Virus record (IMG/VR): IMGVR_UViG_3300025600_000018
Span: 7,629-71,628 of that record
DNA length: 64,000 bases
Reading direction: 5' to 3' (one strand)
Source of the DNA: a virus
Taxonomy: Duplodnaviria > Caudoviricetes
Shown: positions 1 through 64,000 of the stretch, one piece after another
How positions within the stretch are numbered: the first letter of the stretch is position 1
Layout of the letters: every line of letters starts with the position of its first letter
Notes under the pieces: generated by a model
Seen by the model: only the letters and a program-made list of their open reading frames with translations
Told to the model about the DNA's origin: nothing
Databases searched by the model: none
Program-made: the position numbers and the translations under genes

Positions 1-708
1 AACATTACTTTTTAAACATTCTCCTATTTCGTGTCTTGCTATATTTCTATTAGTAGTCTTTTTATTTGCTTGCATAATTTCAACAGTAACATATTTAAGA
101 AATGCCCATCTGATTTTTATGTTTTCTAATGGCACACCTAATTGTCTAATTCCCTCTGCATATAACACTAACTGCCCTTTTTCCTTATCAATTTTCTTAC
201 CAGTATATATACTTGATGTTTTCCAATCAGTAATAATAAAGTCTTTACCATCTTTAAATAGAAAATCTATATATCCCTGAAAGATTAATTTTCCTATTTT
301 TATTACAATAAATCGCTCAATATCTACTTTTTTATCGATTATTTGATGTTTTTTAAAGAAATGTCTTAAACAGGCTTCATACTTATCTGCAATTAATTTG
401 TTTTTTTCTTCATTAGTTCTATCATATTTTAGTTCAGATAAGTTAAAACCAAACAATGAATTTTCATATTCCATAATCATATCTTCAAATTTAATCTGTT
501 TGCCATAAAATCGTTCTAGAGTCGTATGGCAAACATTTCCAGAAATTGAATAAATTCCGTCTTTTCTATCTTCTTTGATATGACGTATGTACTTAAGATA
601 ATATTCAAATAAATCGTTCTTGGCGGTATTATATTTACTCCATGAGTATAAATCAAGTACATTATATTTCTTTTTAATAGCTTCTAATTCCTGTTTTGTT
701 TTCCTCAA
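1..708 (-). CDS. PD-(D/E)XK (RecB-family/PDDEXK_1-like) nuclease, truncated at window edge
   Basis: Not in ORF track. Hand translation from TTG at 708 (overlaps primase TGA) is open to position 1: LRKTKQELEA...GNVCHTTLE...FQGYIDFLFKDGKDFIITDWKTS...QLVLYA. Confidence 0.8.
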   Translation of the reverse strand, partial: MRKTKQELEAIKKKYNVLDLYSWSKYNTAKNDLFEYYLKYIRHIKEDRKDGIYSISGNVCHTTLERFYGKQIKFEDMIMEYENSLFGFNLSELKYDRTNEEKNKLIADKYEACLRHFFKKHQIIDKKVDIERFIVIKIGKLIFQGYIDFLFKDGKDFIITDWKTSSIYTGKKIDKEKGQLVLYAEGIRQLGVPLENIKIRWAFLKYVTVEIMQANKKTTNRNIARHEIGECLKSNV

Positions 709-1778
709 TTCTTTACCTCTTTCCATTTTAGATATTCTCGGTGTTCTTTTTCATCATATTTGACTTTGTATTTCCATAAAAATTCATATATTTTATTTTG
801 TTTGTCAGCAGGACTCTCTTTAGATTCAAGTAAATCCCATTTATCAAAAACGTAATATACATTTCTGATATTATAAAACTTCTCACATAAGTGTCTTATA
901 TGATTTATAGGTATTCCCTCATCCATCTGTATGACAATATCTACATCTAATGAAATAAGTATTTTTACTTGTTCGGAACTTATTTCATGACTACATACTG
1001 CACATCCTGTTTTGTCATTTCTACTGTGTCTTTTAAGAACTGATTTTTCACTTTCAAAAACATTTATATAATCAGCTTCTTGTATGTATTTATAATTTTC
1101 TTGTAACCCATATAAATTACAACTTTTTGGATAAGATTTCAAAGGAAAGTATTTTGGAATATCAAGCATATCCCATTCTTTAATTGTCGTTCTGCCTATA
1201 ATTCCAACATAATCATTTTCACTACCACACCACCATCTATGAGGTATGATAATTCTTCTCTTTTCATTGCTGTAACCTATTTTAAATTCTTCGCAAGTCC
1301 ATTGCATTATACCCTCTCTAATCCAATCAATATGAGGATATGGCATATAATCTTTTAACGCATTTTCATCAAATATTTCTATTTCATTAACATCGAATTG
1401 TATCTTATTTGATTTTACTTTTTTAAATATCTCTAATGGATCATTAATTATTTCTTTTTCTTTAGATTTTTTAGAAGTATATTTATACTCTAATCCAAAT
1501 AGTTTATGTAGATATTTATTTGATTCAGGAAATGAGATATTTAATATTGTCATACATAAGGTTGCTATATCACCACGAACCACAATGCCATCTGATTGAT
1601 ACACTTTAATCTTTCCAGTTTCCTTATTTACTACAATGGTATTTTTATTGTGATGGTTTGGTAAACCACAACGGTATTCTTTTGTATGCTCTTTAATATC
1701 ATGACACTTTAATGATTCCAATATCTCAACAATTTTATCATTGTCGATAATATATTTTATTAGTTCGTTTGTTGTCAT
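705..1778 (-). CDS. DNA primase (SPbeta YorJ-like; N-terminal Zn-binding region plus TOPRIM)
   Basis: RCGLPNHH N-terminus, IIGRT, TOPRIM-like VFESEKSV and MDEG; follows the helicase. Confidence 0.85.
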   Translation of the reverse strand: MTTNELIKYIIDNDKIVEILESLKCHDIKEHTKEYRCGLPNHHNKNTIVVNKETGKIKVYQSDGIVVRGDIATLCMTILNISFPESNKYLHKLFGLEYKYTSKKSKEKEIINDPLEIFKKVKSNKIQFDVNEIEIFDENALKDYMPYPHIDWIREGIMQWTCEEFKIGYSNEKRRIIIPHRWWCGSENDYVGIIGRTTIKEWDMLDIPKYFPLKSYPKSCNLYGLQENYKYIQEADYINVFESEKSVLKRHSRNDKTGCAVCSHEISSEQVKILISLDVDIVIQMDEGIPINHIRHLCEKFYNIRNVYYVFDKWDLLESKESPADKQNKIYEFLWKYKVKYDEKEHREYLKWKEVKN

Positions 1779-1799
1779 AAATATTAAATATCCCCTTTC

Positions 1800-3329
1800 C
1801 TACCAATCAATCGGCACTACTGTTTTACCTAATTCTTTATAAACATTTCTTGATAAATCATGTTCAACTACTATTTGAAATGAATTTGTACTACCTTCTC
1901 TGTTTTTTACTATGAAAATAAGTTGATAATTTTTACCCTTTTTTAATTTAATTGGAATTTCTGTTTCAATATTTCCATTCCTTTTCTCTATCTTATATAC
2001 ATATAATTCATGCTTCCCACCCTCATATTCATCTTCATATACTTGCCTTATCATTAAACAGGTGGATGCGACATCTACAATATTTTTAGCCATGCCGATA
2101 TTATCTTGACAAAAATACCTTTGCTTTGCGCTACCTTTCCCTAATTGGAATGTGATCCATATATGTACATTCTTTGATTGTGGCTTAATAACATCATTAA
2201 TATCTACCATATTTTGTTGCATACTAAACCAAAATGCTTCACTACTTGTAGTTTTTGAATCTGCTTTGTATGTATCAAGCATGAAATATTTAACACCCAT
2301 ACTTGCATATCTCTTTATTGTCTTAATTGCTTTAGCGGTTGTATACTGTGTGAAAGGCTTTAAGATGATCATGTTTTTATGTTGTTTAATCCACTCTGCA
2401 CATTTTTTAAGTAATGCTTTTGTTTCAGGTTTATATTTTCCATCTCTAACAATATATTTTTGTAAATCTTCTTTATAAATATTATTAGCAACCCAAACAA
2501 GATACTCTCTTTGCCATTTCTCCAATCCTTCCTCATTAATCATTATTACCATTTGAAGATCATGTTTGACAATAGAAGGAACTTTTAAGGTTCTTGATAG
2601 AGCAGTTTTTCCTACTCCGCTTAACCCGCCACACAAAGTAATACTACCCTCTAAATCTCCACCTATTTCTTTTGTGAGTAATGGAGAGTTGTCTAATTCT
2701 AATCCAACAGCTATTCCACCATCCAGTTTTTCAATTAATTCATCTATCCCATCGGCAATATCATGAGTAATATCATCACCATCTATATTAGAAAAAATGC
2801 TGTTCAATAATTGTTCATACTTTTCATATATATCTTCAGCTTTCATATCAATAAAATCTTTTATCATATCATCATAGATAGGAAATTTCCTTTTCAATAA
2901 ATCCATGACTGCAATCCATTTATACAATTCGTCAATATATCCATCTATATTATTAACCTTGACATATTCTTTTGCATTGTCTATTGTTTCATAACCTTTG
3001 TATTTTTCATAAGCTGCTTTTAACTTTAAATGTTTTTCTAAATATAAACCAACAGTAATATCATCAAGTGTTTGTTTTTTTTCTTTAATAACTATGTCAT
3101 ACCCTATTTGCCAATACACACGCCAACAATTATTATGAAATAATCCCAGCTTTAAATTGTCATATGTATAATATAAGTCAGGATTAGACCATAAAATTGA
3201 AACAATATTAGCTTCACAAGCTAATTTATACTCTAATATTTTCTTGTTGGCTTTTAATAATTCTACTTCAAACGCAGATATTTCAGGTGTATTTGTTTTT
3301 TTAACGTTTGTTTGAGCTATGTGAACCAA
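1800..3329 (-). CDS. Replicative DnaB-like helicase (YorI-like)
   Basis: Walker A GGLSGVGKT, Walker B FMLDTYK, IVKNREG motif; 509 aa. Confidence 0.85.
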   Translation of the reverse strand: MVHIAQTNVKKTNTPEISAFEVELLKANKKILEYKLACEANIVSILWSNPDLYYTYDNLKLGLFHNNCWRVYWQIGYDIVIKEKKQTLDDITVGLYLEKHLKLKAAYEKYKGYETIDNAKEYVKVNNIDGYIDELYKWIAVMDLLKRKFPIYDDMIKDFIDMKAEDIYEKYEQLLNSIFSNIDGDDITHDIADGIDELIEKLDGGIAVGLELDNSPLLTKEIGGDLEGSITLCGGLSGVGKTALSRTLKVPSIVKHDLQMVIMINEEGLEKWQREYLVWVANNIYKEDLQKYIVRDGKYKPETKALLKKCAEWIKQHKNMIILKPFTQYTTAKAIKTIKRYASMGVKYFMLDTYKADSKTTSSEAFWFSMQQNMVDINDVIKPQSKNVHIWITFQLGKGSAKQRYFCQDNIGMAKNIVDVASTCLMIRQVYEDEYEGGKHELYVYKIEKRNGNIETEIPIKLKKGKNYQLIFIVKNREGSTNSFQIVVEHDLSRNVYKELGKTVVPIDW

Positions 3330-3332
3330 CTC

Positions 3333-3896
3333 CTACCATATTTCTTTTAAATCTCTGTTTTCCCTTTTCTTTTCACGCTTAAATTCAGCACCTTCATGAA
3401 AAACATGATCCATATTAATAGATAAAGCTTTTTCTTTTGCCCTTTTTGCATTATCTAATCTGATAACCATATCATTAATGTTTCGTTCAATAATTTGCAT
3501 CATATAATTAAATTTGTGTTGCTCATTAGAGAATTTAGTTTGATTCGATTTAAACCCCATTATTATATCCATTTTACATGACTTGAATGTGTACAATATT
3601 GTTTGAAAGTCATAGTGTGCTTTTGCTTCTGTGGCATTATTTGCATATGCTTTGCCATCTGCCATACCTCTTAAACGTAAAACCATATACTTTGGTAGCA
3701 TCATATCCAACGAATAACCCATTATTTCTTTTCTCACATATTGATATAATTCATTCCAACCAGCATAAAGTTCAGCATTATATATTTTTATATTCTCTTT
3801 TTCTTTGGCTTTTTTTTCTCTAATTCTTAGTTTTTCTTGTTTTTCTTGTTCGATTTCCTCTTTACTTCTTCTTGGCTTTATTTGTGCCATATTCAC
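3333..3896 (-). CDS. Hypothetical replication-module protein (YorH-like position)
   Basis: 187-aa ORF between AAA ATPase and helicase; matches recalled SPbeta yorG-yorH-yorI order. Confidence 0.55.
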   Translation of the reverse strand: MNMAQIKPRRSKEEIEQEKQEKLRIREKKAKEKENIKIYNAELYAGWNELYQYVRKEIMGYSLDMMLPKYMVLRLRGMADGKAYANNATEAKAHYDFQTILYTFKSCKMDIIMGFKSNQTKFSNEQHKFNYMMQIIERNINDMVIRLDNAKRAKEKALSINMDHVFHEGAEFKREKKRENRDLKEIW

Positions 3897-3901
3897 ACCC
3901 C

Positions 3902-3925
3902 AAAAAGGGGAAATTAATCCCCATT
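3902..3925 (-). terminator. Intrinsic terminator
   Basis: Minus strand GGGGA-TTAATT-TCCCC-TTTTT just after the ATPase stop. Confidence 0.65.
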
Positions 3926-3928
3926 TAT

Positions 3929-4924
3929 TTACTTTAATAGCTTAATATAATCAATTAATTTAGAAAGTGCATCTAAATCTTCTGACTTTAATGGATTTGT
4001 CATTTCAAGTCTTTTAGATTCTTTGAGCATTTTTGTTTTATTTTCATCACTAAGCTTTCCTGCTAATGATTTAAACTCGGTTCTTAGATCATCTAAATTA
4101 TTATCTTCTAATTCCATTCTTTCTTGATCCTTTTGAATGCCTTTTGATAAATCTAATCCTTTTTTTATACCAAACTTTTTAGTAGATTCCCACTTTTTTC
4201 TCCATATTTCAAATGAAATATTCTCTTTAACATCACCCTTTTGAGTTACACCAGTGCGATCTTTTAAAATCTTTCCAAAATATTTAATACCATCTTTATC
4301 TTCAACGGTATAACTTTGAATTATAATATCAAAATCATACTCTGCTTTCTTAGCAAGGTCTGGTGCTTCGCCTATTTTAACTCTATCAATACCCTTCTTT
4401 TTTTCGTCTACCGTTCCATCACGCATAATATCTTTTTGATGAGCAATTTCAACAACCCATTTACCCATTGATGACAACATAATATACATTGTTTTCAGTT
4501 GTTGATTCCATCTTTTGATGTGTCCCCAATCCCTTTGTGCAAGGTTTAAATCTTCTGCATCTACATTAATACCTTTGCTGATTTGCTTTTTAACTCTTTT
4601 TTCTACTATTTCATATGCGCTGGCTTGCATATTCTCATATAGTTTTGTACCAGAATCGATCATTATTGTGTCAAATGACTTTAATGATTCTTCGTCATTA
4701 AGTTCGTCCAATGCTTCTTGAACCTCAGTTGCGGATGTAGTTCTTAAAACATTTAAGATATTTGGATTCTGTTCTAAATAATATGTATTACCATCTTCGC
4801 TATCTGCTAAATTAATCTTTGGAAACGTACCACCTATTGTAGATTTTCCAGAACCAGTTGCTCCGAATACCAAAACCTTACCACCAACATATGCTAATAC
4901 TTCTTCTTTTGGTTGAAACCCCAT
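3929..4924 (-). CDS. AAA_24/Sak4-like P-loop ATPase (YorG-like)
   Basis: GATGSGKST Walker A, IMIDSGT, IAHQKD motifs. Confidence 0.8.
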   Translation of the reverse strand: MGFQPKEEVLAYVGGKVLVFGATGSGKSTIGGTFPKINLADSEDGNTYYLEQNPNILNVLRTTSATEVQEALDELNDEESLKSFDTIMIDSGTKLYENMQASAYEIVEKRVKKQISKGINVDAEDLNLAQRDWGHIKRWNQQLKTMYIMLSSMGKWVVEIAHQKDIMRDGTVDEKKKGIDRVKIGEAPDLAKKAEYDFDIIIQSYTVEDKDGIKYFGKILKDRTGVTQKGDVKENISFEIWRKKWESTKKFGIKKGLDLSKGIQKDQERMELEDNNLDDLRTEFKSLAGKLSDENKTKMLKESKRLEMTNPLKSEDLDALSKLIDYIKLLK

Positions 4925-4960
4925 ATGTATAATCCTCCTATAATTTTCGTTTAATGTTTA

Positions 4961-4997
4961 TATTAGAATGGATATAAAATTCATACCCATTCTAATA
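4961..4997. terminator. Hairpin between ATPase and YorF-like gene
   Basis: TATTAGAATGG...CCATTCTAATA 11-bp inverted repeat. Confidence 0.5.
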
Positions 4998-5012
4998 ATC
5001 TAACCTTATTTA

Positions 5013-6221
5013 TTAATCGTCTAGTGCATCCATCCAGCTTGTATCTTCTGTATCTTCTTCTTCGGCATCTTCAATAAGTGCTTTATTCTTTTTAACTTTG
5101 CTATCTACCTTAGTTTCGGCAGCATGTTCTTCATCCTCAAACATGAAATCAAATATTAAATCTTCCTCTACATATTGACTTTCAGTTCTTACAATGACAG
5201 GCATTTTATTTTCATCATCACCCACCATTTTAATTGTTGGTCTGCGGATAATCATTCTCTTTTCCTTACTACCACCAACCGCACACTTACTAATAGCATC
5301 TTCCATTGTATAAGCACCACAATTAACCAAATCTCTAATATCATCTGGTAGATCAGCTTCGGTAACATTAACCAAACTTTGACCTTCAAGAATGTCACCC
5401 TCAAGTGAAATTTCTGTGATATCCTTCTTGACTCTTAGCAATTTATCAAGAAACTTCTTTGTATTTTCAGGTTTTGCCTTATCTACTTCAAGTTCAAATA
5501 CTTTGTAAAATGCTATATTTTGCTTAACTTCTTTAGCATTAAACATTTTAGTATAATCTACAACTCTACAAGTGATAGGATATACTGCTTTTTCTTTGTC
5601 TAACTTTCCAACGCTATCTTTATCAATAAGTACAGTTTGTGTAAATACCGCTTTGTACTTAGTCTTATCTTCCACGCTGGATAGATAAATACTCTTTATT
5701 TCCTTTTTGCACTGTACGTTTTCATTGTAAAGTGAATACTTAAATTCTCCCTTAACATTAATAACCGCACCGTTTACCAAATTTTCATTTACATATTTAA
5801 TAGCATCATAGGCAGATAAAAATTTCTTTCCAAATACTTTACCTTTTTTATCTTTTTCAAGTCCAACAGTTAGAAAACTTTTATCTCCAATTGTTGCAAG
5901 AACTTCTTCATCAAATCTATCTTCCCATGCAATTTTAAATTGATTTTCAAAATCGTCTACAGTCTTACCTTTATCATTTTCTTTTACACCATGAACATAC
6001 AATACGTTATCTCTTTCAGAACCATATCCACCCATCAGTTCTGTATAAACAACATTACTTTCACCGCAATCAACTCCGATATTTAATTGATTAAATACCC
6101 AATCTGACTTCTTGCTATTTTCATCAATTTTAAATGTGAAGTCATTAATTTTTGCTTCACCAATTAATACGAATGATGACTGACCTCTTTTGAGTGGTTT
6201 CTTCTCTGTTTTCTTCGCCAT
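5013..6221 (-). CDS. YorF-like protein, possible ssDNA-binding protein
   Basis: First gene of the replication module; beta-rich with acidic C-tail EEEDTEDTSWMDALDD typical of SSBs. Confidence 0.5.
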   Translation of the reverse strand: MAKKTEKKPLKRGQSSFVLIGEAKINDFTFKIDENSKKSDWVFNQLNIGVDCGESNVVYTELMGGYGSERDNVLYVHGVKENDKGKTVDDFENQFKIAWEDRFDEEVLATIGDKSFLTVGLEKDKKGKVFGKKFLSAYDAIKYVNENLVNGAVINVKGEFKYSLYNENVQCKKEIKSIYLSSVEDKTKYKAVFTQTVLIDKDSVGKLDKEKAVYPITCRVVDYTKMFNAKEVKQNIAFYKVFELEVDKAKPENTKKFLDKLLRVKKDITEISLEGDILEGQSLVNVTEADLPDDIRDLVNCGAYTMEDAISKCAVGGSKEKRMIIRRPTIKMVGDDENKMPVIVRTESQYVEEDLIFDFMFEDEEHAAETKVDSKVKKNKALIEDAEEEDTEDTSWMDALDD

Positions 6222-6338
6222 AAAATAATTTTCCTCCTAAATTTTGTTTTCTCGTCTTGTTTGTTTTCTTCTTTTTATATTTTATTTAATATAAACTATG
6301 TAACTGTGTATGAAATTGTCATTTTATGATTATTTACG

Positions 6339-6383
6339 CACTACATATTGTGGGTTATGTTTATTTAATCACTATATATGGTG
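6339..6383. promoter_or_regulatory. Tandem NrdR boxes upstream of the replication operon
   Basis: CACTACATATTGTG (6339) and CACTATATATGGTG (6370), 31 bp apart; match acaCwAtATaTwGtg. Confidence 0.7.
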
Positions 6384-6428
6384 GTGTCCTTGCCCTACAA
6401 ATAGCCTTTAATATCTTATTCAATACTC

Positions 6429-8399
6429 TTAAACTTCCCTTCCTATCATTTTATTAAAATCATCTTCTGATATAATTGGAACTCCTAATTGTTGTGCTTT
6501 TTGATTCTTACCAGATGTTGAAGTTGTATCATTATTGATTAAAAATGTAGTGTTTTTAGATACGCTTCCTGATAACTTACCTTCAAGACAAATAATTAAA
6601 TCTTCCAGTTCATTTCTATTCTTAAAGGTAGTTACAGTACCAGTTACAACAAAAATCTTATCAAATAAACTTTCAAAATTTGGTGTTGATTTTTTCTGTG
6701 GTTTATTAATATTGAGAATATAAACTAATTCAAACCATTGTTTTTTATTATCCTCAATTTTAAACCAACCGTTTAAATTATCACTCATTATTTTTCCAAA
6801 ATCATCAAGACTAGTAAAATCAAATCCACCTAATATTACATTGTCAAATTCTTCCCAATTATATTGAAAGAAGTTTGCTATTGTTTTACAGGCTGATCTT
6901 CCTATTTGGGCAATTCCCAAAGAATAAATAAAGTTAGCCATATCCACATTTTTAGATTTCTCAATTGCTTCAATAAGTTTTTCATATGATCTCTTACCAA
7001 ATCCTTCAAGATTTATTATATTAACTTTGTACTGTTCTAGTTTGTAAATATCAGAGAATGTTTTAATAAATCCTTCAGCAATTAATTTCTCAAGCGTTGC
7101 CTCAGACAGTCCATCAATATTCATAGCTTCTCTTGAAACAAAGTGAGATAATTTACCTATTAGTTGTGCTGGACAGTTGGGATTATTACAAAATAAAAAT
7201 CTTGTATCTTTAGGTTTTTTAATGATATAATCATTTCCGCATGATGGACATTTCATATTAAGTTGATATGTACCAGTTTTATCTAAATTTTCATCTATTT
7301 GAGGAATGATCATATTAGCTTTATAAACCGAAATTCGATCTCCAACTCCAAATTCAAAATCTTCAAATATATCAACATTATGAACACTTGCTCTTGATAC
7401 TTCTGTACCATCAATTTCTACTGTATCAAATAATGCAGTTACAGAACCCATACCAGTTCTTGTTGTATTTGTTTCAATTCCTCTGAATATTGTTTCATAG
7501 CTATCGTCAAACCATTTGAAAGCATATAGGGCTTTGCTATGATGTCCTGTAAATCCTTGTAGTTTTCCGTAAGCGATATTATCATATTCAACAATCAAAC
7601 CATCAGTTGGATAAGGTAGAGTTTTAACATTATCTTCAAACCAAGACATTGACTGACTTAATGTTTCTTTATTTATTTCTATATAATGTACAACTTCAAA
7701 ACCAAGCAATCCTAAACGATGAAGTTGTAAACATTTACGAGATATTTTATCATCACAATTAACAATTCCAAATGCTTTAAATATTAACTTTCTTGATTTT
7801 GTAACATTTGCATCTAACTGTCTTACACTTCCTGATGCCAAATTCCTTGAATTTGCAAATGGTTCTTCACCTTGTAATAATAGTTCCTCATTAATTCTAT
7901 TAAACTCTTCAAATGTAACCAATCCCTCGCCACGAATTTCTAAATATCCTTTATAACTAATCGTCAAAGGTATATTTAAAAAAGTTCTAACAGTATGAGT
8001 AACATCTTCGCCATATTCTCCCCTACCTCTTGTAATTGCTTGAATAAATTTACCGTCATTATATTTTAAAACAATAGTTAATCCATCAAGTTTCCAAGAT
8101 AAAATACAAGGTTGATCTCCCATAAATTTTATAATATCATTTACATCTTTTGATTTATCGGCAGATAACATAGGCTCTGAATGTTTTACTTTTGTGAGAA
8201 ATGGAAGTATTTCACCTTGAACTTTTTGAGTTGGAGAAATAGAAAGTATACAATTAGTTCGTTTTTCTAACATTGATAATTCATCGAAGAGTTTATCATA
8301 TTGCTTGTCTGTCATTATTGGATTATCTAATGTATAATAATGATGAGATGCTTCATTACACAATTTCACCAATTCATGTATTCTTGAAATATCTGTCAA
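6429..8399 (-). CDS. ligA: NAD-dependent DNA ligase
   Basis: WKLDG adenylation motif, RGEG, DGLIV, AFKW, OB fold, CPSC...CNNPNC zinc finger, HhH, C-terminal BRCT. Confidence 0.95.
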   Translation of the reverse strand: MTDISRIHELVKLCNEASHHYYTLDNPIMTDKQYDKLFDELSMLEKRTNCILSISPTQKVQGEILPFLTKVKHSEPMLSADKSKDVNDIIKFMGDQPCILSWKLDGLTIVLKYNDGKFIQAITRGRGEYGEDVTHTVRTFLNIPLTISYKGYLEIRGEGLVTFEEFNRINEELLLQGEEPFANSRNLASGSVRQLDANVTKSRKLIFKAFGIVNCDDKISRKCLQLHRLGLLGFEVVHYIEINKETLSQSMSWFEDNVKTLPYPTDGLIVEYDNIAYGKLQGFTGHHSKALYAFKWFDDSYETIFRGIETNTTRTGMGSVTALFDTVEIDGTEVSRASVHNVDIFEDFEFGVGDRISVYKANMIIPQIDENLDKTGTYQLNMKCPSCGNDYIIKKPKDTRFLFCNNPNCPAQLIGKLSHFVSREAMNIDGLSEATLEKLIAEGFIKTFSDIYKLEQYKVNIINLEGFGKRSYEKLIEAIEKSKNVDMANFIYSLGIAQIGRSACKTIANFFQYNWEEFDNVILGGFDFTSLDDFGKIMSDNLNGWFKIEDNKKQWFELVYILNINKPQKKSTPNFESLFDKIFVVTGTVTTFKNRNELEDLIICLEGKLSGSVSKNTTFLINNDTTSTSGKNQKAQQLGVPIISEDDFNKMIGREV

Positions 8400-8411
8400 A
8401 TTTTCACTTCC

Positions 8412-8681
8412 TTAATTCAAATTTGGAATGCCAAACAATGTCACATTTCTACTTGTTTCATTATCATAAGATACACCACAAACAACAAGTCTATTTTGGT
8501 CAACTAATTCTGTGATTCTAGGTCTTGCAAAGTTGGGATCGGATTTACCTAGCTTGTGCATACATTCTCTTGCAGTCATGTTTCCATACGTTCTAAACGC
8601 ATCCAATATAACTTCTTGTCGTGTAGTCTTGTCCACTTTTATGTAACTGTCATGCCTTGTTTCTTGGGTAACTTGATTCAT
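8412..8681 (-). CDS. Small winged-helix DNA-binding protein
   Basis: MTARECMHKLG...ARPRITELVDQNRLVVCG wHTH-like pattern. Confidence 0.5.
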   Translation of the reverse strand: MNQVTQETRHDSYIKVDKTTRQEVILDAFRTYGNMTARECMHKLGKSDPNFARPRITELVDQNRLVVCGVSYDNETSRNVTLFGIPNLN

Positions 8682-8793
8682 ATTTTTGTACTCTCCTTTT
8701 CTATTGTTTTATATTAGCTATTTACTCACGTTTTATAAACCGAATAAAACATTTTATATCCATTTTCTTTATTGCACTGTAATATCAGCCATT

Positions 8794-9078
8794 TTAATTT
8801 TTATTCCAATCTAATTTTTGCCCACAATCAAAACAATATTTATTTCCTTTTTGTTTTGCAGAATATCCACACACAGGGCAACTTCCGTATCTTGTTTGAT
8901 TTACTAAATAAGTATTAACAACCTTTTTCCCAATCTGCTTTTCAAGTGCTTTGATTGCATTATCGCAATAATAGTTTAATTCTTCTTTTATTTCATATGA
9001 AGAATCACAAGGAAATTCTGCTTGTATTGCGTTAATACCTTTTATAATTTTTTCTATCTCGTCCATTTTGATTTCCAC
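8794..9078 (-). CDS. Zinc-ribbon hypothetical protein
   Basis: CPVCG...CFDCGQKLDW. Confidence 0.6.
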   Translation of the reverse strand: MEIKMDEIEKIIKGINAIQAEFPCDSSYEIKEELNYYCDNAIKALEKQIGKKVVNTYLVNQTRYGSCPVCGYSAKQKGNKYCFDCGQKLDWNKN

Positions 9079-9118
9079 TTCCTATCTGTTTAAAATTGGG
9101 ATTTCATGCACATTTTGA

Positions 9119-9164
9119 CACAACATATAGTGGTATGATTAATATGTAACCACTATATATGGTA
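9119..9164. promoter_or_regulatory. Tandem NrdR boxes upstream of the genes leading to ligA
   Basis: CACAACATATAGTG (9119) and CACTATATATGGTA (9151), 32 bp apart. Confidence 0.65.
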
Positions 9165-9500
9165 TGCTAAATTTCTAATAATTTCAGGTATTTCACCTAT
9201 TACAACTTTTGCAATTCCATATGTTTCCATAACTCTTTTACAACTATTACAACAATATGTATGTCCTAATAAATATAGTGTTCCACCTTTTGCAAAATAA
9301 TCAGATTTTCTACAAGCATCTACTTCTGCATGATAGTTTTGATGACAAACAGATTTACAGAGTTCATAGCCTACACCAGTTTCCATATCTTTTCTCGGAC
9401 ATTCAGTTTGTGCAGTTTGACACCAATTTGTACCAATCCAATATTGACCACGATTTTCAATAATTGCTATTGTTTCTTGTTTTGCACATTTACCGATCAT
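9153..9500 (-). CDS. dCMP/cytidine deaminase-family protein
   Basis: HAEVDAC and YCCNSC zinc motifs; likely start ATG at 9500 (MIGKCAKQ) after an SD. Confidence 0.75.
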   Translation of the reverse strand: MIGKCAKQETIAIIENRGQYWIGTNWCQTAQTECPRKDMETGVGYELCKSVCHQNYHAEVDACRKSDYFAKGGTLYLLGHTYCCNSCKRVMETYGIAKVVIGEIPEIIRNLAYHI

Positions 9501-9576
9501 ATATTTCACTCCTTTCTTTTCTACACTAAGTATACCAAACATTTCTATATTTGTCAACATTTATTTTAACGTTTTA

Positions 9577-10848
9577 CTATATTTCTTTTAGTGCTGCTTC
9601 AAATGCTCCTATACCGCTAAAGAATGATGATAGTTTTATTCCATCTTTAAAATCATTTGGAAAGGCTTTTTGTAACTCTTTATAAATTTCAACAAGAACT
9701 TTAGTTACAATAGAATTACCAGCTTGTTTATAAAGTTGCATTTTAGATGTACCAATATTCTTTGCTTTATAAAAATCTTCATCTGAAAATCCCATTAGTT
9801 TCCAACATTCAAGTGGAGTTAAAGTCCTTACTTCATATTGATCAATAATTTTTTCCACTTTGGTTTTATCTTTAGTACAAACAGAAGGAATATGTCCACC
9901 TCCTGCAGAAGTCCTAATTGTCGGTGAAAATTCATTAAAGATTCTTGGCTCTTTTTCTTTAAATCCACCATAAATATTATGTAAAATAGGAAGTTCAGCA
10001 TCGTCATCTAATATATCTGTAAGTTTCTTAATTATCTTAGGAGGATCTTTATACATAGTAGCTGATAAAGTTGGACTTACTCCAGTAACACTATAAACTC
10101 TATTTCTTGTTGCAAAACTCATATCATTTTTAGGGTGACAAGTTCCAACTACTGGTTTGTCCATATTAATTTCATAATTATTATTAATAAAAAGTTGGTT
10201 TACTTTAGAATCAGAAACCATATAATTTTTATCAACTTCATTCTCTAAACATTGAAGCATATTGGGTATCTTATTAAATGGAACAGGAAAGGTAAACAGT
10301 CCATTATCAATTTCTTTTCTAACACTTAATACAAAAACTCGTTCTCTATGTTGCGGTATTCCATATTCTTTTGCATCTAATATTTTCCAATATGAATTAT
10401 ATCCATATTCGTCTAATTCCTTAATGAATAAATTAAAACTACTAATAAATTTATTACCTGTAATATTCTTAACATTCTCGTAAATTGAGAATTTCGGTAA
10501 CTTTTCTCTTAATATCCTTAGTCCTTCAACTATCAATGATGATCTTGATTTATCAATATTAATAGAATTACAGTTTGGACAATTTTCTCTTTTAGTATAA
10601 TGTGCTTCAAGAGGATTATACTCATGACTACAATCTTTACAAATCCAAACCGCACCCTCTTGTTTGCCGGCTACACTAAAATCTTGACAAGGACTGCCCC
10701 AAGTCATCATATCAAAGTCTGCAATTAACTTTTCATTTATCTTTGTAATATCACCCAAGTTCTTAGTTTCAGATTCATTATGTATTGCACAATAACTTTT
10801 TGTTGCATATTTATCAAACTCGCAAAAATTTATTAAATTATAATTCAT
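9577..10848 (-). CDS. DNA (cytosine-5) methyltransferase, circularly permuted
   Basis: Motifs II-X (EFD, GDITKI, GSPCQDFS, ENV, QHRERVF, RTLTPLEC, QAGNSIV), with motif I FSGIGAF at the extreme C-terminus. Confidence 0.9.
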   Translation of the reverse strand: MNYNLINFCEFDKYATKSYCAIHNESETKNLGDITKINEKLIADFDMMTWGSPCQDFSVAGKQEGAVWICKDCSHEYNPLEAHYTKRENCPNCNSINIDKSRSSLIVEGLRILREKLPKFSIYENVKNITGNKFISSFNLFIKELDEYGYNSYWKILDAKEYGIPQHRERVFVLSVRKEIDNGLFTFPVPFNKIPNMLQCLENEVDKNYMVSDSKVNQLFINNNYEINMDKPVVGTCHPKNDMSFATRNRVYSVTGVSPTLSATMYKDPPKIIKKLTDILDDDAELPILHNIYGGFKEKEPRIFNEFSPTIRTSAGGGHIPSVCTKDKTKVEKIIDQYEVRTLTPLECWKLMGFSDEDFYKAKNIGTSKMQLYKQAGNSIVTKVLVEIYKELQKAFPNDFKDGIKLSSFFSGIGAFEAALKEI

Positions 10849-10895
10849 TTATCGCTATCAACTTCCTTTAATGTTTATTATTTTATTTGTATTTA

Positions 10896-10939
10896 CTCGA
10901 AAATAACTGCCAAGATGATATTTGCAGTTATTTTCGAGT
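10896..10939. terminator. Strong hairpin/terminator
   Basis: CTCGAAAATAACTGC...GCAGTTATTTTCGAG 15-bp inverted repeat. Confidence 0.7.
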
Positions 10940-10969
10940 TTTCTTTAAACTGTGATTGAAATTCTCATT

Positions 10970-11689
10970 TTAATCTCTTAATTTGAACAATTTTTCTATT
11001 TTTATTATCTTATTACGATTGTTTAAATGTGTCTTAACTTCTTGCTGCCATATACATTCAAAATTATCAGGTGCATTATATTCTGATATTAAAACTATAT
11101 TATTCTTTGATAACTCTCTACACCAATCCCAAAATTCATCATGATTGAAATTATTTGTTATATATTCTGTCGAGTTAGCATAAGGAGGATCACAGTATAT
11201 AACACAATTTTTTATTTTGTTTTTATCAAACTCTAAATAATTCTTATTAGCGAATTTAATATTTAACAACTTAGGAATTTGTTCTTTAAGATTTCTAATT
11301 GATTCATCACAATAGTTTCTTATTGTCCCTATTTTTGTATTGACTTTACCTGCATATCCACCAAAATATTTAGAATTATAACTAGCACAAAATCCGACTA
11401 GAGCAACCATATGTAATGGGTATTTTTCTTTATTATCTCTTATCTCAACATATGTATCTTTCGTGATATCAGGAGGTGGAATCCACCCATTTTGTAATTC
11501 TTTAAATAGTGCAATTAATTCTTTATGCATGTCATTTCCAATGCGTTTTTCACATTTTATTTTATCAATCATATTAGCACCACCAACAAATGGCTCAAAA
11601 TAAATCTTTACATCATTTTTATCTATATAACTTTGAATTATTGGTGCAATATATTTAGATAGTTTGTTTTTACTTCCAATATATTTCAA
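10970..11689 (-). CDS. DNA adenine methyltransferase (Dam/D12 class)
   Basis: KYIGSK, EPFVGGAN, IYCDPPY. Confidence 0.9.
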   Translation of the reverse strand: MKYIGSKNKLSKYIAPIIQSYIDKNDVKIYFEPFVGGANMIDKIKCEKRIGNDMHKELIALFKELQNGWIPPPDITKDTYVEIRDNKEKYPLHMVALVGFCASYNSKYFGGYAGKVNTKIGTIRNYCDESIRNLKEQIPKLLNIKFANKNYLEFDKNKIKNCVIYCDPPYANSTEYITNNFNHDEFWDWCRELSKNNIVLISEYNAPDNFECIWQQEVKTHLNNRNKIIKIEKLFKLRD

Positions 11690-11824
11690 GTATACAATTT
11701 CACCTTTCCTTAATTTTTATTTTGATTTATCAAAACTTTAATAGCAAAACTAATTTTTGCGTATTTTGTTTTGATACAATTAGCTATACTTTTCACCTTC
11801 TAAATTGTGTTCAAAACTGTCCTT

Positions 11825-12910
11825 TTAACCAAATATTTTATCTATTACTGTAGTTAAATAATCTTGAGTTAAAACAAAACTATTATCTTCTATTTGTTTT
11901 CTTTTCAAGTTTTGTATAAAATTCAAGAAATAAATACTATCAACTCCAACTAATTGATCTTCTAATACATAAATATCTTTTAAATTTAACTCACTTATTT
12001 GAAAAGACATTTTTACAAATTGACCAGCATTAATTTGCCATCCACGTTTAATAAACTTACGTATTCTTACAAGACTGCAAATAGGATACTTAGAACCAAT
12101 ATAAAACAATTCTTTGTTTAAAATAGATTCCAACGCTCTTTGATTTAAAACTGTACCAGTAGCAAATGTCCAATAATTTGTTGCATGAACAAAATCATAA
12201 TTTTTATGTATTACATCAACGTCTCCGTAAAAACGAACTACAATTTGAATCTTATTAGAAAGAGTAATGGCATTTGTAGAAAGAAAAATTGGTTTATATT
12301 TGTTTTCAGGTGATTTTTCTTCTAGACTATCAGAAGATATTTCATCTCCATCACTAATAGCATCTAAATATGCATCAATTGAATAATCATTTTTATCTGC
12401 TATTTCATCACTATCTTCGGCTACTCCATCTGAATTAACCATTACTTTAATTCTGTCTGGTAGTGTGTTTAAAAGCATTCCAGATATATTTAAATATGCT
12501 GATTTATTTTCGTTTTCGTTTTCATAATTCCATCCTTTTATTTCTGAATACGAAATATCTTTATAATTAAATGCAAAACTTGACAAAGATTTTTCATTGT
12601 TTTTCCACTTTTCAACATCATCACCATCAAGTACCCAAGCATGAAGAGGTTTACCAAGTTTATTCATTTTTCCTTCGTTGTTTTTATTAAATTGGTTTGC
12701 GTAGTATTCACAAATTGCCTTTAAACTTTCTTTGGTTTTAAAATAAATATCAAAATCATTTACCGTTTCATTTAATAACATTGAAGTGATCGCTCCACCA
12801 GAAATAATAATATCAGATTTAATTTTTTGTACTAATTCTTTATCCTCAATACTATTTAACCAGTCATTAATTTTTCTACTAACAACAGCATTAATTGTTT
12901 TTGCTTTCAT
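11825..12910 (-). CDS. Phage nucleotidyltransferase-fold protein
   Basis: ISGGAITSML...NDFDIYF (GG..DxD) signature; target unknown. Confidence 0.55.
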   Translation of the reverse strand: MKAKTINAVVSRKINDWLNSIEDKELVQKIKSDIIISGGAITSMLLNETVNDFDIYFKTKESLKAICEYYANQFNKNNEGKMNKLGKPLHAWVLDGDDVEKWKNNEKSLSSFAFNYKDISYSEIKGWNYENENENKSAYLNISGMLLNTLPDRIKVMVNSDGVAEDSDEIADKNDYSIDAYLDAISDGDEISSDSLEEKSPENKYKPIFLSTNAITLSNKIQIVVRFYGDVDVIHKNYDFVHATNYWTFATGTVLNQRALESILNKELFYIGSKYPICSLVRIRKFIKRGWQINAGQFVKMSFQISELNLKDIYVLEDQLVGVDSIYFLNFIQNLKRKQIEDNSFVLTQDYLTTVIDKIFG

Positions 12911-12950
12911 TTAAATTTAATTTCTCCTTTTAATATATTTTTTATTTATT

Positions 12951-13145
12951 TTAATTTTTGATAATTAATAGAATTTCTTCTGGTGTAAGTCCTATATCTT
13001 CATATTCTGCAAGTCTATCTGTCATGGCATAAATTACATTTGCACCAGTATGTGTTGTGGCTTCCCAATTGCCCTTTGCTCTTCTTCCATTTTTATATTT
13101 ACGTTCACATGTTAATCTTTTCATATTACTCTCCATTGTATTCAA
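12951..13145 (-). CDS. Hypothetical phage protein
   Basis: RLAEYEDIGLTPEEI motif common in Firmicutes phages. Confidence 0.55.
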   Translation of the reverse strand: MNTMESNMKRLTCERKYKNGRRAKGNWEATTHTGANVIYAMTDRLAEYEDIGLTPEEILLIIKN

Positions 13146-13155
13146 AAGGTATAAT

Positions 13156-13359
13156 TTATAATGATTTAATTATACCGCTTAATACTCCTGCTACATATAA
13201 ACATCCTAATCCTAAGAAAAATGGTATTACTTTATAGATGATTGCAGATATTATATTTTTAGTGTTTTGAATCAACGCCATAAAAATATTGTAAAATGAT
13301 ACTACTAAACAAATAATTATTAACATAATTTCCTCCTTAATCTTCTTCAATAATTTCAC
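13156..13359 (-). CDS. Small membrane protein
   Basis: Two hydrophobic segments; true start probably ~13326. Confidence 0.5.
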   Translation of the reverse strand: MKLLKKIKEEIMLIIICLVVSFYNIFMALIQNTKNIISAIIYKVIPFFLGLGCLYVAGVLSGIIKSL

Positions 13360-13540
13360 TCAAATTAGCATTTATACCTTCACAAGCAATTTTAGCACCT
13401 ATTTTAACTGCATCCTCAATACAACTTTGTGCTTCCCAATAGTACCCACAACCCTTTGTAAAACATCCAGTAACATCGTTCCATTTATCAAAATTATTTT
13501 GTGCTTGCCTAATGGCATAATCTAAGTCACCTTGTTTCAT
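13337..13540 (-). CDS. Hypothetical protein
   Basis: ORF with GGAGG SD. Confidence 0.55.
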   Translation of the reverse strand: MKQGDLDYAIRQAQNNFDKWNDVTGCFTKGCGYYWEAQSCIEDAVKIGAKIACEGINANLSEIIEED

Positions 13541-13761
13541 ACTTTCCTCCTTAATTTTATAATGCTATCGTTATTTCACACTAATTTCATATGGTTCATA
13601 TCGTGAATAAGTGTTTTTCAATTTATTTTCAATATGATCCCATGCTTTTGTGTTTGAACTAAAAATCAAACCCTCACATATCCATTCAGACCAGCCTTCA
13701 CAACCACTATAACTATATCCTTTTATGCCCCAAATCGATTCTTCCATATTAACCTCCTAAT

Positions 13762-14184
13762 CTATTTATCTTCTTGAAGTTCAAAAAATGCAATTTTACC
13801 AAAATCCTCAACATTCCAACTTGTAGGAAATTTAAAGTGTGTATCAACATATTGAACCGCAAAAGTTCCATTTTTCAATATTTTAAAACATACGACTTCT
13901 CCTGTACAAATTTCTGGATAAACATTTCCGTCTATTTTCTTTAACGGTATAACAACTGTTGTTCTATCACCAACTTTACAAGGCAATATCACAAGCCTAT
14001 TATCTTTCTTGGCATTGCAAATTTCTTCAAGCTTTTCAAGTGGAATATCATAAATTAAAGCATTTCTTAGTTCATATTCAAGTTCACAATAATCTGTATT
14101 TATATAATCTTCCGACAAACTACTTTTAATAGTTGCTATGTCTTTTTTAATTTCTGATATTGTTCTCATATTTTTAACCCACAT
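13762..14184 (-). CDS. Hypothetical phage protein
   Basis: RLVILPCKVGD motif common in Firmicutes phages. Confidence 0.55.
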   Translation of the reverse strand: MWVKNMRTISEIKKDIATIKSSLSEDYINTDYCELEYELRNALIYDIPLEKLEEICNAKKDNRLVILPCKVGDRTTVVIPLKKIDGNVYPEICTGEVVCFKILKNGTFAVQYVDTHFKFPTSWNVEDFGKIAFFELQEDK

Positions 14185-14393
14185 TTAATTGTATTTAAAA
14201 TAAGATGCGGAACTATACAAGGTTTTTTTCCATCATCTGAATCTGTAATTACTGCAATCATATCTTTTAATTTTAATAAAGGTTTTACCGAACTAGAAAT
14301 ATCATAACAAGGTGTATCTTCTGATATTTCAATTGTTTCTTCGGTGTAATATTTACCACTTGGCTTGAAATATGTAATTATAATTGTTTTCAT
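14166..14393 (-). CDS. Hypothetical protein
   Basis: ORF with GGAGG SD. Confidence 0.5.
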   Translation of the reverse strand: MKTIIITYFKPSGKYYTEETIEISEDTPCYDISSSVKPLLKLKDMIAVITDSDDGKKPCIVPHLILNTIKCGLKI

Positions 14394-14429
14394 ATTATCC
14401 TCCTATCTGCATTCAGCTATACTAATTTT

Positions 14430-14633
14430 CTATTCAGGTAAAGTATATTTTCCTAATCTTACTCTTTCCATTTGAGCATTCCAGAATAATTTAAGATGTC
14501 TATAACTTTTAAAGAATGTCCAGTATACCTTGCAATTTTTACAAGCAACTTTTAAACATAAGCTACCAGAGCAAATAGTAAGTCTTATTTTAGGCTTTCC
14601 GCCACAAAATGCACAATTATCTAACTTAGCCAT
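14430..14633 (-). CDS. Lar-like restriction-alleviation zinc-ribbon protein
   Basis: LDNCAFCGGKP...VACKNC pattern of the Lar family. Confidence 0.5.
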   Translation of the reverse strand: MAKLDNCAFCGGKPKIRLTICSGSLCLKVACKNCKVYWTFFKSYRHLKLFWNAQMERVRLGKYTLPE

Positions 14634-14668
14634 TTATATAATCCTCCAATAATCATAAAATAATTCTT

Positions 14669-14914
14669 TTATATTAACTTACTTATTTCAACAAATTTAT
14701 CCACAGCAGCACCATAAATTTTATTGTAGCAAGTTAAACATAAATCATATTCTACTCGTCTGCTTGATACTGGTTCTAAACTTTCTCCAACTTTTTGAAC
14801 GTATCCATAAACCGGAAGATGATATTTGTTTTCTGCTATATTACACAATGGATTAAATTCATATGCACGACCTTCAATTTTGTTTCCACAACAATCACAA
14901 TTTACTATTGTCAT
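14669..14914 (-). CDS. Zinc-ribbon hypothetical protein
   Basis: CDCCG...DLCLTC. Confidence 0.55.
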   Translation of the reverse strand: MTIVNCDCCGNKIEGRAYEFNPLCNIAENKYHLPVYGYVQKVGESLEPVSSRRVEYDLCLTCYNKIYGAAVDKFVEISKLI

Positions 14915-15192
14915 ATTTTCACCTCATTTCTTTGTTTTGATATTAAATATTCTTTATCCACAGAAATTGTAATAGATTCCAATACTGTTTCATCATCGTT
15001 AAAATTTAAAACAATCTCTTTTGCATTAAGTCCAGATATTAAATTTGAATACTTATTTTTATGTAATTTCAAAACATAATAACTTTCATCAACATTAACT
15101 TTTAAAGAGAAATGCACACCATCTGTTTGAATATCTTTATCTTTTAAAGCTATATTTTCTACTTTACCAGTAGTTAATTTACGACTTTTCAT
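14911..15192 (-). CDS. Hypothetical protein
   Basis: ORF overlapping both neighbours by 4 nt. Confidence 0.5.
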   Translation of the reverse strand: MKSRKLTTGKVENIALKDKDIQTDGVHFSLKVNVDESYYVLKLHKNKYSNLISGLNAKEIVLNFNDDETVLESITISVDKEYLISKQRNEVKI

Positions 15193-15701
15193 ATTTTATC
15201 TCCATTTCTATGTTTTAAATAATCTTCTCTAAATATTTCATACTTTTTAGAACCATAGTATTTTCCATCTATTAATTTACAATCTTTTAAAAATATTCCT
15301 ACAATCCTACCACCATATTTTTTTAATAATTTATCATATGTACTCTCAATTGGATTTCCAACGACAACTCCAAATACTATCTTTCGGAAGTTAAACTTGA
15401 TAAATATTTCGCTAATGCATTTAAAAACGTCTCTTCCAAAAATAATTTTATTATCACTAAAGTTTATAATTTGTAAATAATGTACATCCATACTATCTCT
15501 ACAAATTCCATATTTAATATATCCCAAGACATTATTATCTTTATCAATACTTACAAACTCATGTGCAGCCCACGTGCTTTCTATAGCTTTATATTTTTCT
15601 CGATATGAACCCATATCATAAAATTTATATTTTTCATCAAATGTAATATTAGCAAATAATAACTGTAATTTTTCTTCGTATTTACAAGCTATATCCAACA
15701 T
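15189..15701 (-). CDS. GNAT (RimJ/RimL-like) acetyltransferase-fold protein
   Basis: FNFRKIVFGVVVGNP...GGRIVG...DGKYYGSKKYEI pattern. Confidence 0.6.
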   Translation of the reverse strand: MLDIACKYEEKLQLLFANITFDEKYKFYDMGSYREKYKAIESTWAAHEFVSIDKDNNVLGYIKYGICRDSMDVHYLQIINFSDNKIIFGRDVFKCISEIFIKFNFRKIVFGVVVGNPIESTYDKLLKKYGGRIVGIFLKDCKLIDGKYYGSKKYEIFREDYLKHRNGDKI

Positions 15702-15953
15702 ATTTTCACCTCCAAATCCATCACAAAATTATACTTTCAAACACAGTAGTTAAATTCTTCATAAAACACACATTTTAAATTCTATTTACACGTACCTCCA
15801 ATAAATAAAACCTTTATTTCACCACAGGTTACACATTCTACTTTTCCATCATTATTTAATTGATAAAACTCATCACTACCACAATTACATTTTACTGTCT
15901 CTCTGCCAATATACTTTTTAAACTGAACAATTTCCCTTTGGTTTTTTGTCAAT

Positions 15954-16133
15954 TTATCGCCTCCTATTCCAAAACATTTTTAACATTAATTTTTGATATC
16001 CCATTAATTTAGAGCCAAACATATCTTCCATAAATTTATCAGGACGTTTACGATATAATTTAATTATCTTCTTATATTTCCTTTTAATTATTTGATACTT
16101 TATCTATTCATTTACTGATCTGAAAAATCTCAA
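15954..16133 (-). pseudogene. 60-codon ORF with one in-frame TAG; resembles the N-terminus of phage terminase large subunits
   Basis: SD + TTG at 16133, TAG at 16104-16106, then IKYQ...YYRKRPDKFMEDMFGSKLMGYQKLMLKMF. Confidence 0.4.
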
Positions 16134-16336
16134 TTTTAATCACCTTCTTTATCAAAATCTGCTTGTGATTTACCTACGAACTTTACTTTATCATTTTGAT
16201 TTATATATTCTATAATTTCATTAATTTTTTCTCTATTTTGCAATATTACTGTTTGCATTGCTATTCCTCTTAGTTCTTCATACTTACATTTTAATTTTTC
16301 CATGAATCCTCACTTTTATCAAAACATTAGTTTTAA

Positions 16337-16615
16337 TCACATTTTATTTATTAAATCTTCAATTGTTTCAGCCTTTTCATCTTTTAAAATTTGTTTCCCT
16401 TTTGCAGTTTTTATTTTAAATATATCAAAATGTTTCCACCAATTCATACCATAATCTTTTTCATATCTATCAATATCAGTAAGTTTTCTCATTTTCCAAA
16501 ATGTAAATCTAAATACAACATCTGTAATATAATTAATTTTTACAAAAGTAAACTTTAAATATTTATTTTTCCAATAGGGTATTTGAAAACCAAAGTAATA
16601 TTTTATATTATTCAT
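16337..16615 (-). CDS. Hypothetical protein
   Basis: ORF with AGGAGG SD, flanked by 18-bp palindromes. Confidence 0.55.
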   Translation of the reverse strand: MNNIKYYFGFQIPYWKNKYLKFTFVKINYITDVVFRFTFWKMRKLTDIDRYEKDYGMNWWKHFDIFKIKTAKGKQILKDEKAETIEDLINKM

Positions 16616-16656
16616 ATTTCCCTCCTATCTTAACAAAACAATGGTTTCGTGATAAC

Positions 16657-16851
16657 TTAGTATCTTTCATTATTATATTCATCCCAGCACCTCTGCCAAT
16701 ACTCTTCTCTCTCATCATAACATCTTAGACATAATGTATTAAAATTATCTTTGTCGTTCATATAAGCTGTATTTTGCCTTCTACGTTTAGGATAAACAAA
16801 GTATCTATCACAACAACTACAGTAGCCTAAGAGCCTCCTAAATAGCTTCAT
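16657..16851 (-). CDS. Cys-rich hypothetical protein
   Basis: CSCC...CLRC; flanked by 18-bp palindromes. Confidence 0.55.
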   Translation of the reverse strand: MKLFRRLLGYCSCCDRYFVYPKRRRQNTAYMNDKDNFNTLCLRCYDEREEYWQRCWDEYNNERY

Positions 16852-16902
16852 ACTGCACCACCTTTCTTAACTCATTATGAAATATGCTTTTTATACACAA
16901 TT

Positions 16903-17175
16903 TTAATCCGTTTTCTCACAATTTTTAATATCTGATATTAAATTTGTAAATCTAAACATTCTGCAAACATTAGTTTTTATTGAATAATTTTCACACTGTA
17001 AACAATTTTTAGCTTCATAAATATCTTTTAAATTATTATCAACAGGTGGCAAGTTTATGTAGGCTTGCTCTAAGTCTGCAATAGTTGTTGCTTTACAATT
17101 TTTTTCATGATCTAAACATTCTATAAAATCATCAAATATAGTTTTACACTTATCACATTGATATACTGTTTTCAA
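16903..17175 (-). CDS. Cys-rich hypothetical protein
   Basis: YQCDKC...C..HE..C motif. Confidence 0.55.
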   Translation of the reverse strand: MKTVYQCDKCKTIFDDFIECLDHEKNCKATTIADLEQAYINLPPVDNNLKDIYEAKNCLQCENYSIKTNVCRMFRFTNLISDIKNCEKTD

Positions 17176-17257
17176 TATTCATACTTCCTCTTTCTTTTAT
17201 TTTAATTGTTATAAGCAAGGCTACCCACTATACCCTTACTTAACTTTAATTTAAAAA

Positions 17258-17581
17258 CTACATTTCAGTGGGTGATTCAACTTTCCATTTTTTATGATTT
17301 CTTATATCTCCGGCTATATTTTGTTCCCATACTGCCACTTGCTTTTCTAATACACCAGAACTAACTTCTGTACTATATTCTGAATATTTTAATTCCCAAT
17401 TGTAACGTTGAATTATATCAAGTGTTTCTCTAAGTGCTTTAATATTAGACATATAACTATTCATATCAGTATGTAAGTTACTTAGATTTCTATTTAATAA
17501 ATTTGCTTCTTCTTTAAGTTTAGTAATAATTCCATCATAGAAATTTTCTGTATTCATTTTTATCCTCCAGTGGTCGGTCAC
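17258..17581 (-). CDS. Coiled-coil hypothetical protein
   Basis: True start probably MNTEN (~17557) after GGAGG. Confidence 0.55.
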   Translation of the reverse strand: MTDHWRIKMNTENFYDGIITKLKEEANLLNRNLSNLHTDMNSYMSNIKALRETLDIIQRYNWELKYSEYSTEVSSGVLEKQVAVWEQNIAGDIRNHKKWKVESPTEM

Positions 17582-17661
17582 TACCCTATAAATTTATATT
17601 AAATGCAATAGTGGGGATTGCAGTAATAACTTACGAATCATAATGAAATATAGTATTTGAT

Positions 17662-17847
17662 CTAATTTTTAGTTTTATATTGTATATACCAATATCTTGT
17701 AACGAATAGCATTATAATAAACCAAAATAAATCCGATATAAAAAACAAACTATGTATAGATGCCATAAAACAGGCAGCAGTTAAATCAAACAATGTAATT
17801 GCTACGCAAAGTATTAACATAACAATATTCTTTTTAATATTATTCAC
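17662..17847 (-). CDS. Small membrane protein
   Basis: Two hydrophobic segments. Confidence 0.5.
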   Translation of the reverse strand: MNNIKKNIVMLILCVAITLFDLTAACFMASIHSLFFISDLFWFIIMLFVTRYWYIQYKTKN

Positions 17848-17937
17848 CTCCTTAAATTGTGCATGAAAACATTCTTTTATAACGACTTACTCTCTTGCCT
17901 CTTTTCTTTACTTTTATTTTACTTGTTTACTATCCTA

Positions 17938-17966
17938 AGTATATATGAAAATATTACCAATGTCAA
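17938..17966 (-). promoter_or_regulatory. sigmaA-type promoter
   Basis: TTGACA-17-TATACT. Confidence 0.75.
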
Positions 17967-18005
17967 GCATATTTGGAAAATAAATTTCATATACTTATAT
18001 ATTGT

Positions 18006-18299
18006 TTATTTACTCTGATTCATCTGATTAACAAAACCATTATATATTCTTTTTTCTTCTTCATCAGCTTCGATTATATCTTCTGAATATAATTCATCCT
18101 GTTGTTTTACAATTTGACCACATTCATACGCAATCCTAGCACCTGCTATCCTATCTACAAACTCGTCTGTATCAGTAATGAATCCTTGCTCACCATTAAA
18201 CAGGTAACCAAGAGGTCTTTCTGGATTATGCATAATATAACCATGACGAGTACCAGTGTATATTATCCCATCTTTTCTGATTGCTGCTAATTTAATCAT
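18006..18299 (-). CDS. Conserved hypothetical phage protein
   Basis: GTRH...QGFITDTDEFVDR...LYSED pattern widespread in phages. Confidence 0.6.
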   Translation of the reverse strand: MIKLAAIRKDGIIYTGTRHGYIMHNPERPLGYLFNGEQGFITDTDEFVDRIAGARIAYECGQIVKQQDELYSEDIIEADEEEKRIYNGFVNQMNQSK

Positions 18300-18335
18300 A
18301 TTTTCTCCAATCTTTATAAAATTTCATTTCAATTT

Positions 18336-18665
18336 TTATTCATCAAATTTTCTACCACAGACAGGGCAAAAATCTTTATTAAAATATTGTCTTGAAATAT
18401 TAGAATGACAAGTTTGACAAAAGATAAAATTCTCTCCTACCAATAAATCTTCTCTATTAAAACTATTCATAATCCAAGATTGAAAGCCAGTCTGAAATTC
18501 ATAATTGCTTATATAATTTCCATCTGACAAACTAGGTTCTAAAAACCCTCTTTCTTGACATCTTTCACAATCACAAATACTATCTATTTGCACGATATCT
18601 CCATATAATCCCTTTAACCACATTCCTTTTTTTAATGGTAATGACAAAGCCACGTTATCACTCAT
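18336..18665 (-). CDS. Zinc-ribbon hypothetical protein
   Basis: CDCERC and CQTC...CPVCG. Confidence 0.55.
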   Translation of the reverse strand: MSDNVALSLPLKKGMWLKGLYGDIVQIDSICDCERCQERGFLEPSLSDGNYISNYEFQTGFQSWIMNSFNREDLLVGENFIFCQTCHSNISRQYFNKDFCPVCGRKFDE

Positions 18666-18896
18666 TTCTATAATTTTATATTATTTGTATTCTCATAATA
18701 AAACACCAGTTTTGAACACAATTCAAGCCATCAGCTTCCCACCCACTTTCGGCTTACTGTTAAATCAATTTGTGTATAGATAATTTGTACTATAATTTTC
18801 ATTTATTTCTCTCTTTTCATTATTATTCGTTTTCTGATTTTTAAAAACTAAACCATCTCAGTTTTAAAATTGATTATGCTGCTATCCCTATCATTA

Positions 18897-19313
18897 TTAT
18901 ACTGCTATTTTAACACATACTTTTAACGGATTTGTAATCTCTTTAAAAGTCCTCTTATGCTCTGTAACGTCCTCTGCTTGTATATCCTTATAACTATGTA
19001 CAAATTGTTTATCAATCATCTCCCAGCCCTTTAAACCCTTAAGCTTGTCCACAAAATCAGATCTATTAGCTTGTACTACTTTCCATGATAGATTATCAAA
19101 CTCTGCTATCTTATTTAACTCCACCAATTCATCACGCATTGCTTCAACTTTTGCCCTGTTATCATAGCCTCCGCATGCATTTACATTGGAAGTATAACTA
19201 AATTGGCAACCATTTTTGCTATTGGTCTTTGGTTGAATCTTGAAATGCCCCCAGAAGTTACCAATATTATCGATTAAAAAAAATTTGCCTATGTCTTTAC
19301 ATTTGTCTTTCAT
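18897..19313 (-). CDS. Hypothetical protein
   Basis: 138-aa ORF with AGGAGG SD. Confidence 0.55.
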   Translation of the reverse strand: MKDKCKDIGKFFLIDNIGNFWGHFKIQPKTNSKNGCQFSYTSNVNACGGYDNRAKVEAMRDELVELNKIAEFDNLSWKVVQANRSDFVDKLKGLKGWEMIDKQFVHSYKDIQAEDVTEHKRTFKEITNPLKVCVKIAV

Positions 19314-19503
19314 TTTTACATTCCTCCTAATTATTTTATGATCTAATTATAATACTTTAATTGTACTATAAATGGTACTACCCTAAAATCTCATTATAAA
19401 ATTTATTTATTCCAATATCACTCCTTAAAATTTTTATTGATAATTTTTTAAAAATATATTATAATACAATTATGATTGTATATAATAATATACTTTCTGT
19501 CAT

Positions 19504-19546
19504 GAGCATAGTCTTACATTTTGCGGTGAGGGACTATGCTCTTTTT
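19504..19546 (+). terminator. Terminator hairpin with U-tract on the plus strand
   Basis: GAGCATAGTC...GACTATGCTC-TTTTT. Confidence 0.6.
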
Positions 19547-19688
19547 ATTTTTCCCCTTCTGTCTTTTTGAGGTCGGCAACAATCAAATCAACGATGTATT
19601 TTTTTAGAAATTTACCTTTTCTCAGAGCTTGCATTTTAACCTCTAAATAAAATTTTTCATCGACCTCAAAATGGATTTCCTTTGCCAC
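19545..19688 (-). CDS. 47-aa ribbon-helix-helix-like protein
   Basis: GGAGGTG SD then GTG at 19688: MAKEIHFEVDEKFYLEVKMQALRKGKFLKKYIVDLIVADL, a beta-alpha-alpha RHH pattern. Confidence 0.6.
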   Translation of the reverse strand: MAKEIHFEVDEKFYLEVKMQALRKGKFLKKYIVDLIVADLKKTEGEK

Positions 19689-19760
19689 AAATAATATGTC
19701 ACCTCCATATTTTACCCCATTCGTGGTAATGTTGTCAATAGACATTTGCACAAATAAAAA

Positions 19761-19809
19761 GAACAAATGTTTATATACTAATTATAATGGAATATTGCGA
19801 TATTGTCAA
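19761..19809 (-). promoter_or_regulatory. sigmaA promoter with LexA (Cheo) box just downstream of +1
   Basis: TTGACA (19804-19809)-17-TATAAT (19781-19786); GAACAAATGTTT at 19761-19772. Confidence 0.65.
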
Positions 19810-19904
19810 GCTGTTTTTATACGTTATATTAAGCAAATATATTTTATTTTAATTGTTTATTATTAAAGATTCAAGCTGTTTATTAGACAACTTGAATAAA
19901 AAAT

Positions 19905-20825
19905 CTATATTAAATTCTCATACTTCCTTTTTGTAATTTTAGAATCTTTATTATTAATATTATATATTTCACTAATATTTTCCCAATCCAAGTCTGATAC
20001 TTCTCCTTTTGCTTCTTTACATTGTTTTGCCAAGTCAATTAAACCAGAAAAGAATATATTGTTTGGACTCAAGAACGGATTACCAACATATTTTTTTATT
20101 GCTCCAAAACTTTCCCTGATAGAACTCTTATTAAATACTCCTATTTTATTTTTACCTGCTGGACGAATTACATATTGTGATGGATTAATTGTAAAAAACA
20201 TTACTCCAGTTTGACCTTCAAAATTTCCATTACTTCGTAAATATTCGGTTTGCTCAATTGCACCCTGCAAAATATTATAAGTTCTTTCTGAAATTGGAAT
20301 TTTTCGGTTTGGCAGAACAATTCTATTAGGCAATACATCATCTTTTGTTAAATTACGAATTTCTTCTAACTCCTGACCTCTGACACCTACGAATAATAAT
20401 TCCAATAATGCTCTATCTCTTTCATTTACTAAAATCTTATCTTGCATTTCAGTTAATTCTTCTCTGGTAATATATTGATTTGCGACATAACCCTTATTCA
20501 AATACCGATTTTCATTTAATGTTAAGGTTGCAAACCAATTAGTTCTACTCGGAACACAGCCCTTTTCAATGCAAAATGTCATATATGATTTTAACCTTGA
20601 AATATTTGCATTTACAATGCCCTTACTTCTATTAGGATATGATTTTAATAATTCATCACATTCAGTAGAATTAAATTCACAAACATCTTTGTCAAGCATA
20701 TCTTCGGTCTGTGCAGCAACAGAAAATATATGCTTAAAATTATTAATTGTTCCATCTGCTATCATAAGTTCTTTTAGTTTTTCATAAAATTCTAATTTTA
20801 GATTTTCTCTTTCTTGTTTATTCAT
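19905..20825 (-). CDS. Tyrosine-recombinase-fold protein lacking HxxR; MrpR/YopR-like repressor candidate
   Basis: RDRALLELLFVGVRGQEL box I present; box II reads SPNNIFFSG instead of HxLRH. Confidence 0.65.
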   Translation of the reverse strand: MNKQERENLKLEFYEKLKELMIADGTINNFKHIFSVAAQTEDMLDKDVCEFNSTECDELLKSYPNRSKGIVNANISRLKSYMTFCIEKGCVPSRTNWFATLTLNENRYLNKGYVANQYITREELTEMQDKILVNERDRALLELLFVGVRGQELEEIRNLTKDDVLPNRIVLPNRKIPISERTYNILQGAIEQTEYLRSNGNFEGQTGVMFFTINPSQYVIRPAGKNKIGVFNKSSIRESFGAIKKYVGNPFLSPNNIFFSGLIDLAKQCKEAKGEVSDLDWENISEIYNINNKDSKITKRKYENLI

Positions 20826-22050
20826 GTGTAACTACCTCTTTAAAATTATTAGCAAATGCTTTAGTAATAGTGGCATAAATAATTCTTGTTAAATCATTTT
20901 GGGTTATAACTAAATCTGTTGAAGGTTTGCTTTGTACATATAAGTTGTATAATTTTACTATTGCTGAAAACCATAAACTCTCATTCGTTTCAATAAGATA
21001 ATCTGGATTACTTTCAATAAGCATATTTAATCCATCTATAATGAATTTACTTTGTTTTATCATGTCCATATTATTTTGTGGATTAAATGTATAATTAATC
21101 ATTTTGAGCAGTCGTGGATAGAGAATTAGTCCTTGACTATTTTTGATAAAGGCTTCGTCATTTACAATTTTCTCTTTTAGATAACTTGGATGTTCGTTTA
21201 GCTTTTTAACAAGTTGATTAGAAAAATTATTATTATCAATTGTCTTAATATAATTTGTATTTATTTTATTTCTTTTATCTTCTTGGACTATAAAATTCTG
21301 TGCTTTTGATATATCAAAATGAGTTATCATTATTCCAGTTGTATAGTTGATATTCTTATTCTCTTTAAGTGCCTGTATCATACCTAGTGACCTATGCCAT
21401 CCATCTGTCAAGGCAATATCACCATCGGTTATTATGAGTGTTCTTGACTTTGTATTATAATTAAAATCTTCTTTTCCATTTTGCTCAATATTAAGAGTTA
21501 TAAAATTTGAAACAAACCTATTGTTTAAAATATCATCTTTAATACTCCTGACTGATTCCTTGTTTGTGCTGATTTCTGAAATAATACTACCTTTATATTC
21601 TTTTAATTTCAATCCTCTTTGTGTTTCAGGATTATATTGTATACGCTGGGTATCAATCTTCTCATTAAATTCTTGTATTGATAATTTTCCAGCCCATTGA
21701 TTCTCATTAATTTGGATCATATCTGTAAAAATTAATGGATCATTGGAGGTATCAATATTCTCAATCTCATATTTTTGTGCTTCTTCTATCTCTATTGGAT
21801 AAAAAAACTTAGCTGGATTAAGTGCCTCTGATTTAGTTACATCAAATAAAGCAATAGTAAACAAGCATAAAACTATAAAACTAAATGTTTCCATTGGAGT
21901 ATTCATGAAAATGAAATCATTAACATCGCTTAGTTTAAAACCTTTCGTTTTCATTATTTCAAAAATAGATGCTTTAAAATTTCGGTTCTGTGAATACTCT
22001 CGCAGTGCTGATTTTAATTTGCTTTCAAGCAAGCTTCTATCAACTATCAT
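20818..22050 (-). CDS. DGQHR/DndB-like (ParB/Srx superfamily) domain protein, YopQ-like
   Basis: QYNPETQRG and LTDGWHRSLG motifs; overlaps the downstream recombinase-fold gene. Confidence 0.7.
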   Translation of the reverse strand: MIVDRSLLESKLKSALREYSQNRNFKASIFEIMKTKGFKLSDVNDFIFMNTPMETFSFIVLCLFTIALFDVTKSEALNPAKFFYPIEIEEAQKYEIENIDTSNDPLIFTDMIQINENQWAGKLSIQEFNEKIDTQRIQYNPETQRGLKLKEYKGSIISEISTNKESVRSIKDDILNNRFVSNFITLNIEQNGKEDFNYNTKSRTLIITDGDIALTDGWHRSLGMIQALKENKNINYTTGIMITHFDISKAQNFIVQEDKRNKINTNYIKTIDNNNFSNQLVKKLNEHPSYLKEKIVNDEAFIKNSQGLILYPRLLKMINYTFNPQNNMDMIKQSKFIIDGLNMLIESNPDYLIETNESLWFSAIVKLYNLYVQSKPSTDLVITQNDLTRIIYATITKAFANNFKEVVTHE

Positions 22051-22084
22051 AATTAAATCTCCTTTTTATATTTCTTATATTACT

Positions 22085-22113
22085 ATTATATATTATTTGT
22101 TTAAGAATTACAA
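22085..22113 (-). promoter_or_regulatory. sigmaA-type promoter for the DGQHR gene
   Basis: TTGTAA-17-TATAAT. Confidence 0.55.
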
Positions 22114-22191
22114 TGCAAAATTAATCCAAACTTTACAAATATATTATTAAACTTTTGTGAAATATTAACACAAATGCTTTTATTTTAATTG

Positions 22192-22497
22192 TTATATAGC
22201 TATTTTTTGCTTTAATAAACATGGATTAACTGTAAACAGAACTCCTTTATGAGTGTAAATACTATCAAGTGCGTGTTCCAGAGTTGATTTTAAGCCTTGA
22301 GTATGATAAATATTCTTTTTGCCAAATTTATTTTGATGGTATAAGGTATATTGTCTTTCTCTTTTAGCATGATAAGTGATTTTCCAATTATCTAATCCTG
22401 TGTCAATGAATAAAGTGTCAGTTGCTGGAAAATATTGTGGTCTTAAATTATATTTTGTCGTTAATGTTTCAATTTCTTGCTGATTCATTGTTGTCAC
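22192..22497 (-). CDS. Hypothetical protein
   Basis: 101-aa ORF within the recombinase cassette. Confidence 0.55.
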   Translation of the reverse strand: MTTMNQQEIETLTTKYNLRPQYFPATDTLFIDTGLDNWKITYHAKRERQYTLYHQNKFGKKNIYHTQGLKSTLEHALDSIYTHKGVLFTVNPCLLKQKIAI

Positions 22498-22515
22498 TCC
22501 TTTTATTTTGATTAT

Positions 22516-23439
22516 TTAACTGATATTAACTGCATTTCGATATTTAATTAATCTTTGCTTAGATGTTTCTGAATATATTTGAGTTGTTTTTAAGTCTGTA
22601 TGTCCCATCATTTTTTGTATAACTTCTAATGGAATATCATTTTCTTGCGATGTATTTCCAAAAAAGTGCCTAAGACTATGAGTATGAAGTTTTGTTACAT
22701 CAACATAAGCTTTATTAAATACCCTTTTTACCATCTTTGCCATACCTTCAGAAGTTATTTCAGAACCATTTAATTGGATAAATAACTGTTTCGTATCTGT
22801 TTTAGGTCTATTAATTAAATATTCTTTTAAAGGCAACAAACAAGCATCCGACAGAGGAATATCTCTTTCTTTATCTCCTTTACCTCTCATTACAGTTAAA
22901 ATACCATCTTTTATATCGCCTAATTGTAAGTCTGTTAGTTCAGAGAGCCTTAATCCAGTATTCATAAAAAATACAATAATGCAATAATCTCTTGATGGGA
23001 ATTTAGTTTTTTTGCTTACTTCTAAAATATCTTTTGCTTCATCGGAATTAGGGAACTTTGGTTTTCTTTTAATTATTTTACCTGTTTTAAGTTTTTTGGG
23101 AATATATAGAGTATCTTCATCAATTAATTTGGCATCTTCATATAACCAATTATAGAAACTGCTTAATGTTCTAATCCTTCTTTTTTTTGTATTTTCACAA
23201 ACATCAGTTGAGCCTAAAAAATCATAATAATCCTGTTTTGTAAGTGACTTAATAAAATCAATGTCAATTTTAGATATGCCTTTCGCTTTCATTATAAAAT
23301 TATAAATTAATTTCAGATCATTGGAGTATGATGCTATTGTTTCAGGTGACTTCTTTTCAATCTTTTCTTTAGAGTCTAAAAACCTATCACATATTTCTGG
23401 AACTATATCTCTCCCTATTTGCTTTTTCATTGTATCCAC
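22516..23439 (-). CDS. XerC/D-like tyrosine recombinase with intact catalytic residues
   Basis: TGLRLSEL, GKGDKER, HSLRH, GHTDLKTTQIY. Confidence 0.9.
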   Translation of the reverse strand: MDTMKKQIGRDIVPEICDRFLDSKEKIEKKSPETIASYSNDLKLIYNFIMKAKGISKIDIDFIKSLTKQDYYDFLGSTDVCENTKKRRIRTLSSFYNWLYEDAKLIDEDTLYIPKKLKTGKIIKRKPKFPNSDEAKDILEVSKKTKFPSRDYCIIVFFMNTGLRLSELTDLQLGDIKDGILTVMRGKGDKERDIPLSDACLLPLKEYLINRPKTDTKQLFIQLNGSEITSEGMAKMVKRVFNKAYVDVTKLHTHSLRHFFGNTSQENDIPLEVIQKMMGHTDLKTTQIYSETSKQRLIKYRNAVNIS

Positions 23440-23483
23440 TCCTTATTATTGTTTATATTATATTATATGTGTTCTATAAGTTA

Positions 23484-23511
23484 ATTATACACTTTATTTC
23501 GTATTTGTCAA
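23484..23511 (-). promoter_or_regulatory. sigmaA-type promoter for the recombinase cassette
   Basis: TTGACA-16-TATAAT. Confidence 0.65.
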
Positions 23512-23546
23512 TGATTATTTTTAATATATTTATATTAAGTTTTTAC

Positions 23547-24245
23547 TCATTGAAATTTACTGACTGTTTCCAGTTGCTCTTTATACTCATATGAATCTAA
23601 TACATACTTAGGCTGGTGCTTATGCTTTTTAATATATGTAGCATATCCATTTATACCAAGTCCATAAGCTCCAACAACTGCAAAAGCAAGATAATCATCA
23701 AAATATCCTTCATCCATGTAATAAATCTCAAGGTCTTTTAATTTTCTTGTTGCAACCTCAATGTTCTGTCTTGCATTAAATGGATTGAAGTTAGTTATAT
23801 TATATTGTTTTGCCCAACCCTTATAATATGAACTACTTAATTGCATCAATCCGTCATAAGTAGTCCAACCTACTCTATTCCTTGCTTTAACTGTCATTCG
23901 GCTTTCTTCCCACATAATTGACAGGACAAGTGTATATGAGAAGTTAAGCCTATTGCAGAGGTCAAATGTGTACTGTTGCAAGTCTATTGGTAAGGTTATG
24001 GCGTACTGCGGTAATGGTGGTATAGTTTGTTCAATAACTGGTGTAATAGGTGTTACAGGCTCTATTTGAGGTTCTATTGGCTGATCTGATTGAGTTATTA
24101 TAATTGTTGGTATATTTACTAATTTTATATTAATTGTCTTAGCATAAGCAGTTAAACCACTTATTGTTGCAAATATGAACATAACGGCTAAAAATAGAGA
24201 AACTAACCTTATTTTGTGAGTTTTAGTTCTATATAATAATATCAT
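23547..24245 (-). CDS. Exported SLT-domain lytic transglycosylase
   Basis: N-terminal signal/TM, Pro-rich linker, SIMWEESRM, GLMQL, NPFNARQNI. Confidence 0.75.
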   Translation of the reverse strand: MILLYRTKTHKIRLVSLFLAVMFIFATISGLTAYAKTINIKLVNIPTIIITQSDQPIEPQIEPVTPITPVIEQTIPPLPQYAITLPIDLQQYTFDLCNRLNFSYTLVLSIMWEESRMTVKARNRVGWTTYDGLMQLSSSYYKGWAKQYNITNFNPFNARQNIEVATRKLKDLEIYYMDEGYFDDYLAFAVVGAYGLGINGYATYIKKHKHQPKYVLDSYEYKEQLETVSKFQ

Positions 24246-24308
24246 TTATTTTCTTTATCATCCTTTGTTTTTTTTATTATTGTCACGAAATCTGTATTTT
24301 ATTAAGAG

Positions 24309-24893
24309 TTATAAATCAATTGTTTTTTCTAAATTAATTTCATATTCTTTCATAAGCTCTTCTTGATTTAAAATAAGTTCTTTTACTGTTTCTTGTCTTT
24401 CGTTTTCGTTTTTTATCCAGCTACAGTAATTTGATTCATTATAATATTTTATAGTTTCCTTTGATGAATCTATTCGTTTTTTCCAAAAAAGTTTATTAGA
24501 ATATAAAAATTCTTCTTCGGCTCTATATCCATATCTTACAGATATATGATTTTTATCTATCCACATAACTGTTTTACAAGGGAAATTATTATTACTAATA
24601 TTTGCATATTCCGATGCATCACGTAGATTTTTACATGGATGATAATCAACATCTAAAATTATATTATCTCTTTCCTCTAAATCATGTTCTATTAATTTAG
24701 ATAAATATAAAATAAATTTATCTTTGCTATCATTAATTACTGGCTCAACAAGCATACTGGCTAATGCCATTCCTAAGAATCCAGTAGAACTATTATCTCC
24801 ATTGTCAAACTTTGGATCAGAAATTTTATCTACCCACCATTCAGCAGCTATTTTTGCTATTTCTTGAATATTTTTACCCATAATTTTCTCCAT
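24309..24893 (-). CDS. Hypothetical protein
   Basis: 194-aa ORF flanked by palindromic sites. Confidence 0.55.
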   Translation of the reverse strand: MEKIMGKNIQEIAKIAAEWWVDKISDPKFDNGDNSSTGFLGMALASMLVEPVINDSKDKFILYLSKLIEHDLEERDNIILDVDYHPCKNLRDASEYANISNNNFPCKTVMWIDKNHISVRYGYRAEEEFLYSNKLFWKKRIDSSKETIKYYNESNYCSWIKNENERQETVKELILNQEELMKEYEINLEKTIDL

Positions 24894-24917
24894 TCTTATT
24901 TTAATTGAAATACTGTT

Positions 24918-26243
24918 TTATACTAACTTTAATAATTCATTCTTATTATTTAACTCTGGATTTTCAATAACCATTTCCACAAGTCTATTAATAACATCTC
25001 CTATTTCTTTACCTTGTTTAAATCCAATTTGAATTAAGTCGTTTCCATTAATAGCTAAATCCTTTTTATCAAAACATTCCTTTGTAATTAATACATCTTC
25101 AAGAATCAATTTGATTTTTTCTAACTTATCACACCTATCTTGATAATATTCTAAATTTTGAGCCTTTATATCAGCTTCTTTTACTTTCAATAAATCTCTA
25201 AAACTTTCTTCTCCGATTTTGTTTAATAATTTTTTAACCGATTTTCTGCTATCAGATATTTCCATATCATGATATAAAATTAATTCTTTGACTTTTAATA
25301 TAGTATCATTGTCATATTTTAGTTTTCTAAGAATCTGTTCTGATAATTCAGATGATACTTCTGCATGACCATAAAAATGTCCAATACCATTTTCATCAAC
25401 AGTTTTACATTGAGGTTTAGCAACATCATGTAATAACATTGTTAGTCTTAAATATAAAGTTTTCTCTATAAAGTTAGCACTATTTGTTAAATGTTTTCCT
25501 ACACTAAAACAATGGTATGGATTATCTTGATTAGTCCAAAAACAAATATCTAATTCAGGTAAGTGATATTTTAATAACTTATAATAATTAACCGTATACA
25601 TATCAAGAGGATTTGACATTAATATTTTATTTATTTCTTGTGAAATTCTTTCTGCGCTAACATTTTTAATTAATTCTGAATTATAATGAATTGCATCATG
25701 TGTAAGTTTTTCAATGTTAAATCCCAATTGTGCTTGAAATCTTACTGCTCTAAGCATCCTTAACGCATCTTCTTGAAATCTATTATTGGGATTACCAACA
25801 CATTTTATAGTTTTTAAAACAATGTCACCCATTCCAAAAAACGGATCAATCAACCCCTCATCATAATTAAATGCCATTGCATTAATTGTAAAATCTCTCC
25901 TTGATAAGTCCTCTATTAAAGAATTAGTAAAAGTCACTTCATCAGGTCTTCTATTGTCAGAATAATCACCATCAATTCTAAACGTAGTTACTTCATAATT
26001 TTCATCATTTATAACAATAGTTAATGTTCCATGTTTTAAACCTGTTGGAATGACTTTAAATTCAGAAAACAACATAATCATCTGATCTGGTAATGCATTA
26101 GTACATATATCCCAATCTTTTGGAGTTTTATTTAACAAATTATCTCTTACGCAGCCACCAACAATATACCCCATAAACCCATTATCTTTTAACTTTTTTA
26201 AAATAATATTTACATCTTTAGGAATTACTATTTTAAAATTCAT
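24918..26243 (-). CDS. cca: CCA-adding tRNA nucleotidyltransferase with HD domain
   Basis: VGGCVRD, DWDICT, DLSRRDFTINAMA, EDALRMLRAVRF, LLHDVAK. Confidence 0.9.
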   Translation of the reverse strand: MNFKIVIPKDVNIILKKLKDNGFMGYIVGGCVRDNLLNKTPKDWDICTNALPDQMIMLFSEFKVIPTGLKHGTLTIVINDENYEVTTFRIDGDYSDNRRPDEVTFTNSLIEDLSRRDFTINAMAFNYDEGLIDPFFGMGDIVLKTIKCVGNPNNRFQEDALRMLRAVRFQAQLGFNIEKLTHDAIHYNSELIKNVSAERISQEINKILMSNPLDMYTVNYYKLLKYHLPELDICFWTNQDNPYHCFSVGKHLTNSANFIEKTLYLRLTMLLHDVAKPQCKTVDENGIGHFYGHAEVSSELSEQILRKLKYDNDTILKVKELILYHDMEISDSRKSVKKLLNKIGEESFRDLLKVKEADIKAQNLEYYQDRCDKLEKIKLILEDVLITKECFDKKDLAINGNDLIQIGFKQGKEIGDVINRLVEMVIENPELNNKNELLKLV

Positions 26244-27261
26244 TATTTATCACTCTTTCATTTACACTCATAACAAATTCTTCAATGTGTTTATAATTAG
26301 GATTTTTAGGTAATGATGTGTTATTTTTAGCATATTCAAGTTTTTGTTCATAACCATTTATTATTTCAAAAAATTCAGATTGATACGAACCATCTTCATT
26401 CATGTATTTGCCATTCCTTATTTCCATTAATAATTCAATATCATTTTCTCTATAAGTGTTTATTTCTTCCTTTTCAAGTATATCTAAACACATTAAATAT
26501 AATCTTATTAAGTGCATAGCATGTTTATTAAGATGCTGTTCGTCCTTTTTATTATTTCGCTTGTTTAACTTATTAAAATCTTTCATAATATTATTCATTT
26601 CAGAACATATACCTAAATAATCTCTAAGAGGATATTTCTTTAAGTTTACATCCATATAAATTTCTTCACCGAAATCTGTTTTGTTAGAATTATCAATAAA
26701 TAAGTTAATACTTCCATTATCAAACTCGGTATATCTGTCACTAAATGATAACATATTATTTTTCAAGTTATTTAGTATATGTTTTTCTTTTTCATTATCA
26801 GATACCCTATCTCTTGCTATTGCATTTTTTAATCTCATTAGCTGTTGATTAGCATATCCACCAAAACTATAAGAAGCTCTTTGTGATAAGAAAAGTTTTT
26901 TATTATCCAATAAGGATTTTCCTATATCACTTAAAATAAAATAATGTTCTGGTTTGCATCCAAGTATCTCAATAGTATTTGGATTACAATTTGAAATTAA
27001 AGAAATTACTTTATTAAAACTAAAAATTGTAGTATCAGTTTCATTATTTATAAACTGCTCAAAACTTGATAATCCTATTAAATCACTTCTTTGGTTCAGG
27101 GTAATACCCCTTACGTCCAAATCTGAATTTTTGTTACTTGTACCGTATGCATGACTACCACCTAATGTAAGCATAATAATATTTTTACCAAGTAATTTGT
27201 CATTTCTTAAAAAATCATACTCACTACTATTTATTTTAAGTTTTATATCATTTGTTGTCAT
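26233..27261 (-). CDS. Pol-beta-superfamily nucleotidyltransferase (Nuc-transf/YcgL-like)
   Basis: GGSHAYGTSNKNSDLDVRGI, NPNTIEIL, KHAMHLIRL. Confidence 0.8.
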   Translation of the reverse strand: MTTNDIKLKINSSEYDFLRNDKLLGKNIIMLTLGGSHAYGTSNKNSDLDVRGITLNQRSDLIGLSSFEQFINNETDTTIFSFNKVISLISNCNPNTIEILGCKPEHYFILSDIGKSLLDNKKLFLSQRASYSFGGYANQQLMRLKNAIARDRVSDNEKEKHILNNLKNNMLSFSDRYTEFDNGSINLFIDNSNKTDFGEEIYMDVNLKKYPLRDYLGICSEMNNIMKDFNKLNKRNNKKDEQHLNKHAMHLIRLYLMCLDILEKEEINTYRENDIELLMEIRNGKYMNEDGSYQSEFFEIINGYEQKLEYAKNNTSLPKNPNYKHIEEFVMSVNERVINNEF

Positions 27262-27520
27262 TTTTACCTCCTAAATTGTTTATAAAATATTCGTTTCGTA
27301 CTAAGTTTTCTTTTTATCTTTTGTTTTACACTCAATACATTTAATAGTTTTCCCAACCGACCATCCCTTTTTTCTTATTATTCTTATCATTGTACCTTTA
27401 GTAACAATATAGTCCCAATGTAATGATGATCCACATTTATCACAAGTTATACCAGAATAAATACCCATTAATTTCTCCTTTCATTACAAATTGTTTATTT
27501 TAAATACACTTTAGTTATAA

Positions 27521-27706
27521 CTATTTATTTGATACTTCATTTATATAATTGAAAAATAATAAAACTAATAATCCTATAAAACATATAATTCCCCATACTA
27601 ATAAATTTGTTGTAATAAATTTTCCTATAAATATTAGTATTAATATAAATGCTAAAAAACCTAATGTTACTTTTAAAATATCATATGCCATATTTTCTTT
27701 CTCCAA
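27521..27706 (-). CDS. Small membrane protein
   Basis: Two transmembrane segments. Confidence 0.5.
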   Translation of the reverse strand: MEKENMAYDILKVTLGFLAFILILIFIGKFITTNLLVWGIICFIGLLVLLFFNYINEVSNK

Positions 27707-27728
27707 TCATAATAAAAGTTAATTTTAA

Positions 27729-27917
27729 TTACTCTTTATAAAATAATCTATCTTCTTCTTTTTGCTTTTGAAGTGCATCAATAGCCATTTCAAGATACAC
27801 TACATTTCTATTACCATATTTCATCCTAAAATTTTCACATAAATTATGAAGATTTTGAATTGCCTCTTCTTTGTGTATTTGTTCATCTTCTGGGATATGT
27901 CGAATATTTACTATCAT
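27729..27917 (-). CDS. Hypothetical protein
   Basis: ORF with SD, bounded by palindromes. Confidence 0.5.
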   Translation of the reverse strand: MIVNIRHIPEDEQIHKEEAIQNLHNLCENFRMKYGNRNVVYLEMAIDALQKQKEEDRLFYKE

Positions 27918-28235
27918 TTTAACTCCTCTATTCTTTATAAAAGGTTCATTTCATATACAATTTTTTACTTTTTGATTTTAATATGAGTATAATAATCGTT
28001 GTCTATTTTATAGACTTTGTTTTTTGTCGCCCAATTCGGAAACATCATTAACTCAATATTAAATTTATTATTAAAATCAGCATTTAAATAATTAAGAATA
28101 TCATTTTGAATACTTCCATTATTATTTAATTTTTCTAATGCTAAAGTCTTTCCATAAATACCATTAGTTATTTGTAAATACTTCTGTTTAAATGATTCCG
28201 TAATATCTACTCCTCACCAAATGCTCAATTTATTA

Positions 28236-28484
28236 TTAATTATTTGTGATTTTACCTACTGGACTAACAAACAGCCAATATTTACCACTTGATTGTTTTG
28301 TTATTCTAATATTAAATTCACCACTTCTTTTAGTTCCTATTAATATACATTTTTCATTTGAATTTTCAACGCTTTCTGGAGGAATACTTGAATTATCTGG
28401 ACTCCCCAAATCATAATAATCCGCTATTTCTCTTTCAATAATTGAATAATATAAATTATCAATAATAATGCTTAATGCTTCCAT
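28236..28484 (-). CDS. Hypothetical protein
   Basis: 82-aa ORF with SD. Confidence 0.5.
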   Translation of the reverse strand: MEALSIIIDNLYYSIIEREIADYYDLGSPDNSSIPPESVENSNEKCILIGTKRSGEFNIRITKQSSGKYWLFVSPVGKITNN

Positions 28485-28510
28485 TTAAATTTTCCTTTCT
28501 TCATAAAATA

Positions 28511-30460
28511 CTACTTTTGAACACTTAACCATTTTACAAATCTTTTTGCTTGATATTCAGTTATTTCTTTAACTTGTTTTTCTAATTTCCATTCTGATAA
28601 TAATCTTTGCCACTCATGTGTTTCTTCAAGTTGAGTATAATATTTAATTATTGAATTAAATTCTGATTTTTCTCTTTGCTTAATATGTTGTAATGCAATA
28701 TTCAAATATTTTATTGCATAAGCAAAATTAACTGGTCTTCCTCCAATTCTCCAATTACCAATGTTTCTATTTGTAATAGCATATTTTAACCACACACTAT
28801 TCATATAAGTTAAGTTTATAAATTCATCTTTATAAACTTCAAAATTTGATCTTGCACCTTTATCAGACCAACTTTTTTCAACAGAAACGAAAATACTATT
28901 ATTTTCAATTAAATTTATAGTATAAATCTTACCATTTTCAACATTACAATCATGTGTCCTATTTGCGTAGTTTCTACTTCTACTGCAATCACTATATCTA
29001 CCTTCTGTACCCCTATCTGTTAATCCTTGAACAAAAAGAACCATTTCTCCAATGCTAACATTTTCGTTTACTTTATTGACTATTCCTGAAAAATCTCCAA
29101 AACGATTATCTGAAATCCAATTATCAGCAGCACTATAAATAATATATTTGGATGGAGATGTAAATGATTGTGGTTCTGGTAAACTAATTATATTTTTATA
29201 TTCAAGCAATCCTTGTAGAATAGAGAAGATAAAATACCGACTTGCTATATCTTCCTTTGAACTACTTACCTTTTTTAAATTATCATTATCTTCATAAACA
29301 ACTTGTTTTTCCGATGGCACATAAAACATATCTTCTTTTATATTTATCATATCATCATCTGTCCAGCCTAAAAATACATTATCACCATTACGAACAATAA
29401 TTCCTATTTTTGTTCCATGAAATATTTCATAAGTACCAAGCATATTCTCCCATTCTGAATGAACTCCAAATACTTTATTATCCTTAGTCATTCTTATAAG
29501 TGTAATACATTTATCATTAAGACAAAATGTTTCAAGAGCTTCTGGGCTGTGCTTTAAAAACAATTCAAACTCTTTATGATCATTCCATTCAAGATTATAA
29601 ATACTTGCCATTTTACCTAATTCTTCATCAAGATATCTTACTTTTTGAAACAGCACAATAGGAGATTCAATATTAGCTTCTTTACCTTTCCTTATTTGAA
29701 TAAAATCTACTACTTCACCTAAAAAGCAACGAATACCATATATTTCCGTTTCAATAACAAAAAGTTGATTTTCTAACATTTGAATTTTTAATTGCATTTC
29801 TGCTTTCTTAGCATCAAGAATCGCCATCATATCTTGTTTTTGTTTTGCTAATATTTTCATCTTTTCATCAATTTCAGCTTGTAATTTTATAAGTTCACCA
29901 CTTTTTGAATTTTTAATATTATCCATTTCGGCTAATAATTCATTTACTTGATTCTTTTCTTCAAATAAAACATCATTAATATTTTTTATTGAAACATCGG
30001 TTAAAGCATTCATTGGAACTAAACTGGTAGTGCCAATATTTGTTTCATTAATTTTGGTTAAATTTCTAAGTTGAGATAATCTATATTCTGAATAATCTAC
30101 ATTAAATTCAATATTTAACCATCCATTAGGAATAATAAAAGTATTCCTATCAGTATTTCCAAATCGAATAACATCAAATAATTCGTGGTTATAAAGTAAT
30201 TCAAATGAAAGATTATAATCTAAAATATAATTTTGTAATTGAGTAATATTTTTAATAAATTCATCTGTATAATATTCAGATGATCTTTTAAATTGGTTAG
30301 AATGTATTCTTGAAAGCTTATCAATTTTCTCTTGCATTCCATAAAATAAATTTGTCCAATTATTTATGCCCCAATCATTACCATTAACTTTATACCATTC
30401 AATAAAATCATCAAAATTTATAAACATTGCTTTACCAATAACAATTAATTTATTAGACAT
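28511..30460 (-). CDS. Large hypothetical protein with central coiled coil
   Basis: 649 aa; long heptad region around residues 160-240; no recognised catalytic motif. Confidence 0.6.
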   Translation of the reverse strand: MSNKLIVIGKAMFINFDDFIEWYKVNGNDWGINNWTNLFYGMQEKIDKLSRIHSNQFKRSSEYYTDEFIKNITQLQNYILDYNLSFELLYNHELFDVIRFGNTDRNTFIIPNGWLNIEFNVDYSEYRLSQLRNLTKINETNIGTTSLVPMNALTDVSIKNINDVLFEEKNQVNELLAEMDNIKNSKSGELIKLQAEIDEKMKILAKQKQDMMAILDAKKAEMQLKIQMLENQLFVIETEIYGIRCFLGEVVDFIQIRKGKEANIESPIVLFQKVRYLDEELGKMASIYNLEWNDHKEFELFLKHSPEALETFCLNDKCITLIRMTKDNKVFGVHSEWENMLGTYEIFHGTKIGIIVRNGDNVFLGWTDDDMINIKEDMFYVPSEKQVVYEDNDNLKKVSSSKEDIASRYFIFSILQGLLEYKNIISLPEPQSFTSPSKYIIYSAADNWISDNRFGDFSGIVNKVNENVSIGEMVLFVQGLTDRGTEGRYSDCSRSRNYANRTHDCNVENGKIYTINLIENNSIFVSVEKSWSDKGARSNFEVYKDEFINLTYMNSVWLKYAITNRNIGNWRIGGRPVNFAYAIKYLNIALQHIKQREKSEFNSIIKYYTQLEETHEWQRLLSEWKLEKQVKEITEYQAKRFVKWLSVQK

Positions 30461-30499
30461 AATTTCTCCCTTCTTATTTCTTAATTGTGATTAAAAAGA

Positions 30500-30862
30500 T
30501 TATTTTGTATCAACTATATCATATTCTACTTCTGTTGGTTCATTTAACCAGTTTATCATATTTGTTAAACAAACCGTATCACAGTTTGAATTTTCGGCAG
30601 GACAACTATTACATTCAAAATGTAAACGTAAAAAATTTGCTAACCATTCAACATCTTGTGTAAATACTTCAAAGTTTGTCATCCTCTTAGATATTATTTC
30701 TTCATCTAATTGATTTTCATGTATGTCAAAATTTATTCCCAATTCTTCATCTCTTAATAAAAGATTATTACTAGGACTAATATTGGCTTCTCCCCATTTT
30801 TCAATAACCGTGCATTCTGATCCTTGATAAATTACTTTATCTCCTACATTTACTGTTTTCAT
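30500..30862 (-). CDS. Hypothetical protein
   Basis: 120-aa ORF; MTNFE...CNSCP...C..WLNEP phage motif. Confidence 0.5.
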   Translation of the reverse strand: MKTVNVGDKVIYQGSECTVIEKWGEANISPSNNLLLRDEELGINFDIHENQLDEEIISKRMTNFEVFTQDVEWLANFLRLHFECNSCPAENSNCDTVCLTNMINWLNEPTEVEYDIVDTK

Positions 30863-30902
30863 ATATTAGCCTCCTTAATTCAAACTGAAATGATTGATTT
30901 GA

Positions 30903-31592
30903 TTACTCTTTATATTTTATTAATATTCGGCTAATATTTTGTTTTGTTGTATTCTTGGCTTCGGAAATCTGTTTTATAGTCATACCTTTACTTATCATCT
31001 CAATAATTTCTTTATGCTTGTCTGGAATTATTAATTTAACTTGTTGTAATGATTCATTTTTACTTTTATATTTTAAAAACTCAACATATTCAAATAATTG
31101 TTTCTTTTGATCTTGAGTCATTTCATTAAATATATTTACTAAAACATAAGCATCATCTGTGCAGTTTTGCATTAAACTTTTTACATCTGATATACCTAAT
31201 AAATAATCTGTCGAACATTTAAATTCCTTAGATAATATTTTTAATGCTTCAATACTCGGATTACCACCGCTTTTCCATCCAGATAAGGTGCTATTACTAA
31301 TACCAATACTATCTAACATTGGAGAAGGTTTTACATTTCTAATATCACATAGCTCTTTCAATCTATAATAAAACTTTGATGTTTCAAATTGTTTTTGTTT
31401 AGATAAATTTATTAACTCTTCTGGTGATGATTCAAGATAATTTGATATTAATAAAATTCTTAAATGATTAGTTCTTGAAGGTTGATAATTTTCTAAAAAA
31501 CTTAAAGGTATTTTTAAATTATTTAATGTTTCATCAATTGTTCTGCCTCGTTTTTTACACATATCTTCAAGTTTATTTATAAACTCTGTCAT
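30903..31592 (-). CDS. XRE-family HTH transcriptional regulator (multi-HTH)
   Basis: Two XRE-like repeats (GISNSTLSGWKSGGNPS...STDYLLG) plus C-terminal HTH (GMTIKQISE...KQNISRIL). Confidence 0.8.
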   Translation of the reverse strand: MTEFINKLEDMCKKRGRTIDETLNNLKIPLSFLENYQPSRTNHLRILLISNYLESSPEELINLSKQKQFETSKFYYRLKELCDIRNVKPSPMLDSIGISNSTLSGWKSGGNPSIEALKILSKEFKCSTDYLLGISDVKSLMQNCTDDAYVLVNIFNEMTQDQKKQLFEYVEFLKYKSKNESLQQVKLIIPDKHKEIIEMISKGMTIKQISEAKNTTKQNISRILIKYKE

Positions 31593-31638
31593 AAAATTAT
31601 CTCCTTAAATCAATTTAAAATCGGTCTTTCATATTAAC

Positions 31639-31896
31639 TTATGTTTTTCTTAATTTTTCTACTGTTTTAATTGCATCAATTCTATTAATGAATATAGATT
31701 TATTAATATCTTTCTCTGTAAAATAATCCTTTTTATAGCATCCATAAATATCTCTATATTCACAGTCATATCCAATATAGGTTCTTGAATTAGTTAAAGA
31801 ACATCTAACAGTATTAATTCTAATTGGTAGTATTTCTTTGTCTTTAATTCTAAAAACAGTTTCATCTGTTGCACAAGAAAATTCAACTTTATACAA
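31639..31896 (-). CDS. Hypothetical protein
   Basis: ORF bounded by palindromes. Confidence 0.45.
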   Translation of the reverse strand: MYKVEFSCATDETVFRIKDKEILPIRINTVRCSLTNSRTYIGYDCEYRDIYGCYKKDYFTEKDINKSIFINRIDAIKTVEKLRKT

Positions 31897-31934
31897 TTTT
31901 ATACCTCATTTCTGTTCCAAATTCGCATTTTAAC

Positions 31935-32156
31935 CTAATTATACATACTAGCATTATATTTATCTATTGCTTCTTGTAACGTATCACAATCATAAATTCC
32001 ACCGTCTACATAGGCTTGATATGTTATCTTATTTTTATAAGGATTACATATAGCATTAATTTTTCTTGCACCTTTTAAAGTTTTTATATCTACAGCAATT
32101 TCAAAAACATGTACATAATTATTAAGTTCTTCAATATTTATATCTGTATTTTTCAT
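31935..32156 (-). CDS. Hypothetical protein
   Basis: ORF bounded by palindromes. Confidence 0.5.
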   Translation of the reverse strand: MKNTDINIEELNNYVHVFEIAVDIKTLKGARKINAICNPYKNKITYQAYVDGGIYDCDTLQEAIDKYNASMYN

Positions 32157-32366
32157 AATCTATCACCTTTCAAATTGTGTTCCAATCTCATATTTCATCG
32201 CAATATCCATTATCATAACATTCTTCACAAATGTCTTGATTGACTAACATCTGTTGATTTTCTGTTAATGATTCCATTCCTAATGCATCTGCCTGTCTAC
32301 AAAGTTCATTATATAAGTCTTGATCTGGCGTATAAATTTTATCCCCACAATGTTTACAATAAGACA

Positions 32367-32669
32367 TTAATTATCACCAGCTTCTTGTCTTTCTGATTTC
32401 AAAATATCTATGACCTCATTAAGTTTTAATAATACTTCTTTGCTGCATTTAATATCAAAACCTTCTTTAATGAGATTTATTAAATCCTGTACCATTTCTT
32501 CTGGTTGCTCAGTAGTATCATATTTTTGAAAACATACCTTGTTACCGTCTATAAACAATTCAAACGGATCACCATCATGAATCCTCATTGTTCTACGAAT
32601 TTCTTTTGGAATAACTACCCTACCTAAATCATCTATTCTTCTAATAATACCAGTTGCTCTCATAATCAT
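32367..32669 (-). CDS. abrB: AbrB/SpoVT-family transcriptional regulator
   Basis: MRATGIIRRIDDLGRVVIPKEIRRTMRIHDGDPFELF. Confidence 0.85.
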   Translation of the reverse strand: MIMRATGIIRRIDDLGRVVIPKEIRRTMRIHDGDPFELFIDGNKVCFQKYDTTEQPEEMVQDLINLIKEGFDIKCSKEVLLKLNEVIDILKSERQEAGDN

Positions 32670-32749
32670 TCCTGCTTTCTTATTATATAATATTTACTCT
32701 AAATCTGCAATAGAATTAACTGTTTTCGAAATAGCCATTTTGTTATGAT

Positions 32750-32995
32750 TTAGATTCTTTCGGATATCAGCTTTCCATAACATTTAATAGGAAAGTGATA
32801 AGTGCCAAATACAGTTGATCCATCAAATAAAACTATATACTCCCAAACCTTTTCTAATCTAACTAAATCAACAATGATTCCTTTATGCTCAATTCCAAAA
32901 CGTGTAGCTATAACTTCTTGTTTCAGTTTTAAAGGTAAAAATAAAAATATAACAGTTGTAATTAAATCATGAATAGGTCTTTTATGATACTTCAT
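32750..32995 (-). CDS. Hypothetical protein
   Basis: ORF downstream of the promoter at 33028-33056. Confidence 0.45.
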   Translation of the reverse strand: MKYHKRPIHDLITTVIFLFLPLKLKQEVIATRFGIEHKGIIVDLVRLEKVWEYIVLFDGSTVFGTYHFPIKCYGKLISERI

Positions 32996-33027
32996 ATAGT
33001 CACTTCCTCTCTTTATTATCTTACCTA

Positions 33028-33056
33028 ATTATACTATATTTTATTTTACTTGTCAA
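33028..33056 (-). promoter_or_regulatory. Consensus sigmaA promoter
   Basis: TTGACA-17-TATAAT. Confidence 0.8.
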
Positions 33057-33079
33057 TACTTATTTACAAATCTTTTATA

Positions 33080-33340
33080 TTAATTGTTTAGTGTGTTGAT
33101 TGACCTTAGATATTTGTCACAAAATTGTTGTGCTGCTTGGCGTGATATATTTAAACTTTCTCCAATTATCTTAAATGTTAATTTATTATTGCTTTGTCTT
33201 AGGTTATATATTTCCTTTCCATGTTCATTGTTGTAGGCTCTACCGCCATTGTTAAGACGGTAGCCTATCTTTGTGTATTCAGGTCTATAAGTGTTGCTCC
33301 ATGCCTTATTACGACCTGCGTTAGGTGTGTTATTGTTCAT
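33080..33340 (-). CDS. Small HTH protein (sigma70 region 4-like)
   Basis: LTFKIIGESLNISRQAAQQ. Confidence 0.55.
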   Translation of the reverse strand: MNNNTPNAGRNKAWSNTYRPEYTKIGYRLNNGGRAYNNEHGKEIYNLRQSNNKLTFKIIGESLNISRQAAQQFCDKYLRSINTLNN

Positions 33341-33343
33341 CTG

Positions 33344-34951
33344 TTATGCTCCAATCATTAATAAACTTGCTGTGTTGACTATATAATAATCCTTATTGTT
33401 CATTACCTTGTTATAGTTTTCCTCACCTTGAAATTCATCAATTACACTTTTTTCTTCAATATCCATATCTTTATATTTCTTTTTACCGTATGCAGGTGGC
33501 AACCATCCTTTTTTGGTGCTTCCAAAAATATTGAATCTATCAAGTAAATCCATGTTTAAAAACTCCAAATGGCATGTGCCTTTTTTGAAAAAAGTTGCTC
33601 TAAAGAACTTTAATTCAATTTTTGCAGAAATATTATCTTTTTTCGCTTGTTTTAATATTTCTCTTATATCAACATTTTCTGTTACTCCACCGTCAAGATA
33701 ATTAAAAACCTTTTCAACATCTTCAAGTTTATTAATAGTTTTATAATCAAAATCAAGGCTTTTACTCCATGAATCAAAACCAGCAAGTGGTATGATCACT
33801 TTCTTATTAATTTTCCAGCCCTTATTAGTTTTCCAGCCATTAAAATAATGAATATTTTTTGACGTTTCATCATACCAGTTATGCTTGTGAGAAAATTCAT
33901 CAAATAAACTTAGAATAGTATCATCTACACCCCTTGTTACTTTACTCATCATTTCGACTTGGACTGACTGAATGTTATACAATGAAAAATCATAATCAAC
34001 TAATTTATTAACTCTGTTATGGTATTCCTCTCTTAAATTTGATGTAAGCATATTCATAAAATCTGGATTATTAAATAATGCCGACCAGTATTTACGCCTT
34101 ACCATTTTAACATAATCATTAATCCTTAAATGATCTCTGTTATTATGTTCTACGTCAACAACTAAACTTAAAATTGGATTACTATTCTTTTCTTTAAGAT
34201 TTTTCAAGATAAACGGTTGCATTGCTTCATATTCTTCAATGAGTCCAATACCAGCTTCAATTTCTAATTTATATTGATCTATTATATTAGTAACAAAATC
34301 TTTTTTAATGATACCTGTTATGCTTTCTGTTATACGTTCTTGCTCGTGTTTTTCTCTTAAACCTGTTAAGATATAACTTTCATTTTGTTGTGCTGGAATA
34401 TCAATTTTAATTAATGCAATTTCTACTCCTGTTTTTCGTTCTGCTACTATAAAAGCATCTGATATATATTCAATAGTTGCATTGAGTTCTTCAAGTTTAC
34501 GCACTAAATCCTTTCTGTTATTGCTATATGGATTCTTTAAGGTTTCTGCATTTAGTAAACATACAATCTTACCGCCATGTTGTTGCATCTCAATTGCTTT
34601 TGCAAGATGTAAATTTCCATTTAAAAATGGCGGGTTCATAATAATTAGAGAATATCTTTTGTATGTATCATACTTTAAAAAGTCATCAGATACAAGTCTA
34701 TATTCTTTGCCTTTAAGAATGTGTTGTAAATTGGTGTCAATTTCAATTGTATCAATGTCATAATCAGAGTTCTTACTGTTATAGCCGTATCTGCGTTCAT
34801 TTTTAAATTTATTACGAATAGCATCTATTAAGTCCCCTTTACCAGCACTTGGTTCTAAGACGGAAGTAATAAACATAAAATCAATACCGCTTAACATCTT
34901 ATGAATTAGATTTGCAGGTGTTGGATAAAATTCTTCAATATCATTTAACAT
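33344..34951 (-). CDS. DUF4942-domain class I SAM-dependent (N6-adenine-type) DNA methyltransferase
   Basis: EFYPTP, VLEPSAGKG, IIMNPPF; C-terminal FFKKGTCHLEF typical of DUF4942. Confidence 0.85.
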   Translation of the reverse strand: MLNDIEEFYPTPANLIHKMLSGIDFMFITSVLEPSAGKGDLIDAIRNKFKNERRYGYNSKNSDYDIDTIEIDTNLQHILKGKEYRLVSDDFLKYDTYKRYSLIIMNPPFLNGNLHLAKAIEMQQHGGKIVCLLNAETLKNPYSNNRKDLVRKLEELNATIEYISDAFIVAERKTGVEIALIKIDIPAQQNESYILTGLREKHEQERITESITGIIKKDFVTNIIDQYKLEIEAGIGLIEEYEAMQPFILKNLKEKNSNPILSLVVDVEHNNRDHLRINDYVKMVRRKYWSALFNNPDFMNMLTSNLREEYHNRVNKLVDYDFSLYNIQSVQVEMMSKVTRGVDDTILSLFDEFSHKHNWYDETSKNIHYFNGWKTNKGWKINKKVIIPLAGFDSWSKSLDFDYKTINKLEDVEKVFNYLDGGVTENVDIREILKQAKKDNISAKIELKFFRATFFKKGTCHLEFLNMDLLDRFNIFGSTKKGWLPPAYGKKKYKDMDIEEKSVIDEFQGEENYNKVMNNKDYYIVNTASLLMIGA

Positions 34952-35164
34952 ATAAATACACCTCTGTTATTGTTTTTGCTTGATATGGATGTTATCAATT
35001 CTCTTTGTGCTTCTTGCATCGTATCAGAAGAGAAAAGAAATACTCCATTTAATATAACTTCAATATGCTCCATGACTTGTTTATATATTATATTATTTGC
35101 CATTATTGTTATCCTCCTGTTATTATATTTTAACTGTTTTATTGTGCTTGAAATTAAAGTTTTG

Positions 35165-35668
35165 TTATAAGTTGACTCTGTCTATTTCATTTTTTAATAA
35201 AAACATAAAGGTGTAAAATTTATAGTCATTTGTTATACTCAATATAAAGTATTTTTTATTATCCTCATAACGGCTTTTGATTTTATAATAATCTGGAAAA
35301 CCCTGATAATAAAAACTATCATCTCTACTTAAAAATAAACCATCTTGTATTAAAATTAAATCTTTATCATTAATTATTGCCATCTCATAACCATAAAAAT
35401 TTTCTCTAAATACCATTTTGCAGCCCTTATAATTCATAAATATAACTGGATTTGTTATGCTTTTACTCGTATGCTCTCCAATAACTGAATGATGCTCATT
35501 AACAAAATCATAATACTTTTCATAATCTTCCTCTTGATTGTTATAAAATAAAGGCAATATTGTATCTCTCCAAAAAATAATATTATCCCAAAATGCCTTT
35601 TCATAATACATTTCTTTCTTTGGTATATTTGCCATTGCCCAATTTTGCAAATTCAATTCCTTGCTCAT
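35165..35668 (-). CDS. Hypothetical early protein
   Basis: 167-aa ORF. Confidence 0.55.
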   Translation of the reverse strand: MSKELNLQNWAMANIPKKEMYYEKAFWDNIIFWRDTILPLFYNNQEEDYEKYYDFVNEHHSVIGEHTSKSITNPVIFMNYKGCKMVFRENFYGYEMAIINDKDLILIQDGLFLSRDDSFYYQGFPDYYKIKSRYEDNKKYFILSITNDYKFYTFMFLLKNEIDRVNL

Positions 35669-35672
35669 ACTC

Positions 35673-35996
35673 TTAACCCCTTCTGTTATAGTTATTATTG
35701 ATTTGTTGCATATTCATGATATAATACAAATTTCTACTTATCTCATATTCTGCATCACTTTCCGTCACTTCTGGTAGTGCTTCTGTTATCGTTTCCAGTT
35801 CAGTATGTTCACCAGCGTTATACTTTCTGTGTATGCCATTCCATTTTTGAATGTGCAAATAAGTACCTGAAACATCTTGTGTTATACATATTGGAGTGAT
35901 TTTATCATAGTTTGTATATATTGTCGTAGACTCTGGATCTTCCTCGTCACATATAGAAATTAAATTATATTGCTTAACTGCTGCTTGTATTGTCAT
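35673..35996 (-). CDS. Hypothetical early protein
   Basis: Likely start MTIQ at 35996 after GGTAGG-TATAACAC. Confidence 0.5.
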   Translation of the reverse strand: MTIQAAVKQYNLISICDEEDPESTTIYTNYDKITPICITQDVSGTYLHIQKWNGIHRKYNAGEHTELETITEALPEVTESDAEYEISRNLYYIMNMQQINNNYNRRG

Positions 35997-36220
35997 CGTG
36001 TTATACCTACCCTTCTCAATATTTAAACTTAACTCCACAATAATTAAAATACCTATCATTTATATGTTCTTTAAGTTTTTCTTCTAATTCTTCACGTTCT
36101 ATTTGTGTTAATGGTTTTGGTTTATCCGCTTTTGATACATAATCTTTTTTGTTTCTATTCCTCTTCAATTAAATCATCCTTTCTATTATGCTTTAATTAT
36201 GGTTAAATCTGCTGTTTTAA

Positions 36221-36523
36221 TCAATTATTAATTCTCCATAGCAAATGATTCTCAACCAATTCTTTACCTCCTAAATCAGAACAATCTATTATATTAAGTT
36301 TAACCTGCTCTAAATAATATTTATCGTTCATCTTTTCAGTATAATTATAAAACTCAAAAGGTTTATTTCCATTTTTATTTCTACTTTCTGAATGATATAA
36401 CCATGCTTTTAATTGTAGTTTAGTTGTTAAACAACATCCATTATAATCATTATTAAAAATTTTTCTAACTTCTTCAATCGTTGTTAAACCGTTATCTGTT
36501 ATACTCTTATTCAAGATTTTCAC
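36221..36523 (-). CDS. Hypothetical early protein
   Basis: 100-aa ORF. Confidence 0.5.
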   Translation of the reverse strand: MKILNKSITDNGLTTIEEVRKIFNNDYNGCCLTTKLQLKAWLYHSESRNKNGNKPFEFYNYTEKMNDKYYLEQVKLNIIDCSDLGGKELVENHLLWRINN

Positions 36524-36556
36524 CCTTTCTGTTATATCAAAATCGCTGTTTTGTTA

Positions 36557-36869
36557 TCATTGGACTAATTGAATATCATCTCTAATTTTATTTAATTGCT
36601 CTATTATTCCATCTTGATTCTTACAAATAATCCTTGTTCCTTCTGCTTTTATATTATTTAATTCTCTAAAAGAAATAGAAAAACTTTCAGGACACCGATA
36701 TCCACTAGTAACGCTAATCCAATATTTTTTATTTAATGCTTTGCTTATAGCTACAATATTCATAGGATCAAATAAACTGGGTATTCCTGCTTGATTAAAT
36801 TCATCGAATCCTACATCAAATAGTCTTTTTCTAATTTTTAAGTATTTACCGTCATAGTTTTCCGCCATG
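36557..36869 (-). CDS. Hypothetical early protein
   Basis: Likely start MAEN at 36869 after GAGG-TATAACAGC. Confidence 0.5.
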
Positions 36870-36885
36870 CTGTTATACCTCACTT

Positions 36886-36910
36886 TTATTATTTTAGTTG
36901 TGTTATACTA
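36886..36910. repeat. 25-bp intergenic repeat, copy 1
   Basis: TTATTATTTTAGTTGTGTTATACTA, identical at 39488-39512; variant at 41379-41399. Confidence 0.8.
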
Positions 36911-37405
36911 AAATGCCACATCTACTCTATTATCATAAACTGGATTATACATTTTTAATAGTTCAACTATATCATCATGTTTTTCTTTGATCTCTGCAAT
37001 TGCATTTACAATATCTATTGGTACTTCATATACTCTTGATAAATCTTGTAAATAATCTGATCTGTTATTGAATCCCATATCTAAATACTTTTTAACTTTT
37101 AGATAATCTTCTTCAAAAGGAATGGAATTAAAACGATCAACTAATGACTTATAACGATCTGATTCTATACATTCAATAGCTTTTGGAATTAGTCTATCAA
37201 GTTCGGCAGATATATAGCTTTTAAACTCATCCATTATCTTTGTACCTGTTGTTAGTTCTGTTATGTTATAGTTTCTTCCCATTTTGCGTATACCCAATTT
37301 TAACTCTGGATAATCAGCTAAGATAAATTCATTTCCTGTCACTTGCTGCTTAAACTCTTTCCAAGCTACACAATACTCAATTTCTTTCCCTATAATATAC
37401 TTCAT
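36908..37405 (-). CDS. Hypothetical early protein
   Basis: Likely start MKYII at 37405 after GAGG-TATAACACA. Confidence 0.5.
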   Translation of the reverse strand: MKYIIGKEIEYCVAWKEFKQQVTGNEFILADYPELKLGIRKMGRNYNITELTTGTKIMDEFKSYISAELDRLIPKAIECIESDRYKSLVDRFNSIPFEEDYLKVKKYLDMGFNNRSDYLQDLSRVYEVPIDIVNAIAEIKEKHDDIVELLKMYNPVYDNRVDVAF

Positions 37406-37471
37406 TGTGTTATACCTCAATCTTATATTTTATTTGTGTTGGTTCAAAATTGCTCTTTTATGCACTGTTCG

Positions 37472-37666
37472 TTATGCCCTACACTCTTTAAATTTTATAC
37501 TTAAAATTTTATAACCACACCTATCTGCTTCTTCATACATAATTTCTATTGCTTGTTTTTTACTTTTTGCCCAAGCACCACAAATTGTATTATAATCCTT
37601 ATCACTAAAATCAAAGTGAGCCTCAAAACTATATAATTTATCTTTTGTCATTGTCATTTTACGCAC
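37472..37666 (-). CDS. Hypothetical early protein
   Basis: 64-aa ORF. Confidence 0.45.
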   Translation of the reverse strand: MRKMTMTKDKLYSFEAHFDFSDKDYNTICGAWAKSKKQAIEIMYEEADRCGYKILSIKFKECRA

Positions 37667-38484
37667 TACCTTTCAAATTATTATTTTGTTATAAGTCTGT
37701 TATTTCTTTTAATATACTTTTATTAATTAAATTAACAAGGTAACACTGAAACGGGATAGTTAATTTAGATAAATCATAATTTTTTAACATTTCCTCGTAC
37801 ATCTTTCTTACTTTATTTTCTGTTATAATTTTATCAGGGTATTGATAATGTATAAATTTACGCATTTATAAAACCACCCATTCTTATTAATATTTTAAGT
37901 TCCACCAAGCCTGCTATCGTATCAAGATTTTCCATTTGTATTTTCATATCCTCAGTGTTATCGCTCCCGGCTTTGCAGATTGCATAATTCAACTGTTATA
38001 CCCCACTGTTAATCTGTTATTCAACACTGTCTATATTTTGTAAATAATGTTGTAAAGTTTTTTGAACCCTGCTAAATGCTTCAATTTGTATTCTACCTTC
38101 TTTTGTTTTCTTACACAAAAATTCATAATTGTGTGCTATTTCTATAGCAAATTCAAGTGTATTTTTGTCAAGATTCAATGCTGCAATTGACATTTAAATC
38201 ATTTCCTTTCTTAATAAAATCACCGTTTCGTATTAAGTGCTGCTGTTATAGATTAATCATCACAAAAACATAGCTCATTTGATTTATTACATTTAGGACA
38301 CCTATAGTCATCTAATTCATTTTTATTTAATTCTATACTTTCATTTTTTATTTTATCAACTAACTTTTGCATTTTTAATTTATGATCTTTATGTTTGCAA
38401 TAAATTTCCATTGTTATTACCTGCTTTCTACTTATTTTAATTGTTATAGCTATTTAGTTCAAAACCAATATTTCATGTACTCTG

Positions 38485-38739
38485 TTATAGGTTAAAGCTA
38501 TTACTTTTAAAATAATTTTCAATTGCATAAACTTTATCCCATGTTGATTCTTTTGCTCTGCCTCTGCCCTTTGATAACCATACTAATGTACTGCCTTTAA
38601 ATTCTCTGCCGTCTACAGTACCAAAAGAACGGATCATATCAATATTTCTGCGCCATATTAAATAATTACCTTCATCATCTATTATTTTAACTGTTTTGAA
38701 CTCTTGATTTAATATGACATTCATTATAAAACACTCCAT
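38485..38739 (-). CDS. Hypothetical early protein
   Basis: ORF downstream of the promoter at 38773-38801. Confidence 0.5.
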   Translation of the reverse strand: MECFIMNVILNQEFKTVKIIDDEGNYLIWRRNIDMIRSFGTVDGREFKGSTLVWLSKGRGRAKESTWDKVYAIENYFKSNSFNL

Positions 38740-38772
38740 TTGTATTAAATTTTTATCTCTTAATCTATTAAT

Positions 38773-38801
38773 AGTATATGCTTATATATTGCCCTTGTCA
38801 A
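38773..38801 (-). promoter_or_regulatory. sigmaA promoter
   Basis: TTGACA-17-TATACT. Confidence 0.75.
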
Positions 38802-38866
38802 TGCTTTTTATACCTATTTCTAAATATATTTTATATTAACTATCTACTTATGTATTTTAGCTTAAT

Positions 38867-39271
38867 TTATGATACTAAGCCAAAACTAATCCTTAATGCT
38901 CTATCAATATTCATAATAATTTCATCACCTAAATGCCCTATTTTTTGCTTGAGTCTGCTTTTATCAATTGTCCTGACTTGCTCCAATAGTACCACTGAAT
39001 CACTCTGTAAACCGTTTGTTACTGCATCTAGTAATATATGCGTAGGCAATTTTGCTTTGCTTATTTGGCTTGTTATGGCGGTTGCAATGACTGTCGGTGA
39101 ATACTTGTTCCCAATATCATTTTGAATTATTAATACTGGTCTTAAACCGCCTTGCTCTGATCCTGCATTACCTGATAAATCAGCAAAGTATATATCACCA
39201 CGCTTGATATTTTGTATCTGTGCTACTCGTATTGTGGGTTGTGCTGCTGTTAATGTATTTGTGTTAATCAT
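38867..39271 (-). CDS. mazF: MazF/PemK (EndoA/NdoA-type) endoribonuclease with no adjacent MazE
   Basis: [41 protein letters not shown]...[17 protein letters not shown]. Confidence 0.93.
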
Positions 39272-39383
39272 TTTGTTGTTATCCCCTTTTTATTTATTTT
39301 TTAATATCACCTCTTTACTTCCTTTTATTTTTAAGAGGTTGCTGGCGTTTATTTTCCTGTCATTCCTTCCGGCTTAAATTATA

Positions 39384-39473
39384 TTACTTACATTTTTTAC
39401 AACTTCTGATACTATCACAATGTTTTTTTGAAACTTTAACTTTTGCTCCGCAATTTGGACAAATTTTAATCAT
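39384..39473 (-). CDS. 29-aa Cys-rich micropeptide upstream of mazF
   Basis: GGAGG SD; MIKICPNCGAKVKVSKKHCDSIRSCKKCK. Confidence 0.5.
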   Translation of the reverse strand: MIKICPNCGAKVKVSKKHCDSIRSCKKCK

Positions 39474-39487
39474 TAAATTTACCTCCA

Positions 39488-39512
39488 TTATTATTTTAGT
39501 TGTGTTATACTA
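39488..39512. repeat. 25-bp intergenic repeat, copy 2
   Basis: Identical to 36886-36910. Confidence 0.8.
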
Positions 39513-40439
39513 TTGTGCTATTCCAAAAAGGTGGTTTATATCCTCTTCACTTGCTATATTTTCGCTTTGTTCTTCCTGCTCTGTGTTATACTTTTCTTTC
39601 AAAACATTATAAAGCTGTCTAATATAAGTAGATATAACCGTACTATCATTAAATTTCTTATATTTTGTGCTTTTATAAATTTGCCATTGTGGAGTATTAA
39701 ATTCTTCATTCATTAAGATACTATATAATGTTGTTCTGATCCATCCAATAGTTTTGATTGGAATTTGAATATCATTTCTTTTGAATAGCAGATATAAAGT
39801 ACATTCTTGATCATAATAACTTGTAACTTCAATAAATTCATTATTTGCCCTTTTATGGTTTAAAAAATCTGTTTCCGCTTGATTTAAAATAGCATTAAGT
39901 TTATCTGCTGCTATTTTTTGTTTTGCTTGTTCTTCTTCATCTCTTTGTTTGCGTTCTGCAATATCTTTTAATTTGCTTTTATCATAAAATATTTGCCTTG
40001 CTGTTATAAGCTGATTAATATATTGTTCTGATTCGCCTTGCTGTTTACACATTTCTATTTCATGCCGTCCAATAAATAAATTATTTTCAAGTTTTAATTC
40101 AATGGTATTTTTAAAGATAGTATAACTGATAGTTTTTGCAAGTGCTGTATATTCTGTTGTAAAATATTCATCGTCTATTAGTTCCTGATCTGCTCTTAAT
40201 TGATAGATATATGAAAAAATTCCATCATAATTACCATATAAATCTATATAATCTGAATAATCCATATTGGGTTTAATGTCGTTTGCATTGACAAATAATG
40301 ATCTAAAATTTTCATTGTTTGTTATGTCTGCAAGATTAATCAGATTTTGTGGATAATACATTGCTTTGTTATCATTCAGATAGATACATTTTTGACGTAT
40401 AATTGTATAACTGTCTTTGTTAATATCTTTTAATTGCAT
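39510..40439 (-). CDS. Hypothetical early protein
   Basis: Likely start MQLK at 40439 after AGGAGG-TTTAACA. Confidence 0.6.
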   Translation of the reverse strand: MQLKDINKDSYTIIRQKCIYLNDNKAMYYPQNLINLADITNNENFRSLFVNANDIKPNMDYSDYIDLYGNYDGIFSYIYQLRADQELIDDEYFTTEYTALAKTISYTIFKNTIELKLENNLFIGRHEIEMCKQQGESEQYINQLITARQIFYDKSKLKDIAERKQRDEEEQAKQKIAADKLNAILNQAETDFLNHKRANNEFIEVTSYYDQECTLYLLFKRNDIQIPIKTIGWIRTTLYSILMNEEFNTPQWQIYKSTKYKKFNDSTVISTYIRQLYNVLKEKYNTEQEEQSENIASEEDINHLFGIAQ

Positions 40440-40494
40440 TGTTAAACCTCCTATAATTGACGGTTTAAGGATCACCGACAACCTTATTTTGATT

Positions 40495-40827
40495 TTATTG
40501 TAATTTTTGTATACCTTTTATATTTTTCATAATTTCAATAGCTTTTTTAAATCTTTCAGCTTGATAATTATTATTTTTATCAATATAATTTTGCATATCT
40601 TTAATTGTTTTTTGTCCATATCCAATAGCTGCTAAAATTGTTTGAGCTTCTTTGACTTCTAATGCTTTTAAAGTTGATATATTAACTTGACATCCATTAT
40701 AACCGCCAACCTGACACAATGGCAAATATCCATCATTCATGTTTTTACCTATATTCCAAATAGTATAACCGTATGGAATTTCTGTTACAACCTCAAAAAT
40801 ATGTTCCCCTTTTATAATATTCTCCAT
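40495..40827 (-). CDS. Conserved hypothetical early protein
   Basis: IWNIGKNM...YLPLC motif; SD GAGGG-AATAACA. Confidence 0.55.
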   Translation of the reverse strand: MENIIKGEHIFEVVTEIPYGYTIWNIGKNMNDGYLPLCQVGGYNGCQVNISTLKALEVKEAQTILAAIGYGQKTIKDMQNYIDKNNNYQAERFKKAIEIMKNIKGIQKLQ

Positions 40828-40867
40828 TGTTATTCCCTCACCTTTTATTAATTTTTGATTATGGTTA

Positions 40868-40896
40868 ATTATATCATCTTATATTTTGTTTGTCAA
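40868..40896 (-). promoter_or_regulatory. Consensus sigmaA promoter
   Basis: TTGACA-17-TATAAT. Confidence 0.8.
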
Positions 40897-40953
40897 GTGT
40901 TTTGTTATAAACTTTTATATTATTTGTATTGTCTGTTGCTGTTATGGTTTTTA

Positions 40954-41358
40954 TTATACAATTTCATTAATATATTGAAATAGTTCTATACTTGCTCGAT
41001 CCGTTACTTTATTGTTATAGTTTATTTCTTCATTGATTAGCCATTGTTTAAGCATCTCAGCAATCCTCAGTTCATTATATTCTGTAATCGTAAAGCCGTT
41101 TGAAGGTGCAAAGAATAAGCAATCATGTATATTTTTATCGTTTGTTAATTCCCTACCATTAATAATTTCAATCCCAATTTCTCCACCATTATCCCATAAT
41201 TGATAAAACATATAATTGTATTTATTATAATTGAATGAATATTCACGCCTTAAAATTAATGTCTTGCCGTTATCTATTTCAGCAACCTTTTTTAAACTTA
41301 CTACTTCAAAACCAAATTCTAAAATTTTTGCTATGTTATTCAATTTTTCTGTTGTCAT
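40954..41358 (-). CDS. Hypothetical early protein
   Basis: Likely start MTTEK at 41358 after GAGGG-AATAACA. Confidence 0.55.
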   Translation of the reverse strand: MTTEKLNNIAKILEFGFEVVSLKKVAEIDNGKTLILRREYSFNYNKYNYMFYQLWDNGGEIGIEIINGRELTNDKNIHDCLFFAPSNGFTITEYNELRIAEMLKQWLINEEINYNNKVTDRASIELFQYINEIV

Positions 41359-41471
41359 TGTTATTCCCTCAGCTTTCATATTTTAGGTTGTGTTATACTC
41401 TGTATGCTATTATGTATTTGTAACGGCTTTTTGATCTTGCAGAAGCTTTAAACTGCTTGTGTTATACTGTT

Positions 41472-42137
41472 TTAGTTAGACATCATATTATATATTGCTT
41501 GTGTTTCATATCTCAAAATTCCCTTGCCGTCTGCTGTTAAGCCGTCCCACATTGCACCCAATAAACCTTTTAATTTTGGTGACTCTTCCATTTCTTTTCT
41601 CACGCTTTGACTTGTTGAATATCCCATGATCTCATAATTTTGTTGTAATTCTTCCAAGCTGTTATATATTTCATTTTTGCCAAGTTCTTTAACAACTTTA
41701 TATACAATTTTTTTGACTGCATCATCATCTGGATCAATTAATACAATTGGTTTTATCTCTGTTTGTGCAATAACATCTTTAAAATATCTTTTATCAAAAC
41801 AACTGTAACGGCTTTCCCTCATTATCATACCATTTTTTTCAACTGGTGCTGTGTATGAATTATCCTCCAAGTCAATCCAACCTTTATATATTGCCATTTC
41901 TGTATTCGGTAAAATTCTTGTACCACTTTTGGATCTCTTGCCTTTTGATACAAAGTATATTACAATACTAAAATCATACTGTGCGTAACTGCTTGTTATC
42001 ATACTAGTAAATTTTGCTTGCCTCACATAAGGAAAACCAAATTCGCTTATACCTGTTATTGTTATTTTATCCCCATCTTGTAAAATGTTTATTGCCTCTG
42101 CTGCTCTTTGTAATCTGCTTGTAGATGTATTTGTCAT
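41472..42137 (-). CDS. Hypothetical early protein
   Basis: Likely start MTNT at 42137 after GGAG-TAATAACA. Confidence 0.55.
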   Translation of the reverse strand: MTNTSTSRLQRAAEAINILQDGDKITITGISEFGFPYVRQAKFTSMITSSYAQYDFSIVIYFVSKGKRSKSGTRILPNTEMAIYKGWIDLEDNSYTAPVEKNGMIMRESRYSCFDKRYFKDVIAQTEIKPIVLIDPDDDAVKKIVYKVVKELGKNEIYNSLEELQQNYEIMGYSTSQSVRKEMEESPKLKGLLGAMWDGLTADGKGILRYETQAIYNMMSN

Positions 42138-42227
42138 TGTTATTACTCCATTCATATTTTATTATTTTAGCTATTAATCTTATATATTGCTTTTTTATTG
42201 GAAGCATAACCAACAACTGTTATTGAT

Positions 42228-42539
42228 TTATATTACCGTTACACCTCCATATGTTACTACGCTATTCCCTAACATTCCTATTGTATCACCTTTAACTGTC
42301 ATCTCTTGTAAACATGCATTAAGCTGTTCTGGTGTCAATGTAAGTGGTAATGCTCCAAAACTTAAATGATAAAAATAGCATCCTTTAAAATTCATTTTGC
42401 CTTTGCCTGTTGTTTTGTCAAAAATTCCTGTTTTGTTATCAGATTGAATAATAAATTGATTTTTTCCGTTAACATCCATTACTAAAAAATCTTGTTCCTT
42501 CCTCATTTTACCTAATTTTAAAAATACATAGTTTCCCAT
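42228..42539 (-). CDS. Hypothetical early protein
   Basis: 103-aa ORF with GGAG SD. Confidence 0.5.
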   Translation of the reverse strand: MGNYVFLKLGKMRKEQDFLVMDVNGKNQFIIQSDNKTGIFDKTTGKGKMNFKGCYFYHLSFGALPLTLTPEQLNACLQEMTVKGDTIGMLGNSVVTYGGVTVI

Positions 42540-42580
42540 TTTAAAAACTCCATTCTTATATTAATTTTATATTGTTGTTA

Positions 42581-43051
42581 TTATCTGATATATAATCCAA
42601 TTCCCTTAATATCTCCAAATTGAAAAGCTGTTAAAGGTTCAATAGAAAATTCGTCTTGATCTGGTTCTGGTTCTTCATCCCATTTTATATATACATTATT
42701 ATCTTCAATTTTTACAATTGATCCATAAGAATAAGGAAACATTGCACCCCAGTAACCTATAATTTTTGATCCAATTTCTGTTTTATTATCTGGTAAAACT
42801 GTTTTTTGAGATAACATATTTAATAATTTTTGTTTATGCTCTTGCAATTCTTCTAATCTCTTTTTGATCTCATTACAACTATTAACTTTTAATTTGTTCG
42901 CCTGTCTACTGTTTCCAAGTTCTTTATTTTCTTCAATCTCCATTTTCAAAACTGTTATACTGTTTTTATACTCTATTGATTTTTTAGCAATTAATTTATT
43001 AGTTTCAATAATTGACTCGTTTACTCTTTTAACCATTTCATTTGATAACAT
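42581..43051 (-). CDS. Hypothetical early protein
   Basis: Coiled coil followed by an SH3-like GYWGAM...VYIKWD segment. Confidence 0.5.
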   Translation of the reverse strand: MLSNEMVKRVNESIIETNKLIAKKSIEYKNSITVLKMEIEENKELGNSRQANKLKVNSCNEIKKRLEELQEHKQKLLNMLSQKTVLPDNKTEIGSKIIGYWGAMFPYSYGSIVKIEDNNVYIKWDEEPEPDQDEFSIEPLTAFQFGDIKGIGLYIR

Positions 43052-43127
43052 TGTAAATTACCACGCTTTCAATTAATTTTATATTACTGTTATTGCCTTA
43101 TGTTTATTAGTATTTGCCATCTCTAAT

Positions 43128-43156
43128 ATTATATTCTCATTGGATGAATTTGTCAA
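43128..43156 (-). promoter_or_regulatory. Consensus sigmaA promoter
   Basis: TTGACA-17-TATAAT. Confidence 0.8.
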
Positions 43157-43210
43157 TACTTTTATTGATTTATTTTATATTAACTTTATTGTTATTGTTT
43201 TGCCGTTTTG

Positions 43211-43414
43211 TTATTGTTTATCTCTGTTTTGTTGCAATGTCTGAAGTGCTGTTGTTATGCCTCTGTTATGCTCTGCTGCGTGGCTGCTGTTGGTGTTATT
43301 GCTGTTAATGTTAACTATTAGGATGATAACGAGAATGAAGGGGATCACATATAATGCAGTGACTGTTATTGATAATATGCGATTGAATATTATTAGGGAT
43401 TTTGATTTTTTCAT
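43211..43414 (-). CDS. Small membrane-anchored/secreted peptide
   Basis: Basic N-terminus, hydrophobic stretch, polar tail. Confidence 0.45.
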   Translation of the reverse strand: MKKSKSLIIFNRILSITVTALYVIPFILVIILIVNINSNNTNSSHAAEHNRGITTALQTLQQNRDKQ

Positions 43415-43462
43415 AGTGTTTTACTTCCTTTTATATTTTATTTGTTTTGTGGTATCTGGTGT

Positions 43463-43660
43463 TTATTGGTGGGAAATTTGATACTCTTCAATATATTTTT
43501 GTGCATCCGCTTCAGTTCTGCAAAATTTACCTATACCACAATAATAATAATTTTCATTGTCAACACTGATTAATACTTGAGCATAAAAATTGTAAATATT
43601 ATCTACTGGAAAATGTAATTTTTCAATATTGAATTTTCTTTTTATATCAACTGTATTCAT
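43463..43660 (-). CDS. Hypothetical early protein
   Basis: YYYCGIGKFC motif. Confidence 0.5.
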   Translation of the reverse strand: MNTVDIKRKFNIEKLHFPVDNIYNFYAQVLISVDNENYYYCGIGKFCRTEADAQKYIEEYQISHQ

Positions 43661-43725
43661 TTATAAAACCATCTTTCTAATAATATTTTGTTGGTGTCTG
43701 GTGTCAAAATTGGCTTGCTGTTATG

Positions 43726-44019
43726 CTAATTATGAATATTCCATTTTTGAAGCCATGTATCAGATACAATAAAATGTTTTTTAATCTTGCAAATTGTAGC
43801 TTCTGTTAAGTCAATAATATCAAAATATTTTTGTGGTATAACGTGCTTTAATCCTAATTTTTCAAGTCTATTTTTACGCTTGTTATAATATCTATTATCT
43901 ATTGTTATACATCCGCAAAACTGATTTAAAAACGTTCCTATATAACATTTATGCCCGTATGCATCTGTTATTCCAATGTCATATATCGCTTTTATGCCGT
44001 CATCTTGAATTATTTTCAT
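43726..44019 (-). CDS. Hypothetical early protein
   Basis: SD GAGG-TAATAACAAA. Confidence 0.5.
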   Translation of the reverse strand: MKIIQDDGIKAIYDIGITDAYGHKCYIGTFLNQFCGCITIDNRYYNKRKNRLEKLGLKHVIPQKYFDIIDLTEATICKIKKHFIVSDTWLQKWNIHN

Positions 44020-44058
44020 TTTGTTATTACCTCACTTCTATATTATTATTTTATTTGT

Positions 44059-44469
44059 TTATGCTATTTTATCATAATTCCGGCTATCTCTTATAACCTT
44101 TACATTTTCCAGTGATTCAAAAGTGTAAATTGATTTTTCTCCATAGTAAACAGATGCTTTTATAAAATATGGTATTAGATTAACTTGTATTTTTTTACCT
44201 TGACTGTTATAGATATTTTCGATATCATTAAAGGATTCAATATAAATGGAGCATTGTGTATAATTATAAGCTGTTAATACTTCATGAATTGTTATATCCT
44301 TTTGAAGTTTAGGAAATATCATTGTATTAATTGTTGTCATCCTTGTATCAATTTTTTGTGTTATTGCTTCAATTATTTCAGTTGATGTAATATAATCTTT
44401 ATTAATATTTTGTAATAGGTTATTAGCTACAATTGTATCTATTTGTATTTTTGTTTGTTTCATTGTCAA
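44059..44469 (-). CDS. Hypothetical early protein
   Basis: 136-aa ORF. Confidence 0.5.
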   Translation of the reverse strand: MTMKQTKIQIDTIVANNLLQNINKDYITSTEIIEAITQKIDTRMTTINTMIFPKLQKDITIHEVLTAYNYTQCSIYIESFNDIENIYNSQGKKIQVNLIPYFIKASVYYGEKSIYTFESLENVKVIRDSRNYDKIA

Positions 44470-44563
44470 TCAATTCCATTTCATATAAATTTTAGTTTCT
44501 GTTATTGCAATTTTCACTTTGTGTTATGTCAATTCAACTTCAATGTATTTTATTTTGACTTTA

Positions 44564-44791
44564 TTAAATAAACTTAAATTTTGCAAATTGTCTATTATTA
44601 TTTACATAATTATTAAAATCTTTTACAGTGCCATTACCAAAATTAAAAGCCTTTTTGATTTTATCCTCAGTCCATTTTATTATTACATTATTGTATTTTT
44701 TGTCAGTTTCAATTGCTATTAATTTACTGTTATTCATTGATATCAATCCTTTACTGTTAGATATTTGTAATTGTTTAATACAGCTTGACAC
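44564..44791 (-). CDS. Hypothetical early protein
   Basis: Start uncertain (probably MNNSK ~44737). Confidence 0.4.
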   Translation of the reverse strand: MSSCIKQLQISNSKGLISMNNSKLIAIETDKKYNNVIIKWTEDKIKKAFNFGNGTVKDFNNYVNNNRQFAKFKFI

Positions 44792-44925
44792 ACTGTAAAT
44801 GCTTGATCCTTTGTTATGTTATACAAATCAGATACTATGTTTTGAGATACAGCTAAACAATTTTTATTTGCTATTGCCTTAACTGTATTATATTGTTTAG
44901 TTGTTATTGTTAATGATTTTTTCAT
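44743..44925 (-). CDS. Hypothetical early protein
   Basis: GGAGGTG SD. Confidence 0.5.
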   Translation of the reverse strand: MKKSLTITTKQYNTVKAIANKNCLAVSQNIVSDLYNITKDQAFTVCQAVLNNYKYLTVKD

Positions 44926-45025
44926 TTTTACACCTCCATTCCAGTCTGTTCAAAATAGCGTTTTTGTTATGAATTTGGAAGCATAACCTTTTTTGTTATT
45001 CTGTTATGCTTCCATTCTGTTATTG

Positions 45026-45481
45026 TTAATATTTGCTATAAGGGTCTATTTCTGAAAGTGATTCAAAGTCAATTAATATTTCATTGTCATATGGTTTATC
45101 TGTCCAGTCTGTTATTCTATAAGAGTCAATTAATCTATTTTCATCATAAGTAACAAATATTTGAATATCACCTTTTTCTTTTTCCCAAAAACTAAAACCG
45201 CATGAGTCACCTTGAATAATTGCAATGCATTCTTCTTGCTTTAACCATTCTTTTTTATTCAATTCATTGTATGGGAATATTAATGATTGTTGTCCGCATT
45301 GTGGTATTAATATTGCATAACTATCTTCATCGCAAACAAGCTCATTGTCTTTATCAGTATAAACAACTCCCCAACCATCTATAGTTGCTTGTCTATATGC
45401 TTCAGATTTTCTGTAAAGTTTCACGATAGGGACAGCAACTATATCAGTAACAAAATATCTGCATTCACATGTTTTTTTCAT
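45026..45481 (-). CDS. Hypothetical early protein
   Basis: 151-aa ORF. Confidence 0.5.
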   Translation of the reverse strand: MKKTCECRYFVTDIVAVPIVKLYRKSEAYRQATIDGWGVVYTDKDNELVCDEDSYAILIPQCGQQSLIFPYNELNKKEWLKQEECIAIIQGDSCGFSFWEKEKGDIQIFVTYDENRLIDSYRITDWTDKPYDNEILIDFESLSEIDPYSKY

Positions 45482-45565
45482 TGTGTAAACCTTCTTTCAT
45501 TTAATATTTTTGGGATAGCGTTTTTAAAGATACGCTTCAAAACTTTTTATATATTGTTTGTTTAA

Positions 45566-45862
45566 TTAAATTTCTTCAATAGTTGTAATACAAATTTTAA
45601 ACAAATTAAAACATATATTTCCAAAAACTTCTTTAATTCCGCAATCACTTAATATTTCGCTTTTATCTAAAATATCGGTAGCTATTTCAATTATTACATC
45701 AGTTGTAGCTTCTTCTCTTGTCATGTTTAATAAGTTTCTATATTCCTCATTGTTTCCTTTTGTGTACCAATTATTTTTAATACATAAGCTTCTTAAATCT
45801 GACATGTTTATTTGTCTAACTTCTTTGTAACCGTATTTACTCATTTTAAAAACTTCTTTCAT
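45566..45862 (-). CDS. Hypothetical early protein (first gene of the left arm)
   Basis: Downstream of the promoter at 45894-45922. Confidence 0.5.
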   Translation of the reverse strand: MKEVFKMSKYGYKEVRQINMSDLRSLCIKNNWYTKGNNEEYRNLLNMTREEATTDVIIEIATDILDKSEILSDCGIKEVFGNICFNLFKICITTIEEI

Positions 45863-45893
45863 AAATTATTTTATATTGCTTGTTTCTATTACT

Positions 45894-45922
45894 ATTATAT
45901 TTTATATTTAACTAATTATCAA
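45894..45922 (-). promoter_or_regulatory. sigmaA promoter starting the left arm
   Basis: TTGATA-17-TATAAT. Confidence 0.7.
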
Positions 45923-46875
45923 TACTTTTATTTTAACGTTTTTATATAATCATTAACAAATGGCTTTACTATGCGATTTATAGCGTATAAAATATATTTT
46001 TAATTATATAATAAAATGATAAAATCGCTTTCACTAACTAAAGTAATATATACTATTAATATGTATTATAAATATATACTTTCAAACTATAGTATATATT
46101 TTATTTAGCTAGGGTTTGAGTCGTTATTTTATATTATAGTAATTGTTTTATGGTATTTATTATATACTATTGATATTATTTAATTATATGGTTTATTATG
46201 GATATATTATATTACTATTATTACTATATAAATATTAAGCATTGCAGCAAATAGATATATTTTTGTATGATCCTATATTGTTTATATATTATTTATAGCC
46301 GTATCTTATATAGTAATATGGTTTATTGCCTTATTGCAATATTGATATAAATATGTGTATTAGTGCATAGCTGGACTTGTAACGTTATCATATGGATATA
46401 GTGATATTGTATTGACTGTATTTGTTTGTGGTCTTATATGGACGTATAGAGGCATAGTATTTTTGTAGTATAGATAGTTAATACATATTATAAGTTGTAT
46501 TATAAGTTGTCCTATTGCATATTTTATATAGTAAATATTTGTATTATATGATATAACAACTATTAATATTTGTCTTATAAGTTGTATTGTTTATGTATAT
46601 TGATAGATGTATCAGGTGTATTGTATTAGCGTATGCGTGATAGTATTAGTTGTATTAGTTATAGTATACTTAATGGCTGTATGCGTGGCTGTATAGACTC
46701 ATAGTATAGTGCAGGTAGTACAATACTATTGGGTGATCTGATAATGGTTATAATAGTAATGGATGCATGATCCTGATATGGTATACTCATAGACTCATGA
46801 TAGATAGTAATAGTAATATCAGGTAGATATATTATACTAATAGTATAGGTTATATAGGTTAATGATTAGAGCAGA

Positions 46876-47167
46876 TTATCTCCTACTAATACAGTATGAT
46901 ATTATAATGTTTATCTCCTACTATAATGGTATGTAATAGAATTGTATTGAAGTATTAGTGTATAGTTTATCTCATAGTAAACATAGTAATATAGTATGAT
47001 ATATGTAGATAATTGTATCTCCTAGTAAAGTGGTATAATATGTATATAATCATCTCCTACTTAAATAGTATGATATAGATATAGTTATAACCTAGTAATA
47101 ATATATGAGATAGACTGTATAACTTCTAGTAGTTTAATAGGTAATGATTGAAGTTATCTCATAGTAA
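46876..47167. repeat. Degenerate direct repeats (T)ATCTC(C/A)TA(C/G)T(A)
   Basis: Copies at 46876, 46911, 46967, 47015, 47051, 47154. Confidence 0.7.
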
Positions 47168-48175
47168 GTTAGTATGCTTTATGTGTTCATATAGACATGG
47201 CGTGTTATCGACTTTTGGCAGGATAAACAATACTATATACATTATACAATTGTAAAGCAAAAAACCTTTACAATAATCAATGCATTCCCAACTTTCACCC
47301 AATTTATGCAAGTAATTAACTGTAATCGATACGATAATACACCAAATAGCATAAAATGGCTTGAATATGCCATAAAATAGTAGTACTCTATCACGCATAG
47401 TATATATAATACTTAATTATATATACATATCAATATAGCAATAATGCGGGTTTACAGCTTTACAACAAATAGCCGGGCGTACTTTACAAATTTTGATCCT
47501 TTAAAATTGCTGCTATTGACCATAGCACATCCACTCACACACCATACCCAATTTTACAAATATCAACACAATATGCAATAATCCAAAATAAATCCAAAAA
47601 TAATATTTCAACCCTAAAATTCACCTAATTCACAACAATCCAACAAATCTCTTATCGTCCCATCCTCGTATAAACTCCCACATAATCAAACTTCCTAGTA
47701 TCACAACACAATCACAAAACTATCTCATCATCAATCCATTCACAACAATACACCATAAAAATAGTATCATTTTATAGCCTAATCCATCTAAATCACTATA
47801 CAAATAATAACCCAAATATACTTCAATAATCTTACAATAATCTACCCAACAAATCAAATAATAAACCAATTATGTAGTTCATAAACCTATTAATAAACTC
47901 ATTCCAAAACAAGATCATATAATTTATCTAATCATAATAAACCCTTATATAATCCCACTTAACAATACTTAATTCAATATAATTATCTAATCCATTAACT
48001 AATAATTAAAAATATCTAATCCAATTATCCAATCCGAATTTAACAATCTATCCTAACCCAATAATCTCTCTGCTCATACAATATTTATGCTGCAAATACT
48101 ATTAATCAAAATATGAAATACCCATTAAATCCATCCATTCTACCGACAACACACCCACTATACCACGACATAATT

Positions 48176-48219
48176 CCCTTCCCATCCCAATACATCCCTC
48201 TCACAATCCCAACAAACCC
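48176..48219 (-). other. Canonical G-quadruplex motif
   Basis: Minus strand GGG-ATGTATT-GGG-AT-GGG-AA-GGG (48176-48198) plus two more G3 tracts. Confidence 0.6.
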
Positions 48220-48475
48220 ACTCAAATAACAATTCCATAACTATACCCAACCCAATTTATACCCTGTCAAATCAATTCCCAAATACCAACACGATACACA
48301 ATCCAGAAAATCACATAACAAATAATACAAAATGTATAAGAATTATATATAACAAAAAGCAACCTAATAATATTGCAATTTGGAAAAGTAACTTAAATTG
48401 GTTGCATAATTAAATCAGATCAAAATCCAAATAACATCAAAATAAAAATAATTCCACAAAATCACAAAATAACAC

Positions 48476-48504
48476 TTGACAAATATTCCCACATCATATA
48501 TAAT
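48476..48504 (+). promoter_or_regulatory. Consensus sigmaA promoter starting the right arm
   Basis: TTGACA-17-TATAAT with A-rich UP element. Confidence 0.85.
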
Positions 48505-48798
48505 AAAAGTGTAAACAAGTAAAATAAATGAAACCCACAAAACAGAATCACAAATAGGAGGCGAAAATTATGTCAAATCTAAATGTAATTAATCAATAGC
48601 AAATTTATATAATCAATTCACACCCTTTCACAACTTAATACAACCATTTAATCTCTCAACCCTAACAACATACTCCTATACCATTACACAGCCTATAAAC
48701 ATATCGTATGAACCGCACACACATATCATAATGCAATTAGTACATAGATAATATAAATGTAATCAACAAATACACAAAATAATAGGAGGAATAAATAT

Positions 48799-49626
48799 AT
48801 GGATAAATTAACAGGTATTTATAAAATTATAAATAAGGAAAATCACAAAATATATATTGGAGAAAGTGAAGATATACCAAAACGATGGGTTGAGCATTTG
48901 ACAGATTTAGTATCCAATGAACATTGTAATAAAAAATTACAAAATGATTTTGATCAATATGGAATTAAAAATTTTAAATTTGAAGTTGTTGAATCTATTA
49001 TTTTAATAAATGAAGATAGCGAATTGAAATCAAATTTTAAATTAAAAATGACATTGCTTTGTAGAGAATTTGTTTATATTAACAAATACAACGCTATTAA
49101 AAATGGATATAATATAGTAAATTCTCTAAAGGATATAGTTGTAAATAATCATGATATTTATCAAAGAGATAAAATTGCTGATGATAAAATGAAAGACATG
49201 ATACATAATTTTCTTAAAGATAATCCAAACTTAATTAAAGAAGAAAATATTATTAAGTTGGAAAATGTTAATAAATCTTCACATAAAAATACAACAGATA
49301 ATAAAACTTTAACAGAAATTTATAAAGATTTTAAAGAAGATGGTATAATTTCTTATGTAATGTTAATAAATGATTTTAGGAAGATTCTTGGGAATAATAA
49401 TATAATATATTTTAAAGATCATTCTTGGTATCCAACTGATATATCATTAAATGATAATCTAATTATATTAGGAAAAGAGCAAAAAAACAATTATGGATTC
49501 AAATATAATCAGATAGTGGTTACAGAAAAAGGAATAGACTTTATTAAAAATATTTTCAAGGTTAAAATTGATACAAGTGTAGATTTCATAGAGATAGATA
49601 TAAACACCTTATCAGAATGTGAATAA
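48799..49626 (+). CDS. GIY-YIG domain protein with C-terminal KilAC/ANT-like domain
   Basis: GIYKIINKENHKIYIGES...RWVEH N-terminus; C-terminal QIVVTEKGIDFI antirepressor-like motif. Confidence 0.7.
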   Translation: MDKLTGIYKIINKENHKIYIGESEDIPKRWVEHLTDLVSNEHCNKKLQNDFDQYGIKNFKFEVVESIILINEDSELKSNFKLKMTLLCREFVYINKYNAIKNGYNIVNSLKDIVVNNHDIYQRDKIADDKMKDMIHNFLKDNPNLIKEENIIKLENVNKSSHKNTTDNKTLTEIYKDFKEDGIISYVMLINDFRKILGNNNIIYFKDHSWYPTDISLNDNLIILGKEQKNNYGFKYNQIVVTEKGIDFIKNIFKVKIDTSVDFIEIDINTLSECE

Positions 49627-49690
49627 AACAACAATAACAATAATATATAACATCAAATAAAAATAAATCCAAAATAATCTAATTACCCTA

Positions 49691-49719
49691 TTGACAACCA
49701 TGCAAATATCATATATACT
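49691..49719 (+). promoter_or_regulatory. sigmaA promoter for the Rep-like gene
   Basis: TTGACA-17-TATACT. Confidence 0.8.
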
Positions 49720-49801
49720 GTAATTGTAGTAAACACATAATATAAAAGAAATAACAATTATTAACACACAATATTACAAAAAAGGATGTGAAAACTAATA
49801 G

Positions 49802-50410
49802 ATGTCAAAGCAATCCAATTCACAGCAATACATAACAGTACCATTCATCTTAATAGAAAATAAAGAAGGACAAGCAAAAGTCAAACCCAATACAACATAT
49901 CTGTATATGATGCTCAAGACATATAACACAAAAACAAATATAGTATCAATAAGGCAAAAGGCATTACTCAAAAAACTTAAATGGAATGATAACAGAACAT
50001 TAAAGAAACATCTGCAAGAATTAAAGTCCATGCAGCTAATAGAATATGATTTCACAGAACTGCCAATACACTCTGATCTACAAATCAAGTTCACTCCCAC
50101 AGAAAGTTATTACAAAACACTTACAATACATATGATTAATAAAATACAAGAATCATGTACCATAAACATAGAGCAAACAATAAGACTGTTTATGTATTAT
50201 TATCTGAAAGTGAATAATGAGTGGGGGTATGCATGGGTATCATATGATGACATAAACCAATATGCCAGAATCAGAAAATCATATATCAAATCACTTAATG
50301 ATGAAATGCAGAAAAACAAATTAATAGAAATTGATTTAGGTGAATGGTATGAAAATGCATATGAGGATGTAATCAAGGAAAGAAACAAATACAACGTGAT
50401 ACTGGAATAA
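49802..50410 (+). CDS. Tandem winged-helix protein, putative replication initiator
   Basis: Two wHTH-like repeats (YLYMMLK...NRTLKKHLQELKSMQLIEY; RLFMYYYLK...KSLNDEMQKNKLIEI); iterons downstream. Confidence 0.55.
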   Translation: MSKQSNSQQYITVPFILIENKEGQAKVKPNTTYLYMMLKTYNTKTNIVSIRQKALLKKLKWNDNRTLKKHLQELKSMQLIEYDFTELPIHSDLQIKFTPTESYYKTLTIHMINKIQESCTINIEQTIRLFMYYYLKVNNEWGYAWVSYDDINQYARIRKSYIKSLNDEMQKNKLIEIDLGEWYENAYEDVIKERNKYNVILE

Positions 50411-50675
50411 ACCAAAACAACAAATATAATTATGCAACAACCAAAGAATGTGTAAGTGAATAAACCAAAGTGAATCCAAACCAAACATACAACCAACCAT
50501 AATGCAATCCAAACCAAAAGTGAAACAGCCAAAGCCAATGTGAATCCAATAACCAATGTATGTCCGCAACCACCGTTTCCCAGTCGTAATCCAAAGTCCA
50601 AAATTATGCAGCGCATAAATTATAATTAGTAATATATAGTTAGTAACGTATAGTTAGTATACTAGTTATATATAC

Positions 50676-50758
50676 AGTCCCATTTATGCAAGGTAAGTCT
50701 GCATTTTTGGGACTCAAAGGTTGCATAAATGGGACTCAATGTTTGCATTTTTGGGACT
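50676..50758. repeat. Iteron-like 16-bp repeats TTGCATWWWTGGGACT
   Basis: Inverted copy at 50676; direct copies at 50699, 50721, 50743 (22-bp period); preceded by AT-rich TAGTTA repeats. Confidence 0.85.
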
Positions 50759-50860
50759 ATTAGCAATAATGCGGTCTGAGAGGGTGTTTGGGAATTTAGA
50801 GGTTAAAATAGCACAAAACAAGCAAAATAAAAGTAATTAAAATTTAAGGAGAAATAAAAT

Positions 50861-51895
50861 ATGTTAATTAATATTGAGGATGTAAAAGTATCAGATAGAA
50901 TTAGAAAAGATTATGGGAATATTGATGAACTGGCACAGGATATTAAATCAAATGGTTTAATTAACCCTCCAGTAGTTACACCTGACTACCAACTTATTGC
51001 AGGTGAACGCAGACTCAGAGCTTTAAAGAGTTTAGATTATAAACAAATTGAAGTTAGAGTTATGACTGTCAAAGATGCACTTCATCAATTGAAACTTGAA
51101 ATTAGTGAGAATGAAAATCGTAAAGATTTTAGTTTTAATGAAAAGATGGCTTGGGCAAAGATGTTAGAAGAAGAATATAGAAAGATTGCAAAAGATAATT
51201 CTTTGAAGGGGATAACCAGTGGTTCAAATGACCCAGTGGTTGGAAGAGTAAGAGATAAAGTAGCTGAATCTGTAGGATTTAGTAGTGGAACTACATATGA
51301 TCGTGCAAAATACATATCAGATAATGCGAATGAAGAAACTATTAAGAAACTTGATGCTGGTGATTTAAGTATTAATAAAGCTTATCAAGATTTAAAACAA
51401 CAAAAACAATCTCTTGAACAACAATTGGAAACAGAAAGAAATAAATTACCTAAGACTATTGATAAGACTGATTATACTACAATTAATCAACTCAAGTCAG
51501 AAATAAATAGTAATAGTAGTAAAGTAAAAACTTTAGAAACAGAAGCAGAGTCATACCGTAAAAAATATATTAATACATTAGATCAACTTCAAATAGAGCA
51601 AGGAAAAGTATCTCAATTTATGGGAGAAAGTACACATTTTGAATTAGTATCCTCAACAAGTGAACTCACTTTAAAGATGATTAATTTTATTAGAGATATG
51701 TCAAAGTATGATTATCTTGCTGAAGTATTTAATGAGATACCAGACGCCACAAGGAAAGAATATGTAAGAAGTATTTATGGAATTTATAAATGGGCAAGGA
51801 ATATTCTTAATCAAGTAAAACATGATGATGTAATAGGTGTGAATCAAAATAATATAGAAATAATAAATTATACGGAGGAAAATATTAATGACTAA
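50861..51895 (+). CDS. ParB/Srx N-terminal domain protein with HTH and coiled coil
   Basis: IKSNGLINPPVV...LIAGERRLRAL...ISENENRKD. Confidence 0.85.
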   Translation: MLINIEDVKVSDRIRKDYGNIDELAQDIKSNGLINPPVVTPDYQLIAGERRLRALKSLDYKQIEVRVMTVKDALHQLKLEISENENRKDFSFNEKMAWAKMLEEEYRKIAKDNSLKGITSGSNDPVVGRVRDKVAESVGFSSGTTYDRAKYISDNANEETIKKLDAGDLSINKAYQDLKQQKQSLEQQLETERNKLPKTIDKTDYTTINQLKSEINSNSSKVKTLETEAESYRKKYINTLDQLQIEQGKVSQFMGESTHFELVSSTSELTLKMINFIRDMSKYDYLAEVFNEIPDATRKEYVRSIYGIYKWARNILNQVKHDDVIGVNQNNIEIINYTEENIND

Positions 51896-52481
51896 TGAAT
51901 TAGAAGTAAGAGTAAGCAAATTAGAAGGGGTTACAAATAAATTAGCTGGCTTAGCAAATAATTTACAGACTGGACAAATGACAATTGTCGAAGTAATACA
52001 GGAATTAGGTCTTTCTATTGGAACTGAAATTAGAGAAGTAGTTTCAATAGAGATAGAAGCAAAATCTAAGGAAATTGGTCAACAAACAATAATTCAAATA
52101 ACAGATGCAGAAAAAGATATAGAAGATATTAAAAATAGGTTAAAAGAAAAAGGATTAGATAGACATCAAGCTAATAAAATAACGCAAAAGATTGCATTAA
52201 GAACGCACAAATTAGTAGGTTCTAAAGATTCTATAAAATATATTTTGTTTTATGGTGCTTATAGAGGAAGAATTAACAAAGTATTAAGACAGCATTATGA
52301 TGTTCCATCTTATAAAGATATTGCTCCATATGAATTTGAAGAAGCTTTGAAGATGATTGATTTAATAACTCCAGAATCATGGTTTGACGATTTTATCATT
52401 ACAAAATGGAAAGAGAAAGATCAAGATGGCGAATTAAAACCTAAAGAACAAAAGGCTTTAAAAAAATATTTAGAAAATTAA
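51888..52481 (+). CDS. ORF6C-domain protein (antirepressor-like)
   Basis: VPSYKDIAPYEFEEALKMI ORF6C pattern. Confidence 0.7.
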   Translation: MTNELEVRVSKLEGVTNKLAGLANNLQTGQMTIVEVIQELGLSIGTEIREVVSIEIEAKSKEIGQQTIIQITDAEKDIEDIKNRLKEKGLDRHQANKITQKIALRTHKLVGSKDSIKYILFYGAYRGRINKVLRQHYDVPSYKDIAPYEFEEALKMIDLITPESWFDDFIITKWKEKDQDGELKPKEQKALKKYLEN

Positions 52482-52517
52482 AACAAGTAAAATAAAATAA
52501 TGGAATATTGAAATGAG

Positions 52518-52916
52518 GTGAAAATTATAAACACTCTAACAAATACAAAAGCAATTCTATTTTGGCAAGAATACATTGATGACTCTTATATATTATCTGT
52601 TCAAACAACAAATCTTGAAAATTCAGTTCTCCTACTTGAACAAATCTTCATGGCTAAATTCATAATCACCCAGCTTCAATCACTTATTCCTGAACAAGAT
52701 AAACTTTGTCAATTCATTCAAATCCCATTTGATGCAGATGATTATGAAGATGAGTTTGAGGAAGAAGATGAGGATGAACCAGCAGATACATATTGCTGTT
52801 CAAATTGTGATACACATTTTATCGATTTAGATGCAGATTTAGAAGATGGATTTAAGTATTGTCCATTGTGTGGATACAAGATTAGTGAATATATTGGTTT
52901 GAATGAAATGGTGTAA
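52518..52916 (+). CDS. Hypothetical protein with acidic tract and C-terminal zinc ribbon
   Basis: CCSNC...YCPLCG. Confidence 0.55.
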   Translation: MKIINTLTNTKAILFWQEYIDDSYILSVQTTNLENSVLLLEQIFMAKFIITQLQSLIPEQDKLCQFIQIPFDADDYEDEFEEEDEDEPADTYCCSNCDTHFIDLDADLEDGFKYCPLCGYKISEYIGLNEMV

Positions 52917-53156
52917 AACGTTAATATAAAAGTTCACAAACACAAAATAATTAAGTAAACCCACTATAACATTCATAACACCCCATATTAACCTCGTAGA
53001 CATCCTGCTATACTCTTTGTATCAAATTATACTCAAAACATTAGAGTGTCTATAATCGCTTAATATCAACCGTCATGAAAGTCTATGGTAAATAGAATAC
53101 AAAGCAAAAGTTAGAACAAATAAATAAAATTAAAAATTGAAAGAGGTAAAATTAAT

Positions 53157-53450
53157 ATGATTAAATTATTAAACGGCATGGCAATTGAAGCAGATAGCAC
53201 ACAGTACATTTTAGGAGATGTTACAATTCTAACAAAGAAAATTGCAAATAGCGAAGAAAAGATTCCATATGAGGGGCTTAAAAATCCTAGGTATTATACT
53301 ACCCCTGATGCAGCAGTTAAGGCTTGTGCTTCAACTCTCATAAGGCGTGAAGTAGCAAACAATGATATTACTACCTTGAATGATTTCCTTGTTAGATTTG
53401 AGAGTTTGAAGATTGAGATTAAGGATTTATTGAAAGGCTTAGAGGTATAA
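53157..53450 (+). CDS. Hypothetical phage protein
   Basis: 97-aa ORF with GAGG SD. Confidence 0.55.
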   Translation: MIKLLNGMAIEADSTQYILGDVTILTKKIANSEEKIPYEGLKNPRYYTTPDAAVKACASTLIRREVANNDITTLNDFLVRFESLKIEIKDLLKGLEV

Positions 53451-53458
53451 TATTTAAT

Positions 53459-53689
53459 ATGAAAAATCACAACATAACGGTAGAACAAATAATGGACAAC
53501 TTACTTTATGGTCAATATGATGGAATAGAATCAGACGAAAATGATTTAGATACAATACTTGCAAAGATGGATAATTATAGAAATGGCGAAAATGATTTAT
53601 GTGAGAGTGAAGTTCATGGATTAAATAGATTTGATTATGAGAGAGAATTGGAAGTTTGGGAAACGGAAGAATTAGAATTAGGAATATAA
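53459..53689 (+). CDS. Acidic hypothetical protein
   Basis: 76 aa, D/E-rich. Confidence 0.5.
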   Translation: MKNHNITVEQIMDNLLYGQYDGIESDENDLDTILAKMDNYRNGENDLCESEVHGLNRFDYERELEVWETEELELGI

Positions 53690-53740
53690 TTAGTGCAATT
53701 AGTATGACAACAACAAAATAAAAGATAGGAGAAATATAAA

Positions 53741-55660
53741 TTGTTAACTTGTAAAATCGGAAATAAGACCATTAACTGTTTTGATGGAGAACACTCCAAA
53801 GAAACATTTAAGAAGTGGGCAGAAAAGAATATTCTCATTTGCCCTGTTTGTGGAAATACATATGAATATTGTCATGGAGAATTTGTGTCACCATATTTTA
53901 GGCATAAGGATAAAAATATTTGTGAGGACTATTTTAGTGAATCAGAAACAGAAGAACATATCAAGGGTAAACAATATCTATATGAATGGACTAAGACTAT
54001 TGATGGCGTAACAGATGTAATATTAGAATCATGGATTCCAGAAACAAAACAAAGACCAGATATATCATTCAAACTAGATGGTGAGCAATATGTAATAGAA
54101 TATCAATGCACTCCAATTGCCAGTGAATATGTAAAAAGACATGAATTATATCAAACTGCTGGTATTCATGATATCTGGATATTAGGAACAAAAAAGTATT
54201 TAGAAAATTGCAAATATCAACTTGGTAGAGGAAAGACAATAGAAACCCATACTCCATATTATTTTGATATAAATGAAAAGTCACTAATTCTTCAAGGTCG
54301 CATTTTAGAAGAATCTTTACCACATAAAGAAATAAAACTTAATTTTATATATAAATTTAATTTGGCAGATTTTATTATTAACCCAAATATAAAAACTTTA
54401 AGTTTAAATAATAGTATAGTCGAAAATTTCATCATGAAAGATATAGAAAAGCATAATGAAAAATTAGAAATTATTAAAAAGAAACAAAAGATAAAGGATT
54501 ACAATTTAAAAATTATTTCAGAACTAAATGAAAAGTATGAGGATTTGAACCATAAAATTAAATTTAGTTCTGTGTTTACTAAATCCTCTTATTATTTATG
54601 GGATTTAGATTGTATATTAGGAAATCACGCTTATACATTTCTTATAAAAAATGATAGTATAGATCTTTGTTCTCATAATAAAAAATATAACGGTTATAAC
54701 AATTACTATATCAATCTAAAATCCATAGAATTTAAAAAACTTACAAAAAAAGAAATTATAAATTTTGTTAATGATAATATGAATTTTTTAAAAGAAAAAA
54801 ATATAGAAATAGAAAATCAAATTGCAAACGAAATATTAAAAAGAGAGAATGCAAAACTAAAAAGAGATCAAGAAAAATTAGATAGAAAAATAGCAAGAGA
54901 AAAAGAAAAAAAGGAATATGATATTATGAAAGAAAACAAATATAAAAACATATTAGAACAAATAATAAAAATATTTAATAATAATATTAATGAAATTTTA
55001 GAATATAGACTTGATAATTCTTTACTTGAAAAGTCAGCAGTTTTATTTTTTAAAAATAATAAAAATATAAATTATATAGTATGTTTAGATTCTGATTATT
55101 ATAAAATAAAATACTTAATTAATGAAAATATTAATCATATTTTGATTGATATAAACAATTTCTATGACGAAAATAGTATATTTATAAGCAAGGTAAATGA
55201 TGATTATAGAATAAGTCAATACATTCATAACTTACCTAAATACAATTTAATTAATTCATTAAAAGAATATAGAGTAAATCACTTTACTTTTAAAAAGTTT
55301 AATGGATATTATAATTTAGATAAATTTAATTTTGTTAAAGCTACAATACAATTAGAAAATATGTATTCTAAAATTAAAGAGTATATAGATAATTATTGTA
55401 ATAATCTTAAAATATATAATAATTTAATAATACATGAAAAATACAATGATATAACAAATAGTGATATAAATAATTCAATAAATAAAATTTTGTATCCTTT
55501 GATTTATTTAGCAGATAAAAACAAACATCTAGATATTTTAAATATCACTTTTAATGTGGATTTTACATTAATTGATAATAATCATCAACCTTGGATAATA
55601 AAAGATTTTATTAATGCTCTTAATTTAATAGGAATTAAAAATATAGAAAATATAAAATAA
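53741..55660 (+). CDS. CoiA-like nuclease-domain protein with long C-terminal extension
   Basis: LICPVCG, PYFRH, ESETEEHIKGK, RPDISF, IEYQC, IWILG. Confidence 0.75.
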   Translation: MLTCKIGNKTINCFDGEHSKETFKKWAEKNILICPVCGNTYEYCHGEFVSPYFRHKDKNICEDYFSESETEEHIKGKQYLYEWTKTIDGVTDVILESWIPETKQRPDISFKLDGEQYVIEYQCTPIASEYVKRHELYQTAGIHDIWILGTKKYLENCKYQLGRGKTIETHTPYYFDINEKSLILQGRILEESLPHKEIKLNFIYKFNLADFIINPNIKTLSLNNSIVENFIMKDIEKHNEKLEIIKKKQKIKDYNLKIISELNEKYEDLNHKIKFSSVFTKSSYYLWDLDCILGNHAYTFLIKNDSIDLCSHNKKYNGYNNYYINLKSIEFKKLTKKEIINFVNDNMNFLKEKNIEIENQIANEILKRENAKLKRDQEKLDRKIAREKEKKEYDIMKENKYKNILEQIIKIFNNNINEILEYRLDNSLLEKSAVLFFKNNKNINYIVCLDSDYYKIKYLINENINHILIDINNFYDENSIFISKVNDDYRISQYIHNLPKYNLINSLKEYRVNHFTFKKFNGYYNLDKFNFVKATIQLENMYSKIKEYIDNYCNNLKIYNNLIIHEKYNDITNSDINNSINKILYPLIYLADKNKHLDILNITFNVDFTLIDNNHQPWIIKDFINALNLIGIKNIENIK

Positions 55661-55676
55661 TAGGAGGATAACAACA

Positions 55677-58415
55677 TTGCCTAATCGCCAATTTTACACA
55701 ATGAAGTTCAAGTCATCAAGACTTAAAGAATTTAATTATAACATAACACTAAATTTTAATGAAGCAAAAGAACTTGGCGAAATAATCGCACTTGCAGACA
55801 ATCAAATGCTTCGCAGTATTAAAAAAATAACAGAGCATAATATTAATTTAGACACATTAGAGGAATGGTACTCATTTAGAGATAAATTGAAAAAACAGCC
55901 AAAATCTATCGAAAATTCAAGAAAAATCATAGAATATCAGCAAAATATTGATAAAATGATGTTTATTCCTGAATATTTGACTGTTGTAATAGAGCATAAA
56001 TCTCACTATAAATATCTGTTTAACAATGGATTAAAATTGAATGGACAAATATATAAAAGATTCTCATGTTCGGCAGGTCAAGCAAGAGCATCCACTGTAG
56101 TTTTTGTAAATGAAACAGTATTTGATGCTTTACAGATAGCTTTAAACAATGGTAGAAATCTTAATAAGGAACTTACTCCTAGTAAATATAATGCTTACTT
56201 TGGATTGAATGGATCAGCCACTAAAACTGTAAGCACACCTAAATTTTGTGTAGTTCCTGACTATGTTAGTTCAATGATAATTGAAGTTGACTATGTAACT
56301 GAAACAGATTTAGATTCTGATGACAAAATTGAAAAAAAAGTAATCGAAATGGACTTTACAAGAAATGACGGAATGGGACTATTGGATATTTCTCGTGCTA
56401 CTATGTGGGCAGATGAATTGGGATTAGATTATGTGCCTGCACAATGGTGTGTACGTCAGAATTTCTTAAAAGGAATGCTTCAGACTTTTGGAATACATGA
56501 CTTTTGTGATTTGAAAAACAATAAGAACTATAACATCAAAACAAGCTATAAAGATACTGATGATAATAATATAATTGTAAATATTAAAGATTATGATGTA
56601 ATTCTTACTGAAAGTCAATTCAAGCTATGGGATTCATTTGACAGCTTAGAACAATATGAATCCAATTGTATAGAAAATGGTTTAACATGGGGCGTATCTT
56701 TATATTCTCCTAAACAGCCAAAGGACATACTAAATCTTAACTACCAGTTTATTCAATCTCTAAAACTCAACAAGCAAGATATTAAAGAATTATGTACAAA
56801 ATTTGTTGACTGGATAAATGGAGTAAATTATAGTGATATAGATTATACATATCTATTTTTGCTTGGAGAAAACCATACAAAAGAAACTATTGAAAAATAT
56901 TTAAAAGAATCGGATAATTATTGGGTAAAAAGTCTGATAATTAACCCAGATATAAAAAATGACAAATACATAAGAGATAAAATATATAATTTGATTAAGA
57001 CTAAAATTAAAAAGGCTTGTCTTGGTGAAATTATTACAGATGGCAATTTCCAGACACTTGTAAGTGATCCATATGCCTTAATGCAACATGTTTGTGGACT
57101 TGAGGCAACTGGATTACTTAATAAAAATGAATATTATTCTGGTTACTGGAATAAGAAAAATATTAAGGTAATAGACGGTATGCGTTCTCCCCTCACCTAC
57201 CGTAGTGAACATCTTATTTTAAATCTAAAAGAAAATGATGAAACAAATTATTGGTATCAATACGCTGCGGATTCAGGAATTATAATGAATTGGTTTGGTG
57301 AAGAAACTTTACATTTTGGTGGAGCGGATTTTGATTTTGATATTTTGGCAACCACTAGTAATAAGCAGGTTATTGACGGAGTTTATAAAGATGAATTGGC
57401 AGTTGTATATGATCCTCCAAAGCCATCAAAAATGATAATATCACCGCAAGAATTATATAATGCTGATACATTTGCATTTGGTTCTATTATCGGTCAGATT
57501 ACAAATAAAAGTACAAGTGCCTATGCTTTACTACCCACCTTTAAAAGTGAATCTGAAGAATATAATATTACATTAAGCAGATTAAAACAATGTTGTAAAG
57601 CTCAATCGGCACAAATAGATAAAGCAAAAATAGGCAGAGAAGTAAAGGGTATTCCTAAAGGTTGGATAGATAAAAATGTTTGTAAAAATGAAATACTGCT
57701 TTTGGACAAGCATCCTTATTTCTTTATTTACCTATATTATGAAACAAAGCGAAAATATAAAAATCATCTTGAATCTTATGACTTAACTTGTAAACAAAAA
57801 TTTAATATTGGAATGCCTGAACTAATAAATAAGAAACGCAAAACAAAAGTGGAGCAAGATTACATTGATTTGTATAATAAGTATTTACCAGTCATAGATA
57901 GTGATTGTGAAATGAATAATTTGTGTAAATATATTGAATCAGTTAATTTTGACTTGAAATCCAAATTGAAAATACAAGTTGATAAAAATTTTATAGATTC
58001 ATATAAGTCAAAGAATCAAAAATATGATGAGTATACAGCTAATATAATTCTTGAAGAATATAGGCTAATTATAAAAGAGATAAAAGAACAAAATGATATT
58101 GGATTAGTCAATTCAAGACAAGATAGATTTAGTGAGGACTTGGGAACAGAAATAAATAATATCTATGATAATTTTGAAAATAGAATGAGTAAAATATGTT
58201 CTAATGTATACGAATTACTTAATTATCTCATAGAAATATTCTATGTGCAAAAGCCAAGCTCCAACAAAGAAATTCTATGGAAAATTTATGGAAAATACAT
58301 ATACAATAACTTAAAACTCAATAATGAAAATCAAATATCCTTTCCACTTCCAAATAATAGTGGAGATATTGAGTATTTAGGTAAGAAGTTTAAAAGAGAG
58401 GCGGTTAAATTTTGA
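55677..58415 (+). CDS. yonO: YonO-type single-subunit phage RNA polymerase (eukaryotic RdRP-related)
   Basis: RNDGMG, VRQNFLKGM, RSPL, catalytic GGADFDFD, IGQITN, QSAQIDKAKIG. Confidence 0.9.
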   Translation: MPNRQFYTMKFKSSRLKEFNYNITLNFNEAKELGEIIALADNQMLRSIKKITEHNINLDTLEEWYSFRDKLKKQPKSIENSRKIIEYQQNIDKMMFIPEYLTVVIEHKSHYKYLFNNGLKLNGQIYKRFSCSAGQARASTVVFVNETVFDALQIALNNGRNLNKELTPSKYNAYFGLNGSATKTVSTPKFCVVPDYVSSMIIEVDYVTETDLDSDDKIEKKVIEMDFTRNDGMGLLDISRATMWADELGLDYVPAQWCVRQNFLKGMLQTFGIHDFCDLKNNKNYNIKTSYKDTDDNNIIVNIKDYDVILTESQFKLWDSFDSLEQYESNCIENGLTWGVSLYSPKQPKDILNLNYQFIQSLKLNKQDIKELCTKFVDWINGVNYSDIDYTYLFLLGENHTKETIEKYLKESDNYWVKSLIINPDIKNDKYIRDKIYNLIKTKIKKACLGEIITDGNFQTLVSDPYALMQHVCGLEATGLLNKNEYYSGYWNKKNIKVIDGMRSPLTYRSEHLILNLKENDETNYWYQYAADSGIIMNWFGEETLHFGGADFDFDILATTSNKQVIDGVYKDELAVVYDPPKPSKMIISPQELYNADTFAFGSIIGQITNKSTSAYALLPTFKSESEEYNITLSRLKQCCKAQSAQIDKAKIGREVKGIPKGWIDKNVCKNEILLLDKHPYFFIYLYYETKRKYKNHLESYDLTCKQKFNIGMPELINKKRKTKVEQDYIDLYNKYLPVIDSDCEMNNLCKYIESVNFDLKSKLKIQVDKNFIDSYKSKNQKYDEYTANIILEEYRLIIKEIKEQNDIGLVNSRQDRFSEDLGTEINNIYDNFENRMSKICSNVYELLNYLIEIFYVQKPSSNKEILWKIYGKYIYNNLKLNNENQISFPLPNNSGDIEYLGKKFKREAVKF

Positions 58416-59224
58416 TAAGTAAATATAATGAAAAAGAATATGCAGAATACATATATAAACATGGATTTTTGACAAACCATAGACCATATGAATTGAAACT
58501 TCTTGTGAAATATTTTAAGAGCTTAGGACATAAGCCAAAAGCAAGAAAAGATATGCTCTATGATTTTTGTGAAAAGTATATTGATAAATTTAGTAAGGCA
58601 AAGTATTTCAAGATAATTAATACTGCCTTATCTTATGGTGGTAAGAAACATAACAACCTAATAGTAATTGAAAACATAAATATAACCAAAGAAGAACTAT
58701 ATTGCATCACTGAACAACCCATAGAACATAATTTAAAAAAGGTTATGTTTACACTATTAGTTCAAAACAAGATAAATAAAGCAAAGTGTATGATTAGTTT
58801 TGGGAAATCTTCTGAATATAACTTTTTTGGTGGAACAAACTTAAAATATAAGGAAATAAAAGAGATTGCAAAATTACCTGTTAGTTTCAATGTAAATAGT
58901 GCCATTCATAGTTTAAACGATATTAATTTAATAGAGATTAAGACAAGGGGCAAGATAGATTTATCATTCATTTATAAAATTGCAAAATCAGATGATATTA
59001 AGATTATTATAACTAAGTTTGATGATATTGGATGGTATTTTGATTATTATTGTAGTGAGAATAAAATAATTAAATGTGAAGTTTGTGGTAAATTTGTAAA
59101 AGCAACAAATAATAAAATAAAATATTGCAAAGAATGTGCAGTAGAAATTAAACAACAACAAGATAGAATTGCAGATCAGAAATACAGAGAAAAAATAAAA
59201 AACGAGAAAATAGAAAACATTTAA
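58412..59224 (+). CDS. Hypothetical protein coupled to the RNA polymerase gene, with C-terminal zinc finger
   Basis: 4-nt overlap with yonO; CEVCG...YCKEC. Confidence 0.6.
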   Translation: MISKYNEKEYAEYIYKHGFLTNHRPYELKLLVKYFKSLGHKPKARKDMLYDFCEKYIDKFSKAKYFKIINTALSYGGKKHNNLIVIENINITKEELYCITEQPIEHNLKKVMFTLLVQNKINKAKCMISFGKSSEYNFFGGTNLKYKEIKEIAKLPVSFNVNSAIHSLNDINLIEIKTRGKIDLSFIYKIAKSDDIKIIITKFDDIGWYFDYYCSENKIIKCEVCGKFVKATNNKIKYCKECAVEIKQQQDRIADQKYREKIKNEKIENI

Positions 59225-59341
59225 TAATCCCATACCTATGCGATTTACACCCTTATTCAAGTTTTAGTGATAATTTGATATACAAGTAATATAAAACTAT
59301 TTATTATATATCAATATTAAAAATATAAAGGGTGTAAAACA

Positions 59342-59515
59342 TTGGTACAAATATCAAATTCAGAGTATAAAGAAATGCTCAAACTTAATCTGATTGATTA
59401 TAGCAAAACCACTCGAAATTGTACAAAAACTAAAAATCACATAGTTGTATCTGATCCAGCATACTCAAGATATCAAAATATTCAGGCAAACAAACTTCTA
59501 AGAAAGTCAAAATAA
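59342..59515 (+). CDS. 57-aa hypothetical protein
   Basis: AAGGGTG SD then TTG; hand translated. Confidence 0.4.
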   Translation: MVQISNSEYKEMLKLNLIDYSKTTRNCTKTKNHIVVSDPAYSRYQNIQANKLLRKSK

Positions 59516-59565
59516 AAATTAAAGGATGATTTCATGTCACATTCATTTAAAAGAATGAACAACTC

Positions 59566-60987
59566 ATGAGTAAGAAAACAGAAAAAATAAAAATATACTT
59601 TTGTGGAAATAATTCATATCAAGTAACTGGTAGTATGATTTATGTAGAAACTGCAAATCATAAAATTCTACTTGAATGTGGAATGTCACAAGGTTTCAAT
59701 TTAATAAATAGTTTTAAGGAAAATAATAAGAAGTTTCCATTCAAGCCGAAAGAAATAGATTATTTGTTCATTTGTCACACGCATATAGATCATTCTGGAT
59801 TAATTCCTAAGTTGGTTCGTGATGGGTTTAAGGGCAAAATTATCACAAGTGATACAACCGCTACCCTTTTAAAGCCAATGCTTACAGATAGCTGCGGAAT
59901 TATTAGAAAAGATGCAGATTATATTGCAAGAAAAACTGGAAACATATGTGAACCATTTTATACGGAAGAGGATGTAAAAAGTACACTTAATCTACTATGC
60001 ACATATGATTTTTCTAAAGTGCATGACCTTGATGATGAAATTAGCTTTAAGTTTTTAAAGAACTCTCATCTTGTAGGTGCATATCAACTTGAATTATTTA
60101 TCAAAAATAAATCTGGACACGTTAACAAGATTCTATATACAAGTGATATAGGACATTCAAAAAATGATAACTATTATGTTGATGATTTAGAATTATGCAA
60201 AAAAGCTGATATTGTAATTTCAGAATGTACTTATGGAAGTAATTCAAAAGATGCAAAGTCATATAGAAGTAAAGATTTAGAGAAAATTAAGACAGTAGTT
60301 GAACAAACGTGTATTGATAATAAAGGTAGAGTATTAATTCCTGTATTTTCATTAGGACGTTCACAACAATTGCTAACAGATTTATATATGTTGTATGGAA
60401 ATGATCCCACTTTCAATATTCCAGTAATTGTAGATAGTCCTTTAATATGGGAAGTCACAAAAGCATATAAAGAGTTTTTGACTAGTGAGAATAAAGAATT
60501 GTTTGATAAAGTATGTGCATGGAAAAATGTAAAGTTCATAAAAGACTATTTGGAAAGCAAAGCATGTGTTGTTGATAAGTCCCCTGCAATTTTGCTTTCG
60601 AGTTCAGGATTTTTAACTAAAGGTAGGTCGGTGAATTATTTGAAAGAAATAATTGTTGATGAGAAATGTCATCTATTAAGTGTTGGCTATACCCCACCTG
60701 AAAGTTTAGCTGGTAAAATCAAAAGTGGACAAAAGACAGTTACTATTGAGGGAAAGCCCTATAAAAACAGATGTGGAATTACAATGTTAAATAGTTTTTC
60801 ATCTCATATCTCAAATAAGGAATTGTTTAACTACTTAAAATCAATTAATACAAGTAAAATATATTTAGTTCATGGAGATATGGTAGGTAAGATACAATTC
60901 AAGGAAAAACTTGATGATATATTTGCAGAACAATGTAGAACTACTAAGGTAATTTCTTGCAACAAGGACACAATTTGTAACTTATAA
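59566..60987 (+). CDS. MBL-fold beta-CASP nuclease (YSH1/RNase J-like)
   Basis: LLECG, HTHIDHSG, SHLVG, TSDIG, SECTYG, LGRSQ, FSSH, LVHGD. Confidence 0.9.
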   Translation: MSKKTEKIKIYFCGNNSYQVTGSMIYVETANHKILLECGMSQGFNLINSFKENNKKFPFKPKEIDYLFICHTHIDHSGLIPKLVRDGFKGKIITSDTTATLLKPMLTDSCGIIRKDADYIARKTGNICEPFYTEEDVKSTLNLLCTYDFSKVHDLDDEISFKFLKNSHLVGAYQLELFIKNKSGHVNKILYTSDIGHSKNDNYYVDDLELCKKADIVISECTYGSNSKDAKSYRSKDLEKIKTVVEQTCIDNKGRVLIPVFSLGRSQQLLTDLYMLYGNDPTFNIPVIVDSPLIWEVTKAYKEFLTSENKELFDKVCAWKNVKFIKDYLESKACVVDKSPAILLSSSGFLTKGRSVNYLKEIIVDEKCHLLSVGYTPPESLAGKIKSGQKTVTIEGKPYKNRCGITMLNSFSSHISNKELFNYLKSINTSKIYLVHGDMVGKIQFKEKLDDIFAEQCRTTKVISCNKDTICNL

Positions 60988-60998
60988 AAGGAGTTATT

Positions 60999-61202
60999 AT
61001 GAAAAAGATTATTAAAACAGTAATAGAGGAATTTAAGGACGATAAATTAGTTAAGAGAACAGAAACAACAGAAACTTATGATAATTATTATGAGCAAACA
61101 TTCCCTTCTCTTCCAACACAGCCTTATTATAATCCAGTAATTTATACGGATACAACAGGTAAAACAGTTCCAAATCCTAATATAATAACTTGTAAAGGAT
61201 AA
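60999..61202 (+). CDS. Hypothetical protein
   Basis: GGAG SD. Confidence 0.5.
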   Translation: MKKIIKTVIEEFKDDKLVKRTETTETYDNYYEQTFPSLPTQPYYNPVIYTDTTGKTVPNPNIITCKG

Positions 61203-61243
61203 TATAAAAGTTTCAAAATAATAATAAAGAGGTTAAGTTAAAA

Positions 61244-61432
61244 ATGATAAATAATGAGTATTGTAATTCATGTTTAAAAAATTCCGTTTGTATTTGGTCG
61301 GAGAAACTTGGTAAACTCGAAGGTACTGATAAGAAACCTTGTATTCTTGACATAACAGTTAATGAATGTGAGGAATATGTTGGAACTGCTGAAGATATTG
61401 AAGTATTGGAAGAAACCGAAATAGACGAATAA
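61244..61432 (+). CDS. Small Cys/acidic hypothetical protein
   Basis: CNSC...C. Confidence 0.5.
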   Translation: MINNEYCNSCLKNSVCIWSEKLGKLEGTDKKPCILDITVNECEEYVGTAEDIEVLEETEIDE

Positions 61433-61790
61433 GTGTTTAAAAGCCCCATTTTATGGTGATCCACTACCTTCTTTTAGTAAAGTGTGGAACTATAAATGCA
61501 AGGTGTTTCGCCACCGTTAAGTGCGAGACTGTAACTTCAGGGCAGACGAACACGTTTGTCACTATCCGATATGTGACTAATAAGAGGTCGGAGTTCAAAT
61601 AATTATAGGGTGTGTCTGCCCTTAACCCTAATTAAGTCCCACAATTTAACAGTGGGTACAATATATTTTTTTAGGTTATGTGGTGGCTTCGGCTGTTAGG
61701 TATAACCGCCTGAAATAGCAAAAGGGATGGAGTATTAATTCTGTCCCTTATTTCTTTGTCAAAAACAACAAAATAAAATATAAGGAGTAT
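61433..61790 (+). ncRNA. Candidate structured non-coding RNA or cis-element
   Basis: GC-enriched ORF-free gap with several helices (AGGGCAGAC/GTCTGCCCT, GTCAC/GTGAC, CCCAC/GTGGG, UUCG hairpin). Confidence 0.45.
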
Positions 61791-61799
61791 TCTACATAA

Positions 61800-63032
61800 A
61801 TGGAATATTTAAAAAGAGAAGGCGAAAACACAACAGATTATTTATTGCGATTAGTTGAAATAAAACTTGAGCAAAAACCAGATGATCTTGATTGGTCTGA
61901 TATTGTAAAATATTGTGGTTTTGATTGTCACTATGATAGTTTGAGAAAGGCAATGCAGCCTTCGGGTTATGGTGCATATGCTATTTATAAATATTATAAG
62001 GATAAAATTGTGAAAGAAAAAATAACTGATAGCGATATTGAAAAACAATTAAATATTACTAAAAGAGAATTATATATTGAAAGACAAAAACTTAGAGATG
62101 AAAAAAATGAATATAATGCTTTTTTAAGAGAACAATCAAGAATTGAATTATTTTACGAAAGAATAGACGAATCAGTTGATAAAATTGTTCAAAAAAAACA
62201 ATACCTTATTCCATCCTCTATTATTGTAAATGATAACGATTTAAAAATGGTTGTAGCTTTTGCCGACCCACATTTCGGAGCTGATTTCAAAATCAAGGGA
62301 TTTAATGATGAAATACTTAATGAATATAATCCAGAAATATTTAGATTTAGAATGTGGAAATTAAGAGATGAAATTTTAGAATTTTGCAAGTTACATAATT
62401 GTAATCATATTAGTTGTGTAGATTTAGGAGATAGCATCGAAGGAATACTGCACATCAGTCAGCTTCAGTCATTAAAAGGAAATATAGTTGATGACATATT
62501 AGATTATGCTGATTTTATTTGTGATTGGATAAATAATTTAAGTGAAAATAAATTGGTGATAGATTTTTATTCATCTGAAGGAAATCATTCAGAATTGCGT
62601 TTGCTAACAGGAAAAAAGGGAGATTTTCCAAACGAGAATTTAGAAAAAATTTATACAAGAACTGTAAAAAAGGCATTTAAAAATAATCCTAATGTAAATA
62701 TTAAGGATAGTTTGAATGGTTTAAATTATTTTGAAGTTAATGGATATAAATTTTTATCAGCTCATGGAAATAAAGAGGGAAGTATTAAAGATAGTATTAC
62801 TGGATATGAGAATACTTACAATATTGAAATTGATTATTTTTTGGTTGGACATTTACATAGTAAAAATGAATTTGAAGTTGCAAAAGGAAAAGAAGTAATT
62901 CAAGTTAGAGCATTAATGGGAATTAATGATTTTTCTACAACTATAAAAAAAACTTCTTCTGCTGGCGCAACAATGTTTACAGTGCATAAAAATTATGGCA
63001 AAAAATATATAAATGAAGTTAAATTTAATTAA
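61800..63032 (+). CDS. Calcineurin-like metallophosphoesterase (YonJ-like)
   Basis: ADPHFG, DLGDSIEG, EGNHSE, SAHGN, VGHLH. Confidence 0.85.
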   Translation: MEYLKREGENTTDYLLRLVEIKLEQKPDDLDWSDIVKYCGFDCHYDSLRKAMQPSGYGAYAIYKYYKDKIVKEKITDSDIEKQLNITKRELYIERQKLRDEKNEYNAFLREQSRIELFYERIDESVDKIVQKKQYLIPSSIIVNDNDLKMVVAFADPHFGADFKIKGFNDEILNEYNPEIFRFRMWKLRDEILEFCKLHNCNHISCVDLGDSIEGILHISQLQSLKGNIVDDILDYADFICDWINNLSENKLVIDFYSSEGNHSELRLLTGKKGDFPNENLEKIYTRTVKKAFKNNPNVNIKDSLNGLNYFEVNGYKFLSAHGNKEGSIKDSITGYENTYNIEIDYFLVGHLHSKNEFEVAKGKEVIQVRALMGINDFSTTIKKTSSAGATMFTVHKNYGKKYINEVKFN

Positions 63033-63060
63033 ATTACCGAAAGGTTTATAAGGTGTAACT

Positions 63061-63345
63061 ATGCTATACATAATATTGTCATTCATATTTGTTGGATTCT
63101 TAATCACAGCATATATATTCCCTATTCTTGATTTGTTGCTGAGCATTGTAACATCCAAATTGTCACTTAAAGTCAATGCTATTTCTTACAAAATAAAAGC
63201 AATGCAAATTGACTTTGAATCTGAATATGGTCAATCCAATACAAAAGCAATAGGATTTGATATTGGTAATCAAGATATGGATATCAATGAATATGATGAC
63301 GAAGAAAATTGTGAAGATAAAGTAAATAATAAAATCGGATATTAA
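63061..63345 (+). CDS. Membrane-anchored hypothetical protein
   Basis: N-terminal TM segment; KAIGFD motif. Confidence 0.55.
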   Translation: MLYIILSFIFVGFLITAYIFPILDLLLSIVTSKLSLKVNAISYKIKAMQIDFESEYGQSNTKAIGFDIGNQDMDINEYDDEENCEDKVNNKIGY

Positions 63346-63370
63346 ATTAAACAAAGAAAGAGGATTTCAT

Positions 63371-63808
63371 ATGAAAATGAGATTTGAAAAAATTACAAAC
63401 AATGGCAAGACTACCTACTATATCAACGATTGTGAAGTAGGTAAATTTGAATATGATGCAATGATTAAAGATGATGAGCAGAACGATTGTGAAGATTGCG
63501 GTTGCGGTTGCGACTGTGATGGAGATTGTGAAAACTGCGAAGAATGTGACGATGACGATGGTTGCTGTGATGAAGTAGTGTGTCCAGAATGTAGAGAATT
63601 GTTAAATTTTATTTATGCACTTGAGGAAATGGATGACGATGTGGCATTGGCAAGTTTAAAGGATAAATTGGATGATGCTTATGATAATGGATGTAAACAG
63701 GGGTATAAAGATGCCTATAAACATGTTCATAAACTAACTGGTGAAATTATTGATGCAATTGAAGAAATGGAAACTGATGAATTTACAGACGATGATGATG
63801 CAGAATAA
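63371..63808 (+). CDS. Acidic Cys-rich hypothetical protein
   Basis: CEDCGCGCDCDGDCENCEEC tract. Confidence 0.55.
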   Translation: MKMRFEKITNNGKTTYYINDCEVGKFEYDAMIKDDEQNDCEDCGCGCDCDGDCENCEECDDDDGCCDEVVCPECRELLNFIYALEEMDDDVALASLKDKLDDAYDNGCKQGYKDAYKHVHKLTGEIIDAIEEMETDEFTDDDDAE

Positions 63809-63827
63809 TTGAATAAATAATATATTA

Positions 63828-63863
63828 AAATAACCGCTTATCCGCATAGGTAGGCGGTTATTT
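63828..63863 (+). terminator. Intrinsic terminator
   Basis: AAATAACCGC...GCGGTTATTT. Confidence 0.7.
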
Positions 63864-64000
63864 GCTATATTTGAATGAAAAGATAGTTTTATAATGATTT
63901 TGATTAATAAAAGTAAGGATGAATAAAGTGTGTACGCACAAGAAAATAGTTGAGATTGAAACAGAAAATAAAGATAAAATAAAAGTCAAAAATAATGATA

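Follow-up and report, generated by a model that had tools for sequence, protein, structure and literature searches.

Junction palindromes with copy-specific six-base centres as candidate crossover joints in MrpR-encoding phages

Gene junctions in the DNA of the SPbeta-like phage analysed here (the window, 64,000 nt) carry a short palindrome whose six-base centre differs from copy to copy, and we give an even chance to the reading that these palindromes are addressed crossover joints at which a two-fold symmetric protein docks. A preliminary description had noted the motif WYRAAA-N6-TTTYRW between genes, and the motif proved real in an AT-matched shuffle check: the non-coding set (11.1 kb, padded by 9 nt) contains 25 matches, compared with 0.66 expected from per-segment dinucleotide shuffles and a highest count of 4 in 1000 non-coding shuffles. 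The whole window has 28 matches against 6.2 expected from whole-window shuffles, and coding DNA has 1 against 4.7, a depletion within genes. The spacing is strict, as enrichment is seen at N6 only, with N5, N7 and the reversed pattern at background level. One-mismatch copies number 20 versus 10.9 expected, and perhaps about nine further copies are therefore genuine. That the motif punctuates most accessory-gene boundaries was, however, overstated, since a strict copy is found at 24 of the 75 co-directional junctions between 6.2 and 45.1 kb, or about one third. Among the positions originally given, 24 between 6310 and 44967 and the one at 63875 are exact, whereas four are not (13142 and 31916 with one mismatch each, 15805 with one mismatch and inside a small called ORF, 32181 with three mismatches), and 32726 had been omitted. 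The strict copies (junction palindromes, listed unstranded, with sequences in the sense, that is minus-strand, direction) and the three proteins relevant to them are:

6310..6327, ATAAAA-TGACAA-TTTCAT; mid-gap, start of 5013-6221 88 nt on
9090..9107, ATGAAA-TCCCAA-TTTTAA; start of 8794-9078 11 nt on
10956..10973, TTAAAA-TGAGAA-TTTCAA; overlaps stop codon of 10970-11689
11811..11828, TTAAAA-GGACAG-TTTTGA; overlaps stop codon of 11825-12910
14655..14672, ATAAAA-GAATTA-TTTTAT; overlaps stop codon, next start 21 nt on
15723..15740, TTGAAA-GTATAA-TTTTGT; start of 15189-15701 21 nt on
15761..15778, TTAAAA-TGTGTG-TTTTAT; second copy in the gap of 15723
16319..16336, TTAAAA-CTAATG-TTTTGA; abuts stop codon, next start 15 nt on
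16633..16650, ACGAAA-CCATTG-TTTTGT
16877..16894, ATAAAA-AGCATA-TTTCAT; reversed flank, AATTGTGT upstream
17863..17880, ATAAAA-GAATGT-TTTCAT; between sigma-A promoter 17966-17938 and ribosome-binding site
18698..18715, TCAAAA-CTGGTG-TTTTAT; reversed flank, first copy downstream of the integrase-SroE-MrpR block
24285..24302, ATAAAA-TACAGA-TTTCGT; last copy upstream of the SLT-integrase-SroE-MrpR block
27282..27299, ACGAAA-CGAATA-TTTTAT; stop codon 1 nt before, next start 20 nt on
27937..27954, ATGAAA-TGAACC-TTTTAT; reversed flank
28503..28520, TCAAAA-GTAGTA-TTTTAT; overlaps end of 28511-30460
30491..30508, ACAAAA-TAATCT-TTTTAA
31615..31632, ATGAAA-GACCGA-TTTTAA
32726..32743, ACAAAA-TGGCTA-TTTCGA; missed in the preliminary description
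35148..35165, ACAAAA-CTTTAA-TTTCAA
36537..36554, ACAAAA-CAGCGA-TTTTGA
37444..37461, ATAAAA-GAGCAA-TTTTGA
38214..38231, ACGAAA-CGGTGA-TTTTAT
38459..38476, ATGAAA-TATTGG-TTTTGA
44950..44967, ACAAAA-ACGCTA-TTTTGA; copy closest to the divergence region
63875..63892, palindrome in the plus-strand arm; after an intrinsic terminator, before a plus-strand gene
19905..20825, minus strand, MrpR/SroF-family protein with a dead tyrosine-recombinase fold (Pfam MrpR_N_CB and MrpR_C_cat; PDB 8A0A, 8BJ6); HxxR motif absent
20818..22050, minus strand, SroE/YopQ-like protein (DndB/ParB-Srx-like), candidate site binder
22516..23439, minus strand, XerC-like tyrosine recombinase, candidate catalyst, with the full R-K-HxxR-H-Y set; position of SPbeta yopP (sroD)

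The window motif is the local form of an ATAAAA-N6-TTTTAW palindrome whose occurrence is family-wide: it is enriched, again at N6 spacing only, in all ten MrpR-encoding phages examined, from hosts of the genera Bacillus, Geobacillus, Psychrobacillus, Staphylococcus, Mammaliicoccus and Clostridium, with observed/expected counts from 7/1.1 to 37/1.1 and about 29 copies in SPbeta. It is absent from the two YonO-positive, MrpR-negative phages examined, and no recombinase family tracks its presence across these ten bearing and two lacking genomes. The half-site is ATAAAA in most relatives and A-Y-R-A-A-A in the window, where the arms are degenerate. All 28 centres of the window are distinct, and centres are over-dispersed within genomes, near-identical pairs totalling 30 in the ten genomes against 58.4 expected (z about −3.8); in 10/10 genomes the G+C content of the centres exceeds that of the non-coding DNA around them.

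The left arm abuts or overlaps a stop codon, and a ribosome-binding site follows 0–15 nt past the right arm. As the site occupies the few bases that separate a stop codon from the ribosome-binding site after it, the unit is "site + ribosome-binding site + gene". On the sense strand, nCACAATTTA stands between most copies and the ribosome-binding site; at 16877, 18698 and 27937, AATTGTGT stands upstream instead, so that the shared flank described earlier is real and its reversal is seen at two copies besides 18698. The term palindrome is right for the consensus, but within a single copy the outer arm positions are complementary no more often than by chance: in the window, none of the eight G residues at arm position 3 faces C, and pairing is not above chance even when G-U wobble is allowed. 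No arm covariation was detected in any of the ten palindrome-bearing genomes. Because the arms vary independently, the junction palindrome is a site in double-stranded DNA made up of two half-sites and not a hairpin. An element acting at the RNA level (a hairpin, a processing site or a translation signal before the ribosome-binding site), or a promoter for a YonO-type RNA polymerase, is therefore very improbable; the fixed position upstream of the ribosome-binding site, the sense-biased flank and a YonO-like polymerase encoded in the window would fit it, but the palindrome core is also found flipped in place at orthologous loci. Furthermore, five palindrome-bearing phages lack YonO and the two palindrome-free phages encode it, and transcription from such a promoter would start inside the ribosome-binding site.

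SPbeta and BUCT082 share 23 palindromes with identical centres, which are perfectly collinear over about 50 kb. At 8 of the 23, the identity extends over only 18–25 nt and the neighbouring genes are unrelated on both sides, and at about six further palindromes one side is 86–100% identical and the other unrelated; one single-gene slot, flanked by the same two centres, is filled by unrelated genes, one phage having a 131-aa gene there and the other a 125-aa gene. When exact matches of at least 20 nt were sought without bias outside all BLAST blocks, nine turned up, six of which were same-centre palindromes. Homology-block ends of SPbeta versus BUCT082 have a palindrome no more than 12 nt away in 7/62 cases, as against 10/382 gene ends (p = 0.005), and the reciprocal count, BUCT082 against SPbeta, was not significant (6/63 versus 15/340, p = 0.12). 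Most block ends of this pair (about 85%) are located away from palindromes, and in the second close pair, pW2 and Thrax5, 0–1 of 76 block ends are at palindromes. In SPbeta the palindrome thus marks joints of gene exchange, which makes it probably a protein docking and crossover site rather than the repressor's operator. For the window phage itself, we infer exchange at the palindromes; three other assemblies of it are 100% identical, its nearest distinct relative has zero centres in common with it, and closer relatives did not turn up in scans of IMG/VR, genomes and metagenomes.

A purely regulatory role is possible, though we consider it doubtful. A dimeric DNA-binding protein at every copy would silence or time the long early operons by roadblock or promoter occlusion, like stoperators or KorB operator sites, with the SroE/YopQ-like ParB/DndB-fold "second repressor" as candidate binder, and gene swapping would be a by-product of a short conserved sequence. 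Such a role is consistent with the dyad-symmetric and independent half-sites, and with the location of the window copies inside terminator-free polycistronic units driven by a few perfect sigma-A promoters. The lysogen-expressed integrase-SroE-MrpR block (18.9–24.2 kb) contains no copies, and those at 24285 and 18698 stand on either side of it; this also fits, as does the fact that SroE was reported as a second repressor and yopQ is transcribed in lysogens. In pW2, E3 and phi127, some copies overlap or abut the −35 element of host-type promoters; these look regulatory, a counter-point to crossover joints. However, regulation predicts neither the locus-wise retention of centres amid unrelated genes nor the repulsion of centres within genomes, and Thrax5 and pW2 have 12 and 19 copies without encoding SroE.

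In the preferred reading as addressed crossover joints, each copy would be a double-stranded docking site for a putative two-fold symmetric protein on two half-sites exactly six base pairs apart, and the six-base centre, different at each junction of a genome, would serve as an address. Related phages with a common backbone would retain identical centres in unchanged order, and same-centre copies of two co-resident phage genomes could recombine, whereby the intervening genes would be replaced and the gene order left unscrambled, while recombination between different junctions of one genome would be disfavoured. The exchange may be site-specific, with tyrosine-recombinase geometry and a 6-bp overlap that needs identity, or the bound protein may focus short-homology recombination on the site. 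The conserved arm of only six bases is short for a tyrosine-recombinase arm, which is a counter-point.

The preliminary description had envisaged single-gene cassettes inserted or excised by the XerC-like enzyme in an integron-like array. This enzyme is indeed intact, and exchangeable cassettes exist in relatives, with centres kept and genes replaced between SPbeta and BUCT082, but they are not integron-like. A true integron-like or Xer-module system in one genome, in which the XerC-like candidate would excise single-gene circles and insert them at any copy, could draw on the intact tyrosine recombinase nearby—which adjoins the SroE and MrpR genes in the window and in distant relatives—on the 6-bp centre and on the many lone small genes between copies. 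We nevertheless regard it as highly unlikely. With Cre, Flp, lambda Int and XerCD, differing centres block strand exchange, and as the centres within a genome are all different and mutually dissimilar beyond chance, exchange between different copies of one genome would be blocked. Folded attC-type sites, a single attI and an attI/Pc arrangement are all absent, the arms do not covary, and the same integrase type also occurs in palindrome-free phages.

The heterospecific lox/FRT sites of engineered Cre/Flp cassette exchange have identical arms and a short central overlap that varies by site, and only like-centred sites should pair, so that the intervening DNA is exchanged with its order and orientation preserved. 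The palindromes resemble them in that the centres of one genome differ from each other and are over-dispersed, and relatives share them in order; unlike lox/FRT with its 13-bp arms, they are natural, number 20–40 per genome, have 6-bp arms and would be served by a putative recombinase. Firmicute dif sites are unlike the short symmetric palindrome arms. The pdif sites of dif modules on Acinetobacter plasmids, on which XerC/XerD act (PMC6449649), are likewise numerous recombinase-type sites with a 6-bp centre that flank accessory genes found in differing contexts, but their two arms, 11 bp each, differ from one another and are similar to chromosomal dif, and host Xer proteins work on them, whereas the palindromes have short symmetric arms and belong to phage genomes. 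Promoter-early stem-loops (PeSLs) of T4-type phages, in which a sigma-70 promoter is joined to a terminator hairpin and whose copies recombine with one another by homology (PMC2839356), are also short intergenic repeats in plastic small-gene regions of a large phage where relatives replace genes; the palindromes, in contrast, have neither promoter nor G+C-rich hairpin, and their centre differs from copy to copy. Stoperators of cluster A mycobacteriophages (PMC9283540) similarly occur in dozens of copies in short intergenic gaps across operons, and a bound protein might in this way halt read-through transcription in the lysogen; however, they are asymmetric, transcription-oriented and identical to the immunity operator, whereas the palindrome has a symmetric core and is not the immunity operator.

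The degenerate recombinase at 19905-20825 is a true MrpR/SroF homologue, as Pfam and PDB 8A0A indicate, and had been proposed to use the palindromes as a genome-wide operator network. MrpR is the sole protein family encoded in 10/10 palindrome-bearing and 0/2 palindrome-free genomes, the palindrome has recombinase-like geometry, and the known Phi3T box contains ATAAAA repeats. That the only perfectly co-occurring family is catalytically dead is also a counter-point to crossover joints. Nevertheless, we disfavour the operator network and consider it quite unlikely. ChAP-seq of SPbeta MrpR gave ten peaks with SPBRE at every one (PMC10516654), compared with about 29 palindromes, and SPBRE, re-derived here as ATACAAAWAATATGTAT, differs in sequence from the palindrome; the box that SroF binds as a monomer is asymmetric, spans 24–26 bp and has a twin A-tract at its core (bioRxiv 10.1101/2025.11.27.690993). 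The SPBRE/Phi3TRE boxes of MrpR/SroF are, like the palindromes, dispersed and intergenic in the same phage family, but they are long, asymmetric, specific to the immunity group and located at promoters in about ten copies, whereas the palindrome is symmetric, constant across genera and mostly off promoters. The window also has a better candidate, the oriented twin-A-tract box TAAWATAAA at its sigma-A (host-type) promoters, which occurs in 27 copies versus 6.25 expected and is probably what the 19905-20825 protein binds instead of the palindrome.

An 18-bp palindrome of two 6-bp arms around a variable six-base centre (WYRAAA-N6-TTTYRW) had been described at the gene junctions of this phage, and our counts confirm it: the window contains 28 matches against 6.2 expected, and in an AT-matched control, in which each non-coding segment was shuffled with its dinucleotides kept, 25 non-coding matches stand against an expectation of 0.66 (maximum 4 in 1000 shuffles). 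Coding DNA contains 1 match where 4.7 were expected, and copies with one mismatch number 20 (10.9 expected). Of the 75 junctions of co-directional genes in the 6.2-45.1 kb region, 24 carry a copy. On the sense strand, a stop codon is usually followed by the site, which often overlaps it, and then by the flank nCACAATTTA, the ribosome-binding site and the start codon, with a median of ~21 nt between site end and start codon; in three copies, the flank lies on the opposite side. The majority of copies occupy the gap from a stop codon to the ribosome-binding site after it, without a promoter. The consensus is an 18-bp dyad with an unconserved centre, and information content drops beyond 6 bp per arm. 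A longer inverted repeat, CCAC(T/A)ATATGT(T/A)GTG, is seen on the sense strand at 6340-6400 and 9110-9150, upstream of the palindromes at 6310 and 9090.

The arms do not behave as the two sides of a stem. In the window, no copy pairs a G at arm position 3 with a C at position 16, and arm complementarity is no better than with right arms permuted among the sites, which also applies to nine other genomes. As the outer arm positions lack covariation in all ten genomes, a hairpin or cruciform was rejected, and the arms can be regarded as two half-sites independent of each other, which would fit the binding of duplex DNA by a dimeric protein. A host-type promoter was rejected by reasoning, as hexamers and spacing do not fit. 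No minus-strand terminator-like sites were found in the 6-46 kb region, and the copies are without promoter hexamers; they thereby differ from PeSL elements, which combine a sigma-70 promoter with a terminator stem-loop.

The palindrome is not a peculiarity of this phage, as intergenic copies exceed the shuffled expectation in ten genomes.

Intergenic copies of the palindrome, observed and expected from shuffling
Window contig: 26 observed, 0.8 expected
SPbeta: 29 observed, 1.7 expected
Bacillus phage BUCT082: 31 observed, 0.8 expected
Clostridium phage c-st: 24 observed, 3.0 expected
Psychrobacillus phage Perkons: 37 observed, 1.1 expected
Geobacillus virus E3: 37 observed, 1.9 expected
Bacillus phage Thrax5: 12 observed, 0.9 expected
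Bacillus phage pW2: 19 observed, 1.1 expected
Staphylococcus SPbeta-like phage: 7 observed, 1.1 expected
Mammaliicoccus phage phi127: 25 observed, 1.6 expected

Patterns with N5 or N7 and the reversed pattern were flat in these genomes, except for a slight N5 excess in the window contig (4 versus 0.7). The form ATAAAA-N6-TTTTAW occurs 38 times in SPbeta (5 for the reversed control) and 38 times in BUCT082 (7 for the reversed control). In pW2, E3 and phi127, 0-5 nt separate the right arm from the ribosome-binding site that follows, and a few of the copies there overlap with a -35 element. Enterocloster phage PMBT24 (1 versus 0.9) and Thomasclavelia phage TR-TP1 (2 versus 0.5) lack the palindrome. 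PMBT24, which is without MrpR and SroE, carries a different, fully conserved 17-bp palindrome, TTAAAAWTWAATTTTAA, in 10 intergenic copies (0.9 expected), which precede ribosome-binding sites or lie a short way upstream of a -35 element. Although SPbeta is a laboratory model phage, no description of this dispersed palindrome was found in the literature searched in full text, a coverage that did not include Brady et al. 2023 (sro operon) and Lazarevic et al. 1999; the sole repeat described in the literature found was SPBRE, the repressor box of SPbeta MrpR. We conclude from these sequence comparisons that the palindrome is a family-wide, protein-type DNA site, putatively a binding site, at gene junctions.

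The window (bases 7629-71628) derives from a 71.6-kb virus contig of 27% G+C. Its genes lie on the minus strand as far as ~47 kb, and beyond ~48.8 kb they lie on the plus strand; the two arms diverge in a gene-poor stretch of ~3 kb (45863-48798) with repeated units containing TAGGAGAT. The following genes are relevant here.

Genes of the window that bear on the palindrome
19905-20825, minus strand: MrpR/SroF-family protein with both MrpR Pfam domains; best solved relatives are the MrpR/YopR structures 8A0A and 8BJ6
20818-22050, minus strand: DndB/ParB-like protein, immediately upstream of the MrpR/SroF-family gene
22516-23439, minus strand: XerC-like integrase, upstream of the DndB/ParB-like gene
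55677-58415: YonO-type single-chain RNA polymerase

The earlier protein descriptions hold: the integrase aligns with the XerC-like structure 4A8E and retains the complete set of Arg, Lys, His-x-x-Arg, His and Tyr, and the degenerate recombinase at 19905-20825 is MrpR-like and without the His-x-x-Arg motif. The order integrase, DndB/ParB-like protein, MrpR/SroF is that of SPbeta yopP-yopQ-yopR (sroD-E-F). Based on the MrpR/SroF-family protein, this gene order and the YonO-type polymerase, the window belongs to a distant SPbeta-like phage; matches to SPbeta by tblastn are limited to DNA polymerase, primase, C5 methylase, MrpR, YonO and exonuclease. The block at 53741-59224, with a CoiA-like nuclease, the YonO-type polymerase and a 270-aa protein, has 31-53% identity to BUCT082. 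The window also encodes a set of RNA-handling proteins, with a CCA-adding/poly(A) polymerase-family enzyme with HD domain adjoining an RlaP nucleotidyltransferase (24918-27261); a beta-CASP metallo-beta-lactamase nuclease of this set is encoded on the other arm (59566-60987).

When the predicted proteins of twelve genomes (ten palindrome-bearing, two negative) were clustered, a single cluster, the MrpR family, occurred in every one of the ten and was missing from both negatives, a profile that is suggestive only, since the genomes were picked via MrpR or YonO matches and are themselves relatives. Eight palindrome-bearing genomes encode SroE/YopQ, which is absent from Thrax5 and pW2, and its candidacy as a universal binder is weakened, as these two carry palindromes without a DndB-like protein (tblastn, PF14072 profile). 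YonO is absent from five positive genomes and present in both negative ones, and the palindrome as a YonO promoter was rejected on these phyletic grounds.

The phyletic profile would agree with the first of two models in the preliminary description, in which the palindromes are operators of the MrpR-like protein. We nevertheless consider this unlikely, as the SPbeta homologue has its ChAP-seq peaks at SPBRE: ten peaks were found, all at SPBRE, and none was reported at the ~29 palindromes (PMC10516654). The SPBRE that we derived from upstream regions of the published MrpR targets, ATACAAAWAATATGTAT, is unlike the palindrome. The SroF protein of phage phi3T recognizes, as a monomer, an asymmetric box of 26 bp, in which it reads two A-tracts in succession (bioRxiv 10.1101/2025.11.27.690993). 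Operators of the SPBRE/Phi3TRE type (Phi3TRE being the phi3T box) are long (~15-26 bp), asymmetric, twin A-tract sequences read by a monomer and located at or next to sigma-A promoters of early operons, whereas the palindrome is an 18-bp dyad whose copies mostly lie away from such promoters. Furthermore, repressor boxes vary between immunity groups, whereas the palindrome is shared across genera. It also differs from stoperators, which are asymmetric immunity operators in one orientation to transcription, whereas the palindrome has a symmetric core, is flipped in place at orthologous loci and does not resemble SPBRE.

A better candidate is an oriented box, (ACAAn)TAAWATAAA(A), which occurs 27 times in sense orientation in non-coding DNA (6.25 expected) and once in antisense; sense copies lie at ~45927, 43169-43181, 40913, 38829, 33073, 33040, 22179, 19843, 17913, 17196, 9560, 52488 and other positions. 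Strong promoters are found at 45.9, 43.2, 40.9, 38.8, 33.1, 23.5, 19.8 and 18.0 kb, and copies of the box flank or lie inside perfect sigma-A promoters at 45.9, 43.2, 40.9, 38.8, 33.1, 19.8 and 18.0 kb. In its twin A-tract core it is similar to the box published for SroF of phi3T, and the TAAWATAAA box, rather than the palindrome, is likely the operator of the MrpR-like repressor. Two repeat families that had been merged in the first reading, the junction palindrome and the oriented box, are hereby separated. A phi3T SroF operator-like box (TTAGAATAAAAATAAAATTAGTGG) directly follows the palindrome at SPbeta 113663 and 132746 and at the BUCT082 counterparts, even though the SPbeta repressor itself uses SPBRE. 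A third repeat, (T/C)ATAACA(G/C/A), is found in non-coding gaps of the promoter-rich, palindrome-poor segment 36000-45100, often just before start codons (GTATAACA, 6 versus 0.7 expected; CAATAACA, 7 versus 1.0 expected).

All 28 centres of the window are distinct. Within genomes, the centres are more G+C-rich than their surroundings (0.43 versus 0.25 in this phage), and near-identical pairs within a genome are rarer than expected across the ten genomes (30 versus 58.4, z ~ -3.8). Between the close relatives SPbeta and BUCT082, which share 51% of their DNA in BLAST homology blocks averaging 89.5% identity, the centre is identical at 23 palindromes in perfectly collinear order. At 8 of these 23, the exact identity extends over 18-25 nt only, with flanks at random level and both neighbouring genes unrelated; ~6 further palindromes have one neighbour with 86-100% identity and one that is unrelated. 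An unbiased search for exact matches of at least 20 nt outside every block returned 9, of which 6 are shared-centre palindromes. The centres ACGATA and GTAATT, for example, enclose a gene of 131 aa in SPbeta and one of 125 aa, unrelated to it, in BUCT082. In SPbeta against BUCT082, 7 of 62 block ends have a palindrome centre within 12 nt, compared to 10 of 382 gene ends (p = 0.005), but the reciprocal count of BUCT082 against SPbeta gave no significant enrichment (6/63 versus 15/340, p = 0.12), and the majority of block ends lie away from palindromes. In the second close pair, pW2 and Thrax5, block ends are not at palindromes. Two orthologous loci of this pair (pW2 107 versus Thrax5 113281, pW2 12028 versus Thrax5 98579) have homologous flanks in unchanged orientation around a reverse-complemented centre (TCAACA versus TGTTGA, ACCGTG versus CACTGT), and at SPbeta 99497 versus BUCT082 93625, the centre is likewise flipped relative to a backbone whose flanks keep orientation.

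The second model of the preliminary description regarded the palindromes as boundaries of cassettes moved by the XerC-like enzyme in an integron-like array. Its cassette part stands in a modified form, as the collinear identical centres with unrelated neighbours in SPbeta and BUCT082 point, in these relatives only, to an ordered like-with-like exchange between phages; integron-style capture is not supported. Integrons encode their IntI-type integrase beside one attI with a cassette promoter, whereas the window enzyme is encoded mid-array at the yopP position and has its best solved relatives among XerC-like, XerA and XerD proteins (E 1e-24 to 4e-19; IntI4 just 1e-9). Integron attC sites are imperfect, co-varying palindromes of tens of bases, folded as single strands, whereas the palindrome has 18 bp without covariation. 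The differing centres argue against recombination within a genome, not between genomes. The palindrome resembles heterospecific recombination targets in having the same arms with different centres in one genome; the same centre at the same position with different cargo in the partners is seen in SPbeta/BUCT082, not at pW2/Thrax5 block ends. At targets of this kind, a recombinase cuts and rejoins the DNA where the arms meet the centre. As in Xer/dif-type sites, there is a 6-bp central region, N6 alone and not N5 or N7 being enriched. Such sites, however, have two conserved 11-bp arms like the host dif, and the palindrome arms are conserved over 6 bp only and are presumably unlike Firmicute dif.

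The window encodes an intact tyrosine recombinase, a candidate catalyst at the palindromes. In an addressed cassette exchange, a phage tyrosine recombinase would recognize the common arms, the candidate being the enzyme at the YopP/SroD position, perhaps partnered with the dead MrpR-fold protein as XerC is with XerD. Strand exchange would take place only between copies sharing the 6-bp centre, which would serve as the address, and co-resident phages could exchange accessory and anti-defence genes one slot at a time, with genome order preserved. That SPbeta-like phages carry such a natural system is, in our judgment, rather improbable. If the copies were ordered crossover joints, this would explain how large temperate Firmicutes phages keep a fixed gene order despite the turnover of dozens of small accessory genes, and the palindromes would be naturally occurring equivalents of the heterospecific recombination sites used in engineering.

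For the window phage itself, which occurs in the samples ERZ27294291, SRR3989260 and JGI 3300002839, exact-protein look-ups returned three other assemblies, all 100% identical, and no others. Scans of IMG/VR proteins, genomes and metagenomes gave no usable variant relatives, 18-mer scans gave chance matches only, and SroE relatives have at most 46% identity, on contigs that share no centres with the window. The nearest distinct relative is an 82.9-kb JGI contig, in which the SLT, integrase, SroE and MrpR genes follow in the order of the window; it carries nine palindromes with degenerate arms in 21 kb, none of which has a centre in common with the window. Precomputed Pfam annotation of an identical assembly places a protein of the anti-Gabija family Gad2 (11825-12910), a D12-class adenine methyltransferase (10970-11689) and a T4_Y16D-like protein (18006-18299) among the small genes separated by palindromes.

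Follow-up and report, generated by a model that had tools for sequence, protein, structure and literature searches.

Strand-polar enrichment of the hexamer ATAACA around an orphan methyltransferase, and its purge elsewhere, in YonO-encoding phages

The hexamer 5'-ATAACA-3' is enriched about 6-fold in one block of early genes of the window (the whole stretch of 64,000 nucleotides of phage DNA that we analysed) and purged 4–5-fold from the same strand elsewhere, an unusually clean signature that extends over about 30 contigs and comes with built-in negative controls. The polar block, shared by a group of large uncultured phages, argues for a DNA signal that depends on direction and against a tag for a MazF toxin, which an earlier note on this DNA had proposed. 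Few sequence signals organise whole genomes; Chi, KOPS and cos are among them, and each led to a molecular machine. The ATAACA pattern would imply a hitherto undescribed strand-reading machine in SPbeta-like phages and, if true, a new type of genome-architecture signal in a clade of YonO-encoding phages. The features referred to below are as follows (coordinates in the window).

1..33000, minus strand: remaining early/replication arm, depleted of sense ATAACA
33028..33056, minus strand: perfect-consensus promoter directly past the last motif copy, where the ATAACA-purged portion of the arm begins
33328..45115, minus strand: block of some 28 small early ORFs whose sense (minus) strand bears 5'-ATAACA-3' 91 times (the ATAACA block)
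33344..34951, minus strand: orphan gamma-class N6-adenine methyltransferase with motif I EPSAGKG, motif IV NPPF and a C-terminal DUF4942 domain
38867..39271, minus strand: EndoA-like MazF/PemK toxin gene (PF02452, E=6.8e-35)
40868-40896 and 43128-43156: perfect 12/12 promoters within the block
41472..42137, minus strand: 221-aa protein with homology, over residues 19-132, to one domain of an LPD29 'polyvalent' protein of ~640 aa
44976..45014: palindrome TGGAAGCATAAC...GTTATGCTTCCA whose arm and loop contain copies of ATAACA; its half-site is found again at 42199
45894..45922, minus strand: sigma-A-like promoter at the head of the block (11/12 match)
48226..49994, plus strand: a small cluster of 11 ATAACA on the plus strand, mainly in non-coding DNA, heading the right arm; seen only in this genome
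48799..64000, plus strand: YonO (late) arm, template strand without ATAACA, sense ATAACA at expectation
55677..58415, plus strand: gene for the YonO-type single-chain RNA polymerase, with ATAACA in its SD-start spacer

Results

Enrichment in the block

The window contains 100 copies of plus-strand TGTTAT (ATAACA when read on the transcribed strand), 91 of them within 33,328-45,115, where mononucleotide composition predicts 14.3 and the reverse complement has 4 copies. Scaled to the size of the block, the rest of the left arm has 2.3 copies of sense ATAACA. The enrichment is confirmed, and is stronger than the 70 or more copies counted by eye in 33.3-45.1 kb had suggested. WTAACA was the only enriched form (TTAACA, n=20), the remaining one-mismatch variants showing no enrichment, and the extended consensus of the block copies is H-ATAACA-R. 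Codon usage does not account for the excess, as the ORFs of the block hold 52 copies compared to 19.3±3.7 (maximum 30) in synonymous-codon shuffles and 12.3±3.4 in codon-order shuffles. Copies within ORFs are confined to frames 0 and 1, and density is 21/kb in non-coding DNA versus 4.9/kb in coding DNA. Considering both the ORF and the non-coding counts, selection for ATAACA acts at the nucleotide level in the block.

The earlier note had also placed the word between the Shine-Dalgarno sequence and the start codon of at least 11 genes. We found it 0-5 nt ahead of the start codon in 12 of the 28 ORFs (starts at 33340, 35103, 35996, 36868, 37405, 37992, 38411, 39271, 40827, 41358, 42137 and 44019). 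This placement is peculiar to this genome and is not conserved: 8/20 starts carry the word here, compared to 1/45, 1/13 and 10/466 in relatives.

Purge from the same strand elsewhere

The ORFs of the 0-33 kb region hold 5 sense copies, compared to 19.3±3.9 in synonymous shuffles, and ATAACA is the fourth most depleted among 966 frequent hexamers there. The earlier description of the word as scarce in this region was therefore correct but too mild, as it is actively depleted. Over the 40.6 kb of the contig that form the early arm past the block, there are 8 sense copies where 32-37 are expected, and the opposite strand is neutral. The related contig G005 has 12 copies in its early arm beyond the block (36.4±4.6 in synonymous shuffles).

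In the YonO arm it is the template strand that is depleted. TGTTAT is absent from this arm of the window (0 versus 5.3-8.7 expected, 5.3 in the comparison by synonymous shuffle), with 3 versus 16.4±2.8 template-strand ATAACA in G005 and 1 versus 19.9±3.5 in G006. It ranks as the most depleted hexamer of that strand in both relatives (1/866 in G005 and 1/833 in G006). In all synonymous-shuffle tests of the purge, the opposite strand was neutral throughout. A flip of the motif with transcription on the right arm had been suggested; AGGAGGATAACAACATTG is indeed present at the YonO start, but across the right arm sense ATAACA is at expectation (18 versus 17).

In six related contigs, the strand that carries the block is purged of ATAACA elsewhere, whichever way the genes run; the fragments among them have 4 copies versus 17.3 (G001), 4 versus 13.7 (G003) and 0 versus 9.0 (G004). 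The bias follows the DNA strand over both arms, and its switch points are the divergent region and 33.0 kb. This independence from gene direction favours a polar DNA signal, which the earlier note had listed as an alternative.

Relatives and the methyltransferase

An identically oriented block is present in at least 22 further metagenome contigs, and in each of them a homologous orphan N6-adenine methyltransferase (DUF4942) lies at its centre. Pooled over 22 block loci (306 kb), sense ATAACA was counted 719 times versus 295 expected, and antisense 140 times versus 179. Seventeen loci from other methyltransferase clades (299 kb) were neutral on both strands (sense 241 versus 240, antisense 160 versus 159). 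As the relatives were recruited via the methyltransferase gene, the link between motif and methyltransferase in these comparisons is correlative and ascertainment-biased. Neither block nor purge was found in SPbeta or in G002, whose YonO is 46% identical. The block is retained in G006 despite a YonO identity of only 25-28%, which indicates that ATAACA follows the methyltransferase module and not the polymerase. In the pooled loci, 54/719 copies lie in hairpin loops versus about 24 at random positions, a comparison possibly inflated by the motif's intergenic preference; in G005, 20/58 copies do.

The methyltransferase is of the gamma N6-adenine class, with motif I (xxGxG) preceding motif IV (NPPF/Y) in a Rossmann-fold catalytic domain, and EPSAGKG and NPPF are invariant across 24 homologues. 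Foldseek matched the catalytic domain to CamA (best), M.BseCI and M.TaqI (E about 1e-7), and it also resembles the rRNA adenine methyltransferases KsgA/Dim1/Erm in structure. The C-terminal DUF4942 domain had no match in the structure comparison.

This is the sole well-conserved block gene in relatives. ATAACA density is highest at the methyltransferase gene (3-4/kb) and falls off about 8-10 kb to each side. The ORF holds 8 copies here versus 2.0 expected, with means of 3.8 versus 1.3 in the 22 block-bearing homologues and 2.1 versus 1.5 in the 17 others. Block-bearing methyltransferases fall mostly in one clade, and an LPD29 protein of ~640 aa lies directly upstream of the gene in 20/25 block-bearing (Z+) loci and in 0/31 Z- loci. 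No distinct word of their own was found for the other methyltransferase clades, and hence no covariation of target-recognition domain (TRD) and motif. ATAACA may be the methyltransferase's own target, as their co-location suggests, and the enzyme is the best candidate protein for recognising, and possibly marking, the word. This offers a candidate target for a widespread, uncharacterised DUF4942 methyltransferase family of phage and plasmid 'polyvalent' anti-defence modules.

Discussion

Comparison with known signals

Chi (RecBCD/AddAB) and KOPS/SRS (FtsK/SpoIIIE) are short orientation-dependent words read by a translocating machine, as we propose for ATAACA, and like it they have a strand bias independent of gene direction. 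The arrows of ATAACA point apart at the ori/pac region and meet at the block's far edge. However, the known polar words are G-rich and spread over whole replichores, whereas ATAACA in its permissive orientation is unenriched outside the 12-20 kb block. In phage lambda, cosQ/cosN form a termination signal, and P1 pac consists of seven Dam-methylated TGATCA/G hexamers. A packaging enzyme encounters each of them from one direction, and cutting at the hexamer cluster of P1 is controlled by an adenine methyltransferase that the phage encodes. These are single sites of at most 160 bp, unlike the dozens of ATAACA copies over 12-20 kb, which are known from sequence alone, and we know of no genome-wide purge described for lambda cos or P1 pac.

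In T7, EcoP15I sites occur on one strand only, by which Type III restriction is evaded. The likeness is an asymmetric hexamer held in a single orientation over long distances; here the genome has both orientations, which does not imply simple evasion, and enrichment in one block calls for a positive function. CamA of Clostridioides difficile is an orphan N6-adenine methyltransferase that methylates an asymmetric 6-mer, CAAAAA, on one strand. Although CamA heads the structural matches to the phage catalytic domain, no sequence-level homology between the two was detected, and the phage DUF4942 domain has no counterpart in it.

A proposed polar DNA signal

Our preferred reading, held tentatively, is that ATAACA is a polar DNA signal that marks the block by the pac/ori divergence for a one-way reader, most likely on the axis of packaging and entry. 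One strand of the whole genome would be kept free of the word save for the 12-20 kb early-gene block beside the divergent ori/pac region, where it would be packed in through synonymous sites and nearly all free non-coding bases. A machine crossing the genome one way would then meet no ATAACA in the 'active' orientation before the block, where the many copies might bring about a stop, a slow-down or a cut. The likeliest such machine would be the headful packaging motor, in which case the block would be the final ~10% to enter the head and the first DNA to be injected, working as a diffuse end zone akin to cos, with the methyltransferase, central to the block in relatives, as candidate recogniser and possible marker.

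In SPbeta, pac is located between yonR and yonP, and concatemers are packaged unidirectionally by the headful mechanism. As read from the coverage description, the SPbeta motor appears to start at pac in the same divergent region and to head into the late arm; because the Goe phage records are in SPBc2 orientation, 'left of the peak' would denote the late arm. Both the position of pac and the packaging direction in the present phage are taken by analogy from SPbeta, the direction from a figure description.

Several observations speak against a packaging role. SPbeta itself is without any such word; a cut gated by head filling would make a genome-wide purge unnecessary; copies in hairpin loops suit single-stranded reading better than a dsDNA motor; and ~8-10 kb free of ATAACA separate the divergence from the block in G005. 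To our knowledge, headful packaging has no sequence-specific termination. The fuller proposal is that, in a clade of YonO-encoding phages, one strand excludes ATAACA except in the last-packaged, first-injected ~10%, where the word is concentrated, and that ATAACA, written or read by a dedicated orphan methyltransferase module, tells a one-way motor of packaging or entry where the genome unit ends (a diffuse cos under epigenetic control). This is more speculative, and we regard it as doubtful.

Alternative explanations

Two alternatives also act on DNA. The block, injected first, could be a Chi-like array in which 5'-TGTTAT-3' on the 3'-ended strand is read by host AddAB/RecBCD, stopping degradation, limiting CRISPR spacer capture and aiding circularisation. 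The word is short, polar and would be read as single-stranded DNA, under SPbeta-like packaging the block would be the first-injected end in the active orientation, and temperate phages are described as accumulating Chi (PMC3784561). However, protection gives no ground for the purge of the same strand elsewhere, ATAACA is limited to one block rather than over-represented genome-wide in the active orientation, and the methyltransferase link is left unexplained; we consider this array quite unlikely. No host was found in a search of 800 Clostridia and Bacilli genomes. Slightly less probable still is a barrier in which template-strand 5'-ATAACA-3' stops or slows either YonO, a polymerase insensitive to pauses, or a rolling-circle fork, which would otherwise run round the circular or concatemeric genome, with the block as terminator zone. 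No strand is purged as strongly as the template strand of the late operon, and YonO reads about 37 genes as a single operon, disregards pauses and is without the flap for hairpin termination. Yet the very divergent YonO of G006 goes with the same word and the closer one of G002 with none, the early-arm purge would need functional antisense read-through, and SPbeta has nothing similar.

Other explanations place the word in RNA. AUAACA in early transcripts could be bound or cut by a non-MazF factor (a repressor, an RNase or an RNA methyltransferase), such that block mRNAs differ in fate from the AUAACA-free mRNAs made past the promoter at 33056. This would fit a sense strand that is rich in the word within the block but avoids it along the remaining early arm, the copies in hairpin loops and, in this genome, in SD-start spacers, and the resemblance of the catalytic domain to KsgA/Dim1/Erm. 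We nevertheless think it unlikely, as it leaves unexplained the strongest depletion, which affects the antisense (template) strand in the late arm of six contigs, sense ATAACA in late mRNAs is neutral, the spacer placement is unconserved, and an Rfam search returned no family match. No reading at the mRNA level accounts for this antisense purge. In the version put forward by the earlier note, an antitoxin-less MazF cuts AUAACA as a RegB-like timer, destroying early mRNAs or making them leaderless. It resembles the logic of T4 RegB (GGAG in early SD sequences) and of MazF with 'ACA-less' mRNA in having an early-transcript word, in this genome partly at ribosome-binding sites, that the later genes along that arm avoid. 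The gene, confirmed by PF02452, does lie inside the motif zone, no antitoxin-like ORF adjoins it, and the word precedes the start codon in 12 genes. Across relatives, however, nuclease and word do not co-occur: MazF is in or near the block at 0/25 block-bearing metagenome loci, G005 has MazF-like genes only at least ~75 kb beyond its block, and the G006 fragment has none, so relatives keep the block without mazF, an outcome that the earlier note itself had named as refuting the MazF link. The enzyme is ~65% identical to B. subtilis EndoA and B. anthracis MoxT over the whole fold (E=2e-44), with the conserved segments intact in the alignment to their structures. The EndoA family cuts UACAU, and from this identity the phage enzyme is predicted to do the same; no arm of the window shows enrichment or depletion of UACAU. 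The mazF ORF and its own SD-start spacer each carry ATAACA. With unconserved spacers and an unexplained antisense purge as well, a MazF timer is highly improbable, and comparative genomics alone was enough to exclude this tempting toxin-based account. An AbrB/MazE-fold gene is present at 32367-32669, 6.2 kb downstream of mazF.

An oriented hexamer block and its same-strand purge

The window has 27% G+C (64 kb out of a 71.6-kb virus contig) and an SPbeta-like layout, in which two arms diverge from a gene-poor region at ~46-48.8 kb:

48.8-64 kb, plus strand: right arm, with YonO-type single-chain RNA polymerase, ParB-like protein, CoiA-like nuclease and beta-CASP RNase
55677-58415, plus strand: gene for the YonO-type single-chain RNA polymerase
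Left arm, minus strand: DNA ligase, C5 methyltransferase, integrase-like and DndB-like genes, CCA-adding enzyme and RlaP

A megablast of the window against the phage collection gave zero matches, and neither an Rfam family nor a tRNA was found in the window.

TGTTAT occurs 100 times on the plus strand of the window, and 91 of these copies lie within 33,328-45,115, compared with 14.3 expected from mononucleotide composition. Read on the transcribed strand, the word is ATAACA, at 7.4/kb; its reverse complement occurs 4 times in the block, and an equal length of the remaining left arm holds 2.3 copies. This confirms the oriented excess in 33.3-45.1 kb that an earlier note had reported from the sequence. 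The enrichment also survives codon control: ORFs of the block contain 52 copies, versus 19.3±3.7 in synonymous shuffles and 12.3±3.4 in codon-order shuffles, confined to the two frames without an internal TAA. A further 39 copies lie in the block's 1.9 kb of non-coding DNA. The placement it had described between Shine-Dalgarno (SD) sequence and start was likewise borne out, as 12 of the 28 block genes have the word 0-5 nt upstream of the start codon. The flank consensus is H-ATAACA-R. Among one-mismatch variants, TTAACA is enriched, to a lesser degree than ATAACA, and the remaining variants are not; clear helical periodicity was not seen in the spacing between copies.

The earlier note had also called the word scarce in 0-33 kb. 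The scarcity is real but was understated, since outside the block selection acts against ATAACA on the DNA strand that carries it within the block. In ORFs of the left arm beyond the block, sense ATAACA occurs 5 times versus 19.3±3.9; among 966 frequent hexamers it ranks fourth in depletion, behind restriction-type palindromes. On the right arm, where genes run in the opposite direction, the word is once more missing from the minus strand (TGTTAT 0 versus 5.3-8.7), and sense ATAACA is at expectation.

Relatives with and without the block

Two IMG/VR contigs, G005 and G006, were reached through homologues of the DUF4942/Dam-like methyltransferase encoded in the block (33344-34951); both carry dispersed, oriented ATAACA as in the window. 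Their regional counts were set against synonymous shuffles.

ATAACA in two block-bearing relatives (observed vs shuffled)
G005: 180.8 kb, 85% complete; block at 56-77 kb, 57 copies
G006: 62 kb; block at 1-10 kb, 26 copies
Block, ORFs: 23 vs 8.6 (G005); 14 vs 3.5 (G006)
Early arm beyond block: 12 vs 36.4±4.6 (G005)
YonO-arm template strand: 3 vs 16.4±2.8 (G005); 1 vs 19.9±3.5 (G006)
Other strand: neutral in G005, neutral in G006

No hexamer is more depleted than ATAACA on the YonO-arm template strand of either genome, where it ranks first of 866 in G005 and first of 833 in G006. The purge is repeated in the fragments G001, G003 and G004, whose YonO is ~57% identical (4 vs 17.3, 4 vs 13.7 and 0 vs 9.0), and neither a purge nor any polar word was found in G002 (YonO 46% identical) or SPbeta. 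At the head of the window's right arm (48226-49994, plus strand), 11 plus-strand ATAACA copies lie in an A/C-rich, nearly G-free non-coding stretch, a cluster with no counterpart in G005 or G006.

A metagenome scan with the methyltransferase alignment yielded 80 loci. For 22 loci that belong to one group (306 kb), the counts are 719 versus 295 expected for sense ATAACA and 140 versus 179 for antisense; for 17 loci of similar G+C from other clades of the methyltransferase (299 kb), they are 241/240 and 160/159. Density in the metagenome loci is highest at the methyltransferase gene and declines over 8-10 kb on both sides. The methyltransferase ORF has 3.8 copies (1.3 expected) in block-bearing loci, 2.1 (1.5) in others and 8 (2.0) in the window; block density is ~2.7/kb in relatives versus 7.4/kb in the window. 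Searching 400 Clostridia and 400 Bacilli genomes for hosts through the methyltransferase gave two matches, one on a ~2.7 kb contig and the other without an ATAACA block. Searching the literature on ATAACA and on DUF4942 yielded nothing relevant.

The block is retained without MazF

The product of the gene at 38867-39271 is a genuine PemK/MazF. It shares ~65% identity with EndoA of B. subtilis and MoxT of B. anthracis, and its conserved segments are intact. Members of this MazF subgroup cut UACAU, whose density is similar and unremarkable on both strands of all three window regions. Among the 25 block-bearing loci, none has a MazF within 10 kb of the methyltransferase, and the 62 kb of G006 contain none either. 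G005 has two MazF-like ORFs (34-40% identity) at a distance of at least ~75 kb from the block, one of them inside a 288-aa open frame:

151060-151410: MazF-like ORF of G005
155945-156199: MazF-like ORF of G005

The earlier note had proposed that MazF might cut ATAACA-tagged early mRNAs, and had named an unchanged motif density in relatives lacking mazF as a refutation. As relatives keep the block with no mazF in or near it, the link is refuted on the note's own terms; the likeness to EndoA also speaks against it. Placement in the SD-start spacer is particular to the window's genome, at 8/20 starts versus 1/45, 1/13 and 10/466 in relatives, and we read the window's spacer copies as the densest block (7.4/kb) exploiting every free base.

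A 100-aa AbrB/SpoVT/MazE-fold protein (TIGR01439; phrog 'antitoxin') is encoded at 32367-32669 (minus strand), a short way beyond the block and 6.2 kb downstream of the solitary MazF; it may act as a regulator or as an antitoxin in trans.

Genes that travel with the word

In the block's methyltransferase, motif I (EPSAGKG) precedes motif IV (NPPF). The PDB holds no sequence relative of it; in a structural model (mean pLDDT 78), the catalytic domain matches CamA, M.BseCI and M.TaqI, and likewise rRNA adenine methyltransferases. CamA, an orphan enzyme, recognises an asymmetric 6-mer, which makes ATAACA plausible as the putative target here. The block-bearing methyltransferases mostly form one clade. 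As no convincing word of their own was found around any of the other clades, the link to ATAACA, though plausible, rests on co-location and carries a bias from the way in which relatives were collected. It is helped by G006, whose YonO is only 25-28% identical and whose word is nonetheless ATAACA.

Besides the methyltransferase, a single protein domain travels with the word; in the window it belongs to the 221-aa product of 41472-42137. Relatives have it within a ~640-aa LPD29 'polyvalent' protein, whose gene directly precedes that of the methyltransferase, and the domain is present in 20/25 block-bearing loci and 0/31 others.

What might read the word

The purge tracks one DNA strand across both transcription arms, which points to a reader that crosses the genome one way. 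The function of block and word, as we infer it from sequence statistics, is probably that of a polar DNA-level signal of some kind. In SPbeta, pac lies between yonR and yonP, i.e. in the divergent region, and packaging is headful and unidirectional, from concatemers. Goe phage records are oriented as SPBc2, so by our reading the pile-up reported 'to the left' of the opening point means that packaging runs into the late arm. If this geometry is transferred to the window, the motor would pass through the YonO arm, enter the early arm at its far end and come to the block only at the close, immediately ahead of pac. Packaging would thus finish with the block, and injection would begin with it. We tentatively suggest that the ATAACA block could be a multi-copy stop or cut signal for the packaging motor, which would explain enrichment, orientation and purge together. 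At pac of phage P1, a cluster of Dam-controlled hexamers provides a partial precedent for a methyltransferase link.

A signal in RNA, read by something other than MazF, is unlikely, as it leaves the antisense purge unexplained. A Chi-like array at the first-injected end gives no reason for the purge, and we regard it as quite improbable; that the block halts YonO or a rolling-circle fork as a barrier is very improbable, considering that the word does not follow YonO. Hairpin loops hold some of the intergenic copies, 20/58 in G005 versus 8.3 for random positions and 54/719 versus ~24 when pooled, with a null that ignores the motif's intergenic preference; this loop placement is a weak hint of single-stranded reading.

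Other words and minor observations

Several candidate words were set aside. Near MazF genes of big phages, the oriented words (ACACAGGT and kin) are tandem 15-bp coding repeats. In IMG/VR contigs with MazF homologues (L073, L078-L080, L083), long arrays of the unit AACACAGGTRRCYRK lie within an ORF for a pentapeptide-repeat protein (e.g. L079:900-1270). Candidates from an IMG/VR triple-motif scan were mostly chance matches, with no genes in common with the window. Terminal ATAACA clusters of G001 are a DnaA-box array (TGTGGATAACA) plus a tandem repeat; 5-6 DnaA-box-like TGTGGATAACA words cluster at its arm divergence (L006/L007, 31.5-34.6 kb), which suggests a DnaA-dependent origin there.

ATGGAA is in excess both at other loci that carry the methyltransferase and in G007 and G010, which are complete genomes without it. 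In both arms its sense copies are 3-4x over-represented (G007 and G010, L331-L345; also L292, L301, L304, L306, L314), as codon usage would give, and it is therefore not analogous to ATAACA. Its peak, ~2.8/kb, lies in the opening 20-30 kb of the early arm in another group of 130-155 kb phages. The excess looks codon-linked, with the early-region excess unexplained.

Palindrome avoidance in the window and G005 is classical restriction-site avoidance: GAATTC 0 versus 13.3 expected and TGATCA 4 versus 16.9 in window 1-33000 (contig-wide), and AGATCT (0 versus 18.9 expected), CTTAAG and AGTACT in G005. In the window, the CCA-adding enzyme adjoining an RlaP-type RNA-repair nucleotidyltransferase (24918-27261, minus strand) and the beta-CASP/RNase J-like nuclease (59566-60987, plus strand) together make up a phage set for repairing and processing RNA. 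The palindrome half-site TGGAAGCATAACC occurs at 44976-45014 and again at 42199-42211, and one copy is a 12-bp-stem hairpin containing ATAACA copies.
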